Shown: positions 1-64,000, numbered from the stretch's first letter. The stretch is DNA of 64,000 nt from an uncultured Nitrososphaerota archaeon (GCA_963842885.1 CAWJIE010000002.1:64001-128000), one strand, 5' to 3'. Notes: generated by a model not told the origin, from the sequence alone. A program made the numbers and translations.

Positions 1-662
1 TCCCGGATCGACTGCCGGAGGTCCGCCATCGCCTGGGAGTCCCTCTCCTTCACCGTGGCCAGGAGGGTGTCGACTATCTTGCTCTCGCCCGTGTTCGCCT
101 GCGGCTTCATAACCTCGGCGACGGCCTTCACCACTTCGACGGCCTCAGAGGTCTTGGTCCCTCCCTGCTGGGGCTGGACCATCATGGGGCTCCAGTAGCC
201 GGTGGTCTTCATCATGGGCCGGCCGAACTGGTCCAGGACGGGCTTGCCTTGCTCGTCCAGGATGGGCTCCTGCAACGGGAAGGCGCCGTAGGGTCCGGCC
301 ACCCCTCCCGCCTCCATCCATGCCGTCGATTTCATCAGCATATTCATCATGGCCATCTTCCCCATGTTCTCCATCATCTTGTCGCAGGCGTCCCCGCCCT
401 TGGGCCCTGCGACCTGCTGGTAGGTGATGGTTCTGCGGACGACGGGCTGCTTTGTGTCGGGATCGGTTATTTGCTTCCCCTTCTCGTCCAGGAGGGGCTC
501 CTCGTCGATTACCGCCGGCAGCACCCTCGCGTCCCCGGCGCCGAACTGCCCCTCATCTTTGAAGATCTGCTTGACTATGACGGCTTCCTTGGCCTGCTCC
601 ATCAGGGAGGGCTTCTCGGGCTGGGTCTTGGTCAGCTGGGCCCTCAGGTCCGCTAGTTCCTT
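1..662 (-). CDS. Continuation, in a shifted frame, of the 653..1447 protein; runs off the window edge
   Basis: Hand translation gives an unbroken frame KELADLRAQLTKTQPEKPSLMEQAKEAV...DLRQSIR with GC3-rich codons. It has no start codon at the junction and joins ...KEMEGRH with a 1-nt shift at ~663. Confidence 0.65.
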
Positions 663-1447
663 CCATGCCTCCCCTCCATCTCCTTGATGCGCCGGTCCGC
701 CCGTTCCTCCTCCTTGGCCCGTCTCTGCTCTTCGCGCATCTCCTTGAGGAGCTGCAGCACGGCTACGTCCTGGCCCGAGCCCTGCCCGGCGGTTCTCAGG
801 CGCAGGACCTGGTCGATCTCCATCTCCTTCTGCATATATTCGTTCATCCAGTCGCCGGAATCAGCCTCATTGTGCCCGTCCTTGTGCGCCTGTTTCTCGA
901 AGAGAGCCACCAAACCGGGCAAGGCTTCCGGCTTGAGGTCTCTTATCACCCTCTCGGACGCGACGAAGGCCCGCTGGTTTGAAAGCCCGGCTCCCGTCAG
1001 CAAGGGGTAGATTTGCAACGGGTTGTTTTCGTAATACTCCGGGTGAGTGTCTATCTCCGCCAACACGGGGCCCACCAACGATCTGTTGACGCCTGATATC
1101 GTCCTCAGGTGAGTGTTCAGGATGGATGATATGTCACTCTGCGGCTCGTATTTGGACTCCTTCTTCTCTTCGCGTTGCCCCTCGGAGTCGACCTTAGCCG
1201 TGACCGGCCCAGAGAACGTTCCGGCATCCCTTCCCCCGCTGTCACCCCGAATCCACGTGTTGAGGACCCTCGGATTCACCTTCAGTGCGCGGCTGGTCTC
1301 GTTCCTCTTGTATGCCTCGCCGTCCAGTACGATTGCTACCTCCCGGGTGGACTTTCCTTCGCGGCGTAGTTCCCGAACCCGCTCCTCCACAGCCTTTCTC
1401 CTCTCGCTTTCGGACGGTCCTGTTCTGTGCACCCTCTTCCCCGTCAC
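653..1447 (-). CDS. Hypothetical protein, N-terminal HTH-like and C-terminal coiled coil (5' part of a frameshifted gene)
   Basis: VRELRREGKSTREVA..LKVNPRVLNTWI resembles an HTH; charged helical C-terminus. Confidence 0.65.
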   Translation of the reverse strand: MTGKRVHRTGPSESERRKAVEERVRELRREGKSTREVAIVLDGEAYKRNETSRALKVNPRVLNTWIRGDSGGRDAGTFSGPVTAKVDSEGQREEKKESKYEPQSDISSILNTHLRTISGVNRSLVGPVLAEIDTHPEYYENNPLQIYPLLTGAGLSNQRAFVASERVIRDLKPEALPGLVALFEKQAHKDGHNEADSGDWMNEYMQKEMEIDQVLRLRTAGQGSGQDVAVLQLLKEMREEQRRAKEEERADRRIKEMEGRHGRN

Positions 1448-1840
1448 CCTTCACCTACCTGAAAACGCGAGTGTGTGGCGCCCAAATCGGGAATAGAGGG
1501 CCGAAACCTCAGTCGCAGTCCTCTCCGTCACCGCGCCAATTCTCTTTGGCAAGCGGGTGGGACAATAGCTGCGGTTTCCCGCATTCCTCGCCTTCGAAAT
1601 CGCAGGCCACAGGAGTTTGACGCCCACCTTCATCCGCTCCTGGAGAGATACTTCCCCCGAACCGGAAGGCCCATCGCCTGCCTCCTTCAAACCGACGATT
1701 TGTAAACCCAGAATCTTTCTATGGATGTTCACGACCTGGGGAGCGGATAGGGTTAATAAATAGGGCTTGAGTTGTCGCAAGTTGTCACAACTTTGCGAAT
1801 CACCGTTCGAAAAGTCAGGGGTTCCAGGGAAGCCAGTGAG

Positions 1841-2101
1841 ATGGAGGCCTCGGAAGCGTTTGACAAGCTGCCTGCAGCATACGACTATTCTCCGAGCGGT
1901 CTGTCTAGAAGCTTGGGAATGAACCGAAAAGTGATCAAAAGAGAGCTTGAACGCAAGGTGAAAGAGGGAAATTGGGAGAGGAGATTGCTGGCACGCCCTG
2001 ACGCCAAGAATGCTGGGCAGTTCCTGCGATCGCGAAGCCCTAGAATGGTAACGTACGGAGTACACTACCGCAAGAAGGAGCTTATCTCGCACAAGGACTA
2101 G
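1841..2101 (+). CDS. Small winged-helix-like protein
   Basis: YSPSGLSRSLGMNRKVIKRELERKVKEG is an HTH-like pattern; AT-rich TTAATAAATA upstream at ~1753; start uncertain. Confidence 0.5.
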   Translation: MEASEAFDKLPAAYDYSPSGLSRSLGMNRKVIKRELERKVKEGNWERRLLARPDAKNAGQFLRSRSPRMVTYGVHYRKKELISHKD

Positions 2102-2734
2102 GGCAATGGGAACTTCTCCCGCATATCCAGGAAGCGTCTTCTGCTGGGACTCCCGTGGTCAAGGGATCACACAGGCAACCTCCGAACCGAATGCCCCCGG
2201 TCAAAGGAGGTAGCTCTTTAGAACGGCTAAAGGCGGACTCAGTATCGTCCAACCTGCAATGAGCGACTCGTCTGAGAAACAGCGAGGACGCAAGCCCTTG
2301 AGCCCAAGGTATCCCGACATTTGCCGTCGCGATCAACGATAGTCTGACAATGCTCAGATATCGAACCTACCACTATGCCCCTATGGAGGAGTCTATGAGC
2401 TGTCTGGAAGCAGACTGTACTGCCAGACACCTAGACATCGGGAGAAGTCCACAAGAAGTCTATGACGAAATACAGTTGCAGGTCTAGGGTGGACCTTGTT
2501 TCGGTCCTCACAGACTCGCCACAGTGCAAGCCTGAGTCCATCCGGGTCTTGGCTACTGGTCTAGCAAGGTCTGATGCATATAGTTAGCTTGGTCGAAGAA
2601 GTCTACATAGCAACACGGCGAACTGACCTGGGAAAGACCGTGACAAGATGCCATCGCGAATGTCAGGCGTTTCCCCCCGTAGCGAAACGAAGCTGGCCCA
2701 GAGCAGCCTCATTGCCGAAAGCGGGGCGTGGACC

Positions 2735-3808
2735 CTACGGCAGTTTCTCTTCCAGTATCCTGACGATCCTCTCCGCGGCGTGGCCGTCCCCGAAGGGCTG
2801 CGTCCAATCCCTCCTCCTCTCCATCATCATGGAGGCCGCCCTCGCTATCCCCTCGGGCTCCACCCCGGCCACGACGTTGGCCCCAACCTCCACCGTCTCC
2901 GGCCTCTCCGTGTTCTCCCTGATGGTGACGCAGGGGACCTTCAGAATGCAGGCCTCCTCCTGGACGCCGCCGGAGTCGGTGAGGATCAGCCGGGCCTCGC
3001 TCTCCAGCTTCAGGAAGGAGAAGTAGTCCAGGGGCTCGACGACCTGGGTCCCTTCCGGGGGCTCAATGCCGTGCTCCCTGCACCTGCTCCTCGTCCTGGG
3101 ATGCATGGGGTAGACTATCTTCACCCCCAGCTTGGAGTGGACGAGCTCCAGCCCCCTGAAGATGCCCTTCAGCCTGGCGGGGTCGTCGACGTTCTCCTCC
3201 CTGTGGAGCGTGCAGAGGAGGTGGGGGCCGAAGTCGGCGACCTCCTTGCTTATGCTTTCCTTGGCCAGCTTCAGGTTCTGCTGGAGGGCGTCGACGATGG
3301 TGTTCCCCGTGACGAAGACCCTCTCCTCCGGTATCCCCTCCCTCAGCAGGTTCCTCCGGGCGCCCTCGGTGGGGGCGAAGAGGTAGTCCGAGACGTGGTC
3401 GGCCACCGTCCGGTTGATCTCCTCCGGCATCCTCCTGTCGAAGCTCCTCAGCCCGGCCTCCACGTGGCCCACCCTGATGTGGAGCTTGGCGGCGGCCAGC
3501 GCCCCGGCCAGGACGGTGTTCGTGTCCCCCTCGACCAGGACGACGTCGGGCCTCTCCTTCATGAGCACCTCCTCTATGCCGATGAGCATCTTGCCGGTCT
3601 CCTCGGCGTGGGTCCCCGAGCCCACCCCCAGGTTGTACTTCGGCTGGGGGAGCTTCAGCCCCTCGAGGAAGACGGCGTCCATGTCGCGGGTGTAGTGCTG
3701 CCCGGTGTGGAGGATGAAGTAGCTCCCTTCCTGGCGCTCCAGCTCCCGTATGATCGGGGACATCTTGATGATTTCGGGCCTGGTGCCCAGGATGATGGAG
3801 ATTCGCAT
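2735..3808 (-). CDS. wecB: UDP-N-acetylglucosamine 2-epimerase (non-hydrolysing)
   Basis: GTRPEIIK, HTGQH, EGDTNT, HVEAGLRS, PEEINR, TDSGGVQEEA, TERPE and PFGDG motifs. Confidence 0.97.
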   Translation of the reverse strand: MRISIILGTRPEIIKMSPIIRELERQEGSYFILHTGQHYTRDMDAVFLEGLKLPQPKYNLGVGSGTHAEETGKMLIGIEEVLMKERPDVVLVEGDTNTVLAGALAAAKLHIRVGHVEAGLRSFDRRMPEEINRTVADHVSDYLFAPTEGARRNLLREGIPEERVFVTGNTIVDALQQNLKLAKESISKEVADFGPHLLCTLHREENVDDPARLKGIFRGLELVHSKLGVKIVYPMHPRTRSRCREHGIEPPEGTQVVEPLDYFSFLKLESEARLILTDSGGVQEEACILKVPCVTIRENTERPETVEVGANVVAGVEPEGIARAASMMMERRRDWTQPFGDGHAAERIVRILEEKLP

Positions 3809-4145
3809 TTCCTCTACGAACATGTGCACTAGCGAAGGGTTTCTTATATCTCTACAAATGGCCTCCAACAGGCATCCAGCCATACGCGTGCTACGGCCGA
3901 CGGTCTCTCACTAGGACGGGTTCTGTAGAGAAGGTGGGGAGGAGCGAATCCTCTGGCAATCGGCTCAAGTGACCAACCGACGAAAGAGCACCTTATGGCA
4001 GGCCAAGTGTCACCGCTACTCTCTTGGCGGCCGTGGGGGCGATCCTCGCCATCATCCTGGGGGCTTTTTGTAGCACCGCAGTGGCGTGGAGGTTCGTCGG
4101 ACAAAGGCTGGGGACGAACGTCAGATTCTCGAGGATGTGGAAGCA

Positions 4146-5006
4146 TTACCCGGCCTTCGGTTTTGGCGGCCCCCAGTCGTCGTACAAAGGATCTTGCATG
4201 CTTCCGCCGCTCCATTTTGCGGCTGAACGACGAGGTTCACTTTTTGGCTTTGCGACAATGAGAAGATTAGCGTCACCCTTAGCAAGGCTGGGTTCTGCCA
4301 AATGAAATAGAATGAACATCCAAACATGAACTAACGAAGAAAGAACCAGCCTAAACAAGAGGTGCCTTCGGTCAGCTCTGAAATTGGCTGGGGCCAAAGA
4401 GAAAATCCTCCAGGTACTCATTCTCAACCATTTCCTACTCGAGACGGCCTCCAGACCATTTTGCGAGAGCAGATCGACCAATTGCTCTAGCGTATAGTGT
4501 CTCACATGTTCCCTGATTCCTTGTTCGAGAGGGATTCTGCTCGCGTTGGGGGTAGTGATGAGAATCCGACAGTCTGTCGTTGCCACCCTAGCCATTTCCC
4601 TTGCGGCCAGATGGTCATCCCGAAGGTGCTCAATCACTTCAGTGCAGACTATGACTTCGGCGACACCACCTCTTAGCGGGAGCCACTCGGCGCTCGCCAT
4701 TATGGAGTTCAAACCGCAACGACGTAGCTGACGTGTTATCTCTGGCGTGAAGCCCATGCTCCCCACTGACGGTATATCCAAGGCGATAATGTTGCTCGAG
4801 TGGATGTATCTTGTAAACGAAGCGGGGCCCGCCCCGACATCAAGAATCACGGCGTCAGCTCTAGTTCCCTGCAATTCTCTTCGCAGAGCATGTCTAACAG
4901 AATAGTTGAACTGAGAGTCAAGGAAAACCTCCTGGAATAGTTCATGACCATACGAAAGGTCGTAGAGAGTATTGAGCAATCTATCAGTGCAAGTCATACC
5001 GTTCAC
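4146..5006 (-). CDS. Class I SAM-dependent methyltransferase
   Basis: ILDVGAG, CTEVIEHL, ITTPN, HVRHYT motifs. Confidence 0.85.
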   Translation of the reverse strand: MNGMTCTDRLLNTLYDLSYGHELFQEVFLDSQFNYSVRHALRRELQGTRADAVILDVGAGPASFTRYIHSSNIIALDIPSVGSMGFTPEITRQLRRCGLNSIMASAEWLPLRGGVAEVIVCTEVIEHLRDDHLAAREMARVATTDCRILITTPNASRIPLEQGIREHVRHYTLEQLVDLLSQNGLEAVSSRKWLRMSTWRIFSLAPANFRADRRHLLFRLVLSSLVHVWMFILFHLAEPSLAKGDANLLIVAKPKSEPRRSAAKWSGGSMQDPLYDDWGPPKPKAG

Positions 5007-5008
5007 AA

Positions 5009-5158
5009 CCGACGTTGGCGCCCCCCTCCATCATCTCAGGCCTCTACATGTTCTCCCTTATGGTCACGCAGGGAACCTTCAATACACAGGTCTCCTCCTG
5101 GACGCCCCCAGAGTCCGTGAGGATGAGCTAGGCCTTGCTCCAAATTTAGGAAGGAGGT
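5009..5158 (-). pseudogene. Degenerate internal fragment of a second wecB
   Basis: DNA aligns by eye with 2870-3020 of wecB (ILTDSGGVQEE..C.LKVPCVTIREN segment) and carries indels. Confidence 0.8.
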
Positions 5159-5190
5159 GACCACACAGAGCATATTGCACTTAACACGTA

Positions 5191-6192
5191 CTAGTGACTC
5201 ATCTTGTATTCGATGATCCGGTCCACAGAATCCGCCGGTCGAAGAAAGCTGACAAGACCCAATTCTTCCTTCGCTCTACTAACATCGATAGTCATTTTCT
5301 CTTTGTCAGATAAATCAAACATTTGAGGAAGTCCCTTGTCAACTACTTTAACGACGGGGCTGAGCCTGTTGTCGGAATGTTTCGAAATCGAGTTGGAGAC
5401 TATGTTAGCAAGCTCAATGATTGTAATGGGTTCAGGGCAGTAGACGTTGAATATGTGATGGAAGTCCAAGGCACTTCCTCTACTCGCGCCCCCAAGAATC
5501 TTGTCGGCAAATGATTCAAACGCTGTACAGACATCTTGGATGTCAACATAGAGCATGGGCCTATGCATGCTATGCTTGAAAGGCGTGAGTGTCTCCCCTT
5601 TCAAACCTCTATCTATGAAGGTATTCGCAGCAGTCACTTCTGGCATGCCTATTCCTAAGACAGTGCCCATCCTGATTATCCCAAAGACCTTGTCAGACAT
5701 TGCATCATAATAACGCACAATAGACTCTTGCGCAATCTTGGAGAGGGTGTAAAGCTTTGCCCTATCCTCCACTTTATCCGGCCTGAATCCAAACTCCTCA
5801 TTGACTGTCCCTGAAATGTCGCGCTCGCCAATGGTGTGCCATGAACTTGTCAGAATCAGGCCGCTCCCTTTCGACTCGGACACAGCCCTGCAGACATTCT
5901 GTGTGCCAATGAGATTGACCTCGTATCCCAGCTTCGCCTCGGAGTTGATTCTAGGTATCTGAATGACTGCTGTATGGATTATCAGGCCCGAGTCGGAAAT
6001 GCAATCTCGAACTGCTTCGTAGTCACGGATGTCACATTTTCTGAAGACGCAGTTACCTTGCCCAAGGTCCCAGCTCGGTTCTACGATATCTAGTATTACC
6101 ACCTTGTGGTGTTTGCTGAAGTGCCGTGCAAGCTCGCCACCAACGTAGCCTGCTCCACCTACCACCCCAATGCTCCATTCATTCGGCTCCAC
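5191..6192 (-). CDS. NAD-dependent epimerase/dehydratase (extended SDR)
   Basis: GGAGYVG Rossmann motif, VNLIGTQNV, YTLSK catalytic motif. Confidence 0.92.
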   Translation of the reverse strand: MEPNEWSIGVVGGAGYVGGELARHFSKHHKVVILDIVEPSWDLGQGNCVFRKCDIRDYEAVRDCISDSGLIIHTAVIQIPRINSEAKLGYEVNLIGTQNVCRAVSESKGSGLILTSSWHTIGERDISGTVNEEFGFRPDKVEDRAKLYTLSKIAQESIVRYYDAMSDKVFGIIRMGTVLGIGMPEVTAANTFIDRGLKGETLTPFKHSMHRPMLYVDIQDVCTAFESFADKILGGASRGSALDFHHIFNVYCPEPITIIELANIVSNSISKHSDNRLSPVVKVVDKGLPQMFDLSDKEKMTIDVSRAKEELGLVSFLRPADSVDRIIEYKMSH

Positions 6193-6230
6193 ATCAAATC
6201 ACCAATTCATTCACCGACCGAATTGAGCTA

Positions 6231-9200
6231 TTAGCTCTTCCGGCGGGCGATTACCAAGTATGCGACCACCATAACGGCCATCAGGAACAGGGGATTAAGC
6301 AAAGCAGTTTCCCATGGAACCAAGTAGTCATTGTATGGAGTAGCGTTGTAAGCAACTTGATACCGCCCACTGAATTTCATGTCTGTTGAAAGTACGTATG
6401 TTTGATCAGCACCCAAGAGTCTTATGCTGACATTCCCTTCAATCGTGACGGTCTTCCATGGGCTATAGATAGTGTAAGGCCATGTCAAGAATGAATCGTT
6501 CAGTACTAAACTGCCCCTCGCTTCTACGAAAGGAGCCTTCAGATAAACTTGATTTGCGAGAGAACTTAGTTTGAACGAAACTGTGCCGTTAGTAATAACG
6601 GCACTCACTTCATTGCCTCCACTAGTGTCGATTTCGACTAAAAGTGCTGACCCGCCGCCAAGGTCCAGCCTGAGCAAGGTGTCATTCGTGAAACTGACTC
6701 CGACGTACTCGTCAATCCCTGGGGGCTCTAGAGAAAAAGAGGAACCGAGCAGACTGACATTGACATCGCCTAGGACTTCATATGAAAGCAAGCGGCCTTC
6801 CAAGAGGCCGCCAACCGACGAGGTTTCATTTCCGGAAAGAAATCGAACGTCGCTAGAAGAAGCGTCCATAGTGATTTCGAGTGGATTGGAAAGGAGAGCG
6901 GCACCCGCTGGATCATTGACCAATGCGATCGCGTTAAGTCTCATGACAGCAGAGCCACCTGCGGCATCGGAGTGGCCGGTCCAGTAGATGCTCTTGATCA
7001 CCCCGAAATTAAACCCAGTCAAATCGAAGACAAGCTGTTCTTCACTATGACCATTCACTGTTTCGGGCGTCCATCCTCGCAGCACATATGTTCCAGTATC
7101 GGTCGTAAGTCGCAAGAAACCGAACGTGTAATTCCCAACTTGGATGGATTCGTCGATGTAGAGGTATTTGGCGCTGACATTGGGAACCGCCAGAGAAACA
7201 TACTGCCATACGTTGCTCGCCGAGGCGTTCAGTACAACAGTGACCCCGTTATTGCTGGGTGTTTCTACTGCCGTACTGAAAGTCGCATTTAGAGTGGAGA
7301 AACTCCATCCAGAGCTGAGATTGGTGTCGTCCCATATGATAGTAGAAGATGCTTTGGGGTCGGCGCCGGGAATGTACATTGAGCTAGCCGAGATGCTGAC
7401 ATTGCCCACTGCAGTCAGGTCCCCTTCTGTCAGAATGACTCCTGAATGTGCCTGAGCTGAATCCGTCTGCGGCAGGCCTTCAAAAAGAATCGACAGGTAC
7501 TCGCGGGCATAGGAAGGCAGTGAGAGGCTGCTGTTCGCCAAGTCACCGCCCAGCAGAGCAGCCAATTCGAGAACTGTCACAGAAGTGTTTCCAAGCTCCC
7601 CCGCGAAGACCAGAGGAGAGCCCATTGCGCCCGATTCGGTAGAATAGCCCAGTATCCGGGTAGTCGTGTTGGACGCTTCGAAGATGGGCACTTTAATATC
7701 TCCTGCTGTGTCAACAGACTTGTTCGCGAGCACCAAAGTGTTTGATAGTGTCACGTTAGGGAGGGAATCGATTCCGAGATAGTTCGAGATCAACCCGCCA
7801 GATAGGTCAGTCTCAAGAACGATAACCTGCTGGCTTGAGCTTTCGAGTCTTTGAACAATAGTATTCTCAATCGCAGAATCGGTGTTAATGTCACCCACCA
7901 GAACAACGTTCCGCTGCGAAGGCAGAACATTCGAGCTTTCCGTAGTATAATCGAGCCCAAGAGTAGATACTATTCCTAAGACTTCCTGAATCAATTTGGT
8001 GTCTTCGTTCGAAACCACAATCGATGTTGCGGCAGAATCTGACGGCGGTGCAAAATGGGGCACACTCAGTATGGTTGCGGAACTGCTAGAATAGAGAACT
8101 GAAGAGAAAGAGGCTGCCCAATCCGGCAGACTGCTGTACTGGGAGTTCTCTCCATCCAGGAGAACGTATCTGTAAGGGGAATCGCCATATTCGACAAATG
8201 AGTTGTATGTCAAGAAGCTGGCCAGACACGACATGCAAGATGTCTGCATCAGGAAATCGCCATAATAGTAGTCCGGGTTCAGCCGTGTGAAATCCTCGAT
8301 TAGCGGGAAGGACGCGAGCGTCGATGCTACCGTAGAAGAAGGTTCACCGGTGTTCTTGAGAAAATCCAAAGCGTCCAGTTGCCCTGCAGTCAGGAGGGAT
8401 TGCGGGCTGGAGCGACCTACAATCTCATAGGTTTTGGAGGCCATACCTACAACTAGAAGAACTGCGATAAACGTGAATGCCAAGCCTCGTGCAACGAAGC
8501 CAGAAAAGTTGCTATGGAGCACTTCAAGAACAACCGCGAATAGAAACCCCACCATAACGGAAATGCCCACCCACATAAATTCGCCGGGAATTCTGTCCGC
8601 AGGGTAAAAGGGCAAGGAAGTCGCCCCCAAATAGGTATTGACCCTCTCAACCAAGAACGCTAGTAAGACTATGGCCCACGATATCGAAAACGCACTTTTT
8701 GCGACGCCTAGTTTCCCGTCTTTGAACGAGATTGAAATGATGAAGAGGAACAAAGGCAATCCCAAGGTCACGGGATATAGGAACCAAGGGAATTCAAGAC
8801 CGAGCACAGCTACATATTCCTCCCTAGGGACAGCCCACCATAAACTAAGCCCAAGGGCCAAGCAGGAGATGAGTAGGATGACAATCCAGTCGCGGAGGCG
8901 GAATACTGTCGCAGCCACTCTGTCGACAGCCCGGTGCATTTTGTCGAGATGAACTCCAAGTTGCGCCTCTATAAGCAAGTAAGCCATAGATGCATAGAGC
9001 GCTAAATACTCTATAGAAAAAGGAGAAGCTAATATGTATACTCTCTGGGGGGCAACGAGGTCCACCCCAAGCACAAACAGGAGGCCCAAAATCAGAGAAT
9101 AGACGAAGAGTCCGACGTTAGCAACTTTGTCTCTGTAGACGAATACGAGTAGCACTACTAGGAATACCAGTACAAGCGCTTCTGCCTCATGAGTCAGGAA

Positions 9201-10451
9201 TGCGGTAGCGAAAAGCATTGCCAGGAATACTACCTGTCTCTTGCCTTGCGCCTTCCCCGAGACGACAAATGTCAAAATCATCAAGAAACACGCAATCCCG
9301 ATCGATTTGGCAAAAAGGAAAAGTGGAAAAGGCTGGGCACCCGACATTACATCGGCTGTCCCAGCCGACACGAATCCTATTGCCGAAGACCAGCTCTGTG
9401 TCCCTGAGCCTACCAGGTAGTCTACGTATAAGCCTCCGAAACCCGAAAAGAGGGAGAAGACCAGACTGGCCAGAGCCGCTATCCTTTTTCCAGCGAGACT
9501 GCGCACTAGGGAATAGAACGCTAAGGTTGGAAGGATCGCGATGACAGGAACAAGAAGAATATATCCATTAATCAGAGAATTGGCGACCAGACTTAAGTAT
9601 GTGCCTAGGAACATGGGTTCCCAGTAGAAGCCCGGAATGAAATCAAAGATTGTGCCATAAGCCACTTGTAAGGACTTCCCATATGTAACCCATTCATCGT
9701 AGTTGACAGGAATCTTGAAGGGATAACTCAAGTAGATCGTTACGAACGCAATCAGAACGCAGATTACAGCGACCGAGAGACTGGCAGAATCTAAGGAAAT
9801 GGTCAGCTCTGTTTGGCCACTCTTCAGACAGTAGAGCCCAGCAACAACTATGTTGATAACAACCAATAAGTATGGAGCGACGAGTATGGCTTGAATTCTA
9901 AGTATGCTCGGAAGGAAGGACGCCGTCGCGGATATGAAAATGCTTACCAGTATAGATCCTACGACACGCTCTGGCAAACTAGTTTTCCGCATGACGAACT
10001 TTGTCAGAAAGAAACCAGGGAAGAAGGCGCTCAATAGTATCGCGGAAGCAATCCTGGCCAAATTGACCCAAGAAAGGGCTTGCCAGTTCACGAATTGTGA
10101 GGACGCCTGCTGAATCGGTAAGAGCACCAAAATCAGACAAACAAGCCAAGGCAAGAGCAGCAGCCTAGAATCCACTGTTCTATTCCGGAATGTTAGGCGA
10201 GGAGGGCCTTCTATTCCTGCTCCAACCGTAGCGGTGAATACTGCGGTCGACACCAAAATGGAAAGGGGCAGAGAAATGTCTATGGACGAGGACCTGAGAT
10301 AAGTCGCTAATCCTGAGGCCAGAGAAAGAAGAAGGCAAGCTGCAATACTAAGGCTCTTCAAGTCTTTACTCGCCGTCGCGGTCCAGCCTGAGTTCCCGGA
10401 GAACAGATTCTGCCAAAGACTGAAACTCGGCCGAGGACCTATCAATGCCAT
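6231..10451 (-). CDS. Large polytopic membrane protein, GT-C-fold-like N-terminal half plus long extracytoplasmic region (true start probably ~10362)
   Basis: Many hydrophobic helices in the first ~670 aa; YDEW acidic loop; ALDFLKNTGEPSSTVAS after the last helix; S/T/N-rich beta region; C-terminal TM helix plus RRKS. Confidence 0.75.
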   Translation of the reverse strand: MALIGPRPSFSLWQNLFSGNSGWTATASKDLKSLSIAACLLLSLASGLATYLRSSSIDISLPLSILVSTAVFTATVGAGIEGPPRLTFRNRTVDSRLLLLPWLVCLILVLLPIQQASSQFVNWQALSWVNLARIASAILLSAFFPGFFLTKFVMRKTSLPERVVGSILVSIFISATASFLPSILRIQAILVAPYLLVVINIVVAGLYCLKSGQTELTISLDSASLSVAVICVLIAFVTIYLSYPFKIPVNYDEWVTYGKSLQVAYGTIFDFIPGFYWEPMFLGTYLSLVANSLINGYILLVPVIAILPTLAFYSLVRSLAGKRIAALASLVFSLFSGFGGLYVDYLVGSGTQSWSSAIGFVSAGTADVMSGAQPFPLFLFAKSIGIACFLMILTFVVSGKAQGKRQVVFLAMLFATAFLTHEAEALVLVFLVVLLVFVYRDKVANVGLFVYSLILGLLFVLGVDLVAPQRVYILASPFSIEYLALYASMAYLLIEAQLGVHLDKMHRAVDRVAATVFRLRDWIVILLISCLALGLSLWWAVPREEYVAVLGLEFPWFLYPVTLGLPLFLFIISISFKDGKLGVAKSAFSISWAIVLLAFLVERVNTYLGATSLPFYPADRIPGEFMWVGISVMVGFLFAVVLEVLHSNFSGFVARGLAFTFIAVLLVVGMASKTYEIVGRSSPQSLLTAGQLDALDFLKNTGEPSSTVASTLASFPLIEDFTRLNPDYYYGDFLMQTSCMSCLASFLTYNSFVEYGDSPYRYVLLDGENSQYSSLPDWAASFSSVLYSSSSATILSVPHFAPPSDSAATSIVVSNEDTKLIQEVLGIVSTLGLDYTTESSNVLPSQRNVVLVGDINTDSAIENTIVQRLESSSQQVIVLETDLSGGLISNYLGIDSLPNVTLSNTLVLANKSVDTAGDIKVPIFEASNTTTRILGYSTESGAMGSPLVFAGELGNTSVTVLELAALLGGDLANSSLSLPSYAREYLSILFEGLPQTDSAQAHSGVILTEGDLTAVGNVSISASSMYIPGADPKASSTIIWDDTNLSSGWSFSTLNATFSTAVETPSNNGVTVVLNASASNVWQYVSLAVPNVSAKYLYIDESIQVGNYTFGFLRLTTDTGTYVLRGWTPETVNGHSEEQLVFDLTGFNFGVIKSIYWTGHSDAAGGSAVMRLNAIALVNDPAGAALLSNPLEITMDASSSDVRFLSGNETSSVGGLLEGRLLSYEVLGDVNVSLLGSSFSLEPPGIDEYVGVSFTNDTLLRLDLGGGSALLVEIDTSGGNEVSAVITNGTVSFKLSSLANQVYLKAPFVEARGSLVLNDSFLTWPYTIYSPWKTVTIEGNVSIRLLGADQTYVLSTDMKFSGRYQVAYNATPYNDYLVPWETALLNPLFLMAVMVVAYLVIARRKS

Positions 10452-11526
10452 ATCCTTCCAATACGGTTCTTCTGCTGTTTGTTCCGAGGGTCTTGGCCAA
10501 CGAAGGGTTATCTAGGACTTCAAGGATTCTATCAGCAAGCTGCCTGTAGTTGCCTGGTTCAATCAATATGCCGTTCTGATGATCATGCACCATTCTCGAT
10601 GTCTCGCCGCTATTGGTCGCAATCACAGGAATGCCGCAGGACATCGCTTCCAGAAGCACAAGGTCCGAGTAATTGTTGAATGGTGAGAGGCATGTCACGA
10701 TACTGCTCCTGTCGTACACAGGTCTAACATCCTCAATCACACCCAATAGATGGACACTCTCAGATATGCCCAAATGTGCAGCAAATAGAATAAGCTTCGC
10801 ATCCAAGGGCCCTCCACCCACGAAGACAAATTTGACATCATGTTTCCTCTTCAAGACCAATGGGGCCGCCATAAGCAACAATTCCGGTCCCTTGAATTCG
10901 CTGAGCCTACCGACGAACGTTACCTGCGGTGTGTAAGAGGAAGGATGCTCTGTGGGCAGGAATCGATTGACATCCACGCAGCCTTCATCAGAAAAATGAA
11001 TTCGATCGCGAGGAATACCCCATCTGACGAGCGTCTGTACGGCTGTCTCCTTCTGGACAACAATAGCTCTTGCCATTCCAACAAATCGAAGAACCAACGG
11101 TAGCCTTGTACTATCAGCATGATAGTCCACAGCGTAGCCATGAAGAACCGAGATAAGAGGCCTTCCTGTGAGAATAGCGACAAAGGCCGCCTGCCATCCC
11201 CCATAGTAGTCTCCGTCACCACGCACAAGGTCGATTCTGAACCGCCTTACAATAATCGTGCCTAAGACGACTGCCAGAATCGAATAGCGCAACAACGAAA
11301 AGATTTCCCTGAACATCGGGTGCAATCCAGACTTCAAAGGGGGTGAGCGATAGGTGACCATGTTGTGTTCTGTCCAGTCCACACCCTTACACTGATTGAC
11401 TCCACGAGAAAAGACAACCACAAATTGACCTGATGACGAGAGCCTTGACGCCAGCCTCTGGATGTGCCGCGCGATACCGTAAACGCTGGCAGGTGGGTAG
11501 TTATAGCTGAAGAAGGCAATTCGCAA
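10366..11526 (-). CDS. GT4 glycosyltransferase
   Basis: FVGRLSEFKG, VGGGP, LLEAMSCGIPVIAT. Confidence 0.92.
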   Translation of the reverse strand: MRIAFFSYNYPPASVYGIARHIQRLASRLSSSGQFVVVFSRGVNQCKGVDWTEHNMVTYRSPPLKSGLHPMFREIFSLLRYSILAVVLGTIIVRRFRIDLVRGDGDYYGGWQAAFVAILTGRPLISVLHGYAVDYHADSTRLPLVLRFVGMARAIVVQKETAVQTLVRWGIPRDRIHFSDEGCVDVNRFLPTEHPSSYTPQVTFVGRLSEFKGPELLLMAAPLVLKRKHDVKFVFVGGGPLDAKLILFAAHLGISESVHLLGVIEDVRPVYDRSSIVTCLSPFNNYSDLVLLEAMSCGIPVIATNSGETSRMVHDHQNGILIEPGNYRQLADRILEVLDNPSLAKTLGTNSRRTVLEGYGIDRSSAEFQSLAESVLRELRLDRDGE

Positions 11527-11672
11527 AGTGAGAATCCACCATGGTTGGACTTCCGACGAAAGTAAGGCCGCGATGGAGATGACTAAAGTATGATTGGCAG
11601 ACCAGCGATAACCCGCTCATCAATCGTAATCCGACCAGAATTGCATCCGGCCGTATCGGGTTGAACCCGATA

Positions 11673-12779
11673 CTAACACATTTCCGAATCCGGCCGTTGC
11701 CGGCTCGTTAATGTGGCCGAGTCAAAGAGATCGGAATACGAAGACGCGATGTCAGACCAGGCCAAGCCCTTCACGCTTTCTCTTGCTCTTCTTCCCAATT
11801 CTTCCCTCAACTTGTCGTCCCCGAGCAGCCTTTCTAAGGCGGAAGCAGTAGACTGACAGTCATCTACTGGCACAAGGAGACCGTTGACGCCGTCTACGAT
11901 AAGATCCTTAATACCTCCAACGGCGCTAGCCACAACTGGTCTACCCGCGCCTAGCGCTTCAACCGACACTAATGGCAACCCTTCACGGAATGAGGAGAAA
12001 ACGACTATTGTTGCTTTAGACATCAGGTTGAGTACTCGCCTGTGCGGAACATTGCCTAAGAACGTCACTTGGTCCTTCAATCCTTGCTCATGACAGAACC
12101 TTTCAAGGGTCGGACGGAGTATGCCGTCTCCCACTACGACCAGGCTTACGGATGGAAATCGGCGAGTCACTGCGAGATACGCCCTGACAATGGACAGTGG
12201 ATTCTTTGGGTATGACAACCTACCCACAGTAAGGATGTAGTCAGCTTGATGCGAGACAGTCTGTACCTCATTCACGGCAAGCTCGCCTTCCGGGTATCCG
12301 TTGGGGATTAGTCTTATGTCTGCAGGCGGAATGCCATACTTCCTTGCCAGGACGGCCTTCAATTCGGTAGACACAGTGACTACGCAAGTTGCCTTCTTCA
12401 GAGCAACTCTCTGCAGAGGATAGTGGAAAGGGCCTCCCAGTTTCACATCTGACCCATGGCAAGTCACAACATAATTGCATCCAAGAAGCCTAGATGAGAT
12501 TGCAGCCACGATGAGTTCACTCGTGGCGCCTTCAGCGTATAGAACGCTACGATTTCCACATCCCCCACGGAGGATTTTCGACAAACCGCTGAGCACGAAC
12601 AACATTGTAGAGATGATGGATACGCGGCAACGCATCACTAGGTCAGAATCGGTAATTGTGACGACGTCATACCTGCATCTAAGCTCTCTTTCCAGATAGA
12701 AGGCATGCAGTTCCCTCCCGCCGACCGAGAACGGGTAGATTCGTCTTGCTATGAGATAGACTCTGAACGGAGAGGGCAA
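11673..12779 (-). CDS. GT4 glycosyltransferase
   Basis: HGSDV, VGRL, EGLPLVSVEALGAGRPVVAS (EX7E). Confidence 0.93.
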   Translation of the reverse strand: MPSPFRVYLIARRIYPFSVGGRELHAFYLERELRCRYDVVTITDSDLVMRCRVSIISTMLFVLSGLSKILRGGCGNRSVLYAEGATSELIVAAISSRLLGCNYVVTCHGSDVKLGGPFHYPLQRVALKKATCVVTVSTELKAVLARKYGIPPADIRLIPNGYPEGELAVNEVQTVSHQADYILTVGRLSYPKNPLSIVRAYLAVTRRFPSVSLVVVGDGILRPTLERFCHEQGLKDQVTFLGNVPHRRVLNLMSKATIVVFSSFREGLPLVSVEALGAGRPVVASAVGGIKDLIVDGVNGLLVPVDDCQSTASALERLLGDDKLREELGRRARESVKGLAWSDIASSYSDLFDSATLTSRQRPDSEMC

Positions 12780-12786
12780 TTCCGGT

Positions 12787-13938
12787 TCACAGGAGGCTTT
12801 GGTATTGGAATGAAATCTTCTGGACCATTCCCGAAATCGAAAATTCTTTCTCGATTCTATGACGCCCCTCGATTCCCATGGACCTCGCCTTGCGCGGATC
12901 TTCGAGTAGCGCCAAAATGCAGTTGGCTGTCGTTTCTACGTCTCTGGGCCTTACAACATATCCGGACACGCCATCCTCAACAATCTCCTTTGAGTCACCC
13001 ACATCGGTCGCCACAACAGGCTTCCCAGCTGCACCCAGCTCAAGGAGGTTCTTAGGGAACTGCTCAAGCAGAGAGGTCGAAACTCCGATGTCGATTCTGG
13101 AGAGAAGCCAGGGGATAGCGTCGTAGTTCAACTTCCCAACAAAATGGACCTTTTCCGCGATTCCAAGGTTCTCCGAGTACTGCTTTAGACTGTCAATAGA
13201 CGGCCCGTCCCCAACAATCAAGAAGTGCGCGTCATGAACCTGCTCGACGACTAGCTTGGCTGCTCTCAGCAGGAAAGTATGTCCTTTAAGGGGAAGAAGG
13301 TAGCCCACTTGACAGATCTTAGGGCATCCTGAAAGGCCTTCTAATATTCTCTCGACCCCTGGGGAGGGCGCTCGATTTGCCATCTGGTCAAACCAATCCA
13401 AAGGTATCCCGTTTGTCACAACAGACACTTTGCTTTTTGGAAGTCCATATTGGTCTATCAGCGATTCTGCCAAGCAATTCGAGACGGTGATTATCTTGTC
13501 ACACGCGTGGTCAAGCAAGATGTGGTACGCCAAAACATTTCTGACCTTCTGACTGCTGCTACCAGCCAGCAATACGCTGTTGAGATTGACGATGGTCTTA
13601 GGTCTTGCTCCACCCGAGGTTAACCTAAGTGGCCAGAGTTTGAACCCTTTCTGCATGCCATACACATGGACGATGTCATAGTGACTCCGCATAATCATCT
13701 TATACAGTTCAGGGAGAAGCGGTCTCGACAAATCTGATAGCCCAGCAAATTTGTGCACAATGATGCCCTCTGCCTGCAACATATCAAACAATCCAGGTTC
13801 TTGTTCAGATTCATCGCTGACAACCTCAAGGGCTATACCCGCCTTGGAAAGGGCCACAGCTACCTTCGCTAGGTACGTAGTTAGCCCAATGACAGGAGAA
13901 CAACCTCCATAAAGCACGGAAACCCCGACCAAAGTCAC
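12787..13938 (-). CDS. GT4 glycosyltransferase
   Basis: NGIP, KGH, VGDGP, EQFPKNLLE, GKPVVATDVG. Confidence 0.92.
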   Translation of the reverse strand: MTLVGVSVLYGGCSPVIGLTTYLAKVAVALSKAGIALEVVSDESEQEPGLFDMLQAEGIIVHKFAGLSDLSRPLLPELYKMIMRSHYDIVHVYGMQKGFKLWPLRLTSGGARPKTIVNLNSVLLAGSSSQKVRNVLAYHILLDHACDKIITVSNCLAESLIDQYGLPKSKVSVVTNGIPLDWFDQMANRAPSPGVERILEGLSGCPKICQVGYLLPLKGHTFLLRAAKLVVEQVHDAHFLIVGDGPSIDSLKQYSENLGIAEKVHFVGKLNYDAIPWLLSRIDIGVSTSLLEQFPKNLLELGAAGKPVVATDVGDSKEIVEDGVSGYVVRPRDVETTANCILALLEDPRKARSMGIEGRHRIEKEFSISGMVQKISFQYQSLL

Positions 13939-14354
13939 TTACGCCCAGAGCCCAAAGGACTTGAGGCTGAAACGGTTCTACCAATATGGTGTACTGTGGT
14001 AAAATTGGCCTTCGGCGACGCGATTCTAATAAAAGCAGGGTCGCTTGCTGCGCTAGCACGCGAAATGTCGAAGTGGCCCACCGGTTTGGCAAGTGGCCGA
14101 AATGCGCGCATTAACCCAAACCAGAAAGTAGGTGCCTCAAGTCCGGGAGACTTGGATGCAATCACTCCATAAACAAACATGTTCCTTCGTTCGGCGCCCA
14201 TTGCATCATGAGGATTAGATGCGATCAGTTTGTGGACCTTATGACCTATATCGGCTAGCTCCGTTGTTAGGTTGTGAGTGTAGATCCAGTCACCGTCCTT
14301 GATCAGCGGAAGGTGCTCGTAGGTCACGGAGCAGCCTCTCATGGTGTTTCCCAC
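13935..14354 (-). pseudogene. Probable truncated N-terminal GT4 fragment
   Basis: TYEHLPL..G..IYTHNLTTELADIGHKVH resembles a GT4 N-terminus; no C-terminal domain. Confidence 0.5.
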
Positions 14355-14384
14355 ATGATTGGCATAAGGACCGATAATGGCACG

Positions 14385-15551
14385 TTAAGATCGCGCGATA
14401 CGGTGGTACAGGTCCTCTAATTCCTCAACATTCTTAGACCAGTTCAACTCCCTCGTAACGAATGCGCGTCCCTGGCTTCCTAGTCGTGATCTAAGGTCCT
14501 CGTCATTCAAGAGCGCCTTGCATTTGGAAGCCAAGTCACCTATGTCGTCATAGTCGACGGAGAAACCGAAGTCTCCTCTATGGACTACCTCTGCGATGGC
14601 GTTTCCTTTAGACACGATTACGGGTGTAGAACAAGCGGCGGCCTCCAGGGGCACTAGGCCATAGACGTTCGTAGGCTCGACATTGACAACTACCTCGGCG
14701 TCAACGTAAGCTTCTTTCCTCTCCTGATCTGAGAGCAAGCCCGGGCATGTTACGCTGTCACGCAAACCCAACGCATCAGTCAAACGAATAACGTCCTTCA
14801 GATACCCATCGTCAGGTCCAGCTATTACTAACTTGACGTTCCTAGTACCGTCAGTGATCAGATGTGCAAAAGACTTCACGAGAAAACCAATGCCTTTGCC
14901 TGTATGTATCCTGCCCAGATACAACACTATCTTTTCGTCATCCCTTATGCCGAACTTCCTCTTGAAGGAGCCTTTAGGGGGCAGGCTTGCGTATTCTGAA
15001 AGGTCTATCCCGTTGCGTATGATGGCAATCTTCTCCCCGGGTACACCCATGCTTCTGTATTGCCACGCTTCAATCTCGCTGAGAGCAATGACTCTTGAAG
15101 CATCTCTAAGCGCTTCGTATCCAAACAGCAGGTCGTAGACAAGTTTCAGTCTCCTTTTCGGTGCTATGCGCGGAAGAGAGCCAAGTGCCTGCAGAACATA
15201 TGGCGTCCCTGACTTAACCGCATAGTGATGAACGGCGATATCCTGGAACTGCCTCCACGAATGCACATGAACGATATCAAAAGCTACCGGCATTTGCCTT
15301 AGCAGGCAGAGCATTGCCGGCGAGACATTCAGGCTTCCGAATATCGGCAGGCGAGGGTACCTGATTATGCGGTACCCATTGGAATCTTCAATGGAGGGTA
15401 CTCGGGAGAAATCGTGCATTCGATCTGCCGCGTTGGTCGTCACCACAGTGACATCGTGTCTGCGTGACAATTCTTTGGCCTCGGCTTCGACCACGGCCAC
15501 AGGCCCCCCGAAGGACCTTGTGAAGACAGGCACTGCGAGAAGTATTCTCAC
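14385..15551 (-). CDS. GT4 glycosyltransferase
   Basis: GGP..V, DIVHVH, NGIDL, YLGRIH..KG, YGLVPLEAAAC. Confidence 0.93.
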   Translation of the reverse strand: MRILLAVPVFTRSFGGPVAVVEAEAKELSRRHDVTVVTTNAADRMHDFSRVPSIEDSNGYRIIRYPRLPIFGSLNVSPAMLCLLRQMPVAFDIVHVHSWRQFQDIAVHHYAVKSGTPYVLQALGSLPRIAPKRRLKLVYDLLFGYEALRDASRVIALSEIEAWQYRSMGVPGEKIAIIRNGIDLSEYASLPPKGSFKRKFGIRDDEKIVLYLGRIHTGKGIGFLVKSFAHLITDGTRNVKLVIAGPDDGYLKDVIRLTDALGLRDSVTCPGLLSDQERKEAYVDAEVVVNVEPTNVYGLVPLEAAACSTPVIVSKGNAIAEVVHRGDFGFSVDYDDIGDLASKCKALLNDEDLRSRLGSQGRAFVTRELNWSKNVEELEDLYHRIARS

Positions 15552-16072
15552 TGTTTCTTCTTGCCCTTCAAATGCAAGCTGTCCGGCAGGAAGGGTATTC
15601 CCTTGTACCCAAACACGATGCGACTGATGTCTTGTATTCCCAAGTCCTGAAGAAGCCTCTTCAAAAGACCATACGAGAAGCCGCTCTTGTGAAAGTTGAA
15701 CTCATCATCCTGCTCCCCGTAGATGTTGACTATGTCCTTCCATGTAGGGCGCAGCGCGAACAGCAACGCTCTTGCGCGCAGGTCTGGGCATCGGATTTCG
15801 AAGACTCCTCCCGGGCGTAGGACTCTCACCCATTCTTCTAGGACGCTCCTAACCTCTCGATGCCCAAAATGCTCTAAGCTGTGACTGCTAAAGACAAGAA
15901 CGAAGGAACTGTCTCTGAACGGCAGTCTAGAGGCATCGGCCAAGACCCTTGCCCCTCGCGTGGACCGAACGTCCAAGCCCAAGTGTCCCGCCCTTGGACT
16001 ATCTCCACACCCAATGTCGATAGACATTTCCGCGCTGTCGTAGAAGTCTTCAGACACAGCGTCAGAGCCCAA
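15548..16072 (-). CDS. Small class I SAM methyltransferase (type 11-like)
   Basis: DIGCG, LPFRDSSF, HSLEH, RVLRPGG. Confidence 0.88.
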   Translation of the reverse strand: MGSDAVSEDFYDSAEMSIDIGCGDSPRAGHLGLDVRSTRGARVLADASRLPFRDSSFVLVFSSHSLEHFGHREVRSVLEEWVRVLRPGGVFEIRCPDLRARALLFALRPTWKDIVNIYGEQDDEFNFHKSGFSYGLLKRLLQDLGIQDISRIVFGYKGIPFLPDSLHLKGKKKQ

Positions 16073-17160
16073 CTAAGAAGTTCGTCGATGTGTTTGTCCC
16101 AGTTCACACCCGAATAGTTCTCCTTGAAGAGACGACGTGCCTGTTCCGACATGAAAGCGAGATGGTCCCGAACGTACCCCAACGCATAGATCCACGCTTC
16201 GGTAGGTGCATTCACAGATACCAAATAGCCTGTCTTCTTGTGTCGAACGAATTCTGGTAGGCCACCTGTGTCGCTCGATATGACAGGAGTGCCGTACATA
16301 TAGGAACCAAGGATCGCCGCACTCTGGGTCTCACGCAGGTACGGGGTGACTACAGCCAAGCTCTTTCGCATGAGCTCCCCAAAATACTCATCTGAAATGA
16401 CCTTGCCATCAACCAAGGTCAAGTTCTGGACCGTCCTAATGCTTTCGTCGGGTATCCTTAGTCTTGATATCACCAGAAATTGGAAGCCTAGGCGACGGTC
16501 ATTTGACAGCTCTGCCATGCCCATGAATGTGCTGAACCCCTTTGCCGGGACTATGGGGCCAACGAAGGTAACGTATTCCCTGGGAAGTTGCATAAGCTGG
16601 GCACCCAAGTCTTCGTACATCAAAGGAATGAGCAGTCTCTTTCCGGAATAATCAGGGAACCTCAGTTGCATCAGGCATGAAGCATACCCAGATGATACGA
16701 CTGCCTTGCCGGATTGATCAAGCATAAACGATTGTGCCCTGTCGAACAAGGTCAACCAGATTGCGGCCAGAATCCCATGTTTGGTCTTGCTCGCTACAAA
16801 CGGTTCATGTAGATGATACACAAACTGAGCTCCGTGCACCGCGGCAAGACGAGCGATGTAATGGTTGAGCGGGTGGTAGTTGAACATATAGACCATGGCA
16901 GGCGGCGATTCTCTGAATGCCCGCGATAGTTTCCCATAATTCCCCGCGTTGAGCATATCAAGCATCATGCTACCGATGCCCCTAGAACGCCCGACAAGCG
17001 TCGTCTTCTCCATCACATCCGCTGGAAGCAACGGGAGGTATTCTGCTCCAAACAGATACCTGACCCGGAACCCTCTCTTCTCAAGGGCATCCCCCAGGGC
17101 ACAGCAAAGTGACTTGTAGACGGGACTGAATTGGAGACTACCGATGTAGTAGGTCAGCAG
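16073..17160 (-). CDS. GT4-like glycosyltransferase (both ends show 1-nt frame anomalies)
   Basis: HEP, PY..TQSA..SYMYGTPVISSDTGGLPE. The frame stays open upstream of 17031 to ~17175; an out-of-frame TAG at 16073-16075 abuts the next start. Confidence 0.8.
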
Positions 17161-17235
17161 TGCGACTCCCCCGGGTTAGCATGTCGACCCAGCTGTGCGC
17201 ACTCATTCTGTGGTCCACGCTACTTCCTAAGTAAT

Positions 17236-18420
17236 TCAGCAACTAGGCATCCCTGCTCCTTTGAGGTCAGCATTCTTCTCGACGTACCCTCTTCCGCTTT
17301 GACCATATCTGGCCGCGAGAGATGGGTCCTGCGCTATGGTCAGTATGGCACTGGCGAGGGCATCTGCATCGCCGGGGGCTACGACAAGACCCGATTGGGA
17401 TTGGCTGACAAACAAGCCAGGCATACCTCTGGAACAGACAACAATAGGCTTGCCGGCAGCCTGGTATTCGTACAACTTCGAAGAGATTCCCTTTTCCGTG
17501 TCTCCTAAGCCTGCAAGGGGTTGGATGAGGATGTCTGCATCGCACATCAGCCGAGCAGCTTGAGCCCTCGAAACTACTTCCCTGACCATTCTGACGTTAC
17601 TCAGTCTCCTCCCTGCGATTTCGCTATCAATCTGCTCGGCGCGTTCTCCGTCTCCCCTGAGCGTGAATGTGATATCTCTGTGGCCTCTGAGCAGTTCAGC
17701 AGCTCGAAGTACTTGTCCGAAATCGTAGGCCGAAGAAAAGGCACCGATATACAGGACGCTGACCGTTTCCTGACGATTCTTGGATGTTCTGCCTCCACGA
17801 AACAAAGCAAGGTCAACGCCTCCTGGAATGACGACCAACTTCGACGTGCTGACATCATACTTGTGGGAGATCACGTCGACGTAGGCTGGGCTAATGGGGG
17901 CCATATAATTCGAAAGACCGTAGGCTAACCTTGCCACAGACTCAGCTACTCTTTGAAGCAGACCAGAGTTCAGCATCCCCAAGTCGTAAAGCGACTCCGG
18001 CCAAAGGTCATCTACGTTCAGAATCATCCGGCACCTGAATCTTGTCCGGTAGACCAAAGCCGGAAAGGCCACGAGTACCTGAGGGTTTGAAGCGAACACG
18101 CCGTCCACCCCATCTAAGAATGCGATTGGGAACAGGGACGACAGCATAAAGCAGAAGAACAGGACGAAGCGCCTGACAAGGCCTTTGGATGCCAGAGGGG
18201 GGACATAGGTGCGTATGACATCGATGCGGTTCATCCGTTCGAACACCAAGGCTCTGTGCCTGTAGCTCTTCGGGACGTTCCCTGAAGGATAGTGAGGGAA
18301 ACCCGCAATCACCGTCACCTTGACACCGTTGGCGGCAAGGCCTTTGGCGACGTTGAACGCCCTGGTCGCGCCGCCACCAAGGTCTGGTGGATATATCTCC
18401 GAGAGTATCAGCACGTGCAT
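17236..18420 (-). CDS. GT4 glycosyltransferase, WbuB/Cap1E-like
   Basis: YPPDLGG, FPHYP, DLWPESL, SKLYEYQAAGKPI. Confidence 0.92.
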   Translation of the reverse strand: MHVLILSEIYPPDLGGGATRAFNVAKGLAANGVKVTVIAGFPHYPSGNVPKSYRHRALVFERMNRIDVIRTYVPPLASKGLVRRFVLFFCFMLSSLFPIAFLDGVDGVFASNPQVLVAFPALVYRTRFRCRMILNVDDLWPESLYDLGMLNSGLLQRVAESVARLAYGLSNYMAPISPAYVDVISHKYDVSTSKLVVIPGGVDLALFRGGRTSKNRQETVSVLYIGAFSSAYDFGQVLRAAELLRGHRDITFTLRGDGERAEQIDSEIAGRRLSNVRMVREVVSRAQAARLMCDADILIQPLAGLGDTEKGISSKLYEYQAAGKPIVVCSRGMPGLFVSQSQSGLVVAPGDADALASAILTIAQDPSLAARYGQSGRGYVEKNADLKGAGMPSC

Positions 18421-19440
18421 CTAATCACGTTGTATACTCTCTATGATCGCGCTATTCTGTCGAATCCAAGTGAGAGTAAGCAAAAGACCGTTGTGAAATG
18501 CAGTCCTCGGATTATAGCCCAGCAAGGCTCTCGCCTTTTCGATGGAGGCTCTTCGCCGACCAGACTTATCCCAGTCTCTCCTGCCACGGAAAACCACCCC
18601 TCCCTTGCTCTCGGTGAGCTCATTGACCTCATTCGCGAGGTCCAGGATCTTCGTCTCGGTCCCTGACGCCAGGTTCACTGCTTCGCCAACGGCTTCAGGG
18701 AGGACACCCATTCGGAGAGACCCGTCCACTACGTCATCTACATACGTGAAGTCCCTGGTCTCTTCACCCGTCCCGGTGATCGGCAGTGGCTTCCCGTGCA
18801 TCGCCCACCAGATGAAATTCGGAATCACGTCTCTGTATTTCCCTGGCACCTCTCCCGGACCAAAGACGTTGAAGTACCTGCAAATGGCAACGGGGAATCG
18901 ATAGTAGTCATGGTAGTAATTGCAGTAGAGTTCGCCCACAAGCTTGTTCATCTGATAAGGAGTGTCAAGATGGAGAGTGACGAAGCTCTCCTCCAGGGGA
19001 AGCGGCGCGTTGCTTCCATAGACAGAGCAACCCGACGACGCGTAAACGACCCTCTCCGCCCCGGCCTTTCTCGACAGCTCGAGGATGCGAAGGGTGCCAA
19101 GCCCGTTGACCATCAGGTCCGATTCGGGATGCTCGACGCTGTTCTGGTTGGCGAAGTGAGCTGCAAGATGGAAAACGACCTGTGGGCTCTGAGCGAAGAC
19201 CTCCCCAGTCTTCCCTTCGTCTAGAATGCTGCCCCTGACGAACTCCACCCGAGGGTCCTTGGGTATGTTCCACTCATAGGAGGCCGAGAGGTCATCAAGG
19301 ACGATTATCTTCTTGGTGCCCGTGCCAAGCAAAGCCTTGGTCAGGTTGCTCCCAATCATCCCGGCACCTCCCGTAATGAGGACCGTCTTCCCTGCGTAGG
19401 AATCCAGGACCTCCTGCGAGCTTGGCGCTATCTCATTCAC
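18421..19440 (-). CDS. NAD-dependent nucleotide-sugar epimerase/dehydratase
   Basis: TGGAGMIG, FHLAA, PYQMNK, RYFNVFGP, ETRDFTYV; GTG start overlaps the upstream stop. Confidence 0.93.
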   Translation of the reverse strand: MNEIAPSSQEVLDSYAGKTVLITGGAGMIGSNLTKALLGTGTKKIIVLDDLSASYEWNIPKDPRVEFVRGSILDEGKTGEVFAQSPQVVFHLAAHFANQNSVEHPESDLMVNGLGTLRILELSRKAGAERVVYASSGCSVYGSNAPLPLEESFVTLHLDTPYQMNKLVGELYCNYYHDYYRFPVAICRYFNVFGPGEVPGKYRDVIPNFIWWAMHGKPLPITGTGEETRDFTYVDDVVDGSLRMGVLPEAVGEAVNLASGTETKILDLANEVNELTESKGGVVFRGRRDWDKSGRRRASIEKARALLGYNPRTAFHNGLLLTLTWIRQNSAIIESIQRD

Positions 19441-20350
19441 CAATTCCGTAAATCTTCCTGAACCACTTGACCGTATTGTCGATGCCCTCTTCGGGTTCGA
19501 CATAGAACTTCAAACCCAGGTCTCTGACCGCCTTCGCGGAGTCGGGCGTCTTGACTCTGGTCGTGAACCCTTCGGCGTCCTTGTAGGTCACAAGCGAGTC
19601 ATCCCGACCGACGGTCCTGAGCACGATGTCCGAGACCTCCTTGATGTCATACTGCCGGGAGCTCCCCAGGTTGTAGACCTCGCCAGGCTTGAATCTGTCA
19701 GCGATCTGAGAGAAGGCTACGCAAATGTCGTCGACATATTCGAGGGTCCGCTTGTGCCCCTTGTATACGGTGTAAGGCTGGCCGATCAAGGCGTGGTAGA
19801 TGAACTTGGGAACGAACCCCCTGTAGGGAGTGTAGTGCTCCCCCGGGCCGTAGACGTTGAACAGGCGCACCCTCACGGTCTCCGTCCCGAACATGGAGGC
19901 CGAATTCAGGATCTGCATCTCGTTGACCCACTTGGACATCGCGTAGTCGTTCATCTGTTTCAGCGGGACCTTCTCCATGACCTCCTCGGACATCACACCG
20001 TCGTAGTCGCCGTACACCTCCGCGCTGCCGAAGAAGACCATCCTGAACTTCTTTCGTTCCTGCATCCTGAGGATGTTCTTCGTCCCTATGGCGTTGGTCC
20101 TCCACATGTTCTCGTAATAATCCTCGCCGTTCCACCTCCCGTATTCCGCTGCGGCATGGTACACTAGGTCGAATCCTTGGTCGAGGAGCTTCTCGATCTG
20201 GCGGAACTCGCCCACATCGCAACGGACGTAGTTCGGCCCAGCCGAGTTCCGGAGGTCGCAGCACCACACTTCATGGCCTCTGGTTCGCAGTTCCTTGACC
20301 AGGTTCGAGCCGATGAAACCCAGTCCTCCCGTGACGAGTATCTTGCTCAT
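19433..20350 (-). CDS. NAD-dependent nucleotide-sugar epimerase/dehydratase
   Basis: VTGGLGFIG, YAMSK, RLFNVYGP. Confidence 0.93.
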   Translation of the reverse strand: MSKILVTGGLGFIGSNLVKELRTRGHEVWCCDLRNSAGPNYVRCDVGEFRQIEKLLDQGFDLVYHAAAEYGRWNGEDYYENMWRTNAIGTKNILRMQERKKFRMVFFGSAEVYGDYDGVMSEEVMEKVPLKQMNDYAMSKWVNEMQILNSASMFGTETVRVRLFNVYGPGEHYTPYRGFVPKFIYHALIGQPYTVYKGHKRTLEYVDDICVAFSQIADRFKPGEVYNLGSSRQYDIKEVSDIVLRTVGRDDSLVTYKDAEGFTTRVKTPDSAKAVRDLGLKFYVEPEEGIDNTVKWFRKIYGIGE

Positions 20351-20365
20351 ATCGCGCACCTGACC

Positions 20366-21340
20366 CTAGTCCGTTCTCCTGATCTCAAGCTCTCTGAACC
20401 TCCGGTTAAGAGCGTTCAGGAAGAGGGCCAGAGAACCCAACACCAACCCCACGAGTATCGCCGCGATGGCCAGAAGAGCGGTACCCACGGCCAGTTGTCT
20501 GGTGTTGTTGAATATCACCACGACCTGGAAGAACGCCGCCAACCCTACCAAGAAAGAAGCCATGCCGGGAACGCCGACGTAAACGAGAGGTCGCCCCTCG
20601 GTCACCAGCCTGATCATCGACATCACGAGGCCCGCGCCATGGGAAATAGGGTTCTTCTTGGATGTCTTTCCTCCCGTGTTATACTCGATGAGGGAAGGCA
20701 CCTCAACAATCTTGAACCCCGCCTTCTTGGCCTTCATCAGGATGGAGAGGGAGGCCCCCATCCCCTGCTCGAGCATCATGGGCGCTATCGAGGAGATCGC
20801 CCTCCCGCTGTAGGCCCTGAACCCGCTCTGGGTGTCGGAGACGTCCACCCCCGCCATTCCGCTGGCCATCCTGTTGACCGACTCTATCCCCGCCTTCCTG
20901 TACCCGCTGGCCCCGTTCCCCCCCTCGACGAACCTGGAGCCTATCACCACGTCGGCCTGCGACTTCAGGATGGGCTCCACGAGGGAGGGTATCTCCCGGG
21001 GGTCGTGCTGCCCGTCGGCGTCGAGCGAGACCACGACGGCGGGATCGAACGCAAGCGCTTCGAGGAAGGCGCTCTTCAGCGCCGCGCCGTAACCCTCGTT
21101 CTGGCCATGGTGGACGACCCTGGCCCCTATCCTCTCGGCGATCTCCGCCGTCATGTCGGTGGAGCCGTCGTCGCAGACGATCACCTTGTCCACGAACTTT
21201 CCCGCCTGCAGGACCACCTTCGCTATCGTCTTCTCCTCGTTATAGGCGGGGATGCAGGCGACGACGGCAGCCCCCTTCCGCAGGGGCTCCCACTCTCCCG
21301 CCGGTGAGCTCATGTGTTCCATCCGGTCTTCATCATGCAA
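20366..21340 (-). CDS. GT2 polyprenol-phosphate glycosyltransferase (DPM synthase-like) with two C-terminal TM helices
   Basis: IPAYNEE, DDGSTD, DADGQH, GSRF, DTQSGFRA. Confidence 0.93.
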   Translation of the reverse strand: MHDEDRMEHMSSPAGEWEPLRKGAAVVACIPAYNEEKTIAKVVLQAGKFVDKVIVCDDGSTDMTAEIAERIGARVVHHGQNEGYGAALKSAFLEALAFDPAVVVSLDADGQHDPREIPSLVEPILKSQADVVIGSRFVEGGNGASGYRKAGIESVNRMASGMAGVDVSDTQSGFRAYSGRAISSIAPMMLEQGMGASLSILMKAKKAGFKIVEVPSLIEYNTGGKTSKKNPISHGAGLVMSMIRLVTEGRPLVYVGVPGMASFLVGLAAFFQVVVIFNNTRQLAVGTALLAIAAILVGLVLGSLALFLNALNRRFRELEIRRTD

Positions 21341-21390
21341 ACGTGTTTCCCCCGCCCATCATTGCAGGGCCTTCCGGCAGGAGGTCCCCA

Positions 21391-22311
21391 CTACTCCCTC
21401 CTCCCTCGGGAGGAGTGCCTGACGGAGTAGGTGACGATGTACGAAACCATGAAGGCCATGCCGAAGATGACGGAGGTCAGCCCTATCACGCCCCTGACCC
21501 CCTGGGTGACCGTGATCTGCTTTGTGTAGTAGAAGGAGATGAGGAACGCGGCCAGCAGCCATACGCCAGCGAGGGTGAAGGCGAGGGCCGGGACCCCCAT
21601 GGCGAGGAAGTCCCTTTCGAGGATGGACCTGGAGAGGCGATTCCATCCGCGCGCCGGCCTGGACGGAGACACTGCCGTGACTCCAGGCGCGACCGGTCGG
21701 GCCTTAAGGGTCCTCAGGGTGACGGCCCTGACCCTCAGGCCCGCGACCGCGGCGAGGGCGGTCTCAGGGGAGGTCCCCGCCTCCGAGAAGAAGCCCTCCT
21801 TGGTGAGAGCATAGAGCGCCTTCGGACTCATGGCCGTGACTCCCGCATCGACCGCCCCGATCCCACCCGTCCCGCTCATGCCGACGGCGATGTCCGCTTC
21901 GTCCTTCATGATGGGCCCGAGGACGACAGCTACCTCGTCGGCGTGGCCGAAGCCCTCCCTCTCTACCAGCACGAAGCCTGAGGGGGACTTGAGGATGACT
22001 TCGTTCACGACGTCCGACATGCTCCTCCCCTTCCCCAGGCTCGTCTCGTGGCGTATCACCTGGGCGCCGGCCCTCCTGGCTTCCTCCGACGTCCCGTCCG
22101 TGGAGCCGTCGTCGCAGACTATGACGTTCCCGCAGTGGCCCAGGGCCTGCAGCACGACCCTCGCCATGCTGGCCTCGTCGTTGTACGCCAGGATGCAGGC
22201 ATAGGTGCTCTCGAACCTGGCCCTCTCCTCCCTTGGAACTGTGACCTCCCTGGCCCTTAGGCCCGGGGGCGAGACCGGCGTGCTCATCTGCTCATCTTCA
22301 TGTCCTGTCAT
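21391..22311 (-). CDS. Divergent GT2 paralog lacking the DxD motif
   Basis: AYNDE, CDDGSTD and GKG are retained; the DADGQH position reads EREGFGH; two C-terminal TM helices. Confidence 0.75.
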   Translation of the reverse strand: MTGHEDEQMSTPVSPPGLRAREVTVPREERARFESTYACILAYNDEASMARVVLQALGHCGNVIVCDDGSTDGTSEEARRAGAQVIRHETSLGKGRSMSDVVNEVILKSPSGFVLVEREGFGHADEVAVVLGPIMKDEADIAVGMSGTGGIGAVDAGVTAMSPKALYALTKEGFFSEAGTSPETALAAVAGLRVRAVTLRTLKARPVAPGVTAVSPSRPARGWNRLSRSILERDFLAMGVPALAFTLAGVWLLAAFLISFYYTKQITVTQGVRGVIGLTSVIFGMAFMVSYIVTYSVRHSSRGRRE

Positions 22312-22314
22312 CTA

Positions 22315-22670
22315 TTAGCGTTGCCGGCAGGGAGAGCTCCCTCCCAGGCTGTTGACGCCCAGGAGGAGGAGGTAGTCCCTGTTTTCGGCCCAGGCGGAGG
22401 CCGAGGAGTTGCCCATGGCCATCGCCGCGCGCACGTTCGCAGCGGCCAGTGGGCGTCCCATGGAGAGCGCCTTGGTCAGGAAGGAGGGCGAGAGCCAGAG
22501 AGAGGCCTTCGCGAAGATCGATGCCAGCGCAGACGTCAGGAACCTGCTCCTGACCTGAAGGTTGAGCCGGCAGCAGAGGTGGAGTATCCCTCTCTCCACC
22601 GGGTTCAGGGCGATATGCAGAACCCGCTGCCTGACAAGACGCCGTTCGAGGAGGTGCAGGTCTTCCGTGA
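22315..22670 (-). CDS. Small archaeal hypothetical protein (5' end abuts repeat E1)
   Basis: GC3-rich frame LNPVERGILHL..VRS..L..AL..GRPLA..GN..A..WA....Y...LG, recalled as a TACK hypothetical family; start unclear. Confidence 0.55.
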
Positions 22671-22672
22671 GA

Positions 22673-22991
22673 ACAGCTTCGGCTGCGCTATGGAGTCGAA
22701 CCACATCAGAGTCTCTCTTTGGCGTTACAATCTCGGAGCCGAACGCATCCTTTAACCTTATCGAATCGAGAGGGCATGAGCTTGTCACACATGAGGGAAG
22801 AGTTGAGGTCTCTGCGGCCAGTTGTCTCAAACGAAAGCTGGAGGACGTCAACACCCCTCGGTGATGATTTCGGTGCTGGTGCTGCGAGCGAACTTTAGGT
22901 TTTGTAGTCCAGTACTCGCCTGGAAACTTGGCAATGTAGTAGCCCGGGAAGGTATCAAAAGGATAAGTTCGATTATACAGCGATTATCCTT
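22673..22991. repeat. ~320-bp direct repeat E, copy 1
   Basis: Colinear with 26233-26551 at an offset of 3560; about 34 mismatches in 300 bp by hand count, no indels. Confidence 0.95.
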
Positions 22992-23001
22992 CGGTACGGG
23001 T

Positions 23002-23412
23002 TTAGGTCCCAGCCAAGACCTCGCGGGTGTTCAGAACCCGGAGGCGGTTCTGCCTTTTGAAGTCCTTGTCATCGCTCCAAATAGCCTCACAAGAGGAAGC
23101 CAGGGCCGCGGCGACGAAAGGGGTGTCATCTCTGTCTACCGACCCGATAATGCTCTCCGCCTCGCTCCAACGCACAAGCACCTCTTCTTTGGACACCACT
23201 CGCAAGTTGGTCGCAAGGATGCCAAGAAACAGACGGATTTCCCCTTCGTCGAGACCTGTCTTCTTCTCCAGTGTGTCGATGTGCTTCTCAATCTCTTCAA
23301 AGGCATACTCTGGGACGAAATAGTCGTTGGCAGGGTTCAGGAGGGTGGCCCTCACCAAGGAATCCTTGATGAGAGCCTTCATCAGGACGTTAGTGTCGAC
23401 GAGCAGTTTCAA
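23002..23412 (-). CDS. PIN-domain (VapC-like) toxin
   Basis: [30 protein letters not shown] acidic PIN motifs. Confidence 0.92.
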
Positions 23413-23648
23413 GAGCCGGGCACTTTGTCTTTACGATACTTCGCAGCCATTCCCTTTTTGATGGAATCGCCTAGGGCACGAGCCTCGGGCTCCGTCAGCA
23501 TGCTCTTCCGAGCTATAGCGTCGAACAGGTCGAGCCTTCTAGCGTACTCCCAAATCGCCTGCCTGGCTACTTCGCTCCACTTGATCTCGGGATGGGACTT
23601 CATTATCCTGTGTAGGTCCTCAGGGACGGCCAGAGTGACATTTACCAT
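23409..23648 (-). CDS. Ribbon-helix-helix antitoxin
   Basis: [10 protein letters not shown]...[14 protein letters not shown]; overlaps the PIN gene by 4 nt. Confidence 0.88.
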
Positions 23649-24046
23649 ATCTTCTGTGTGTTATGTGCAGGCACGTATTTATGTATTTGTTGAACATCAG
23701 ATTCGTACAGTCATGAGGAAGAACGGGAGACTATTGCGCTTGTTCATCGCAGGTCTCATGTCCACGCCCTGGGAGCCACGAATCGGGCAGTATTCATGCC
23801 CAAATGGGTTCGACTCCGGAAGCGGCGATGTAGAAATGGCATGAAGCAAACCACTATCACTAGAAAGACACAGGAAACAGCAAGGGAATCATAGGATCAA
23901 CAGATCGGTTTGACAAACGAGGTCCAGACGAGTCGTCTTTTGCGTGAGTCGGCCTGTCTTCTCGAGATGAAGGGGGAATTGGGGATTGATGTCAGGATAG
24001 TTGGCCTATCATGGTCATTGGCGGTCGCGCCGTGGTAGTCGACGTC

Positions 24047-24487
24047 TTACTTCTCTATGTGTTCCCTTATCTCGCGTAGCAGCTCAGGGTTCTTCTGGAG
24101 GAAATCGACCAGCCCTTCCAACCTGTTGATGGTCTCGGGTTGGATGTGATGCTCTATCCCTTCCGTGTCCTGGTTGGCCACCTTATCCTCCACGCCGAGC
24201 ATCAAGAGTAATTCCGAGATCGTGCTGTGCCTCGCAATCACTGACCTCGCGACCTTGGCGCCCTTGTCGGTCAGCTTGATGCCCCGATAGGGCACGTGCA
24301 CCAAGTAGCCCCTTGCGGCGAGCCTCTCCAGCATGCTCGACACTGACGGAGGTCTGACTTGAAGGTTCTCTGCGATGTCGACCGTGCTCGCATAGCCCTT
24401 GTCCTGGACAAGATGGTAGATCGCCTTGAGATAGTCCTCCAGCCTCGACGTCCGTTCCTCCGGCGCCATCTGGGTCGCCTTTGCCAA
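24047..24487 (-). CDS. mntR: DtxR/MntR-family metal-dependent repressor
   Basis: EDYLKAIY, PPSVSSML, LTDKG, ARH, EGIEHHI; divergent from an Nramp gene. Confidence 0.92.
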   Translation of the reverse strand: MAKATQMAPEERTSRLEDYLKAIYHLVQDKGYASTVDIAENLQVRPPSVSSMLERLAARGYLVHVPYRGIKLTDKGAKVARSVIARHSTISELLLMLGVEDKVANQDTEGIEHHIQPETINRLEGLVDFLQKNPELLREIREHIEK

Positions 24488-24545
24488 CTGGTCCCCCGCT
24501 GCAAGAGAAGAAAGCCCTCACTCATTAAAAAGGATTCTCAATTGA

Positions 24546-24597
24546 TTAGGGAATACTAAACAAAGACGGGTACTCTAATTATATTAGATTCACCTAA
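24546..24597. promoter_or_regulatory. Two DtxR-type operator palindromes, TTAG-N6-CTAA
   Basis: TTAGGGAATACTAA at 24546-24559 and TTAGATTCACCTAA at 24584-24597, the latter next to TTAAATA at ~24600. Confidence 0.75.
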
Positions 24598-24634
24598 ACT
24601 TAAATAGTACCCCCTCCCTAGGCGATGCGAAACC

Positions 24635-25933
24635 TTGTCCGCACCCTCGAATGACGCTCTCCAGTCGCCCGAGCGAGAAGCCGAGGAAGAGGCGGCAAGG
24701 CGCAGCGGAACCGGATGGTCCGCCTACCTCAAGTTCTTCGGTCCGGCCGTCATGGCATCCGTCGCCTACATCGACCCGGGGAACTTCGGGACCGACATCT
24801 CGGCCGGAGCAAAGTACGGCTACCTGCTGCTGTGGTCGGTCATGCTCGCCAACCTCATGGGGATGCTGCTCCAGTACCTCTCGGGGAAGCTGGGGATAGC
24901 CACCGGCCAGTCGCTCGCCGAACTGACAAGGCAGAGCCTCGGCAGCCGTGCGAAGGTGATACCGTACTGGCTGGCGAGCGAGGTGTTCGCACTGTTCACC
25001 GACCTGGCGGAGTTCCTGGGGGTGACTTCAGCGTTATACCTGCTCTCCGACGGAGCGGTGCCGCTTCTTGTGGCGGCCTGGATTTCGGCCTTCGACGTGG
25101 TCGTGGTCTTCGCCATCGCCGGCAAGAGGTTCCGGAGGATCGAGCTGATGATAACTACGCTCGTGTTCGGCATCGGCCTCGGTTACATATACGAAATCTT
25201 CCTGGTGAAGCCCGACGCCGCCTCGATCGGCCGTGGGCTCATAATCCCCACGATAGCCAGCAATGCGCAGCTGTTCCTGGTGGTCGGGATCATCGGGGCG
25301 ACGGTCATGCCTCATGCCCTCGTGCTCCACTCGTCTCTCACCAAAGCCAAGGCGGTCGGGATGGACGTGGACCAGAGGAAGAAGCTCTTGAAACTCCACA
25401 GATGGGACACGATAGCGAACCTGACTGTGGCGGGGCTGATCAACATGGCGATCCTGATAATGGCCGCCGCCGCGTTCTTCGCAGCTGGACTCAACGTCGC
25501 CACCATCAACGATGCCTACAAGACGCTGGTGCCCCTCTTCGGACTGTCCGCGAGCGTGGTCTTCGCGCTGACGCTTCTCTTCTCCGGGTGGGCCTCCTCG
25601 ACGGTGGGCGTGTTGGCGGGGCAGACGATACTGGAGGGACTTCTGGGGTCGAAGCTTAATCCGTGGTACAGGAGGATCGTCCTTAGGGTGATAAACGTCG
25701 TGCCGGCGAGCATCGCGATAACCCTGGGCTTCGATCCCCTTGTGCTCCTCGTCTACAGCCAGGTGGTGCTCAGCCTGCTGATACCGCTCCCGCTCATCCC
25801 ACTGATCTACTATACCTCCCGCAAGAAATTCATGGGCCAGTTCGTGAACAGGCACAGCATAACCTTCCTGGCGATAGTGGTGGCAGCCACCATCGTAGGC
25901 CTGAACGCGGTCCTCCTTTATACTTCCATTTGA
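24635..25933 (+). CDS. mntH: Nramp-family Mn2+/Fe2+ transporter
   Basis: AYIDPGN, GATVMPH, STVGVLAGQ, SQVVLS. Confidence 0.96.
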   Translation: MSAPSNDALQSPEREAEEEAARRSGTGWSAYLKFFGPAVMASVAYIDPGNFGTDISAGAKYGYLLLWSVMLANLMGMLLQYLSGKLGIATGQSLAELTRQSLGSRAKVIPYWLASEVFALFTDLAEFLGVTSALYLLSDGAVPLLVAAWISAFDVVVVFAIAGKRFRRIELMITTLVFGIGLGYIYEIFLVKPDAASIGRGLIIPTIASNAQLFLVVGIIGATVMPHALVLHSSLTKAKAVGMDVDQRKKLLKLHRWDTIANLTVAGLINMAILIMAAAAFFAAGLNVATINDAYKTLVPLFGLSASVVFALTLLFSGWASSTVGVLAGQTILEGLLGSKLNPWYRRIVLRVINVVPASIAITLGFDPLVLLVYSQVVLSLLIPLPLIPLIYYTSRKKFMGQFVNRHSITFLAIVVAATIVGLNAVLLYTSI

Positions 25934-26232
25934 GAAGGGGAGATAGAGAGATGAACTCTTCAGGAGGGGGGTGGGAGGCTAAAGGAACTTCGTCGACGAG
26001 CCTCGCCATGACCTCCCTGAACGAGAAGCTCGATTATGCTGTGTCTTAGCCCGACAGTTGGGCTCGAAGGGGCTCATGCCGAATTGGGTTCAAACCCCTA
26101 TCCTCAAGTTACCCGATTCTCGAGAAGCAGGCCGTCAGTCTCATCCTATTGCCACCGACATCCTCTGTTCTAGTCATCGAACTGTACGGCGAGCCGGTTA
26201 CCCAAGTCATAATAAGCCGTTAGGGCATCAAC

Positions 26233-26551
26233 ACGGCTTCGGCTGCGCTATGGAGTCGAACCACATCAGATACTCTCTTTGGCGTTACAATCTCGGAGCC
26301 GGACGCGTCCTTTAACCTTATCGAATCGAGACGGCGTGAACCTGTCACACATGGGGGAAGAGCTGAAACCTCTACGGCCTGCTGTTTCAAGCGAAAGCTG
26401 GGGGACGTCAATACCCCTCGGTGATGATTTCGGTGCTGGTGCTGCGGGCGAACTTAAGGTCTTGTAGTTCAGTACTGGCCCGTCAACTTGGCAATGTGGT
26501 AGCCCGGGAAGGCGTCGAAAGGAAAAGTTCGATCATACAGAGTTTATCCTT
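26233..26551. repeat. ~320-bp direct repeat E, copy 2
   Basis: See copy 1. Confidence 0.95.
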
Positions 26552-26724
26552 GCTGTAGGAACTGGAGGGATTAGCACCTGTCTGGGTTCATCGTTAAATT
26601 CGTCTCATCAGGATTCCAGCTTCTTGAATCAACGCCCAGGTGCTGAGAGTGGTAGACAGGAAGGCTTTGCGCCTATGCCTTTAAGATAGAATCATTAGAC
26701 GCGCCATTAACGTTTGGAGAGGGT

Positions 26725-28311
26725 TCATGGAATCCTCTCTTCGATCGATCGAGGCCTTGGCTGGCGGCGCCTTCTTAAGAGGAAGAAACCGGCCGCGACG
26801 ACCACGACTGCCACTGCCACCCCGCCCAGGATCAGCGTCGTAGTCGTAGTCGGCGTTGTTAGAGGGCCGCCCAAGGCGAACGGAGAACCCGATAGGGCCG
26901 CGACGAGAATGTCACCGCAGACCATGGTGCCGGGGGTGAAAGTTATGTTGGCTGCCTGGATCCATGAACCGTTCGAGTAATAGTCGATCACCGTGTTGGC
27001 ATCCGCATTGACATTTGACATGCAAAGGTGTGCGGTCCCTCCCGAGATTCCAGTTATGGCCAAGTCATAAAATCCGAATGAAGTGCTGTTGGACCCGTTG
27101 ACGCTCAATCCGCCCGTGTTCGTGGGCTGGCTGGTCAACTGCGAGGCGCTTATCTCCGCAGTAGACCCGGTCGTATCTGAGATGCTCACGTTCATTCCTA
27201 TGTTCATAAAGATCGCGGTGGAGGTAGATCCTGAAGTGACCGTGGCAGACGCCTGCTGGGTGGATTGGCAAGTTTCGACTATCGTTGGATTTCCCGTCAT
27301 CGTCCCCATATTGTTTATGACACCTCCGCCGTTGTTGAAGAGATAACCGGTGTTGTCGATCGTAGCTCCGGCGTTGTTATTCAGCGTACCGAGGATGCCC
27401 ATCGTATTGAAGTTGTTAAAGACACCATAGTTGTCGAAGGTCTCAGTGGTCCAGATGCCATTAGCTCCGTAGTTGTCAAAGGTACCGTAGTTATTGATCG
27501 TCGCAGATACAACTCCGTAGCTGTCAAGGGTACCATAGTTATTGATTACAACTCCAGGTGCAGCTCCGACATCGAAGAGTAGCGTGCCACTTTCGACTTC
27601 GACAGTGCCACCCACCTGGTTGTCAAGCGTGCCACCATTCCCATTCCCCATGCTGATTCCGGACTGGTCATCCAGAAGACCGGTGTTAGAAAAGACGCCG
27701 CCGATGTGCAGCCCAAATGGTTCGGGGGCGGAAGTGACAAACGTGCCGGAATTATCGACCGTGCCGTCCGTATTGATGCTAAAACCTCCAGAATTTGAAA
27801 TCGTGCCACTGTTAATTATCGTGCCATCAACGCTAGTAAAGTTGGACGTGTCAACCGTACCCGAATTGTTGGACGTGTCAATCGTACCCGAATTCAAGAG
27901 CGTGCTTCCTGGGCCTACGTTGAGCTGCCCACTGCTGTCAATCACTCCTCCGCTATCGACTGACACTACGCCAGCCGATACGTTAGATTCGTACACAGAA
28001 AATAAGCCAGAATTGTCTACAATGCCTTGAATAGTGATCATGTGATCGGTACCCAGGCTGGTGCCCGAGTCTATTTGGATGGTCGTTCCGGATGGAATTG
28101 TACTGCCAGGATACCCCACCTCACAATCATTTGTCGAATCATTCCAATTACCATTGAGCGGAGCCGCCACACAGCTATCGGCGTTCAATACGATTGTCGA
28201 CTGGGCATGCACAACTGGAGATGTAACTACGGGACCCAGGAACCCGGAGGCCGCCAGAAGAGCAAGCAGAAGGACCGCCTTCTTGTGCATTCCCAACCAT
28301 TGGACTCTCAT
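26725..28311 (-). CDS. Secreted, membrane-anchored Asn/Gly/Thr-rich surface protein (beta-helix-like)
   Basis: Signal peptide; repeated NSGT(I/V)/NYGT(F/L); 27-bp tandem duplication at 27841-27894; Thr linker, TM helix, RRRR tail. Confidence 0.85.
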   Translation of the reverse strand: MRVQWLGMHKKAVLLLALLAASGFLGPVVTSPVVHAQSTIVLNADSCVAAPLNGNWNDSTNDCEVGYPGSTIPSGTTIQIDSGTSLGTDHMITIQGIVDNSGLFSVYESNVSAGVVSVDSGGVIDSSGQLNVGPGSTLLNSGTIDTSNNSGTVDTSNFTSVDGTIINSGTISNSGGFSINTDGTVDNSGTFVTSAPEPFGLHIGGVFSNTGLLDDQSGISMGNGNGGTLDNQVGGTVEVESGTLLFDVGAAPGVVINNYGTLDSYGVVSATINNYGTFDNYGANGIWTTETFDNYGVFNNFNTMGILGTLNNNAGATIDNTGYLFNNGGGVINNMGTMTGNPTIVETCQSTQQASATVTSGSTSTAIFMNIGMNVSISDTTGSTAEISASQLTSQPTNTGGLSVNGSNSTSFGFYDLAITGISGGTAHLCMSNVNADANTVIDYYSNGSWIQAANITFTPGTMVCGDILVAALSGSPFALGGPLTTPTTTTTLILGGVAVAVVVVAAGFFLLRRRRQPRPRSIEERIP

Positions 28312-28575
28312 GGAAGACCGTTATTTAAGAGCGCTAGTCCAGTTTTGGTTATGCTACCGAAAACTGAGGAGAGGGTGCCCGGCGCCCTTCCGGCAGCGAG
28401 TTTGGTGGGATTCGGCCTCAGTTGGGTACTTGGAACCGCTAGAAATCGGATTCCCGTCAAGCTTCAACTGGCAAGCCACACCGAGAGTTCGCGAGACTCG
28501 ATTGTGGTTAGACCAACAGACAAGCCTGGATTGATGGCCTGAGAGATTCATAGCTTTGCTTAACCAAGGTGAAGA

Positions 28576-28627
28576 TAGCCCGGGAAGGCATCGAAAGGAA
28601 AAGTTCGATCATACGGCGTCTATCCTT
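28576..28627. repeat. Partial third copy of repeat E (right end)
   Basis: TAGCCCGGGAAGGCATCGAAAGGAAAAGTTCGATCATAC...TATCCTT matches 26500-26551. Confidence 0.88.
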
Positions 28628-28746
28628 CCGGGAGCAAGACCGATTTGCCGAGGTACCAAGGTAATTAGACATTTCCTTTGCTATAGGAAAGTGAAGTTGT
28701 TTTGAGTCGGAAGCGTAGTTACAGTCCCCAGACCTAAGTGATTTAA

Positions 28747-29310
28747 GTGGGGGACATGGGGCCCACTCTGGCGATTGACGTGCAGAGAAGAACGGTTGGG
28801 ATAGGGCTAGTCGTCTTCGTAATCGGGATTGCATTGGTCATCGGCGGCGCCCTCGGAGCGCTCGGTTCAGTAAATATCAACAGGACATTCACCCAGCCGC
28901 AGCCCGGGGAATATGTCTCGGCCGAGATAATGCTGAACACCACCTCAGATCTTGTGGTGTCATCTCCCGCTTCTGTGGGTGGAATCATCTATGCCCAAGA
29001 CCTGAACCAGGTGAACTCGACGGACGTCAGTGCGTACGCCATCCCCTACAACTCGACGGGAGCGGGAAGCGCCATCTACAAGTCGCTCAGCGGAGACTTC
29101 TATTACGTTGCTTTCTCCTCAGCCCAGCCCGGCAGTACCATCGTAGCTACGCCTCTGAGGTCAGCTGCGCGCGGGTACGGAGCGCTCGTCCTGCTAGGAA
29201 TAGTCTGCGTGATAGTGGGAATCGTAGTCGCGGCGGTGGGCGCGTTCCGCAAGAGCAAGGCGCCAGTTCACGAAACGGCCGAAGCATGGATAGAGTCGCA
29301 GAAGGCTTAA
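28747..29310 (+). CDS. Membrane protein with N- and C-terminal TM helices
   Basis: Two hydrophobic stretches around a small soluble domain. Confidence 0.75.
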   Translation: MGDMGPTLAIDVQRRTVGIGLVVFVIGIALVIGGALGALGSVNINRTFTQPQPGEYVSAEIMLNTTSDLVVSSPASVGGIIYAQDLNQVNSTDVSAYAIPYNSTGAGSAIYKSLSGDFYYVAFSSAQPGSTIVATPLRSAARGYGALVLLGIVCVIVGIVVAAVGAFRKSKAPVHETAEAWIESQKA

Positions 29311-29584
29311 GCGAATCTTCACGCAGACGCCCTCCGCAGAGTGGCACGCCCCGAAACGACGCGCATCTTTTGGTGCCGATGCGCAGCTCGACCTTGTGGG
29401 GTTCGGAATCGCCCACGTTGAACTCATACTTCCTTGGGCCCAGCCACAAGTGTTGGCTGTCTGTTAGTTCCTTGCCATCGACTTCGACCTTGATCCTGCC
29501 GAGCCAGAGACCGCCTGAGTGGTCGACAGCGACGACATGTCTTTCCTTGGTGCCTATCGTGAACCTCGCGCTACCCACATCCAC
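29310..29584 (-). CDS. Small beta-rich hypothetical protein, 3' end possibly degenerate
   Basis: Internal duplication FTIGTKERHVV / FNVGDSEPHKV; the ORF runs on into the convergent gene. Confidence 0.45.
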
Positions 29585-29648
29585 TCTATCGGTATGCCGA
29601 ACCGCTATTTACGGGCCCCAATTCACAGCTCAACCATCTCTTTCAATT

Positions 29649-29891
29649 CTACACATTCTTGTAGCTCAACTCGTTCCTGTAACTCAACACGTTCTTGTAG
29701 TTCGACGCATTCCTGAAGTCCAACTCGTTCTTGTAATTCAACTCATTCTTGAAATTCAACACGTTCCTGTAATTCAACTCGTTCCTGAAGCTCAACTCGT
29801 TCCTGTAGTCCAATTCGTTCCTGTAATTCAACTCGTTCCGTCTGTTCAACGCGAACTCGTATTTCAGTTTAATCCACGCTACCACCACCAT
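29649..29891 (-). CDS. Hexapeptide-repeat miniprotein, consensus N-E-L-[NDS]-[YF]-[RK] x10
   Basis: 18-bp tandem repeat at 29658-29837 whose variants are mostly synonymous or conservative in this frame. Confidence 0.6.
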   Translation of the reverse strand: MVVVAWIKLKYEFALNRRNELNYRNELDYRNELSFRNELNYRNVLNFKNELNYKNELDFRNASNYKNVLSYRNELSYKNV

Positions 29892-29909
29892 TCGCAGACC
29901 AAGCCCACG
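29888..29909 (+). repeat. Core repeat A (variant)
   Basis: CCATTCGCAGACCAAGCCCACG. Confidence 0.8.
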
Positions 29910-29938
29910 CCCGAGATGGCTGATTGAGGAAACCGGCT

Positions 29939-30748
29939 TTATTTGACTATGAAGTACAGAAGGACCAATTGTCCCCATTCGTCACCGCCCGCCATGGTGT
30001 AAAACCCTGGGGCGAACTTTTGCACTTGACTCGGTGGGTAGTTGTAATTCAGATATGTGCCTTGCAAGGGGAACGATCCCGAGACGGGAGCTGTCCAATT
30101 GTTTCCATATGGCTCCCATGTCTTGTTTCCTGAAGGTTGCCAGTACTCAAAGGCGGTGGCGTTGTCGCTCAGGGGCTGAAAGACGAAATATCCGACAGAA
30201 AGAGGAAGGGAGGCTGTCACTCGCGGGATGGTGATTAATGCTTGCGCAGATGAGACATTATCGGGTACATAGTAGCCGCTATAGATGGCAAGCGCCATCG
30301 GAGTGAGGTAAAGGTCTGTCGGAAAGGGTTCCCCACCTGGAAAAGGCAATGGGATGCTCGTGTAGTTGGTTGCCCACCAACTACTCGTGACGTTGTTCGT
30401 CGAGAAGAGGGTGTTCGTTTCGCTCATGGTGACCATTATGGCTCCTCCACTTGGAACCGAAGTTGAGTTGATGGTCAGGCTAAGCTTCAATCCAGTAGAA
30501 GTGCTCGTGACGCTTGTTGTATTGGTCAAGCTGGAAGGATTGAGAGGATACGAGATTGCGCCTGTATGGTTAGGCGCAAGGACATACGCTGCGGCTCCAA
30601 CCAAGAGGACTGCCAACAAGGCGACCGCGACTACTCCGTATGGCGCCAGCAGTCGCCTCCGCTTGGGTGGCAATTCGACGTTGACACTCTGGCCGAGGCC
30701 TTGGCCTGACACAGATGATTGGTACACAAGACTCGGATATAACGCCAT
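29939..30748 (-). CDS. Membrane-anchored extracytoplasmic protein
   Basis: KRRR plus a TM helix, S/T-rich domain, ends GGDEWGQLVLLYFIVK. Confidence 0.78.
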   Translation of the reverse strand: MALYPSLVYQSSVSGQGLGQSVNVELPPKRRRLLAPYGVVAVALLAVLLVGAAAYVLAPNHTGAISYPLNPSSLTNTTSVTSTSTGLKLSLTINSTSVPSGGAIMVTMSETNTLFSTNNVTSSWWATNYTSIPLPFPGGEPFPTDLYLTPMALAIYSGYYVPDNVSSAQALITIPRVTASLPLSVGYFVFQPLSDNATAFEYWQPSGNKTWEPYGNNWTAPVSGSFPLQGTYLNYNYPPSQVQKFAPGFYTMAGGDEWGQLVLLYFIVK

Positions 30749-30795
30749 ACCTGTGGACAGCCCCTCCTCGGCCCAGCACCCTTGTCCTATCCCAG

Positions 30796-30861
30796 TTAAC
30801 CTATTGTTTTCAATGACACAACGATGTACCGTCAGCCCATCTTCGCAGGTCCAAGCCCACG
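30796..30861 (+). repeat. Module B plus core repeat A
   Basis: TTAACCTATTGTTTTCAATGACACAACGATG (30796-30826) ... TTCGCAGGTCCAAGCCCACG (30842-30861). Confidence 0.92.
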
Positions 30862-30896
30862 TCCAAGGTCGAGGTCGTGTGCACGGATGTCCAGCT

Positions 30897-31655
30897 TTAA
30901 GAGGACTTTGCCCACGGTCCGGTTGCCCACGAACTGTGCAAAGTTCGCATGAGATAGAGAGCCGCGTACAAAGAAGATGAAATTAGCAGCAAGGACAAGA
31001 GAGTTCTTTGCGAATAGTCAAACGAAGCCGTGAAGATGTAGACGCTGTGGTAGCCAATATATTCAAGGAACGCAAATCTCAATCCGAATCCTACGGCACT
31101 GGCTAGAACGAATCTGACCGCACTCATCTTCAGCGTCCCTGCGGCCAAGGAAGTGACGCTGTAGAAGTACGGTATGAAGGTGGATATGAAAATGGAGAAA
31201 TGGCCGTGTTCTGCCAACCATCTATCGGCAGCCTCGATGTCCTTCTCGGATATATCGACATAGGACAGGCCCTTCAGCAGTATCCGTCTGCCCGCAAATC
31301 TGCCAGGGACGTATTCTATCGGAAGCACGGCGGCCGCGAGGCATACCAAAAACGTCGTATACGGATCGAATACCCGTATTGATGACAGATAACCATATGC
31401 CGGAACGAGAAGGTAATCAGGTATTGGTAGAAAGGCGAGGCTGACGAACATGCCGATATAACCCGCTAACAGGAGTGGCGACGAATAGCCCACCTTGCTG
31501 ATATCATAGGACGATATGTTAGCGAAATGGAGATAGGCGTTCAGCAGGGCCAGGGCGCTCAGCGATATGACGAGCATCGAAATCACGAAAAGATAGTGCC
31601 AATATTTGTAAGGCAGAGCATGTTCGCCTCCTCTGAACCGGTGTGTTGCGCTCAT
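30897..31655 (-). CDS. DedA/VTT-family membrane protein
   Basis: FLPIPDYLLVPAYGYL, WLAEHG, FIP..SLAAG.LKM...F. Confidence 0.85.
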   Translation of the reverse strand: MSATHRFRGGEHALPYKYWHYLFVISMLVISLSALALLNAYLHFANISSYDISKVGYSSPLLLAGYIGMFVSLAFLPIPDYLLVPAYGYLSSIRVFDPYTTFLVCLAAAVLPIEYVPGRFAGRRILLKGLSYVDISEKDIEAADRWLAEHGHFSIFISTFIPYFYSVTSLAAGTLKMSAVRFVLASAVGFGLRFAFLEYIGYHSVYIFTASFDYSQRTLLSLLLISSSLYAALYLMRTLHSSWATGPWAKSS

Positions 31656-31802
31656 TCATCGTTCTCTCCGCATCTCAGGAACTGTCGTGTCGTTCGAAAC
31701 GATTTACTACGTTACGTATTTAGTTTTTGAGGGGCTCTTCTTCAGGGCGTACCTCAACCAGCCCTACGTCTGAATGATTCTGTGACCGTCGTTAGCGTAA
31801 AC

Positions 31803-31858
31803 ACTGTTTGACCAAGCTACAGGTTGGGCAAACTTAAGAACCAATAACAGTCATAGGC
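31803..31858 (+). repeat. Module C
   Basis: ACTGTTTGACCAAGCTACAGGTTGGGCAAACTTAAGAACCAATAAC; matches 32765-32820 and the reverse complement of 44701-44735. Confidence 0.85.
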
Positions 31859-31989
31859 TATCCTTCCGCCCTCGTTCAGATAACCTATAGATAATCGCAG
31901 ATTTGCTAGCCAAACTCAAGCGACGTGCCGAAGCCCAGAAGGAAGAATGTATTTATAGACGCTTCTCGAGGTTTTCATGGTATCACAGA

Positions 31990-32361
31990 ATGCCTTCTTC
32001 AGATGACGACATCCTGGCGGAACTTCGAGAGATCCGGAAGCTGCTCACGCCCGCTCCTGCACCTACCCCCAAGAAGGGGTTCATGAATGAGTTCAAGACC
32101 TTCCTGGAAAACTACAAGGTGCTGGGACTGGCGGTCGCATTCATCCTCGGCATCTACCTTGGAGCCCTGGTCAAGTCCCTGGTTACCGACCTGGTAATGC
32201 CGATCGTATCGTACGCCCTCCCGAAAAACACCAACATCAACACGTACATGGTTGGCCCGTTTGGCATCGGCGACTTTGGCAATAGCGTCCTGACCTTCAT
32301 CATCGTCGCTTTGGTCATCTTCCTGATTGTGAAGCTAGCTGAACGGGCGAACATCAAGTAA
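31990..32361 (+). CDS. mscL: Large-conductance mechanosensitive channel
   Basis: EFKTFL..YKVLGLAVAFILG..LVKSLVTDLVMP..GDF...LTFIIVA.VIF; TATTTATA upstream at ~31950. Confidence 0.9.
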   Translation: MPSSDDDILAELREIRKLLTPAPAPTPKKGFMNEFKTFLENYKVLGLAVAFILGIYLGALVKSLVTDLVMPIVSYALPKNTNINTYMVGPFGIGDFGNSVLTFIIVALVIFLIVKLAERANIK

Positions 32362-32764
32362 TTCGGCAAAGGGTATCGAATCGTTCGGTCAGCAGCTCTT
32401 CGGGAGCTCATCGAAGGGCCCTCTTTTTTTCGCAGTCATCAACCAATCAATAAGCCTGTGCGAGACCCAGCTGCAGGGCATCTCAGAGAGCCGTTTCAGT
32501 GGTTTCTCGATAGAGATTGGGGAACCTTTGTGGCCACGTTCCTCTACTATTACTGGAGCATCGCCCACGCCTTCGTCATCCCTTCGATCGACGGGCCCTA
32601 GCTCCTCTACCTATTGCTTTCTCGCCTCTCAGACCTTTCAAGAGGATGTGCAGCGCTTTTTCTGATGCCGTCTCAGCAAACCAATAAACAAACTCACTTT
32701 ACTATTAGACGGTTAAATTAGACATATCATCTGATGGATTGCAAAGGACCGCGAAAGCTCGATT

Positions 32765-32820
32765 CCTATTTGTCTAAGCCACAGCTTGGGCAAACTTAAA
32801 GACCAATAACGGCCGTGGGC
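32765..32820 (+). repeat. Module C
   Basis: CCTATTTGTCTAAGCCACAGCTTGGGCAAACTTAAAGACCAATAACGGCCGTGGGC. Confidence 0.85.
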
Positions 32821-32950
32821 CAAGTGTTGCCCTCGATTTGGGGGGCGTCCACTTGAACTCCGCGGCCCCGGAGGCGTGTCTTGCGCCGTCATCAGGATGG
32901 TCACTAACACCCAAATACGCCCTGCCCTACCAGTCTGAGAGGTACAGTGC

Positions 32951-33937
32951 TTGCAGGACATCATAGAGGTGGAAGACCTCGTCGTGGTGTATCCTGACGG
33001 AACGCGAGCTGTCGAAAATGTTTCATTTAGCGTCAAAGAGGGCGAGTTCTTCGGATTTCTAGGCCCGAACGGGGCGGGAAAGAGCACTACGATCAAGACT
33101 CTGACGACCCTTCTCCACAAGACCTCCGGCCAGGTCTCGGTCGCCGGTTATGACTTGGACAGGTTTCCAAAAGAGATCCGGAGGTCCATCGGCGTGCTGA
33201 CCCAGGAGACGAGCATAGACGTCGACCTCACCGGGAGGGAGAACCTGCGTCTCCAAGGGAGCCTGCAGCAGCTTCACGGCCAGGTTCTTGAGCGGCGTAT
33301 CGACGAACTGTTGAAATTGATGCGGCTGGAGGATGTAGCGAAGAAGCCCGCGGGTCGTTACTCCGGCGGAATGAAGAAGAGACTCGACTTGGCTTCGGCC
33401 CTGATTCACAAGCCGAAGCTCTTGTTCCTGGACGAGCCGACCAATGGCCTCGACCCTCAATCACGCTCCGCAATCTGGGAGTATCTGGAAGGCTTGAACA
33501 AGAATGAAGGCACCACGATCTTCTTGACTACGCAGTATCTGGAGGAAGCTGACCGGCTCTGCCGTGAGCTCTCGATAATCGACCACGGCAAGATCATCGC
33601 GAGTGGAACTCCTTCGGAGCTCAAGGCTGCGGTGGGAGGTGACAAGATCACTCTCACCTTGAAAGACGCATCGCTGAGAGCGAGGACGAGAGAGATCCTC
33701 AAGACGGTCCAAGGAGTCACCAACGTCATGGATTCGGACGACGGCGTTGTCGCCTATGCGAAGAACGCGGGCCAGATCATAGCTGACGTCGTTGCGACTT
33801 TGGACCGAAACGGCATCCGACCATCCTTCCTCAGCATCTCCTCTCCCACCTTGGACGACGTGTTCTTGCGCGAGACCGGTCGGAGCATCAGGCCCGAGGA
33901 GCTAACGAGGAAGGAGACGGAGCCGTTTCTTATGTGA
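32951..33937 (+). CDS. ABC transporter ATP-binding protein (DrrA-like)
   Basis: GPNGAGKST, YSGGM, LFLDEPT, PTLDDVF. Confidence 0.95.
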   Translation: MQDIIEVEDLVVVYPDGTRAVENVSFSVKEGEFFGFLGPNGAGKSTTIKTLTTLLHKTSGQVSVAGYDLDRFPKEIRRSIGVLTQETSIDVDLTGRENLRLQGSLQQLHGQVLERRIDELLKLMRLEDVAKKPAGRYSGGMKKRLDLASALIHKPKLLFLDEPTNGLDPQSRSAIWEYLEGLNKNEGTTIFLTTQYLEEADRLCRELSIIDHGKIIASGTPSELKAAVGGDKITLTLKDASLRARTREILKTVQGVTNVMDSDDGVVAYAKNAGQIIADVVATLDRNGIRPSFLSISSPTLDDVFLRETGRSIRPEELTRKETEPFLM

Positions 33938-33946
33938 GCTGATTGG

Positions 33947-34714
33947 ATGACGATATTCCGCGACACGCAATCACTCTTGAAGAGGGGCCTGACAAAACTC
34001 GTCAGGAATCCAACCCTGCTTGCGACGAGTCTGGTCGAACCCTTGTTCTTTCTCCTGATCTTCTCGCAGCTGTTCCAGAAGCTAGGCGTCTTTCTGCCAG
34101 GCGAACCGGGAGGCTATCTTGCTTACCTTACTCCGGGGATTGTAATGTTTTGCGCCCTCATAACTTCTCCTCAGAGCGGAGTCTCGATCGCGAATGATCT
34201 GAATTCGGGGTTTCTCTCGAAGATGCTCCTGACTCAGGTATCGAGGCCTGCAATCCTATTGGGGAGGCTGCTGACGGATGTGTCCATGGTCGTAGCGCAG
34301 ACATTGATCACGATCATCGTTGCGATTGCGATGGGGGTGAGAATCTCCTCTGGGCTACCTGGAATCTTGCTCATGCTCCTGACGGTTGCGTTCTTTGAGC
34401 TGGCGTTTTCGGGGATCTTCCTTGCGATTGGGATGAGGACCAGGAAGACAGAGACGATCTCCGCCCTGGCTGGATTCCTCTATATGCCGCTGATCTTTTT
34501 GAGCAGCGCGATGTTTCCTGCTTCATTTTTCCCCTCTTGGGTGCAGACTATCTCCAGTTACAACCCCGTGAGCTACGCCTCGGACGTGACACGCGAGCTT
34601 GTACAGGGCGGACTGACCCTCAGTACGCTCGCGTCCGCGTACGCGTTGATCGGAGTCATCGCGATTGTCACCTTCGCAGCCACCCTGTACCAGTTCAGAA
34701 AGGTGATAAGCTAG
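33947..34714 (+). CDS. ABC-2 type permease
   Basis: About six TM helices, YLTPG, FLSSAMFP, NPVSY; adjacent to the ATPase. Confidence 0.93.
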   Translation: MTIFRDTQSLLKRGLTKLVRNPTLLATSLVEPLFFLLIFSQLFQKLGVFLPGEPGGYLAYLTPGIVMFCALITSPQSGVSIANDLNSGFLSKMLLTQVSRPAILLGRLLTDVSMVVAQTLITIIVAIAMGVRISSGLPGILLMLLTVAFFELAFSGIFLAIGMRTRKTETISALAGFLYMPLIFLSSAMFPASFFPSWVQTISSYNPVSYASDVTRELVQGGLTLSTLASAYALIGVIAIVTFAATLYQFRKVIS

Positions 34715-34988
34715 TCGACGGGTGATTGCGGCGTTCACATGCATCCGGGTGACCGTCACGAATACCATCGACAATTCCCCCTATTCGGTCAATATCAGGT
34801 TCCTTTCCGCCAGCCTGACGAGCCAGCTGGACTGGGCCTATGCCATAATCTGGTACCGGGGAATAGAGAGCGTGACTCCCTATGTCTACTGCATGATGGT
34901 CAACTCATCTGCTTTCATCGTCTCGATTCCCGGCGGCCCTCCGGTCTGACTTCAGGGGCGTTTGGTCTACCATTTCGCGCCCCCTAGA

Positions 34989-35016
34989 CCAGCCCATTCG
35001 CAGGTCCAAGCCCACG
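34989..35016 (+). repeat. Core repeat A
   Basis: CCAGCCCATTCGCAGGTCCAAGCCCACG. Confidence 0.92.
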
Positions 35017-35134
35017 TCCTGAAACAAAGCTCGATCGATTATCAGCTCAACATTCATATCTTGGCAATACCTCAGTCTTCTACACGACCCAAGACAGTTC
35101 AGGTAAAACAGGGTACATTGCGATAGCCATCTTC

Positions 35135-35521
35135 TTGGTCGGGCTGGTGGCCTTCTTCGGACTTCAAGCATCTTTTGGGTCTGGTCTGCACACACAAATT
35201 CTTTGCAGCGAGAAGTTTGTTCTATGGGCGGCGACGGACTCATCGAACACCTCGCTTGTCATTTCTGTAACAAACAATGGGTGTGGCGCAGCGACCGTCA
35301 CTCAGGTCTTGTTTGACAACGCGTCGGTCGCGCTGAGCAGCATGACCCCTGAAGGGAATTTCACGAAAACCTCAGCCGGCGCTTTCCAACTGGCATCCGG
35401 GAAGACAGGAGAGCTGCTGATTGAGAAGTCCTCCCTAGACGTCAGTTCGGGACAGAGCTATGACATCTTGGTAATCACGGCAGCAGGGAACAGCTACCCT
35501 TCTCAGGGAGTCTGGCCGTGA
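35135..35521 (+). CDS. Archaeal pilin-like small secreted protein (5' end unclear)
   Basis: Hydrophobic N-terminus, ISVTNNG, C-terminal SGQSYDILVITAAGNSY. Confidence 0.6.
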   Translation: MVGLVAFFGLQASFGSGLHTQILCSEKFVLWAATDSSNTSLVISVTNNGCGAATVTQVLFDNASVALSSMTPEGNFTKTSAGAFQLASGKTGELLIEKSSLDVSSGQSYDILVITAAGNSYPSQGVWP

Positions 35522-35541
35522 GTTGCCTCTTCCTCATCCAA

Positions 35542-35608
35542 TTAATCAATTGTTTTCAATAACACAAAGATGAACGATCCCAGCCTATTTCGCAGGTCCA
35601 AGCCCCCG
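35542..35608 (+). repeat. Module B plus core repeat A
   Basis: TTAATCAATTGTTTTCAATAACACAAAGATGAACG..CCAGCCTATTTCGCAGGTCCAAGCCCCCG. Confidence 0.92.
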
Positions 35609-35714
35609 CCGCTTCACATAAGAGAGAGGAGCAAGCAAGTTCCACTAAAATCACGCGAGTTGAAGACTAGGACCGCGCCCCCCATTGAAGAGCAGCTTCC
35701 TCCTCACTTCGCTT

Positions 35715-36695
35715 TCATCCCGACCCGAGGACTATTGGAGCCATGATGTCCACGTTGAGGGTGACCTGATAACTTTGTCCGTTCATCAAGAGATTGACAA
35801 CTACAGTCTGTTCCTCGTAGGGGCTGTTCTGGGGAGCACTGACTGTAGTGAAGAAGTAGCGCACCTGATATGGCTGAATCGTAGTGACAAACGGCTGCGT
35901 TGAATATGGGGCGTTGAGGTCGTCTTGGTCATAGGACCACATCTTGAGCCAGCTGGCAGTCACCATGGTGGATAGTGATACACTGAGATTCGGAGCGTTC
36001 GCCGAGCTCGGCACATAGGCTATGCCCCAGAGTATGTTTTCGTGATGCCCCGGATTGACCACCACGCTGGGGTAAATCGGCAGTGGACTGCCTCTTGAGC
36101 CGGAGCCTATCAAGAAGACTGGCTCGGTGGGCTCAACAGGGACGGTGATGTTACCTGTTCCGAATGCGATGATGAGTGGCACCGTGGAGGGAGTGGCACT
36201 CGATGATGACACGACGCCGCCCGCCAGGTATAAGGTTGCATTGCCGCTGCCATCCGCGCCAATCGTGACCGAGGAAGCCGAGAGCCAGGCAGCAAGAGGG
36301 ACTTGAGGAAGGTCTAGAGCCAGGGGGATGGTTGTTCCAGGCTGCCCGCGGACTACGATTGGGAAGGCCTCCCCTGAGACCATACTGATTCCACCGTCGC
36401 TGAACGTGAAAGCGATACCACGACACGCTGCGTTCTCCACGGTCGCGTTGAAGCTCCCGTCGGTGAAGGTGAAGCCAGGCAGAGTCCAGCAGGATACTGT
36501 TGGATAGCTGTAGTTAGTGGTCGGCGTCGTTGTACGGAAAGTGATGGTTGGGAAGGGGGAGTTGTAGTAGCTGAAGGGCTGAGGTTGAGCTGTGGAGGAA
36601 GCTTTTGGCAAGACAACGACTGCAAGACCCGCCACGTCCAGGAGGAGCAGGGCAAACGCAATCGTCACCAATATCTTGCTGACCGCCCTTCTCAA
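35715..36695 (-). CDS. Secreted or membrane-anchored hypothetical protein
   Basis: MRRAVSK plus a hydrophobic segment; beta-rich S/T/P body. Confidence 0.75.
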   Translation of the reverse strand: MRRAVSKILVTIAFALLLLDVAGLAVVVLPKASSTAQPQPFSYYNSPFPTITFRTTTPTTNYSYPTVSCWTLPGFTFTDGSFNATVENAACRGIAFTFSDGGISMVSGEAFPIVVRGQPGTTIPLALDLPQVPLAAWLSASSVTIGADGSGNATLYLAGGVVSSSSATPSTVPLIIAFGTGNITVPVEPTEPVFLIGSGSRGSPLPIYPSVVVNPGHHENILWGIAYVPSSANAPNLSVSLSTMVTASWLKMWSYDQDDLNAPYSTQPFVTTIQPYQVRYFFTTVSAPQNSPYEEQTVVVNLLMNGQSYQVTLNVDIMAPIVLGSG

Positions 36696-36830
36696 GCCAA
36701 ATCCAAGCTCATGGTACCGAGGGACAGCCCATAAACCTAGGCCTTAGAACGACTCGATTCTCTTCCAGACAAGACCCAGTTCAATCAGACGGTCGACAGA
36801 ACTAAATGCTAATAGGAAAGAGACGGCCAA

Positions 36831-37199
36831 ATGGAGGACAGACGTCTGATGGCAAGGCTGAGGCTGCACAGGCGGACGGCCATCCGTGTGGGCATGCTGC
36901 TCGTAGCCGTTTCCTTCGTGGGAGCCCTCATCGGGAGTGCGATCGCCAATGCTACACAATCCGACCCTCTGGCCTTCTATGCCGTGGGCGGGACAATAGG
37001 GTTCTCCGGCTTGATTCTGCTTCTAGTCTCTCCCTTCCTGCCTCAGCCTCGTGGGGATGAGTACCGTGGGATGGGTGACCTTCTGTCACAAGAGAAAGTC
37101 CACTACGGCAACTACGCAGTGGGCAACTGGCGGACCACCCTCGACGAGATGGACAAGGAAGACAAAGAGAAGCGAAAGCGTGAAACCGACCACCAGTAG
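36831..37199 (+). CDS. Small two-TM membrane protein
   Basis: Two hydrophobic helices and a charged tail. Confidence 0.65.
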   Translation: MEDRRLMARLRLHRRTAIRVGMLLVAVSFVGALIGSAIANATQSDPLAFYAVGGTIGFSGLILLLVSPFLPQPRGDEYRGMGDLLSQEKVHYGNYAVGNWRTTLDEMDKEDKEKRKRETDHQ

Positions 37200-37210
37200 T
37201 CATCGAGAAG

Positions 37211-37258
37211 ACAGAGATGAACTGATTCAGCTCCATTCTTCCCAGGTCCAAGCCCACG
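37211..37258 (+). repeat. Degenerate end of module B plus core repeat A
   Basis: ACAGAGATGAAC...TTCCCAGGTCCAAGCCCACG (core 37239-37258). Confidence 0.85.
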
Positions 37259-37635
37259 TTCCTAACCGGGCGGTTTATGTCGCTAGATTGAATCCGGCAA
37301 GCGTGTTCGGGCAGTGAACAGTATATCAGAAGGCAGCCATGCAGTTCTTCATATCAAACGGAGGACGATCGCCGCCGACGCAATCCTGCTCGTCATAGGT
37401 TTTGTCCTGCCCGTCCAGCCCACCAAGGCGCCGACGGCCACAGCTATAGCGCTGCTCGGATGAAAATGTGCAGAACCAAAGGCCGGAGCTGAACCAGGCT
37501 CCATATGAGCCGAAGGTCCAAACCGGTCTGCGCCTGGGAACACCATAGATTTCTCGGCAAGACAGGACGGCCGGAATGTGTTCTCTATGGTGCGACCGGC
37601 AAAACTTTATACATACGTAGGAATCCCACGTTCCC

Positions 37636-38859
37636 GTGAATTATCCCGGGGGAAGGCATAGCCTGAAGGTCTTCACGTCAATTCTGCTTGTTTCACTTGT
37701 GGCACTGTCGGGAGTGGGTGCCGTCCACGCCTCCGCCGTGGTCGCCACCGTGCAGGTCATCGGCAACCCGACCAACATGGTCTACGATTCCGGCCGGGGG
37801 GAGGTGTTCCTGACCTATTCCGGAAGTAACGGTGGTGGCGGGATTCAGTCCATCTTTGACAGCAACAACACCGCCGGCGGATATGTTGGGACTGGAGGAG
37901 GGTCTGCGCTCGCCTACGACTCGGCCAAGGGCGAGGTCTTCGTGAACGTCGGCCAGAATTTTGTCGCGATAGTGAACGACACCACACTTGGCATATCGGA
38001 CGTGCCTGTGGGGCAGGGCCCGGCCAGCCTCGCATACGATTCTGGCGCTGGCGAAGTATTCGTCGCCAACACCGGATCGGGCACCGTGTCGGTGATATCG
38101 GACAGCAGCAACGCGGTGGTGGCCAACATAACCGTGGCAGCAAATCCCACGGCCGTGGCCTACGACCCCGCAAAGAGCGAGGTGTTCGTGCTGTCCCACA
38201 ACAATACTGGCTCTCTAGGCGCCCTTCTATCGGTCATCTCGGACAGCTCCAATAAGGTGGTCGCGACGGTGAGCCTCGGGGCCGGCGCGGGGACCATGGC
38301 CTTCGATTCCGGGAAGGGGGAGATATTCGTGCAGTCCGTCGAGAGCATCCAGGTGATATCCGACAGCAGCAACAAGGTCGTCGCCAGCATACCTCTCGGC
38401 ACGGGGGACACCTACGCCATGGCCTACGATTCGGGCAAGGGCCTGATCCTGTTCACCGACGATCACGGCCTGAACGTGATATCGGACAGCAGCAATTCGA
38501 TCGTCGCGCTGGGCGTGACGGCTGCCGGGAGCGCTCCCTGGGGGCTCGCTTACGATCCGGCCACGAACGAGGTCTTCGTGGCCAACTACGGCCCAAACGA
38601 CGTCATGGAGTACACGGTCACGGTCCTGTCTGACGCTTCGTTGCCAACCTCGTCGACCACCACCACTACGACCACCACCACGACAACCACTACTCCGACA
38701 ACCACCTCTACACCCGGCAAGAGCGGAGGCGGCGTGCCGGAGTTCCCGTATCAGCTCCTCGCGGCGGCGGCCTTCACGGCCATCTTGATGCTCTCGTATC
38801 TGCTGGTCCGGTCCCGGGCCTTGCCGAAGGCTCCGGCGGCAGCGAGGAGAGCCTCGTAG
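37636..38859 (+). CDS. YncE/YVTN-type beta-propeller surface protein with a PEF-CTERM-like sorting signal
   Basis: Seven AYDS..GEVFV..VISDSSN.VVA repeats, Thr linker, GGVPEFP, TM helix, basic tail. Confidence 0.9.
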   Translation: MNYPGGRHSLKVFTSILLVSLVALSGVGAVHASAVVATVQVIGNPTNMVYDSGRGEVFLTYSGSNGGGGIQSIFDSNNTAGGYVGTGGGSALAYDSAKGEVFVNVGQNFVAIVNDTTLGISDVPVGQGPASLAYDSGAGEVFVANTGSGTVSVISDSSNAVVANITVAANPTAVAYDPAKSEVFVLSHNNTGSLGALLSVISDSSNKVVATVSLGAGAGTMAFDSGKGEIFVQSVESIQVISDSSNKVVASIPLGTGDTYAMAYDSGKGLILFTDDHGLNVISDSSNSIVALGVTAAGSAPWGLAYDPATNEVFVANYGPNDVMEYTVTVLSDASLPTSSTTTTTTTTTTTTTPTTTSTPGKSGGGVPEFPYQLLAAAAFTAILMLSYLLVRSRALPKAPAAARRAS

Positions 38860-38891
38860 GGCGGACCTCCAATCGGCTCGGTGGCGGTTCC

Positions 38892-39827
38892 TTGATCAGG
38901 GTGGGGCGGGGGGACGCCAGGCTCGTGGCCTGGCTGGCGGTCACGTCCTTCGTCGCCGTCACCCTTTATCTTAGACAGCTGATGCTTCTGGTGTCGGGGC
39001 TCGATGAGCTCCTCACCTCGACCCTCGGGACCGTCTTTCCGGCGTATCCCTTCCTCGCCCTACTAGTCCTCCTCACCGCGCTCCGCTGGAAGGACTTCCA
39101 AAGGGCATTCGCTGCCGAAAGGGGGCTGGTCACCAAACCATGGATTCGGCTTGCAGGGGTGGCGTTGATCCTCCTTCCGGCAGCGCTGTGGGCCCTCTTG
39201 TTCGGCCAGGGAGGGGCGCCGACGCAGTATCTTGGGATGGAGTTGGCCGCCTCCTCTCTGGTGTTGGTAATATATGGCAGCCTGTTGGCGACCAGCCCCA
39301 CGCTCTGGAGGATGATGCTCCCCTACGCATCCCTGTATGTGGTAGGACTGGTCTCACCGCTCTTCTTAGTGGAGGCGCTGGGGGGGCAGCTGGCTTCCCT
39401 GTCGAGCGGAATGGCGGCCGTCATGACGAGAGCTCTTGGGATCCCAGTGGCATGGCAGGGCGTCTCGTTCTCCTTCGTCTCCGCTGCGGGTGAGCCCATA
39501 AGCTCGGTCGTGACGCCCGCCTGCTCGGCGGTCTACTCCATCGGCATATACCTGGGCCTCCTCGGCCTGATGTACTTGGACATGAGGTCCAGCCCGACGA
39601 CGATAGCCGAGTTCGCCATCCTAGGGGTAGCCATCATCCCGCTCCTCGACTCTGCGAGGATCGCCATCACGATCTGGTTCGGCTTCGAAGGCGGGTCGGC
39701 CGCGTTCTGGGGCATCCACGATTGGCTCGGCTACGCCCTCTTCCTGGCCTTCTACATCGGGGCCTTGCTGGCATACTCTAGGACGGTCAGTAGGCCTTCA
39801 GGGCCGGCAAGCACCTTCACACCCTGA
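38892..39827 (+). CDS. Exosortase/archaeosortase-family protein
   Basis: Polytopic; VTPACS (Cys), DSARI (Arg), IHDWLG (His) in family order; directly downstream of a VPEF protein. Confidence 0.85.
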   Translation: MIRVGRGDARLVAWLAVTSFVAVTLYLRQLMLLVSGLDELLTSTLGTVFPAYPFLALLVLLTALRWKDFQRAFAAERGLVTKPWIRLAGVALILLPAALWALLFGQGGAPTQYLGMELAASSLVLVIYGSLLATSPTLWRMMLPYASLYVVGLVSPLFLVEALGGQLASLSSGMAAVMTRALGIPVAWQGVSFSFVSAAGEPISSVVTPACSAVYSIGIYLGLLGLMYLDMRSSPTTIAEFAILGVAIIPLLDSARIAITIWFGFEGGSAAFWGIHDWLGYALFLAFYIGALLAYSRTVSRPSGPASTFTP

Positions 39828-39893
39828 CCCCTGGCGCATTTAACTTCACATGAAACCCCACGCTTAACTTACAGCCTCCAAGGAGGGCCCGTT

Positions 39894-39970
39894 TTCGCAG
39901 GTCCAAGCCCACGCCGAAGATGGGCGGCTAACGAGACAGTAATCCTTCCCAGCATCGATAGATATCCAAA
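39894..39970 (+). repeat. Core repeat A followed by module D in reverse orientation
   Basis: Core at 39894-39913; CCTTCCCAGCATCGATAGATATCCAA (~39944-39969) is the reverse complement of module D. Confidence 0.85.
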
Positions 39971-40004
39971 AGGGTCAAAAGCCCGCCTGCCTATACTCTC
40001 ACCA

Positions 40005-40157
40005 ATGCCAGTCTGCGACGTCTGCGGCAAGATCGTGAAAGACCTGAGAAGGCACAAGGCCCGTGGCCGCTGCGGCAAGAAGGGGAAGACGACGCGGGCG
40101 CCGCCTCGCAAGTACCAGCAGGGGACGCCCGAGTTCAGGTTGGGCCTGGACCTCTAG
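40005..40157 (+). CDS. 50-aa basic zinc-finger microprotein (CxxC...H...C)
   Basis: Hand translation MPVCDVCGKIVKDLRRHKARGRCGKKGKTTRAPPRKYQQGTPEFRLGLDL*; below the ORF-track cutoff. Confidence 0.6.
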   Translation: MPVCDVCGKIVKDLRRHKARGRCGKKGKTTRAPPRKYQQGTPEFRLGLDL

Positions 40158-40294
40158 CTCTCTGGATGGAGGTCGCCGCGACCGTTGGGGCGACCATGGG
40201 ACTCGGCCAGTATCGCGACTATTAGGCTCAGGTCGAAAGGTAGGACGTAATCCGGGTGTTATGTTTATCTCCTTCACTGTGCGAAGCACGGCTC

Positions 40295-40522
40295 ATGACG
40301 CTATATGCGAGGGTGATGTCGTGGTGGACGGTCGGTCCGGGGGGCATCGCTGACAAGAACCTGTCAAAGAACCTGAGCAATATCATGGAGGCCATCCAGA
40401 GGGGCGGGGGGAAGATAACGAGCTTGACTTCTCAGCTTCAGGCCTTTCAGCTTCAGGCCATAAATCAGGGAGTAGTCCTGTACTTGATTCAGTACGAAGC
40501 TTCTTCCTACATCGATGTCTGA
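40295..40522 (+). CDS. Small hypothetical protein
   Basis: 75-aa ORF with TTTAT about 27-30 nt upstream. Confidence 0.55.
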   Translation: MTLYARVMSWWTVGPGGIADKNLSKNLSNIMEAIQRGGGKITSLTSQLQAFQLQAINQGVVLYLIQYEASSYIDV

Positions 40523-40560
40523 CTCAGATCGGCTGTCTCGTGGCTAGTTTCGCATGCACG

Positions 40561-40626
40561 TTGCTGCTGGAAAAGAAATCAATATCATTCAGCCGCCCAC
40601 CCCAGACGTGGGCTTGGACCTGCGAA
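40561..40626 (-). repeat. Module D plus core repeat A (inverted)
   Basis: TTGCTGCTGGAAAAGAAATCAATATCAT (40561-40588); CGTGGGCTTGGACCTGCGAA (40607-40626). Confidence 0.92.
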
Positions 40627-40652
40627 GATGGGGTAAGGTTAGGAGCTCTGAG

Positions 40653-41141
40653 TTACGCGTGGGGTTTCGGGTCGCTGTTAAATGCCTCAGATACAGAAGT
40701 TGGACTGAGATGATTCACTCCGCCGTGGCCCTTGACTGGGGCTATGATCAGGACTCCGCTAGCGATAGCGAGGTAAGGTCCCGTCGCTGACCCAGGTGCC
40801 AGCGCGAAGCCCTGGATGTACATATCACAAAGCCACATGGCGACCGCCGCGAACACGATTCCTGCAGGGTACGCGGCCGAAAAATCGTAGTCCCTCAACA
40901 GCAAGAGGGTCAAGAGGAACGCGAGAGGGTACATGACAAGCACAATCGTGAGCAGATAATCTTGGGTGATCACTCCCCCGGTGTAATAACCGATGTCACC
41001 GCCCAAGACTAGGGAGTAGATGCCCCACAGCGACACGCCCGCTCTGTAATTGGTCGGGAGCCTGTTGGTGCTCACCCAGGGCAGGAACAGGGCGAGCAGA
41101 AGGAGTATCGTTCCGGCGATAACTATCCCCTTCCTGATCAA
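40653..41141 (-). CDS. Four-TM membrane protein
   Basis: LFLPW N-terminal helix, GPYLAI; four hydrophobic segments. Confidence 0.75.
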   Translation of the reverse strand: MIRKGIVIAGTILLLLALFLPWVSTNRLPTNYRAGVSLWGIYSLVLGGDIGYYTGGVITQDYLLTIVLVMYPLAFLLTLLLLRDYDFSAAYPAGIVFAAVAMWLCDMYIQGFALAPGSATGPYLAIASGVLIIAPVKGHGGVNHLSPTSVSEAFNSDPKPHA

Positions 41142-41285
41142 ATCCTGAGGTCACCGAAACGAGCATCCCTTTTATGGTTTTACGAAAAGTTGAGCTGGCA
41201 GGTTTCGGCACGCCTCCGATAGCCACGCGTACGGGCATCGACCTCGATCTCCAACGTCAAAGAGCTTGAACCAAAGACCCGTGGA

Positions 41286-41432
41286 CGTGGGCTTGGACCT
41301 GCGAATGGGAGCCACCGTAGGATGCCCTTGGATATCTGTCGCTGCTGGAAAAGAAATCAATATCATCGGCCTGACCGACGACGACTTCTCAATCGCTTAA
41401 TCATCTTTGTGTTATTGAGAACAATAGGTTAA
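41286..41432 (-). repeat. Core A (inverted) plus module D plus module B (inverted)
   Basis: Core 41286-41305; D 41328-41368; B 41402-41432 CATCTTTGTGTTATTGAGAACAATAGGTTAA. Confidence 0.92.
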
Positions 41433-41506
41433 TTGAACGAGGGCTGAAGACGGGACCTCGACCGTTCGGGAACCACTTATAGGCTGGCTCGAATATGTAA
41501 TCACTG

Positions 41507-42370
41507 ATGAACCACAAGGAGGAGCTGATGGTAGCCGCTGCACTCATTTTGACGGCTACAGCTTCCTTCCTGGTCGTCTGGGCGTATTATGGCCCAAGCA
41601 GCCACCCAGCGACCGGCATCTGTGGCGCTGGTATGGAAGTGAACATCAGCTCCACGAAGTATTGCGCCCTCGATGTAACGGCCGATTCAGAGATTCTCGT
41701 AGAGGGAGGCTACACTAGGCTGACGCATCCCGTCGTCTATATGGGAGTCAATTTCACGACGTCCTGCGGAAACGGTGAACGGTGTGGAAACATCGGGTGC
41801 CCACCGTCCAACACAACTTGCGTAGCGATGACTCTGGGCGCTATTAAACTGAACATGGTATTCTCCGACGGCACTAACGAGACTGTGAATGCGGTCATAG
41901 GCGACTCTATGCCAGGACCAACGCTGTCTCAGCATTCCAACCCGAGGGCGGGCTTCGAGATGGAGGGACCTTATACCTCTCCGAAGCTTCTTCTCCTGGT
42001 TCAGGAAACGGCGCCTTCAAGTGGGCAACCATCAGGAGTGCTCTACGACGTGACCTTCCAGCAGGACGGAGCGTGTTCTCCCGAAGTCTGGGTAGGTACT
42101 TGGTCCGTGACAGTCGGGAATCAGACCATAGTGCTACCGCAGGGCACGCCACTACCGCTGGACGACCATAGCTGGGCGAGCACGCAGAGCCAGAGCCTCT
42201 CTGCCATCACCTTCGCCCTCCCTGATGGGTCCTACACATATCAGGTTCATCCTTCGGACGGGTTCGGCGGCTTGCAGAACCCGGGTGTCGTGGAGGTCAG
42301 CGGAAGGAACGTCGTGATTCACATCTCTCCTGTGTTTTTGTGCACGACTACAGTGGCCGTGACTCCTTGA
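41507..42370 (+). CDS. Membrane-anchored Cys-rich extracytoplasmic protein with a thermopsin-C-terminal-like beta repeat
   Basis: N-terminal TM helix; YDVTFQQ.G....WSVTVG...ITFALPDGSYTYQV. Confidence 0.75.
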   Translation: MNHKEELMVAAALILTATASFLVVWAYYGPSSHPATGICGAGMEVNISSTKYCALDVTADSEILVEGGYTRLTHPVVYMGVNFTTSCGNGERCGNIGCPPSNTTCVAMTLGAIKLNMVFSDGTNETVNAVIGDSMPGPTLSQHSNPRAGFEMEGPYTSPKLLLLVQETAPSSGQPSGVLYDVTFQQDGACSPEVWVGTWSVTVGNQTIVLPQGTPLPLDDHSWASTQSQSLSAITFALPDGSYTYQVHPSDGFGGLQNPGVVEVSGRNVVIHISPVFLCTTTVAVTP

Positions 42371-42384
42371 GCCAATAATCAGGC

Positions 42385-42450
42385 CGTGGGCTTGGACCTG
42401 CGAAATGGGCTGGCTCGTTCATCTTTGTGTCATTGAAAACAATAGGTTAA
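42385..42450 (-). repeat. Core A plus module B (both inverted)
   Basis: CGTGGGCTTGGACCTGCGAAATGGGCTGGCTCGTTCATCTTTGTGTCATTGAAAACAATAGGTTAA. Confidence 0.93.
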
Positions 42451-42605
42451 TTGAATGGGGAAAGGGTCGACCAGCTGTCACGGAGTAGATTCCCAGGTGG
42501 CAACTGTTGGTCAAGTCAGAGCGGGAGATGGTACGCCTGCTGAGGACCCCTCCAAATTCAGCTCAGGCATCCACCCCGAGCAAGGGGACTAGCTGAGCGC
42601 GAGCA

Positions 42606-43880
42606 TCAACTGAGAGTGAAACGCGTCAAGTATGCGAGAACTAGAGCGCCGGCCGCGCAAAGGATGGCGGCGTACGTGAAGGCCACCGCAGGCGAAATCA
42701 GGGTCCAGAGCAGGCCGACGACGAAACTGGACGTGAAGTCGCCTATGCCGTTCACCGTCTGAAGGAGGCCGTAGCCCGTGCCGCGCACGTCCGAGGGAAG
42801 GAGGTCGGCGGCTGCCGCTCCCTCGACCGTGTCCGTGATGGCGTTGAAGAGGCCAGCCAGGGCGAACGTCGGAACGAGCAGCAGGAAGTCTCCCGTAAGG
42901 TAGGCCGCCAACACGGATGCCGCGGCCGAGATGATGTATCCGGCAGCGAGGACCCTCCTCCTCCCCACCCTGTCGCTGATGACACCGACGGGGACGCAAG
43001 CGGCCGCGTAGACGAGGTTCAGCAGGGTGTACAGGCCCACGGCGACGACACCGGCTGAGACTACCCCCATCCTCGGTGAGAGGACCTCCTGGGCCCTCAG
43101 CGTGAACAGGCTGTTGGCGAAGTTGCCCAAGCCGAAGACTCCCACCCCGAGCAGATAGAGCTTGAAGGGCCTCGGCAGTCCCTTCAGCGAGGCGATGAAG
43201 CCCTTGTCCTGCGTTCCGACGGGGCCGGACGGCACCCTCTTCGGCCTGTTCTTGATCTCCTTCACCAGCAGGAGGACTACAAGGAAAGCCATTAGCCCGG
43301 GCACGAACGATATGAAGAACACGTCTCTGTAGGAGAAGAACTGGATGAAGACCAGAGCCAACGCCGGACCCAGCGTGGCCCCAATGGTGTCCAAGGCTCT
43401 TTGGAAGCCGAAGGCCGTCCCTCGCACATCCGCCTCGACCGACTCGGAGAGAAGCGCGTCCCTGGGAGGCCCCCTGGCCCCTCTGCCCATCCACCCCAAG
43501 ACCCTTAGAACCAAGACCTGAGGCCACGTTATGGCAAGGCCTATCGCCGAGATCAACGCCCCGGTCACGGCATATCCCAGATTCATGACCGGCTTCCTCT
43601 TGCCGCTCCTGTCGCTCAGGTATCCGGAGAACGACTTGGTGAGGCTGGAGAACCCGTCAGAGGCACCCTCTATGAGGCCGAGCACACCAGGGCCGGCCCC
43701 CAGCTGGACCGTCAGGAAGAGCGGCAGGATGGCCGTGGCCATCTCGTGGCTCGCGTCGCTGAGGAGGCTTGTCAAGCTGATGTAGAACACGTTCTTTGTG
43801 AGCCAGCGTTTTCGCGACAGGAAGCCGTGAGGAGAGGACAACTCAATCAGTCCTCCGGTTCCGGGAGCCCGCATCTGCAC
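42606..43880 (-). CDS. MFS transporter (start probably somewhat downstream of the ORF start)
   Basis: SGYLSDRSGKRK, GRGARGPPRDALL, GVISDRVGRR; about 12 TM helices. Confidence 0.92.
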   Translation of the reverse strand: MQMRAPGTGGLIELSSPHGFLSRKRWLTKNVFYISLTSLLSDASHEMATAILPLFLTVQLGAGPGVLGLIEGASDGFSSLTKSFSGYLSDRSGKRKPVMNLGYAVTGALISAIGLAITWPQVLVLRVLGWMGRGARGPPRDALLSESVEADVRGTAFGFQRALDTIGATLGPALALVFIQFFSYRDVFFISFVPGLMAFLVVLLLVKEIKNRPKRVPSGPVGTQDKGFIASLKGLPRPFKLYLLGVGVFGLGNFANSLFTLRAQEVLSPRMGVVSAGVVAVGLYTLLNLVYAAACVPVGVISDRVGRRRVLAAGYIISAAASVLAAYLTGDFLLLVPTFALAGLFNAITDTVEGAAAADLLPSDVRGTGYGLLQTVNGIGDFTSSFVVGLLWTLISPAVAFTYAAILCAAGALVLAYLTRFTLS

Positions 43881-44403
43881 CTACGGGTCCTGATTTGTCT
43901 TGGAAGAGAACCACTGACCGCACGGGTTCAAGGTATTTCTTCACTAATTCATCATCCTTAGCTTCGGTGGTTGAGTCGGCTTGCGAAGATGAACCAAGCA
44001 GCTTTCTTAAGGTTTCGTTTTCCCTCTTGAAGGCGTTGAGCTTCATGGCCACGGTCTTGCATCCGTTGTACTTCGAGTAGTATTCAAACTTTAGAGAAGC
44101 CAGGGGAGAACCAATCCTGGCATGCCGCGCCCGCAGCTCCTGGAATCGCTCGTCAAAGGCGCTCACTCTTCAGAGGGAGCGTGGGGTTCCTTGCAGGGCT
44201 AGGGCTCATGTCTTACTACCTTCAAGACTGGTTGACCGTCGTGATGGTGGTGGTAGCAATATGCCCCGCCGCGTACCTGTAGTTAAAAGAATGAGATTTC
44301 TTCGGTTCCGTCAAGTCTGAGGGCTTCCCCACAAGCTGTCAAAAGTCGGTGTCAGGCGCGAAGGTGTATATCTGTCATCCCATGAATCGAAAGGTGAGAA
44401 GGC

Positions 44404-44652
44404 ATGAAAAGAAGGGCGGCTTGGTCATTGAGGGCTATTGTCATCGGAATTGGCAGCGCGTGGGTGGTTGTGGGGTTCCTATGGTTTGCTGCTACGGGCG
44501 CATTTTCCGGGCAACTGTCTACAGTCCCGATTGTCACTCCGATTCTCAGACCGGTCTCGATACTGATGATGCTCGTCGGTGCATTCGTCATAGCTATTGG
44601 ATTGCTGATGGCGCGAACATCTAAACCCGTCGTAACACGAAGTGGAGGGTGA
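44404..44652 (+). CDS. Small two-TM membrane protein
   Basis: MKRR plus two hydrophobic helices; stop codon 13 nt before core A. Confidence 0.6.
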   Translation: MKRRAAWSLRAIVIGIGSAWVVVGFLWFAATGAFSGQLSTVPIVTPILRPVSILMMLVGAFVIAIGLLMARTSKPVVTRSGG

Positions 44653-44664
44653 GAGAGCTCGAAA

Positions 44665-44735
44665 TGTGGGCTTGGACCTGCGAAATGGGCCGATTCAGGT
44701 TTAGGTTTGCCCAAGCTGTAGTTTAGGCAAACAGT
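44665..44735 (-). repeat. Core A plus module C (both inverted)
   Basis: TGTGGGCTTGGACCTGCGAA (44665-44684); TTAGGTTTGCCCAAGCTGTAGTTTAGGCAAACAGT (44701-44735). Confidence 0.9.
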
Positions 44736-44802
44736 AATTGCACCTTCAGAAGAGTGCGCGTCATGCAAAAGGCGTTTTAAGAGGGGTGGTCATCGTTGAC
44801 TA

Positions 44803-45414
44803 ATGAATCGACTGGCCTGGGGAGTCATTGCTTTGGGGACCGGCTTGGCGGGGTTCCTCGTGGTGGCTTTCGCTTCGCCTCTTTTCGTTACGCGGCGCAC
44901 GCAGGGAGGCGGAGGAATGATGGGCGGGTCCGGCATGAATGGGAACCTTGTTGGGATGATGACTTGGTGGTTCCAAGCCGGAAACGGAGCCTACTCATAT
45001 CCCTCGGGACTCTGGCTCCTCCCTGTCGCCCTCCTTCTGTTGATGGTGATTGGAATCATCATAGTGGGCTATCAGGCGATCCTACCCGAAATCAAGAGCC
45101 CACCCGCCTCAACCACACTCATATCACCGGCTCAGCCCGTTTCACTCCAGGCGAACCAGGCTCCTGCTGCCTCACTTGAAGCGGTGCTTCGGACTCTCAG
45201 ACCGGACGAGAGGAAGGTATTCGATGTCCTCCTGACGCATGACGGACGATACCTCCAGAAGCTCCTGAAATCCGAGACGGGCCTCAGTCGGCTCCAGGTT
45301 CATAGGGTGGTTTCACGCCTAGTTGAGAGGAACTTGATTACAATGAAGGCAGTAGGGAACACCAATGAGATATCAATAGCAGGCTGGGCGTTAGGGGATA
45401 AGAAAGAACCGTAG
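44803..45414 (+). CDS. Membrane-anchored winged-HTH regulator with a Met/Gly-rich external loop
   Basis: TM-GGMMGG-TM, then LRPDERKV....G..LQK.L..ETGLSRLQVHRVVSRL.ER.....GNTN.I. Confidence 0.85.
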   Translation: MNRLAWGVIALGTGLAGFLVVAFASPLFVTRRTQGGGGMMGGSGMNGNLVGMMTWWFQAGNGAYSYPSGLWLLPVALLLLMVIGIIIVGYQAILPEIKSPPASTTLISPAQPVSLQANQAPAASLEAVLRTLRPDERKVFDVLLTHDGRYLQKLLKSETGLSRLQVHRVVSRLVERNLITMKAVGNTNEISIAGWALGDKKEP

Positions 45415-45425
45415 AGGGGAAGGTT

Positions 45426-45752
45426 TCACGGCAGCGCCGTCTGGTTGAAGAAGCCCGCCATGGCGTTCCTGCACCACGTGAGCATGTCGCCGAAGTCCCA
45501 CGTTGAAGTGGCGTTGGAAGTGCCGCTGGGAGAAGCCCTCAAGCCCATCATCCCACCCATCATCCCTCTTCCCGTCTGAGATCCACCGCTCTGCCCACCT
45601 GCAGACGACCCCATCATCCCGCCCCTCTGATAGGAGGCGTTAGAGGAGGAAGTCGTCGTCTGGGCGAACGCGGCTACTCCGAATAGACCCGCCACTACAA
45701 GCAGGCCTGCTATCGCAAGCGCTTTCCAACTGTTGGTCATTTGATTAGACAC
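45426..45752 (-). CDS. Small secreted Met/Gly-rich (GMMG) protein
   Basis: Signal peptide; GGMMG and GMMGGMMG; MLTWC. Confidence 0.75.
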   Translation of the reverse strand: MSNQMTNSWKALAIAGLLVVAGLFGVAAFAQTTTSSSNASYQRGGMMGSSAGGQSGGSQTGRGMMGGMMGLRASPSGTSNATSTWDFGDMLTWCRNAMAGFFNQTALP

Positions 45753-45791
45753 CGGCTATTATGAGGCATCGCAAGGGGTATAACACTTGGC

Positions 45792-45849
45792 TGAAACGGT
45801 TCTCACTGTCAAGATGATACGTTCCTGATACGGTTCCTGAAACAGTTCA
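45792..45849. promoter_or_regulatory. Four ~12-bp direct repeats TGAWAC(R)GTTC upstream of the GMMG-gene TATA box
   Basis: Copies at 45792, 45815, 45826 and 45838; minus-strand TTATA at ~45779-45783. Confidence 0.6.
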
Positions 45850-45857
45850 TGCTTCGC

Positions 45858-46511
45858 CTACCCTGCGTACAGGACATAAATGCCCACAGCAGCGATTACG
45901 AAGCCCACGAGCGCGTAGTTATACTTCGGAGGAACCCTTGCGAATACCTCCGATAACCCCTTCGACCCCACCAGTACCAGTAGGGTCAGCGAAAGGATCG
46001 AACCGGCGGCGAATACTATGGCAGTGTCTATTGCTAGACCAAGTCCCATTGGTACGGCCAGCAGGAAGATGGGCAAGATGCTCAGGTCAGGCGAAAGGGC
46101 TCCCCCAAGGACCGCGAAGTATCCAACGCCCCTTCCACCTCTCCTCCCTATTCTAGCTCCCTCCTTCTCGGCCTCCTTCTGGTAGTCCTCCTTGTGATTG
46201 GAGACGATAGTCCACACTCCGTAGAATGCCCCAGCCAAGAGCATCACACCCCCTATGGCCGTAGTCAGGTATTCAGATACTGCTCGGGTGAACACTACTC
46301 CCAGAAGTACGACGGCGAATCCGAGCGCAACGGAAAGGACGACGTGACCAAAGGCAGTCACCAAGCTGACCGCCATAAGCCTGGACGTGCTCCACTTGGA
46401 AGTCTGAGCTAACATGCAGAGGGTAACCCAATGGTCAGGCGCTGACATGTGCAGCACGCCGACAAGGGCGGCTGCAGCCAGAAGCGGGAGTACTGCGACC
46501 AAGACAACCAT
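45858..46511 (-). CDS. Ni/Co transporter-like membrane protein (UreH/RcnA/NiCoT-like)
   Basis: LHMSAPDHW motif, GHVVLS; about six TM helices. Confidence 0.8.
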   Translation of the reverse strand: MVVLVAVLPLLAAAALVGVLHMSAPDHWVTLCMLAQTSKWSTSRLMAVSLVTAFGHVVLSVALGFAVVLLGVVFTRAVSEYLTTAIGGVMLLAGAFYGVWTIVSNHKEDYQKEAEKEGARIGRRGGRGVGYFAVLGGALSPDLSILPIFLLAVPMGLGLAIDTAIVFAAGSILSLTLLVLVGSKGLSEVFARVPPKYNYALVGFVIAAVGIYVLYAG

Positions 46512-46586
46512 CAGGGGAACGGGTTGACGCGAAACGGAAGACGGTTGCCCAAGTACTTTGCCCTACCAACGAAATAGGGTTCAGCG

Positions 46587-46606
46587 AGTGGGCTTGGACC
46601 TGCGAA
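46587..46606 (-). repeat. Core repeat A (inverted)
   Basis: AGTGGGCTTGGACCTGCGAA. Confidence 0.9.
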
Positions 46607-46645
46607 TGTGGCTGACCGAAAGGAGTTATGATGACCTTGAAACAG

Positions 46646-47818
46646 CTATCGCCGTCGCGGGATGAAAGCAAGGGTGAAGAGGGCTGCGAAGACCAGGAGG
46701 ACTCCAGCCAGAAGCCAGAAGCCGCCAACGTATCCTACCGACGTGGCGACCACGTATCCAGTCACGATGGGGCCGAGCGCCTGTCCGATGTCCATGATTG
46801 TGCCCAGGAAGCCCATCGCTGACCCCGAGGCCGAGTTATTCGAGATGTCAGAGACCAAAGCCGTTGTGGAGGATGTAGCCGTCGAGAAACCGAAGCCGTA
46901 GAGGAGGGAGGTCACCAGAAGGATGGGGAACGACGAAGTGAGAGGGATAACCAACAGGGGGAGCGAGGTCATCACCAGGCCTGCCGTTATGGGCCAGAAA
47001 CGACCGAAACGATCAGAGAGTCCGCCCATCACAGGCTTTGAGACGACGACCGTCACTATCGGCACCCCCGCGATTATTGTTATGGCCCCCACGCCCAGCC
47101 CCACCTGCTGCGCGTATGCCACCATGAAGAACTCGAAGGAGCCGTAGACGAAGTACTGCGCCCCTTCGACCGAGCTGGCCACTAGGACGTGAAGATCTCC
47201 CGCTAGGGAGCGCAGCTGGGGCCCCAAGCTGCGTCGCGGGGCGGTTGCGATGACGTCCGTCTCCCGCCAGAAGACCGCGAAGATGGCCACAAGCGTTGCC
47301 ACGCCCGCAGCGCCCACGACCAAGTACACATCGTGGTAGTCGCTGTTCGTCAGGAGGAGGATTCCCCCTCCGAGGAAGGGCGCCAGGCTCCTCCCGACGA
47401 GGGTCGACGACGAGAAGAGAGAGAGCCTCTCCGCCTTGCGCTGGGGATACCGATCCACGATCACGGCGTTCGCCACAGGGACGAAAATCGCCGTGGCGAA
47501 GCCGTGGTAGAACCTCACTATGATGAGCTCCAGAGGCGTCGTCACCAAGAAGTAGAGGAAGGGCGCCGTGGCGAAGACGATGGCGGAGAACCACATCAAC
47601 TTCCTGCTCCCTATGAGGTCGGAAAGGGAGCCCGCGGGGAGGCTCACGAGGATTCCAGGGATGGTGGACGCCGCCGCGATGAAACCCAGCATTGCTCCTT
47701 GGGCACCTAGGCTTTCAGAGAGCAACGGCAGGATGGGGTTCTTGGACATCGTCGAGCTGAGTATGGCTAGGCAACCCGCCACGCAGAAGGCGTAAAAGAA
47801 CTTGGCGTCGGCCTTCAA
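46646..47818 (-). CDS. MFS transporter
   Basis: GSLSDLIGSRK, GGLSDRFGR; about 12 TM helices. Confidence 0.93.
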   Translation of the reverse strand: MKADAKFFYAFCVAGCLAILSSTMSKNPILPLLSESLGAQGAMLGFIAAASTIPGILVSLPAGSLSDLIGSRKLMWFSAIVFATAPFLYFLVTTPLELIIVRFYHGFATAIFVPVANAVIVDRYPQRKAERLSLFSSSTLVGRSLAPFLGGGILLLTNSDYHDVYLVVGAAGVATLVAIFAVFWRETDVIATAPRRSLGPQLRSLAGDLHVLVASSVEGAQYFVYGSFEFFMVAYAQQVGLGVGAITIIAGVPIVTVVVSKPVMGGLSDRFGRFWPITAGLVMTSLPLLVIPLTSSFPILLVTSLLYGFGFSTATSSTTALVSDISNNSASGSAMGFLGTIMDIGQALGPIVTGYVVATSVGYVGGFWLLAGVLLVFAALFTLAFIPRRR

Positions 47819-48264
47819 TTCGACGCATCCCGCTGCGCGGCCTCTGCGGTCAACTGGGCGTACAACGAGTCGAAGACCCTAAGCGCAGCGGCCACCGTCT
47901 CCTGGTCGGACTTCGATGTCCTGGCGATGCCTCTGACCACCTTGAAGACCCCCGCCGTCTCCCTGAAGCTAGTCCTCGCCGCGTCCTCCCCCGCGTCCAC
48001 TTCGTAGTCGTGTATGATCGCCCCAATCCTCAGGGCCGTGGGGTCCGTCACATGATGCTTGGCCACCAAGGCATCGTACGCTGTGGAGACCCCCTCCACG
48101 GGGTTCACCTCCGCCCCAGGGAGCACGAACGGGATCGAGCCGCTGGGCGGGACCTCGTCCCTGTTCACGAACGCGAAGGTGGCGTCAGGATCGATGAACA
48201 TCTTGATGAGCCAGGCGGAGGCGCACCTGTCCAGGTGCGGCTCGTGGCGCGTTGCCCAAAGCAA
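47815..48264 (-). CDS. ChrB C-terminal-domain (chromate resistance, ChrF-like) protein
   Basis: WATR..PHLDRCASAWLI..FIDPDATF.FV. Confidence 0.85.
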   Translation of the reverse strand: MLWATRHEPHLDRCASAWLIKMFIDPDATFAFVNRDEVPPSGSIPFVLPGAEVNPVEGVSTAYDALVAKHHVTDPTALRIGAIIHDYEVDAGEDAARTSFRETAGVFKVVRGIARTSKSDQETVAAALRVFDSLYAQLTAEAAQRDASN

Positions 48265-48267
48265 CGG

Positions 48268-48699
48268 CTACACCTTCGCCGCTTTCGCCTTGAAGAACGC
48301 GTAGAGCGCATCGTATACGTAGAACTGCTTCGCCATGTTGTCGAAGTCGTCCTTGGTGATGGCCCTGAAGCCCTCCGCTATCGAGTTAAGGCCTGGTGAT
48401 TCTGGCGTGAGGTTCCTGTTGGCCGTGTCGGCCCCCCGCACGACCTTGGCGAGCTCTAGGACGGCTGGGTCCTTGACCGCGTACTTCTGAACAATCGCGT
48501 CGAAGCTGCACTGGTCTCCGTGATGCCCCAGCTCCACTCCGCTGGCGTCGTAGGGGATTGCCCCCTCACTCTTTGCCACTTCGAGGACCCTGTCGGCGGG
48601 GACGAAAAGGAACTCCGCGTCATGGTCCACGAAGTTCTTGATCAGCCAAGGGCACGCTATTCGGTCAACCTTCGCCTTCTCTCTTGTTACCCATTTCAA
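48268..48699 (-). CDS. ChrB C-terminal-domain (ChrF-like) protein
   Basis: MKWVTRE..KVDRIACPWLI..FVD..AEFLFV, H.G..CSFD, VRGAD, YDALY; TTG start. Confidence 0.9.
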   Translation of the reverse strand: MKWVTREKAKVDRIACPWLIKNFVDHDAEFLFVPADRVLEVAKSEGAIPYDASGVELGHHGDQCSFDAIVQKYAVKDPAVLELAKVVRGADTANRNLTPESPGLNSIAEGFRAITKDDFDNMAKQFYVYDALYAFFKAKAAKV

Positions 48700-49330
48700 G
48701 AACAGCACCAGCCTTGCCAGTAGGGCCTCTGGTATTTGACCACTGCCCCCCATCATCGCCCTCCCTGCAAGCAGGAGATCTGATTACAGCACCAATGTAT
48801 AGTCCCAGAAGCGAGTCCGCACCGTTGGGGATTCGCCCCTAGATGGATACCAGTCCTGTCCGAGAAAGGATTCCTGCACTGCGAGAAATCCAGAGGATTG
48901 GCCCATCAAGGCGTGTGTATATAATCCAACACGATAGTAGATGGATTGCGAAGAACAAGGAAGAATATGGTCAAGAATAGGAGAATTTCATGGGCCCGAA
49001 GGGACGAGGACTCGTATGGGTTCGCAAATTGGACTCTTTAGTGCATGACGCAGCGGGTCCGGGAGGATTAGGGGCCGAATAGGTTTTGAAGGAGGATTCC
49101 GAATCTGGTGAGACGGCCAGGGCGCCCACCGCCATCGCAGACCTCCTGGGGAATCGGCGGCGGACACAGGTTTGTCGAAACTGTCCGAATGCAGACGGGG
49201 AAGGGACCTGACGTCCTGAGATAGTAGCCCTTTGTCCGAGAGGCTATCGGGGCAAGATGGAATCGCCATTTAGGAATCCGGCAGCCATGCCAAGTGTCAG
49301 GCACGCTGCTAAGAGGGGGACACACATTTC

Positions 49331-50746
49331 TCAATGGAAGAAGGTGGTTAGCCAGACCTGTGCCACGAGTGTGGGAAGCAGGCCACCAACCAGTCCAACC
49401 CAGAGCCACTTGAAGAACTTCATGTGGTAGTTGAACTTCTTCTCCATCATCCCCAGCGCGACGATGTTGGCCGTGCTCCCAATCATGGTGATGTTTCCTC
49501 CATAGACGCCACCGAAGAGCAGCCCCCACCAGAGGGGTGCGCCGTTGAACCCGATGCCCGATAGGCTCTGCACGACGGGTATCAGCGCTGCAACCAAGAC
49601 GACGTTGTCCAAGAGTGATGATGCCGCTGCGCTGAACCATAGGATGAAGGTCTGGATCTGGAATTGGGAGGAGGCTACCGAAGCTATCCCGCTCGCCATC
49701 CTGTCGGTCAGGCCGGTGTACTTCAAAGCGCCCGCTTTGGCGAACAAGAACATGAAGAAGACGAGCGTCCACCAGTCCACCCCTTTGTCGACGATCTCCC
49801 TGGCCTTCTCCCTCTTCCAGGTCAGCCCTATCGCTGCCCCTGTAAATGCGGCCACCAGCAGATAGGTGAATTTCTCCACGCCGAACAACAGCTCCAGCCT
49901 GTAGTGCACGGCGACCAACAGGATGGTTCCGAACAGCAGAGCACCGCTTATCTTCACGTCTCTGATCTTCCTTGGGTCTACTTGGTCGAACACGTGGAGA
50001 GTTGTAGCCCCATTCAACTTCGCTGCCACCTTAACCCTTGCCTGTTCGAGGGACCTTCGGTACCAGATCGGAAGGATGACCACGAGGATCAGCAGCGACA
50101 GGACCGCCACGGGCGTCGCCCAGACGAGGAAGTCTTCGAAGGTCAGGTTCCCTCTTAGCCCGATGAGTAGTCCCACGGGGTTGCCCAGCATAGTGGCGGA
50201 GCTCCCTACGTTGGTGGCGAGGACGGTGGATATGACGTAGGGGAGGGGGTCGAGCTCGAAGTACGAGCAGTATTCGAAGACTATGGCTATCATGAACAGG
50301 ATTGAGGTGACCTCGTCCACGAGTGCCGCCATCAACGTGGAAACCACGAGGAGAATGACCAGCACCTTCTTCGGGTCGTAATAGGCGACCTTCAGAAGCC
50401 TTCCGAGCAACCAAGAGAAGAAGCCGCTGTCTTTGGCGATGTCTACAATTATCATCATCGCCACCAGGAACGTGATGACGTCAAGATTCATGAATCGAAT
50501 CATGTGTGCAATGTCGAGAGACTGGGTCGCGAGCAGGGCGGCGATCCCAAAGAAAGCTACCGCCAACCTGAATCTCCAGAACATCAGTGTGCCCACCACC
50601 GTCGCGATGAAGACGGAACCAGCGGCAGTCTGCCTGACATCGCTCGTAGCAAACCAGAGAACTACAGCTGCTGCCGTGACGATGCCTGCGAATATGAGGA
50701 AGTCCCGACGGGTCCCCGAGGGGGCGAAGGACTCTGCTTCGGTCAT
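49331..50746 (-). CDS. NhaD/ArsB/CitMHS (IT superfamily) permease
   Basis: ALVDEVT, TNVGSSATMLGNP, LDNV, GGNITMIGSTANIV. Confidence 0.9.
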   Translation of the reverse strand: MTEAESFAPSGTRRDFLIFAGIVTAAAVVLWFATSDVRQTAAGSVFIATVVGTLMFWRFRLAVAFFGIAALLATQSLDIAHMIRFMNLDVITFLVAMMIIVDIAKDSGFFSWLLGRLLKVAYYDPKKVLVILLVVSTLMAALVDEVTSILFMIAIVFEYCSYFELDPLPYVISTVLATNVGSSATMLGNPVGLLIGLRGNLTFEDFLVWATPVAVLSLLILVVILPIWYRRSLEQARVKVAAKLNGATTLHVFDQVDPRKIRDVKISGALLFGTILLVAVHYRLELLFGVEKFTYLLVAAFTGAAIGLTWKREKAREIVDKGVDWWTLVFFMFLFAKAGALKYTGLTDRMASGIASVASSQFQIQTFILWFSAAASSLLDNVVLVAALIPVVQSLSGIGFNGAPLWWGLLFGGVYGGNITMIGSTANIVALGMMEKKFNYHMKFFKWLWVGLVGGLLPTLVAQVWLTTFFH

Positions 50747-50811
50747 ACCTTGGGCCGCACCCCAGACCCAGATTGGCGCTTTTGGTCAGGTTCGGCCACA
50801 GCGGCGACCAG

Positions 50812-51372
50812 CTACTTCGATCGACGCATCCCGCCGGAGGCATCGGCCGCGGCAAGTCTGAGGAGGGACGAATAGTCCTCCTCCTTGATCGTGCTCGAAA
50901 CTATCGAAGTGGAGAGCCCGGCGGTGAGGGGTTCAAGCGGCGTGCAGACATTGTCTCTCAGGTCCTTTAGGTCCTTGCTTATGGTCCTGAAGACGTATTC
51001 ATATGAGCCAACCGTGGATTCAACCTGGACGATCCGGGGATGCTTTGCGAAGAACCTGAAGAGCTCGCGCCTGACCTTCTCGTCCACCGCCGTACGGGTA
51101 CCGATGATGGCTGACATGCCGTAGCCAAGTTTACTCCAGTCAACCTCCGTCCTGAATCCCTTTATGACTCCGAGTCTGACCAGTCGCTCGACCCTTCGAG
51201 CGACCTTCCGTTCGTCGGCTCCTACCATCTTCGCCAGCTGCTTGAAGGTCATCCTGCAGTCCTTCAACAGACAACCGAGGATTTCGTAGTCAATCGAATC
51301 CAGGACCTTGCCTTTGCGATCTGCCATGGCCTGAGCCGACTTGCTCCCTTCAGCCATATAAGCGTTCTGCAT
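50812..51372 (-). CDS. Lrp/AsnC-family regulator (start probably ~51327)
   Basis: LDSIDYEIL..L.KDCRMTFKQLA...RRVERL...GVI; G.YEY. Confidence 0.9.
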   Translation of the reverse strand: MQNAYMAEGSKSAQAMADRKGKVLDSIDYEILGCLLKDCRMTFKQLAKMVGADERKVARRVERLVRLGVIKGFRTEVDWSKLGYGMSAIIGTRTAVDEKVRRELFRFFAKHPRIVQVESTVGSYEYVFRTISKDLKDLRDNVCTPLEPLTAGLSTSIVSSTIKEEDYSSLLRLAAADASGGMRRSK

Positions 51373-51784
51373 TCAATGGCGTTTCTTGCCTGATCCATGA
51401 CGCTCTGCGACGTTCATGCACGCGTTTATGGCGTATCGTACCGTTTCCTTTAGCCAATATGGCATTCAGGGCATAATGGTTATATCTGGCGGGCGCGGTC
51501 TGTGGCTCTGGGGAGCTGTGGAGAAGATTGGGCTGTTGGGTTCACTCATGGGAAGAAAGCGCTGATGGGAGCCACCGGGTCTGTAAGAAATGCGGAAGGA
51601 AACAGAGAAAGATAATCCAGACAGACCAGTGGAAGGACGAGTAAGGCCAACTTCCTTGGTGGCTGGTTACGGCCGAACCTCGACGGGTGCGCCCTTAAAC
51701 GATGACCAGGCGGGCTTCACGTGTGATGAGGGGGGCCGTGGACCATTTCTCTCAGAACCATATCGTTTCTGGGGGCGCACAGGC

Positions 51785-52487
51785 TTGTGCTTCGACGCCG
51801 TCATCACAGATTACGATAGAACGCTGACGGACAGCGACCTTCATGTATCGCACACGGCTCTCCGATTGCTAAGTAGGATTCAAGAGCGGAGGCGGGTCCT
51901 CGTCCTCATCGCCACAGGCAGGAACCTAAGTTTCGTGCGGAGGAAGCGGAGGGAGCTAGGCCGACATGGATTGTATCGTCTGTGAGAACGGGGCCGTCCT
52001 GTGGTTTCCGTCCCGGCGGAAGGTCATCCGATTCGGCGACATGTCGGCTGCAAGGTCGATGCTGATCGCTAGGGGCATCCCCTTCGATGCAGGCGAAGTC
52101 GTGGTCTCCGTCCCAAGAAGTTACGAAGACGACCTCCCAGGAGTTGCCGAGGCGCTCGGCGGCCTGGTCCATCTGGTGTCAAACCGAGACTCCGTGATGA
52201 TCCTCCCCTCCGGCGTAGACAAGGCTTCGGGCGTCACCAGGGCCCTCAGCGAGCTTGGAGCGAATTCTCCGCGGCTCGTCTGCATAGGCGATGGCGAGAA
52301 CGACGCCTCGCTCTTCTCCCTGGCGAGCCTGAGAGTTGCGACGTTCGACGCCGTCGAATCCCTGAAGGAGATGGCGGACTACGTCTGCGAAGCCCCGGCC
52401 TCGAAGGGCGTGGAGGCCTTCCTCAAAGGCCTGCTGAGGGGGAGCCTCCCCGCTTGCAGAGCCGGCAGCGAGGTGGAGATGAAATGA
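51785..52487 (+). CDS. HAD-IIB (Cof/sucrose-phosphatase/PGPase-like) phosphatase, frameshifted at ~51960
   Basis: DYDRTLT and IATGR in one frame; ENGA, GVDKASG and GDGEND in the other. Confidence 0.85.
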
Positions 52488-53854
52488 GCGGGCTCAAGAT
52501 GTGTGTCAGCACGCAGACGCCGCTGGTCCAGTTCGACATGGGCGAAAGGGCGCGAGGGAGAGGGGAAGGCGAAAGCCCGGCCGTGGACCTCGAGTCCTTG
52601 GTCGAAGGGAAGGAGTATCGGTACACACCCGGAGGAGTCACGAGGATGGTGTTCCCGCTTCTGAGGCACATGCTTCGTAGCGGGATGCTGACCTCAGTCG
52701 ACTGGACCTCGCTGAACCCTACAGCCCCGAGCATAGCGAGGATTGGAGGGATAATGTTGCGCTCCGTCGCCATTGAGAAGTCACGGATGGCCGGCTACGG
52801 CAAAGCCAAGGAGGCCATCTTGGCTGCGATGAGCGGCATCGCCTCGGGTGGAGCGGATGATGATATCTTCTGGAGCGATGACTTCACGGACTATGCCTAC
52901 TACAACAGGCAGACGGCTGAGCTTGTTTCGGCTCTGGACAGGGAGAACGATTTTGACGTCTTCTACATCCATGACTTCCAGCAGCTCCCTCTCGGCCATA
53001 TGCTCCACTCTCTGAAACCGAAGATCTTCCGATGGCACATACCGTTCGACGAGTCCGTGATACCGAGTGAATGGAAGGAGCCCCTGGGGACATACCTCAA
53101 CAGCTACGACGTAGTCATCGCAAGCGGCATGAAGTATCTGAGCTCTCTGCAGCGCTTCGGGTACTCGGGGAAGGCCCGCCACGTCTACCCCTACGTCGAT
53201 CCCACGGACTATTCAGTTCCGAGCATGGGCGAAGTAGACTCGCTGTGCAGCGGCTTGGGGTTGGCAAAGCAGGACAAGGTCGCGCTGGTCGTGGCGAGGA
53301 TGGACCCGATGAAGGGCCAAGACAGGGCGATAAGGGCCCTGGCCAAGGCACGCAAGGAGGAGCGGAGGCTGAAACTGGTGCTCGTTGGGAACGGGAGCTT
53401 CTCAAGCTCGAAGGGAGGCGTTGGGCTGTCAAAGGGGGCGGCCTGGAGGAGCGAACTTGAATTGCTCGCGAAGAAGCTGGGCCTCAAGGAGAGCGTCGTG
53501 TTTGCGGGCCACCTTTCGCATGGCGGGCTGGACGCCGCGTATGAAAGGTGCGACTTGACCCTGCTCCCCTCGGTGAGGGAGGGCTTTGGTTTAGTGGTCC
53601 TAGAGAGTTGGATTCACAAGAAGCCTTCGATCGTCTCGAGGGGGGCTGGCATCTCCGAGCTGGTCGCCGATGGAGTGAACGGCTTCCTCTATGACCCTGA
53701 CGACTGCGACGGCCTGGCGGAGAGGATGCTCGCCCTGGTCTCCGACAAGCGGCGGGCCCGGCTGATGGGCGAGAGAGGCTGTTCGACGTCGAAGCGCTGC
53801 TACATAGACGAAGGAGTTAAGGACGAATCGGACGTAATAGCTGGAGTGGTGTAG
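52484..53854 (+). CDS. GT-B glycosyltransferase with OtsA/TreT-like motifs
   Basis: GGVT, YIHDFQ, RWHIPF, VARMDPMKG, EGFGLVVLE; overlaps the HAD gene stop (ATGA). Confidence 0.88.
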   Translation: MSGLKMCVSTQTPLVQFDMGERARGRGEGESPAVDLESLVEGKEYRYTPGGVTRMVFPLLRHMLRSGMLTSVDWTSLNPTAPSIARIGGIMLRSVAIEKSRMAGYGKAKEAILAAMSGIASGGADDDIFWSDDFTDYAYYNRQTAELVSALDRENDFDVFYIHDFQQLPLGHMLHSLKPKIFRWHIPFDESVIPSEWKEPLGTYLNSYDVVIASGMKYLSSLQRFGYSGKARHVYPYVDPTDYSVPSMGEVDSLCSGLGLAKQDKVALVVARMDPMKGQDRAIRALAKARKEERRLKLVLVGNGSFSSSKGGVGLSKGAAWRSELELLAKKLGLKESVVFAGHLSHGGLDAAYERCDLTLLPSVREGFGLVVLESWIHKKPSIVSRGAGISELVADGVNGFLYDPDDCDGLAERMLALVSDKRRARLMGERGCSTSKRCYIDEGVKDESDVIAGVV

Positions 53855-53861
53855 GCCTGCG

Positions 53862-54614
53862 TTGGCTCTGAGTTACAACGGCATATTCTTTCCCGTGCTC
53901 TCCTTTGCCGCGATCATCGTCGCCACGTGGATAGTGGCCCACTTCACGGGCATCATCCTAGGCAGGGTCTTGAGGACAAGCGTTCCGTCGGTCGGCCGTC
54001 AGGCCCGTAGGCTCGTGTGGGTCCTCATCTGGGTGATGGGGGTCCTCATTGCGATCGAACAGACCGGACTGAGGCTAGATCTGCTCCTGCTCATCCTCGG
54101 CCTCTGCGGGGCAGCGCTGATAATCTCCATGAGGGAACCCTTGGAGAACATCTCGGCCAGGTACTTTTCCGACCTTTACGTCCCCTTCAAGGTCGGCGAT
54201 TCGGTCAGCGTCAGAGGATACTCGGGCAGGATAATAGAGATCAACCCCATGAGCACGGTGCTGCTGTCCGATTCCGACCAACTCGTCTCGATACCCAACT
54301 CGGCCTTCCTCAGAGAGGCAGTGGTGAACACGACCCCCCAGGCCTGGAAGGAGGTTCTGATCCCAATTTCGCTGGACGGGAAGCTGGACATCGCCGAATT
54401 CGAGAGCCTGGTCCTGAAGAGCTGCAACAAGCTCAAGCTGCACCTCGACGGAAGGTTCCCACCAATCCTCACAGTGAAATCCAGGAGCCCCCAATCGACC
54501 GAGCTTCTGCTGACCCTCATGATCCGCGAGCCGGGAGAGAAGGACTCCATCATGTCAGAGGTCAGTCAGAGGATCGCGGGAATCACGGAGGAACTGCGAA
54601 AGAAGAAGGCATAG
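53862..54614 (+). CDS. mscS: Small-conductance mechanosensitive channel
   Basis: Three TM helices, PFKVGD.V....SG.I.EI...ST.....IPNS. Confidence 0.88.
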   Translation: MALSYNGIFFPVLSFAAIIVATWIVAHFTGIILGRVLRTSVPSVGRQARRLVWVLIWVMGVLIAIEQTGLRLDLLLLILGLCGAALIISMREPLENISARYFSDLYVPFKVGDSVSVRGYSGRIIEINPMSTVLLSDSDQLVSIPNSAFLREAVVNTTPQAWKEVLIPISLDGKLDIAEFESLVLKSCNKLKLHLDGRFPPILTVKSRSPQSTELLLTLMIREPGEKDSIMSEVSQRIAGITEELRKKKA

Positions 54615-54727
54615 GCCCTCTTGCTTCATGGTCTGAACGGCCTGGAGGAGCCTTCTCTCATTGATCTAAGATGGGAGCATTCGATACGCTCCGAGTTCAT
54701 AATCAGATATATCTATCCCCCATACGA

Positions 54728-55112
54728 GATGATGCGGATGCTCGAAATCCTGTTCGTGTCTTCAAGGGAAAAGCTTGCTCTGATGTCAACATACATCGGA
54801 GACAAGCTGTCCACCATACCTCTCTTGAAGGCCCATTCCATCATCCTTGAAGACAAGTCCACGGAAGACGCCGGCCCGGTGATTACACTCATCCAAGAAT
54901 TCTTGGTGACGCAGGGCCAACATGGCTTCAAGGAGACATTGGAAGGGCACAAGGTAATCGTGGAAGCCCTTGCAGACGAAGCCGCGTCTTGGGCCAATCA
55001 CGACGATTCTCCTGTCGATCTTCCCCCCGGTCTATACCAATGCCTCCACTGCGGGAAGGTCTTCACAAGTGACGAAGAGTACAGGGCCCACGTCATCATC
55101 CATTACGCCTAA
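54728..55112 (+). CDS. Protein with a C-terminal C2H2 zinc finger
   Basis: YQCLHCGKVF...EEYRAHVIIH; start uncertain. Confidence 0.75.
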
Positions 55113-55197
55113 CCCTGCTACAGACGCTTGTCAAGCAAAACATCTATTCATAAATACAGCTATTCTTACTACATCATCACGAGAGTAGCAATGCCAG

Positions 55198-55689
55198 ATG
55201 GCAACCACTAATTCCGTGAAACGGTACAAACTGAGGAAGCTCATAGCGTGGCTGGCAGACAAAGAAGGAAGGGGAATGGAGTTCATCTCCTTCTACATAC
55301 CTCGGGAGAAATCAATAGACGAGACAGTCGCAATGCTCAAGGACGAGTCTGATTCCGATGTCATGAAATCTGAGAATATCAGGGATCGCCTTCAAGACTC
55401 CCACAAGGAGATAATCGAGCGCCTGAAGCAGAAGAAGGAAATCCCAGAGAATGGACTCGCGATATTTGCTGGAACTTTCGTCGCGAAAGATTCGGAAGGC
55501 GAAGTCTTGAACGTCGAAGAGATCGTCCCGCCAGAGCCGATTACCGCCTATCTTTACGAGGTCGACGACCATTTCCGGTTAGAGCCGCTAAGGGAAATGT
55601 TGAGAGACGAAAGAGTCGTGGGGCTTATCGCCATGGATTCAAAGGAGGCCGGACTTGTTCAGGATGTCATCTTACTTGCTGAAGGCTGA
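55198..55689 (+). CDS. Truncated, divergent aRF1 (release factor) domain-1 paralog
   Basis: GRGMEFISFYIP, IPENGLAIF, PPEPI..YLYEVDDHF..EPL; ends before GGQ. Confidence 0.85.
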   Translation: MATTNSVKRYKLRKLIAWLADKEGRGMEFISFYIPREKSIDETVAMLKDESDSDVMKSENIRDRLQDSHKEIIERLKQKKEIPENGLAIFAGTFVAKDSEGEVLNVEEIVPPEPITAYLYEVDDHFRLEPLREMLRDERVVGLIAMDSKEAGLVQDVILLAEG

Positions 55690-55841
55690 AAGACGATTCT
55701 AGATGTGGGCAAGCAAGGGGTCATCCCCAAACAAGCAGTGCGCACTTCCACCCCATCGATTTCAGCCTTCTCGTCAGCCGGAATCCTATTAGTGTTGTGC
55801 CGATTCGAATCCGGGTGCGCAAGCGACATCGAAGCCTTTCT

Positions 55842-57605
55842 TCAGGTTGGTTCCGACTTGGAAAGAAGTTCGACTGCTCTGTTGTAGGCGCGGATGACAT
55901 CGGTCCTAGTGATTATTCCCACCAATTTGCCCGTGTCCTTCGAAACGACTGGGAGACGACCGATTCCGTGGTTGGTCATCCTGTCCAGGACATCTAGCAG
56001 TGATTCGTCGGGGTGCACTACGAGCAGGTTCTGCGTCATGATAGACCTGAGTGGTGTAGAAGCCATCCGCTCATGTGGAACCCTCAGAAGGTCGCTCATT
56101 GTCACTATCCCGACCACCTTTTCAGACTCGACGATAGGAATTCCCCGAAAGCCCTTGTCGAGCATCATTTGGTAGGCATTTTCAGTTGTGTCATTCGGAG
56201 CGAGAGTTAGCACAAAGTGATTCATGGCGTCGGAAACGAATACTCTAGTCAGCAGGGGAACATTGTATTCGCCTCTGTGGGCAGGAGAATCGGACCTCAT
56301 GGCCACCTGGCTCCGATAGATCGTATATTTTGGCCCTGTCACAAAGTACGAGATTACCACTGCTACCATCGAGGGAGCGAGTAGTGAGAGAGTACCAGTC
56401 ATTTCGCTTACCATGAGAATGACTGCGATTGGAACTCGTCCGACTCCCGCGAAGAGAGCCATCATTCCTACGATGACAAGCGGTGCTGGCACGGGTATCA
56501 CGCCTGGGAGCACAGAATTCAGGGCCATCCAGAATGCTGCGCCGACAAACCCGCCGATGACGAGCGAAGGTGCGAATACGCCCGCACTGCCTCCCGAACC
56601 CACCGTCAGGGACGTTGCGATAATCTTGAACAGCACCACAAGCACGAGGACGACGAAGATCGGAGCAGAAAGAAAACTGATTCCTATCAGATTCATCTTG
56701 CCGTCTATCAGGTATTGAAGGAAGCCATAACCGAGGCCTAGGACCTCCGGGAAGAAGATTCCGATTATTCCAGAAATGGCCAGTCCTATTACAGGTTTCG
56801 TGAACTTCGGAACATTGAGCGAGGAGAAAAAACTCTTCACTGTGTAGAACACGGTCGTGAAGGCCCGTCCGATGACTCCACAAACTAGACCCAACAGTGC
56901 GTAGAATACAAGGTTGGCAGGTTGTGTGAAGAAATAGGACACGGAATTTCCGAAGATGGGAGTGAATCCGGCGAAAGAGGCAAAGATCACGTACCCGACC
57001 GGAGACGCAATGAAGCCGGGTATCAGGGCTTCAACCTCGAAGTCTCCACCGCTATAGAGGATTTCGCCGCTGAGTATGGCTCCGGCGAAGGGCGATTTGA
57101 AGATTGAACCTATTCCTGCTCCAATACCAACTGCGACAGCGGTCCTCCGGTCTTTAGCAGAAAGTTTCAGTGCATCTCCCACAAACGAGCCGGATCCAGC
57201 TGCGATTTGGGCCGTGGGCCCCTCTCTTCCGCCGCTTCCCCCGGAACCTATGGTGAAAGCGGAAGCCAAGGCCTTGACGATAGGAATCCTTCGCCTTATC
57301 TTGCCATCTCTACGGTGAAAGGCGGCGATGGCCTCGTCGGTGCCGTGGCCTTCTGCCTCTGGGGCAAGCTTGTAAACGAGAAGCCCTGTGACCAAGCCGC
57401 CCAGTGCTGTTGACAAGGGAACGAGCCACAGATTGGGGTGGAGGCTGGGGAGGGAAGCGGATTCCCCGGCCGGGCTGGGAAGGTAGAAGCCTGTAATCCC
57501 TCCGAGCATTAAATTGGTCGCGACCTGAATTAGGAAGTAAAAGACTACCGCGCCGATTCCGGCTGCTATTCCGATGAGAAGGCCAATGACAGCCCATTTC
57601 GCCAC
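55842..57605 (-). CDS. ClC chloride channel/antiporter with two CBS domains
   Basis: GHGTD, GGSGGREGP, GVFAP; C-terminal CBS pair. Confidence 0.95.
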   Translation of the reverse strand: MAKWAVIGLLIGIAAGIGAVVFYFLIQVATNLMLGGITGFYLPSPAGESASLPSLHPNLWLVPLSTALGGLVTGLLVYKLAPEAEGHGTDEAIAAFHRRDGKIRRRIPIVKALASAFTIGSGGSGGREGPTAQIAAGSGSFVGDALKLSAKDRRTAVAVGIGAGIGSIFKSPFAGAILSGEILYSGGDFEVEALIPGFIASPVGYVIFASFAGFTPIFGNSVSYFFTQPANLVFYALLGLVCGVIGRAFTTVFYTVKSFFSSLNVPKFTKPVIGLAISGIIGIFFPEVLGLGYGFLQYLIDGKMNLIGISFLSAPIFVVLVLVVLFKIIATSLTVGSGGSAGVFAPSLVIGGFVGAAFWMALNSVLPGVIPVPAPLVIVGMMALFAGVGRVPIAVILMVSEMTGTLSLLAPSMVAVVISYFVTGPKYTIYRSQVAMRSDSPAHRGEYNVPLLTRVFVSDAMNHFVLTLAPNDTTENAYQMMLDKGFRGIPIVESEKVVGIVTMSDLLRVPHERMASTPLRSIMTQNLLVVHPDESLLDVLDRMTNHGIGRLPVVSKDTGKLVGIITRTDVIRAYNRAVELLSKSEPT

Positions 57606-58146
57606 GTAGTTCCGTTGGATAATCCTGTTGATGTTTGAAGAAATCTCAGACAGGTCTTATCAACTACTCCTCAGGTGACTTCTATTTGTCCTATATTATC
57701 TTAACCGTGCCTACGGCTTCGCACCCTTGAAAAGCTAGTGCTGCGAGACGGTCGCTGGAGTCTGCGTGCAAAAACACCAGTCCAACAAGGGTTTCTCGGT
57801 TCAGGAACTCAATTTGAAGCGCGGTATGGAAAAGCTTTGGCCTACCCCGAGACGGCCAAAGAAATGTACCCTTTCGGTCCTCGGAACCGTGGGAATTTCG
57901 AACACCCCGCCGCGCCTGGGACCCTTTCCTCGCCGGCGTTCGGCCATGCGGTCCGGTCAGGCGCTTGAGCATATTGTCTCCAGATGACTTTCGGGCATCG
58001 CCCCAGAGCCGAGGAGAAACGCGTGTGTCTCGGGGATCAAGCAGCTGGGAGCAAGCTCCCTCCCCTGACCTAGAGCGTCGCGTCGATTATGGCGCCGCCG
58101 ACTTCGTCATGTTTATGAGGGGGAAACGGGACGATTCCAGATTGAC

Positions 58147-58635
58147 TTGGTCCAGCCATTCCAGGATCCAGTGGAGAAGTATGCGAGGAAGAGCCTTTAC
58201 TTCGTGCCCGAGGGTGCCTCCGTTCGCAAAGCTGCTAGAATCATGAAAGAGAAGAAGGTTGGCAGCGTTCTAGTCTACAGGGGTGGCATCCCCATCGGGA
58301 TCCTGACGGAAAGGGATGTACTTTACAAAGTGACCTCCGAAGGCCTGGACCCTGAAAGGGTCAAGGTCTCAGCGGTGATGTCCTCTCCCCTGGTCACGAT
58401 AAGAAAGGGGGAGCCGGCTGAGAACGCTCTCAAGCTGATGAAGGAGCACGGCATACGGCGGGTCTTGGTCTTGGATGAAAGAGGGAAGCCGTACGGGCTG
58501 GTTGTGCAGAAGCAGATGCTGGGAGACCTCGTGGGCAAGGCTGTGGGGCTCCGAGAGAGCGGAATCAAGGCGAAGTCTTGGCTGGAGAGACATGTGATGG
58601 AGGTCACGGATGAGGCCCTGCAGAGGTCTGAATGA
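58147..58635 (+). CDS. CBS-domain pair protein
   Basis: AARIM...VGSVLV...GILTERD..VMSSPLVTI. Confidence 0.9.
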   Translation: MVQPFQDPVEKYARKSLYFVPEGASVRKAARIMKEKKVGSVLVYRGGIPIGILTERDVLYKVTSEGLDPERVKVSAVMSSPLVTIRKGEPAENALKLMKEHGIRRVLVLDERGKPYGLVVQKQMLGDLVGKAVGLRESGIKAKSWLERHVMEVTDEALQRSE

Positions 58636-58688
58636 AGCCTAGCGCTAGATGGCCTTCATATTACCTCGACTAGGGATTGCAACACGTC

Positions 58689-59612
58689 TTAGGCCGCGGG
58701 GAGTTCTTCCTGAACCTTCATACCTTCTCGGATCATGAGCGTCTTGATCGGTTCATCAAATACGCTCTTCGTCCAGACCGCGATGACGACTTGGTAGGTG
58801 GTGGCTCCAACATCTACTATCTCCACGCTCGACCTTTCCCCGTCGATGATGTCATATTTCTTCAATGATTCAATGAGCCTTGCCCTGAACTTGTCGTAAT
58901 CCTTCCTTTTGTCCAGGTCCATCCTCACCCTGACTGTGCGTAGGGTGACCTTCGAGTAGTTCAAGATCAGTGCTCCGATGACCACTGAGTTCGGAAATAT
59001 CGCGGGAATGCCGTTATCCAGCAGGACGCGGGTGAAGAAGATCCCGACGTCCTGCACCACCCCGGTGAAACCGCTCGTCTCGCTTTCATGAGAATAGGTC
59101 GATCCGGTCAGTCCGTAGGAGGCGGTTGCCAGCCTCACCCGGTCGCCGATCTCGAAAGGCTTCGAGACGAGCATCGAGAGTCCCGCGAATATGTTGCCCA
59201 GGACTTGTTGCGCCGCGAGGCCGAGGACGATCCCGAGAAAACCTGCTCCGATCAGGGCCGCCGTAAGGTTGAAACCGAAAGCTGCGAAGACGAAGACGAC
59301 GATGACTATCGCGGCGAGCACCTGGAAGAGGTTCTCGACTCCCCGTGCCCGCGTCACGCCGAATGTCGGCTCGATGATCCGCGCAAGTATCCGGTTGACG
59401 ACCCTGATCACCAGGTAGCCACCGATAACCACGATGATTGCGTAGATGAGTGGAAGGTAGCTCTTGGAGACCACTCCGCGGTCGGCCAGGTAGTACACGA
59501 GCAGCGCCGCCACCAGGGCGGCAAACAAGATGAAGATGAACTCAAGTATCCTGCGTCTCATGGGACCGGTCTCTCCCTTCATACTTCTCATCCTCGCTAC
59601 AGGCAAGGACAC
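58689..59612 (-). CDS. mscS: Small-conductance mechanosensitive channel (start possibly ~59560-59590)
   Basis: GIVLGLAAQ..LGNIFAG, PFEIGD, FPNS. Confidence 0.92.
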   Translation of the reverse strand: MSLPVARMRSMKGETGPMRRRILEFIFILFAALVAALLVYYLADRGVVSKSYLPLIYAIIVVIGGYLVIRVVNRILARIIEPTFGVTRARGVENLFQVLAAIVIVVFVFAAFGFNLTAALIGAGFLGIVLGLAAQQVLGNIFAGLSMLVSKPFEIGDRVRLATASYGLTGSTYSHESETSGFTGVVQDVGIFFTRVLLDNGIPAIFPNSVVIGALILNYSKVTLRTVRVRMDLDKRKDYDKFRARLIESLKKYDIIDGERSSVEIVDVGATTYQVVIAVWTKSVFDEPIKTLMIREGMKVQEELPAA

Positions 59613-59720
59613 GATGGCTAATATGTCTCTAGGGCGCTGTGCGGAACTGCTCTAAGCAGCGTGCGAGACAATCTTGGGCCTATTGAATGAAAGAGCAACC
59701 GTCGCAGGATGCCGCTGTTC

Positions 59721-59761
59721 TTGGATATCCATTGCTGCTGGAAAAGAATTCAATGTCATCG
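59721..59761 (+). repeat. Module D
   Basis: TTGGATATCCATTGCTGCTGGAAAAGAATTCAATGTCATCG. Confidence 0.85.
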
Positions 59762-59888
59762 ACCCACAAGACAGAACAGAGACGGCGTCGGGGGCCAATT
59801 CTGGCATGAGCGTGGCATCCCTGGCCTGGGCGAATTCAACATGGTGAGTTACCGACGAGATTAGAAAAAGGGATGGGCAGGACGTGGC

Positions 59889-60233
59889 TTAGAAGCCAAA
59901 TAGAAGGAGCTGTTCTGGAAGGGGCGCTCCGGATACAACGTTCATGTCGATGCCGGTGAAGTCCTTGATCTCGTTCTTCATCCAGACGGAGAACTTGTCC
60001 TTTGACTTCGCCAAGTCCTCGGTGACCTTCTGCGGGTTAGCGCACTCGAAGTAGTCGATGATTATGTCTCCACGGGGAGTGGTCTGAAGGAACATGGCCT
60101 CCTTCGTGACTTTGCTCCTCTTCTCAGAAGCGGCGAGTTCCTTGGCGTGCTTCGTCTTGAAAGATTTGAAGAACTCCCTGGCCTTCTCGGTCTTCCCGGG
60201 CAGCACGGGGAACACTATGGCGATGGGTTTCAT
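59889..60233 (-). CDS. DUF6176-like small ferredoxin-fold protein
   Basis: PVLPGK....R, E..FLQ.TP.GD..I.YFE, FTGID; close paralog at 63741. Confidence 0.75.
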   Translation of the reverse strand: MKPIAIVFPVLPGKTEKAREFFKSFKTKHAKELAASEKRSKVTKEAMFLQTTPRGDIIIDYFECANPQKVTEDLAKSKDKFSVWMKNEIKDFTGIDMNVVSGAPLPEQLLLFGF

Positions 60234-60658
60234 CAGTGACGAAGCGGCCTTCCCGATATTTAACTACTCCACCTTTCAGTCTGCCCCAGGCCAGGTGTTG
60301 AAGCCCGAGTTGAAGACGATGAGGTGGCAGTCTCCTTTGGCGGCACTCTGGGCCTCTTTCACGGAGTCGTGGACTTGGCCCTTAGATGCTAACCGGGATA
60401 GGGACTAGGATGCTGTGCTCAAACCGGACTGACCATCTACCTCTCGACGGGTGAGCGGTGGGTTCCTCAGTGCGTCAGAGACGGAGGTGTCGGGCGTTCC
60501 ATCCTTGGCCATAGGATGGATCAAGGCTCGCTCGGCAGATGGTATTCTTAGTATTTGTCTCAAGCTTGAAGTGATATCCCAAACTAGAGATACAAGAGAG
60601 CGATCAAGCATTGCGGTCCTGGACGCATCGAATCCCGCCCGTCGACCTGACGGCGGAA

Positions 60659-61165
60659 CTATGGGCTCCGTCTAAGTGCCCTCTCGAATGCCAGGCCGAC
60701 GAATATGGCCAGCCCGAGCGTAGCGAAGACGAGAAGCCCGGGGAACTCGGGGACGGGCTGCGCAACTACGACTTGTCCAGTCAGATCGCTGTCGACCGTG
60801 CTAGTATACACATAGGTACCGGGAATGGTGAACGTGTGAGCGTAGGACTCCCCATAGGTCATCCTCCCCGAATCCCATGACTCCGCCTGCCCGGCTACGG
60901 AGGTGACGGTATGCGTCCCCGAGGCCATGTCCGTCCAGTTCACCGTGTCGCCGACGGCTACAGATATCGTGCTGGGGTCGAAGTTGAAGCCGGGCATCCC
61001 GCTCCCCTGGATCTGCACCGCCCACGTCGTAGCGGCACGGGTGGAATTCAGAGGGGCTGGACTTGAGGCTGCTGCCAACGCGAACACGGCTAGCAGGAGG
61101 ACCGTCCAGAGACGGGGGCCGACCAGGGGCTTCAAGTTCCTTCGTCCTGTCATAAGACGAGTCAT
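60659..61165 (-). CDS. Cupredoxin/plastocyanin-like surface protein with a VPEF sorting signal; copper ligands degenerate
   Basis: FDPSTISVAVGDTVNW, HTVT, WDSG, TF..PGTY.Y; VPEFP, TM helix, RR. Confidence 0.85.
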   Translation of the reverse strand: MTRLMTGRRNLKPLVGPRLWTVLLLAVFALAAASSPAPLNSTRAATTWAVQIQGSGMPGFNFDPSTISVAVGDTVNWTDMASGTHTVTSVAGQAESWDSGRMTYGESYAHTFTIPGTYVYTSTVDSDLTGQVVVAQPVPEFPGLLVFATLGLAIFVGLAFERALRRSP

Positions 61166-61507
61166 TATTGTTCCAGGCGACAGTTAAGTCTTGCTGCCGT
61201 GGAGTGATCGTTTCTCGTCTCTTGCACCTCTTCCAGCAAGCTTCGCCCGAGGTCCAGTTAGCATTCCGCTGTTTCGTGGTCAGGATACCATCTCAGGCCT
61301 AGACACACAGTTTTGGATATCTGTTCTACTAGGACACCAAGCCCCCCTGCCACAGCATACAGCAGCACAGGTGAAGCGCCTCACCAACCTCGCAAGGGGC
61401 ATCGAGGAGCTGAGAATTGAGATGAATCCTCAGAAGGAATCAGAGTGAACGTCCTAGGGTCAAGCCTAAGCGAAAAGTTCAAGACTCGATGCGCGAACTT
61501 AGTTACA

Positions 61508-62302
61508 ATGCCGAAAGTGAGGGTGAATGACATTCAGATCTACTATGAAGTGCATGGCGAAGGCTTTCCGTTAGTAATGATTCACGGGTTAGCTGCAAAC
61601 CTTGACTGGTGGGACCCGCGCATGGTCAGAGAACTCTCAAGGAGATTCATGACGGTCATGTTCGACAACAGGGGGGCTGGACGCACCGACGTGTCTGACA
61701 GAAGATATACCATCAGACTGTTTGCCGATGACACGGCGGGTCTGATGGATGGCTTGGGGATTTCCAGGGCTCACGTGCTCGGGCTTTCAATGGGTGGAAT
61801 GATAGCCCAAGAGCTGGTGCTCAACTACCCCCAGAAAGTCGAAAGGCTTGTCCTCTGCTCCACCAGCTGTGGAGGTGGAAGGTCGGTTCGAGCATCTAAG
61901 GATGTGATGGGAATGCTCATGGCTGGCAGAAGCGCTTCGTCCCAGAAAGAAGGAGCCGAAATGATGATTCCACTTTTTGTGACCGAAGATTTCGCCAAGA
62001 AGAACCCTGACTTGGTAGAGCTTATGATGCAACGGAACCTCAGGGCCCCGATTTCAGACGAAGCCTACAGGCGGCAATCAAACGCGATCTCGGAATTCGA
62101 CACCCATGGTAGGCTGCCTCAGATTAAGGCCCCCACTCTGATATTGCATGGCAAGAAGGATATCCTCGTGCCTCCTGGGAACGGTTCGGTCTTGGCTGAA
62201 GCCATATCCAATGCTAAGCTTGTCTATCTTGAAAGGTCAGCCCACACTCTTGTAGAAGATATGGCTGAAGTAGTCAACGCTGTGACAGGTTTCCTTGGCT
62301 AA
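61508..62302 (+). CDS. Alpha/beta hydrolase (PcaD-like)
   Basis: HG, DNRGAG, GLSMGG, G..D, catalytic His in SAH. Confidence 0.93.
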   Translation: MPKVRVNDIQIYYEVHGEGFPLVMIHGLAANLDWWDPRMVRELSRRFMTVMFDNRGAGRTDVSDRRYTIRLFADDTAGLMDGLGISRAHVLGLSMGGMIAQELVLNYPQKVERLVLCSTSCGGGRSVRASKDVMGMLMAGRSASSQKEGAEMMIPLFVTEDFAKKNPDLVELMMQRNLRAPISDEAYRRQSNAISEFDTHGRLPQIKAPTLILHGKKDILVPPGNGSVLAEAISNAKLVYLERSAHTLVEDMAEVVNAVTGFLG

Positions 62303-62468
62303 CCTTTGCACTATCGTAGATATGATATGGAACTTTGATGTAGGCTAAGCATCAAGAGCCTATCTCAAGATCATCCTTTGATAGACCATGATGGAGCAGG
62401 CGAGCTGGATGAGCCCAAGTCTTCGTCAGAATGATAACAACGCCTCTTTCCTGTTGGACGTCATAGTT

Positions 62469-62509
62469 TTGGATATCTATTGCTACTCGAAAAGAAATCG
62501 ATATCATCG
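62469..62509 (+). repeat. Module D
   Basis: TTGGATATCTATTGCTACTCGAAAAGAAATCGATATCATCG; a partial copy also lies at 61313-61330. Confidence 0.82.
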
Positions 62510-62552
62510 GGATTATACTTTATAGGCTTGGTTGCCACCGGAGAAGAGGAGC

Positions 62553-63551
62553 ATGCCTGCGAAACCTGTCAGCGTGCTGGTCACTGTCCCCATCGACGAC
62601 AAGCTCTTGCAGCAAATCAGGGCCGTCAGCCCCCGGATAGAGCTCAGCGATGCCTTCGAACTGACGATGGCCGAAGAGGGAGGAGACCTCTCCCGAAAGG
62701 ATGAGCTGGACGCCCTGCTGGCTGGGGCCGAGATAATCTATGGGTTTGGCCTCCCTCGGAACGTCATCGTCCGAGCTCCAAGGCTGAAATGGATACAGGT
62801 GATGTCCGCCGGAGTGGACAGGTATCTGGATGATGAAGTGCGTAAGAGTTCGGTGATGCTGACCAACGTGAGTGGAATACACGCCACCCCGATCAGTGAG
62901 TTCGTCCTTCAGCTGATGTTGATGTTCTCGAAGCAGGCTCCGCTTTGCTTTCAGCTGAAGCAAGAGAAGCAGTGGGAGCGGCTCGGCACGACCGTCCTGC
63001 GCTCCAAGACGGTGGGGATAGTGGGGCTGGGCCACATCGGGCGAGAGGTGGCTCGGCTGGCCAAGGCCTTCGGCATGAGGGTCGTGGCCACCCGGAGGTC
63101 GGCGGGCCTGGCGGCCTCGGCCCGGCACGTGGACTTGCTCCTTCCTCCAACGCAGCTACCGCGGCTGCTCTCGGAGAGCGACTTCGTGGTGATTTGCGTG
63201 CCGCTCACTCCTGAAACGGACGGGCTGATCGGAGAAGAGGAGCTCAGGATGATGAAGCCTAGTGCCTGCCTCATCAACGTGGCCAGGGGCAAGATATTGA
63301 ACGAGGGGGCGTTGGTGAAGGCCCTTGAGGAGAAGAGGATAGCGGGAGCGGGTTTGGACGTCTTTGCAACAGAGCCCCTTCCCGCCGACAGCAAGCTGTG
63401 GGGGTTTCCAAATGTGATCCTGAGCCCTCACATTTCGGGCGGAATGGAAGACTACCTTGAGCAGGCGACGAAGGTATTCTGCGAAAATATGGGGCGTTAC
63501 CTGAGCGGAAGGAGGCTGGTCAACGTGGTGAGCAAGAAGAGGGGATATTGA
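62553..63551 (+). CDS. D-2-hydroxyacid dehydrogenase
   Basis: GLGHIG, PLTPET, INVARG, LDVF..EP, SPHISG. Confidence 0.95.
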   Translation: MPAKPVSVLVTVPIDDKLLQQIRAVSPRIELSDAFELTMAEEGGDLSRKDELDALLAGAEIIYGFGLPRNVIVRAPRLKWIQVMSAGVDRYLDDEVRKSSVMLTNVSGIHATPISEFVLQLMLMFSKQAPLCFQLKQEKQWERLGTTVLRSKTVGIVGLGHIGREVARLAKAFGMRVVATRRSAGLAASARHVDLLLPPTQLPRLLSESDFVVICVPLTPETDGLIGEEELRMMKPSACLINVARGKILNEGALVKALEEKRIAGAGLDVFATEPLPADSKLWGFPNVILSPHISGGMEDYLEQATKVFCENMGRYLSGRRLVNVVSKKRGY

Positions 63552-63740
63552 TTATGAAACTGCTCCTGTAGAGGACCTTCCAGTGGCGCCACGGTCCGCC
63601 GGCCTGATCAAGGAAGCGTCTTACGTTCTCTCTGTCCTCCTCGTTGATTCCTTCGGCGCGGCAAGTACTTCCTTGCTCTAGGCGAATTCAACACAGTGAG
63701 TCACCGACGGGATCGGAAAAAGGGATGGGCAGGAGGTGGC

Positions 63741-64000
63741 TCAGAAGCCAAATAGGAGGAGCTGTTCGGGAAGGGGCTCCTTGGATATGACGTTCAAGTC
63801 GATGCCGGAGAAGTCCTTGATTTCGTTCTTCACCCAGACGGCGAACTTGGCCTTCGACTTCGCCATGATCTCCATGGACTTCTGCGGGCTCGTACACTCG
63901 AAATAGTCGATGATTAGGTCTCCCTGGGGAGTAGGTTGAAGGAATATCGCCTCCTTCGTAGTCTTGATCATCTTCTCCAACGCGGCGAACTCCTTGGCGT
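63741..64000 (-). CDS. DUF6176-like protein, paralog of 59889..60233 (5' end outside the window)
   Basis: KEAIFLQPTPQGDLIIDYFEC...PLPEQLLLFGF. Confidence 0.8.
   Translation of the reverse strand, partial: AKEFAALEKMIKTTKEAIFLQPTPQGDLIIDYFECTSPQKSMEIMAKSKAKFAVWVKNEIKDFSGIDLNVISKEPLPEQLLLFGF

What the first reader, a model, noticed from the sequence alone, without database searches (positions are those of the whole stretch)
29888..46606. Cassette-like gene array punctuated by 11 copies of a non-palindromic 20-28 bp repeat
Seen: TTCGCAGGTCCAAGCCCACG (extended consensus CCAGCCCAT-(Y)-TTCGCAGGT-CCAAGCCCACG) occurs at ~29890, 30842, 34997, 35589, 37239 and 39894 (+) and at 40607, 41286, 42385, 44665 and 46587 (-). 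The copies sit essentially between genes, 0.6-4 kb apart, often 13-40 nt from a stop codon (42370, 44652, 40653, 29939, 30897, 46646). The intervals hold 1-4 unrelated genes: secreted proteins, DedA, MscL, an ABC pair, a sortase with its substrate, MFS, metal genes. The repeat contains an internal direct dyad, CCAGCCCA/CCAAGCCCA, about 18-19 bp apart. It has no attC GTTRRRY/RYYYAAC hairpin and no CRISPR periodicity. Inference: these are recombination sites or scars of an undescribed archaeal gene-capture system, analogous to integrons or dif modules, whose recombinase acts in trans because none is encoded in the window.
Basis: partly seen in the sequence, partly recalled or inferred. Interest (0 to 1): 0.9.

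Follow-up and report, generated by a model that had tools for sequence, protein, structure and literature searches.

The report
Junction sites of archaeal gene cassettes
A 20-base, one-directional DNA motif marks the joints between swappable gene packets in one genus of peat and soil archaea, which looks like an integron-style gene-collecting system built on a different kind of site, with its enzyme still unknown.

Summary
The window holds 10 strong copies of the 20-mer and one degenerate copy (0.02 expected by chance).

- **Distribution.** The genome, a Conexivisphaerales MAG, holds 61 copies. They are clustered, 59 of 61 are intergenic, and 39 of 41 neighbouring pairs point the same way. Four congeners hold 6-75 copies. 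Apart from one weak match in a class-level relative, none of the 36 genomes searched from other genera has one. The exact 20-mer occurs only in this genus among the species genomes scanned.
- **Site type.** The site is not an attC, REP, dif, tRNA-derived or CRISPR site. It has no hairpin and 0 of 60 copies carry R''/R' boxes.
- **Junction behaviour.** Homology between genomes switches exactly across the 20-bp core. Whole cassettes bounded by two cores recur in other contexts. Near-identical strains differ by exactly one cassette plus one core in three cases. A 98%-identical strain has two window cassettes in swapped order.
- **Reading.** The cores are the recombination joints of a polar, integron-like cassette system.
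- **Not shown.** That the exchange is site-specific rather than short-homology recombination, and which enzyme does it. The only recombinase in the arrays, an IS110-family element, targets a neighbouring module, not the core.

Earlier agents of this scan reached the same reading on sibling genomes. No paper I searched describes it.

The parts
29890..29909 (+). Degenerate core copy (1-nt deletion)
   Evidence: nhmmer E = 0.023. A peat-strain contig starts its match exactly at 29910 (record 1).
30842..30861 (+). Core copy, preceded by module A
   Evidence: (0 mismatches). The peat contig's match ends exactly at 30861.
34997..35016 (+). Core copy. Start of cassette 34997-35589, which recurs in G000 C4 and in G002:C51.
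35589..35608 (+). Core copy, preceded by module A
37239..37258 (+). Core copy. Homology to G003:C52 ends exactly at 37258.
39894..39913 (+). Last + core. Its flanks form a 78-nt inverted repeat with the flanks of 40607.
   Evidence: pair I2
40607..40626 (-). First - core: one of only two orientation switches in the genome
41286..41305 (-). Core copy, preceded by modules A and C
42385..42404 (-). Core copy, preceded by module A. Peat contigs begin here.
44665..44684 (-). Core copy, preceded by module B
46587..46606 (-). Core copy nearest the tRNA-Met side. Homology to G002:C58 ends 8 nt beyond it.
42405..42470 (-). Module A, a promoter-like side piece ending ..ACACAAAGATGA. Other copies lie at 30793-30829 (+), 35526-35580 (+) and 41401-41442 (-).
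   Evidence: The promoter reading is inference only.
31795..31865 (+). Module B, a side piece with a short hairpin. Other copies lie at 32766-32820 (+) and 44700-44747 (-).
41320..41372 (-). Module C, an empty target site of the IS110-family element. A partial copy lies at 40560-40588 and a degenerate one at 39943-39969 (+).
40627..42384 (-). Two cassettes (genes 41507-42370 and 40653-41141) whose order is swapped in a 98%-identical metagenome contig, L092
29910..30861 (+). One-gene cassette found in another context in peat-strain contigs
   Evidence: records 1 and 9
48991..49005 (-). 3' fragment (15 nt) of tRNA-Met at the outer edge of the - array. In G002 the same flank adjoins an intact tRNA-Met.

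Best explanation
The motif is the junction site of a polar gene-cassette system specific to one genus of Conexivisphaerales.

**What a cassette looks like.** Each cassette holds one to a few genes, about 0.2-8 kb (G000 spacings 167-7816 nt). Its 3' end usually carries box 1, (G)TCAGCCCAT. It joins the next cassette through the 20-bp core TTCGCAGGTCCAAGCC(C/T)ACG.

**How it most likely works (inferred).** Cassettes are cut out and put in by recombination between two cores. A circle carrying one core inserts at a chromosomal core. This leaves the cassette between two direct cores and keeps all cores of an array pointing one way. The exchange most likely happens in the central GTCCAAGCCCA and is carried out by a sequence-specific factor encoded elsewhere.

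**Shown here.**
- The site's anatomy, distribution and polarity.
- Homology switches across the core.
- Cassettes move between contexts.
- Strains differ by one cassette plus one core.

**Inferred, not shown.**
- The circular intermediate.
- Site-specific, as opposed to homology-driven, exchange.
- The existence of a dedicated enzyme.
For: **Non-random and clustered.** The window has 10 copies against 0.02 expected. The genome has 61 copies, giving 41 neighbouring pairs within 8 kb against 12.5 under random placement, with a maximum of 22 in 1000 trials.

**Polar, but independent of gene direction.**
- 39 of the 41 pairs in G000 are co-oriented.
- 71 of 71 neighbouring pairs in 61 metagenome contigs are co-oriented.
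- The downstream gene shows its start to the core in 27 of 61 cases and its stop in 34.

**Specific to the genus.**
- The four congeners hold 29, 68, 75 and 6 copies.
- Of the 36 genomes searched from other genera, 35 hold none and one class-level genome has a single 3-mismatch hit.
- The exact 20-mer was found in 34 stretches, all from 3 MAGs of this genus, in the species-genome collection.
- Random pairs among 267 non-redundant sites agree at 86-99% of core positions 0-15 but at only 25% in the flanks. This argues for selection on the sequence itself.

**Breakpoints fall at cores.**
- 55 of 292 ends of homologous blocks lie within 30 nt of a core, against 2.9% at random.
- In 22 pairs that share only the upstream side, homology runs up to position -1.
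- In 31 pairs that share only the downstream side, homology starts at position +20.

**Whole cassettes with a core at both ends recur in other contexts**.
- G000 C2:26698-28843 matches G002:C112 at 88% over 2.2 kb.
- Window 34997-35589 matches G000 C4:335.6-336.2k.
- G000 C8 matches G002:C93.

**Strain-level presence or absence of one cassette plus one core.**
- G003:C27 (two cores, 310 bp) against L088 (one core); flanks 99.96-100% identical.
- G002:C112 (1420 bp) against L060; the longer flank (7.4 kb) is 99% identical, the short one (128 nt, at the start of L060) 92%.
- L091 and G002:C93 (296 bp) against L072.

In the first two, informative bases place the crossover at positions 0-17 and 7-22, which overlap at 7-17.

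**Reordering.** L092 is 97-98% identical to the window but carries cassettes 41507-42370 and 40653-41141 in swapped order.

**Dense single-ORF arrays.** G003:C59 has 14 cores in 12 kb.
Against: **No enzyme.**
- No tyrosine recombinase lies on the 286-kb contig that holds 24 cores.
- The tyrosine recombinases found are only 31-36% identical between species, and none lies near a core.
- G004 has no PF00589 hit at all.
- PF16795 has no hit.
- Serine recombinase is found in 1 of 5 genomes.

**Crossover not fixed.** The third strain-level indel has its crossover in AAGCC to the left of box 1, outside the window set by the other two. A fixed cleavage point is therefore not established. Recombination at short homology would give the same products and the same polarity.

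**Site shape.** The site has no clear dyad symmetry: at best 4 of 6 matching bases in arms around TCCAAG, which is not significant. This is unusual for tyrosine or serine recombinases.

**Other breakpoints.** Many homology breakpoints (237 of 292) are not at cores, and other modules (A, C, an AT-rich module) also sit at joints.

**No direct sign of excision.**
- Only assembled contigs could be laid, and the core-to-core joints there have sides of 22-33 nt, so they are just repeat matches.
- Metagenome contig ends are not enriched at cores: 25 observed against 24.1 expected.
Confidence: 0.6

Rival explanations
1. The cores have another primary role, such as a binding site for a chromatin, boundary or termination factor, or no role at all. 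On this reading cassettes are shuffled merely because the cores are the only sequence shared between unrelated modules, so general short-homology recombination or replication slippage acts there. There is no dedicated recombinase.
For: - No conserved recombinase was found.
- The three mapped crossovers do not share one point.
- Homologous exchange between a one-core circle and a chromosomal core also gives direct repeats, so polarity does not tell the two models apart.
- Other repeated modules also serve as breakpoints. The joint in L092 lies in module A.
Against: - It does not explain how a core came to lie at nearly every joint of arrays in five species.
- It does not explain why 16 core positions stay 86-99% alike between species while the flanks are random.
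- The cores have no fixed relation to gene starts or ends: 27 against 34.
- Twenty base pairs is very short for efficient homologous exchange in most organisms (general knowledge, not tested here).
Confidence: 0.2
2. The core, together with modules A, B and C, is a family of small selfish or structural intergenic repeats, in the manner of REP/BIME or the Neisseria NIME/dRS3 mosaics. On this reading the repeats spread on their own and attract insertion sequences, and the cassette pattern is secondary.
For: - The joints are mosaics of several repeated modules: A has 19 copies, B has 12 and C has 27 in G000.
- An IS110-family element inserts precisely into module C in 3 of 3 copies, as IS110/IS1111 elements do with REP and attC sites (recalled knowledge).
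Against: - There is no hairpin or palindrome in or around the core: z about -0.1.
- The single Y1 (HUH) gene is paired with a TnpB gene at C5:212-213k, about 50 kb from the nearest core, so it is not REP-flanked.
- No case was found of collinear flanks that differ only by the small element. At the one solitary core where both flanks could be compared, the congener also has a core after the same gene and then different DNA.
- Whole cassettes move with a core at each end.
Confidence: 0.1
3. The orientation and clustering reflect replication, as with Ter, KOPS or Chi-type polar sequences that point towards a terminus. The switch at 39.9/40.6 kb would then be a terminus.
For: - The window shows five or six + copies followed by five - copies, and modules A and C switch at the same place.
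- One Orc1/Cdc6 gene (C4:344.7k) lies near the second orientation switch and near a GC-skew turn.
Against: - Contig C3 switches +, -, +, - with no matching skew turns, and its Orc1/Cdc6 gene (234k) lies 45 kb from the nearest switch.
- Copies are confined to accessory islands, about 0.2-8 kb apart, and coincide with homology breakpoints.
- In a 95%-identical metagenome contig (L078) the segment between the two arrays has a different left neighbour, so the two arrays are not always adjacent.
Confidence: 0.03

Closest known systems
Integron cassette arrays, especially sedentary chromosomal integrons and integrase-less attC clusters (CALINs), including the archaeal ones of Ghaly et al. 2022 (PMC9668308; passages read)
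   Same: - Co-oriented arrays of mostly one-gene, unrelated accessory cassettes, about 0.2-8 kb, each separated by a conserved site.
- Site sequence more alike within a lineage than the cargo is.
- Cassettes recur in other orders and contexts.
- Strains differ by single cassettes.
- Most arrays have no recombinase beside them.
   Different: - The site is a 20-28 bp unstructured, non-palindromic sequence, not a 55-140 nt attC hairpin with R''/R' boxes (0 of 60).
- No IntI or attI was found.
- There are at least 11 separate arrays per 2-Mb genome rather than one or two.
- Genes lie in either direction (27 against 34), and some cassettes seem to carry their own promoter-like module.
dif (pdif) modules of Acinetobacter plasmids, and Xer-exploiting elements
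   Same: Short sites of about 28 bp that bound small accessory modules, moved by a recombinase encoded elsewhere.
   Different: - dif-type sites have 11-bp inverted arms around a 6-bp spacer, and modules are flanked by sites in alternating orientation (recalled knowledge).
- Here the sites are direct (39:2 and 71:0), and the best dyad is 4 of 6 bases.
- A Xer-like gene was seen only in G003.
Tandem integrative-element islands at tRNA genes (tycheposon-type islands; tandem att repeats)
   Same: - Arrays of direct short repeats between cargo modules.
- The window's - array lies 2.4 kb from a tRNA-Met 3' fragment, and in G002 next to the intact tRNA-Met.
   Different: - The core is not tRNA-derived. 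No 11-mer of the extended core lies in any of the 31 tRNA genes (coordinates).
- Modules carry no integrase.
REP/BIME with RAYT, and Neisseria NIME/dRS3 mosaics targeted by IS110-family elements
   Same: - Genus-specific, intergenic, mosaic junction repeats.
- An IS110-family element targets one of the modules (module C).
   Different: - The core has no hairpin or terminal inverted repeat.
- There is no RAYT.
- The repeats delimit whole gene cassettes, not just 50-150 bp repeat units.

Membership tests
Integron / CALIN | attC sites: imperfect inverted repeats with R'' (RYYYAAC) and R' (GTTRRRY) that fold as a hairpin | tested here: not met
   0 of 60 copies have such a pair within 320 nt, against 0.75% of random windows. 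Mean folding z is -0.13, -0.24 and -0.20 for centred, upstream and downstream windows of 51 copies.
Integron / CALIN | IntI-type tyrosine recombinase with attI at the head of the array | tested here: not met
   PF00589 hits in G000 lie on C3, C4 and C5 only, with none on C2. The one integrase inside an array (G003:C59) has no close homologue in the other four genomes. IntI-specific features were not examined.
Integron / CALIN | Co-oriented array of small, unrelated, mobile cassettes | tested here: met
dif / pdif modules (Xer) | 28-bp site with two 11-bp inverted arms and a 6-bp spacer; modules flanked by sites in opposite orientation | tested here: not met
   By eye, the best dyad is CGCAGG/CCCACG around TCCAAG, 4 of 6 bases, which is not significant given the many possible registers. 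Sites are direct: 39:2 and 71:0.
REP/BIME + RAYT | Palindromic repeat units, and a Y1 HUH transposase gene flanked by them | tested here: not met
   No structure. The only PF01797 gene, C5:213342-213695, sits beside a TnpB gene and about 50 kb from the nearest core.
tRNA-derived att repeats of tandem integrative elements | The repeat equals the 3' part of the target tRNA or gene | tested here: not met
   No tRNA in the window. The 11-mer matches to the extended core outside known cores do not fall in any of the 31 tRNA genes.
CRISPR array | Regular repeat-spacer period of about 55-80 nt | tested here: not met
   Spacings are 167-7816 nt, median 1373.
Target or end of an IS110/IS1111-family element | The element is inserted in, or ends with, the repeat | tested here: not met
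   All 3 copies are inserted in module C, between ATCTATTGCTG and CTGGAAAAG. The cores lie 14-35 nt outside that module.
Known RNA family | Match to an Rfam covariance model | tested here: not met
   0 matches in the window at gathering score.

The most novel reading that the evidence does not exclude
This is a gene-capture platform of a new mechanistic class. An asymmetric, unstructured 20-bp double-stranded site is read by an enzyme that is neither IntI nor Xer, and that builds and reshuffles many cassette arrays per genome. The enzyme could be an RNA-guided recombinase of the IS110/bridge-RNA kind or an unrecognised family, possibly carried on a virus or plasmid that the MAGs miss. A contiguous, fully conserved, non-palindromic site is what a guide RNA would read, rather than a protein dimer. 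IS110-family genes are the only recombinase seen inside the arrays, although the copy examined is programmed for module C, not for the core.
Probability: 0.2. Interest if true: 0.95.

Novelty: new variant of a known kind. Interest (0 to 1): 0.78.

Why it matters
Integrons are the only well-understood machines that collect single genes into arrays. The archaeal ones reported so far use the bacterial kind of site.

Here a whole genus of uncultured soil and peat archaea carries dozens of cassettes per genome. They encode surface beta-propeller and Ig-like proteins, ABC and MFS transporters, signalling proteins and many unknowns. All are joined by a different, very simple site.

If the exchange is enzyme-driven, this is an independent invention of gene capture in Archaea. 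It would also point to a recombinase with a short asymmetric target, which is of practical interest.

Even if the exchange is only homology-driven, the site explains how accessory islands in these archaea are assembled, and why their assemblies differ between strains.

Tried and rejected
**Replication-polarity reading.** GC skew and Orc1/Cdc6 positions fit at one switch (C4) and not on C3. Rejected as the general explanation.

**Coding reading.** The core can be read as PIRRSKPTS and lies inside a 64-aa ORF at 41172-41366. However, 0-3 nt indels before the core change the frame between copies. Rejected.

**Small RNA or Rfam family.** No match in the window or around the IS110 copies. The IS left-end fold has z = -0.10.

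**Tyrosine recombinase as the enzyme**.
- The G003:C59 integrase inside an array has no close homologue elsewhere in the genus.
- The Zn-ribbon family is only 31-36% identical between species and is never near cores.
- In one search I first read the wrong frame for G000 C5:357460. No conclusion rests on it.

**IS110-family transposase as the enzyme.** It is adjacent to cores in 3 of 3 G000 copies. The adjacency comes about because its target, module C, often lies beside a core. The family was not found in G001, G003 or G004, although MAGs often lose IS copies.

**Small zinc-ribbon ORF 40005-40157 as a site-binding factor.** There are 3 copies in G000, not tied to cores.

**Recurrent array-linked genes.** Clustering 1424 ORFs from array loci gave only cargo families. 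A Pfam census of 127 G000 array-region proteins showed IS110 as the only recombinase among the 25 families listed. A further 116 families were not displayed.

**Assembly breaks at cores.** The impression was not borne out: 25 of 122 metagenome contig ends lie within 300 nt of a core, against 24.1 expected.

**Reads.**
- No RNA holder was listed.
- Only Logan contigs could be laid. Core-to-core and module-to-core joints had sides of 22-33 nt and are repeat matches, not evidence of excision.
- Coverage gaps there carry no meaning.

**Guide-like matches to the core elsewhere in the genome.** The 43 k-mer hits of 11 nt (many are overlapping windows at one place) are about what chance gives. The exceptions are two left-half sites, at C4:341193 and C7:11437, and a few degenerate copies.

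**Solitary cores.** At C4:136305 the G003 orthologue also has a core after the same gene. For C3:249680 no informative orthologue was found.

**Papers.**
- Ghaly et al. 2022 (PMC9668308): passages read.
- Krupovic et al. 2019 (PMC6563490): passages read.
- All other papers: search listings only.
- Supplements are closed. Ghaly's data S1/S3, which list the MAGs with attC, could show whether any Conexivisphaerales MAG was counted there.

Full report
**Observation**

The 20-mer TTCGCAGGTCCAAGCCCACG occurs 10 times in the window with at most 3 mismatches. Five copies are on the + strand (30842-39894) and five on the - strand (40607-46587). Chance expectation is 0.02. The copy at 29890 is a degenerate eleventh, with a 1-nt deletion.

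An ungapped profile of all genomic copies shows a sharply bounded block. Positions 0-15 carry 1.5-2.0 bits and 16-19 carry 0.8-1.5. A weaker box, (G)TCAGCCCAT, lies 0-3 nt upstream, and the flanks carry no signal.

There is no tRNA and no Rfam family in the window.

**Distribution**

The window is contig C2:64001-128000 of a 2.03-Mb, 11-contig MAG.

- The MAG holds 61 copies with at most 3 mismatches.
- 59 of 61 lie between the genes called by my own crude caller.
- They give 41 neighbouring pairs within 8 kb, against 12.5 under random placement.
- 39 of those 41 pairs are co-oriented. The two exceptions are the switch in this window and one on C4.
- The direction of the flanking genes is unrelated to the core: the downstream gene shows its start 27 times and its stop 34 times.

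Beyond this genome:

- The four other species of the genus hold 29, 68, 75 and 6 copies. Of the 36 genomes searched from other genera, 35 have none and one class-level genome has a single 3-mismatch hit.
- The exact 20-mer (C or T at position 17) was found in 34 stretches of the species-genome collection. All come from three MAGs titled Conexivisphaerales or Nitrososphaerota archaeon.
- It was also found in 65 JGI metagenome contigs. In the 61 of those held as whole contigs, 71 of 71 neighbouring core pairs are co-oriented.

**What the site is not**

- Windows around 51 copies fold no better than shuffles (mean z -0.13 to -0.24).
- 0 of 60 copies have the attC box pair.
- The spacings have no CRISPR-like period.
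- No 11-mer of the extended core falls in a tRNA gene.
- The best dyad I can see by eye is CGCAGG / TCCAAG / CCCACG, 4 of 6 bases. That is not significant.

**Cassette behaviour**

The 19.4-kb region is not syntenic in any congener. Its pieces match scattered contigs.

Among array regions of G000, G002 and G003, 55 of 292 ends of homologous blocks lie within 30 nt of a core, against 2.9% at random.

Complete cassettes with a core at both ends recur elsewhere:

- G000 C2:26698-28843 matches G002:C112.
- Window 34997-35589 matches G000 C4 and, on its left side, G002:C51.
- G000 C8 matches G002:C93.

Among 267 non-redundant sites, 22 pairs share only the upstream side and 31 share only the downstream side. 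In the first class homology runs through box 1 up to position -1. In the second it starts at +20. The exchange point therefore lies within the 20-bp core, and box 1 travels with the upstream cassette.

Three strain-level differences are of the form A-core-B-core-C against A-core-C:

- G003:C27 against L088: 310 bp, flanks 99.96-100% identical.
- G002:C112 against L060: 1420 bp, with the longer flank 99% and the short 128-nt one 92% identical.
- L091 and G002:C93 against L072: 296 bp.

Informative bases put the first two crossovers at positions 0-17 and 7-22, which overlap at GTCCAAGCCCA. The third lies in AAGCC to the left of box 1.

Two left-half sites elsewhere in G000 end after positions 11 and 13 of the core.

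Contig L092, 97-98% identical to the window, carries cassettes 41507-42370 and 40653-41141 in the opposite order and then joins to 49068-48803.

Logan contigs of peat runs hold cassette 29910-30861 with unlike DNA on both sides, cut exactly at 29910 and 30861. The short-sided joints in that output are repeat matches and I do not use them.

**Side pieces**

Three further repeated modules accompany the cores in fixed relative orientation:

- Module A: 19 copies, promoter-like, ending in ATGA.
- Module B: 12 copies, with a short hairpin.
- Module C: 27 copies.

Some breakpoints lie in them rather than in a core.

**Enzyme search**

- Tyrosine recombinases are absent from contig C2. They are not conserved between species (31-36% identity within the Zn-ribbon family) and are not near cores.
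- PF16795 has no hit.
- A serine recombinase occurs in G000 only.
- The single Y1 HUH gene is paired with TnpB, far from any core.

IS110-family genes lie next to cores in 3 of 3 G000 copies. Comparing the copies with 27 empty module C sites shows that the 1.28-kb element, with subterminal inverted repeats, is inserted precisely between ATCTATTGCTG and CTGGAAAAG of module C. By eye, its left-end non-coding region contains UUUCCAGCA, complementary to TGCTGGAAA of that target. It therefore explains its own position, not the cores.

Neither clustering 1424 ORFs from array loci nor a Pfam census of 127 array-region proteins showed another recombinase. The census output lists only 25 of 141 families.

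**Context**

The outer edge of the - array lies 2.4 kb from a 15-nt 3' fragment of tRNA-Met (48991-49005). In G002 the same three genes follow an intact tRNA-Met, and the array beyond them is different and much shorter.

**Comparison with what is known**

Functionally this is closest to sedentary integrons and CALINs. The archaeal integrons of Ghaly et al. 2022 use canonical attC sites and IntI (PMC9668308, passages). The present site fails both tests.

Krupovic et al. 2019 on thaumarchaeal integrated elements describe tandem integrations but nothing like these arrays (PMC6563490, passages).

No paper in the library holds the 13-mer core except two unrelated papers on a eukaryotic flagellum and on rat cardiomyocytes.

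Earlier agents of this scan described what is evidently the same system on sibling genomes: a 23- or 26-base polar junction motif in a genus of peat and soil archaea, with the enzyme unknown. I reached the same reading independently from my own calls. The additions here are:

- the mapping of the exchange to the core;
- the three single-cassette strain differences;
- the IS110 and module C relation;
- the negative enzyme survey.

**Verdict**

The cassette-junction reading is well supported. Site-specific recombination by a trans-acting enzyme is the most likely mechanism (about 0.6) but is unproven. The main rival is short-homology recombination at a repeat that has some other role.

Noticed in passing
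G000 C3:1345-2709, C3:189165-190519 and C7:18992-20294 (loci L120-L122); empty targets in the window at 41320-41372 and 40560-40588: An IS110/IS1111-type element of about 1.28 kb has subterminal inverted repeats (CTTATGAAAGACGCCC). It is inserted precisely, without an obvious duplication, into repeat module C in 3 of 3 copies, and one copy has a broken transposase gene. Its 190-nt left end contains a 9-nt complement of the target, as expected of a bridge-RNA guide.
   Followed up: partly
window 48991-49005 (-) and 48812-48990: A 15-nt 3' fragment of tRNA-Met plus 179 nt of downstream sequence is 87% identical to the region after the intact tRNA-Met on G000 C5:32529-32781. In G002 the genes at window 46646-48756 follow an intact tRNA-Met. 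This is probably an old integration site.
   Followed up: partly
window 29612-29866: A tandem array of at least 9 units of 18 nt (60-78% alike) lies inside overlapping ORFs 29286-29927 (+) and 29649-29978 (-). It may be a hexapeptide-repeat protein.
   Followed up: no
window 37636-39827: An NHL/beta-propeller repeat protein (7 internal repeats of about 126 nt) is followed by an exosortase/archaeosortase-family gene. The pair forms one two-gene cassette between cores 37239 and 39894, a sorting enzyme travelling with a likely substrate.
   Followed up: no
window 40005-40157: A 50-aa basic ORF has a C-x2-C-x9-H-x5-C zinc-finger pattern. G000 has 3 copies, and related DNA is present in all four congeners. 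It lies between the two converging arrays.
   Followed up: partly
G000 C4:323310-324515: A tyrosine recombinase gene whose first codons read through a tRNA-like T-arm sequence (VGSNPTP..). It lies at the edge of a low-GC region (47-55% G+C, C4:290-360k) that also holds an Orc1/Cdc6 gene and a core cluster. This is a likely integrated element.
   Followed up: no
L092 (metagenome contig), against window 40607-42993 and 48803-49068: Besides the swapped cassettes, this contig joins the inner end of the - array to the tRNA-Met fragment region, as if the 8.4-kb segment 40.6-49.1k were circularly permuted or tandemly repeated in that strain.
   Followed up: no
G003:C59 (L013) 4483-12054: The densest array seen has 12 cores in 7.6 kb with mostly single small ORFs co-oriented with the cores. 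Several have a TATA-like ATAAGAA 10-18 nt after the core.
   Followed up: partly
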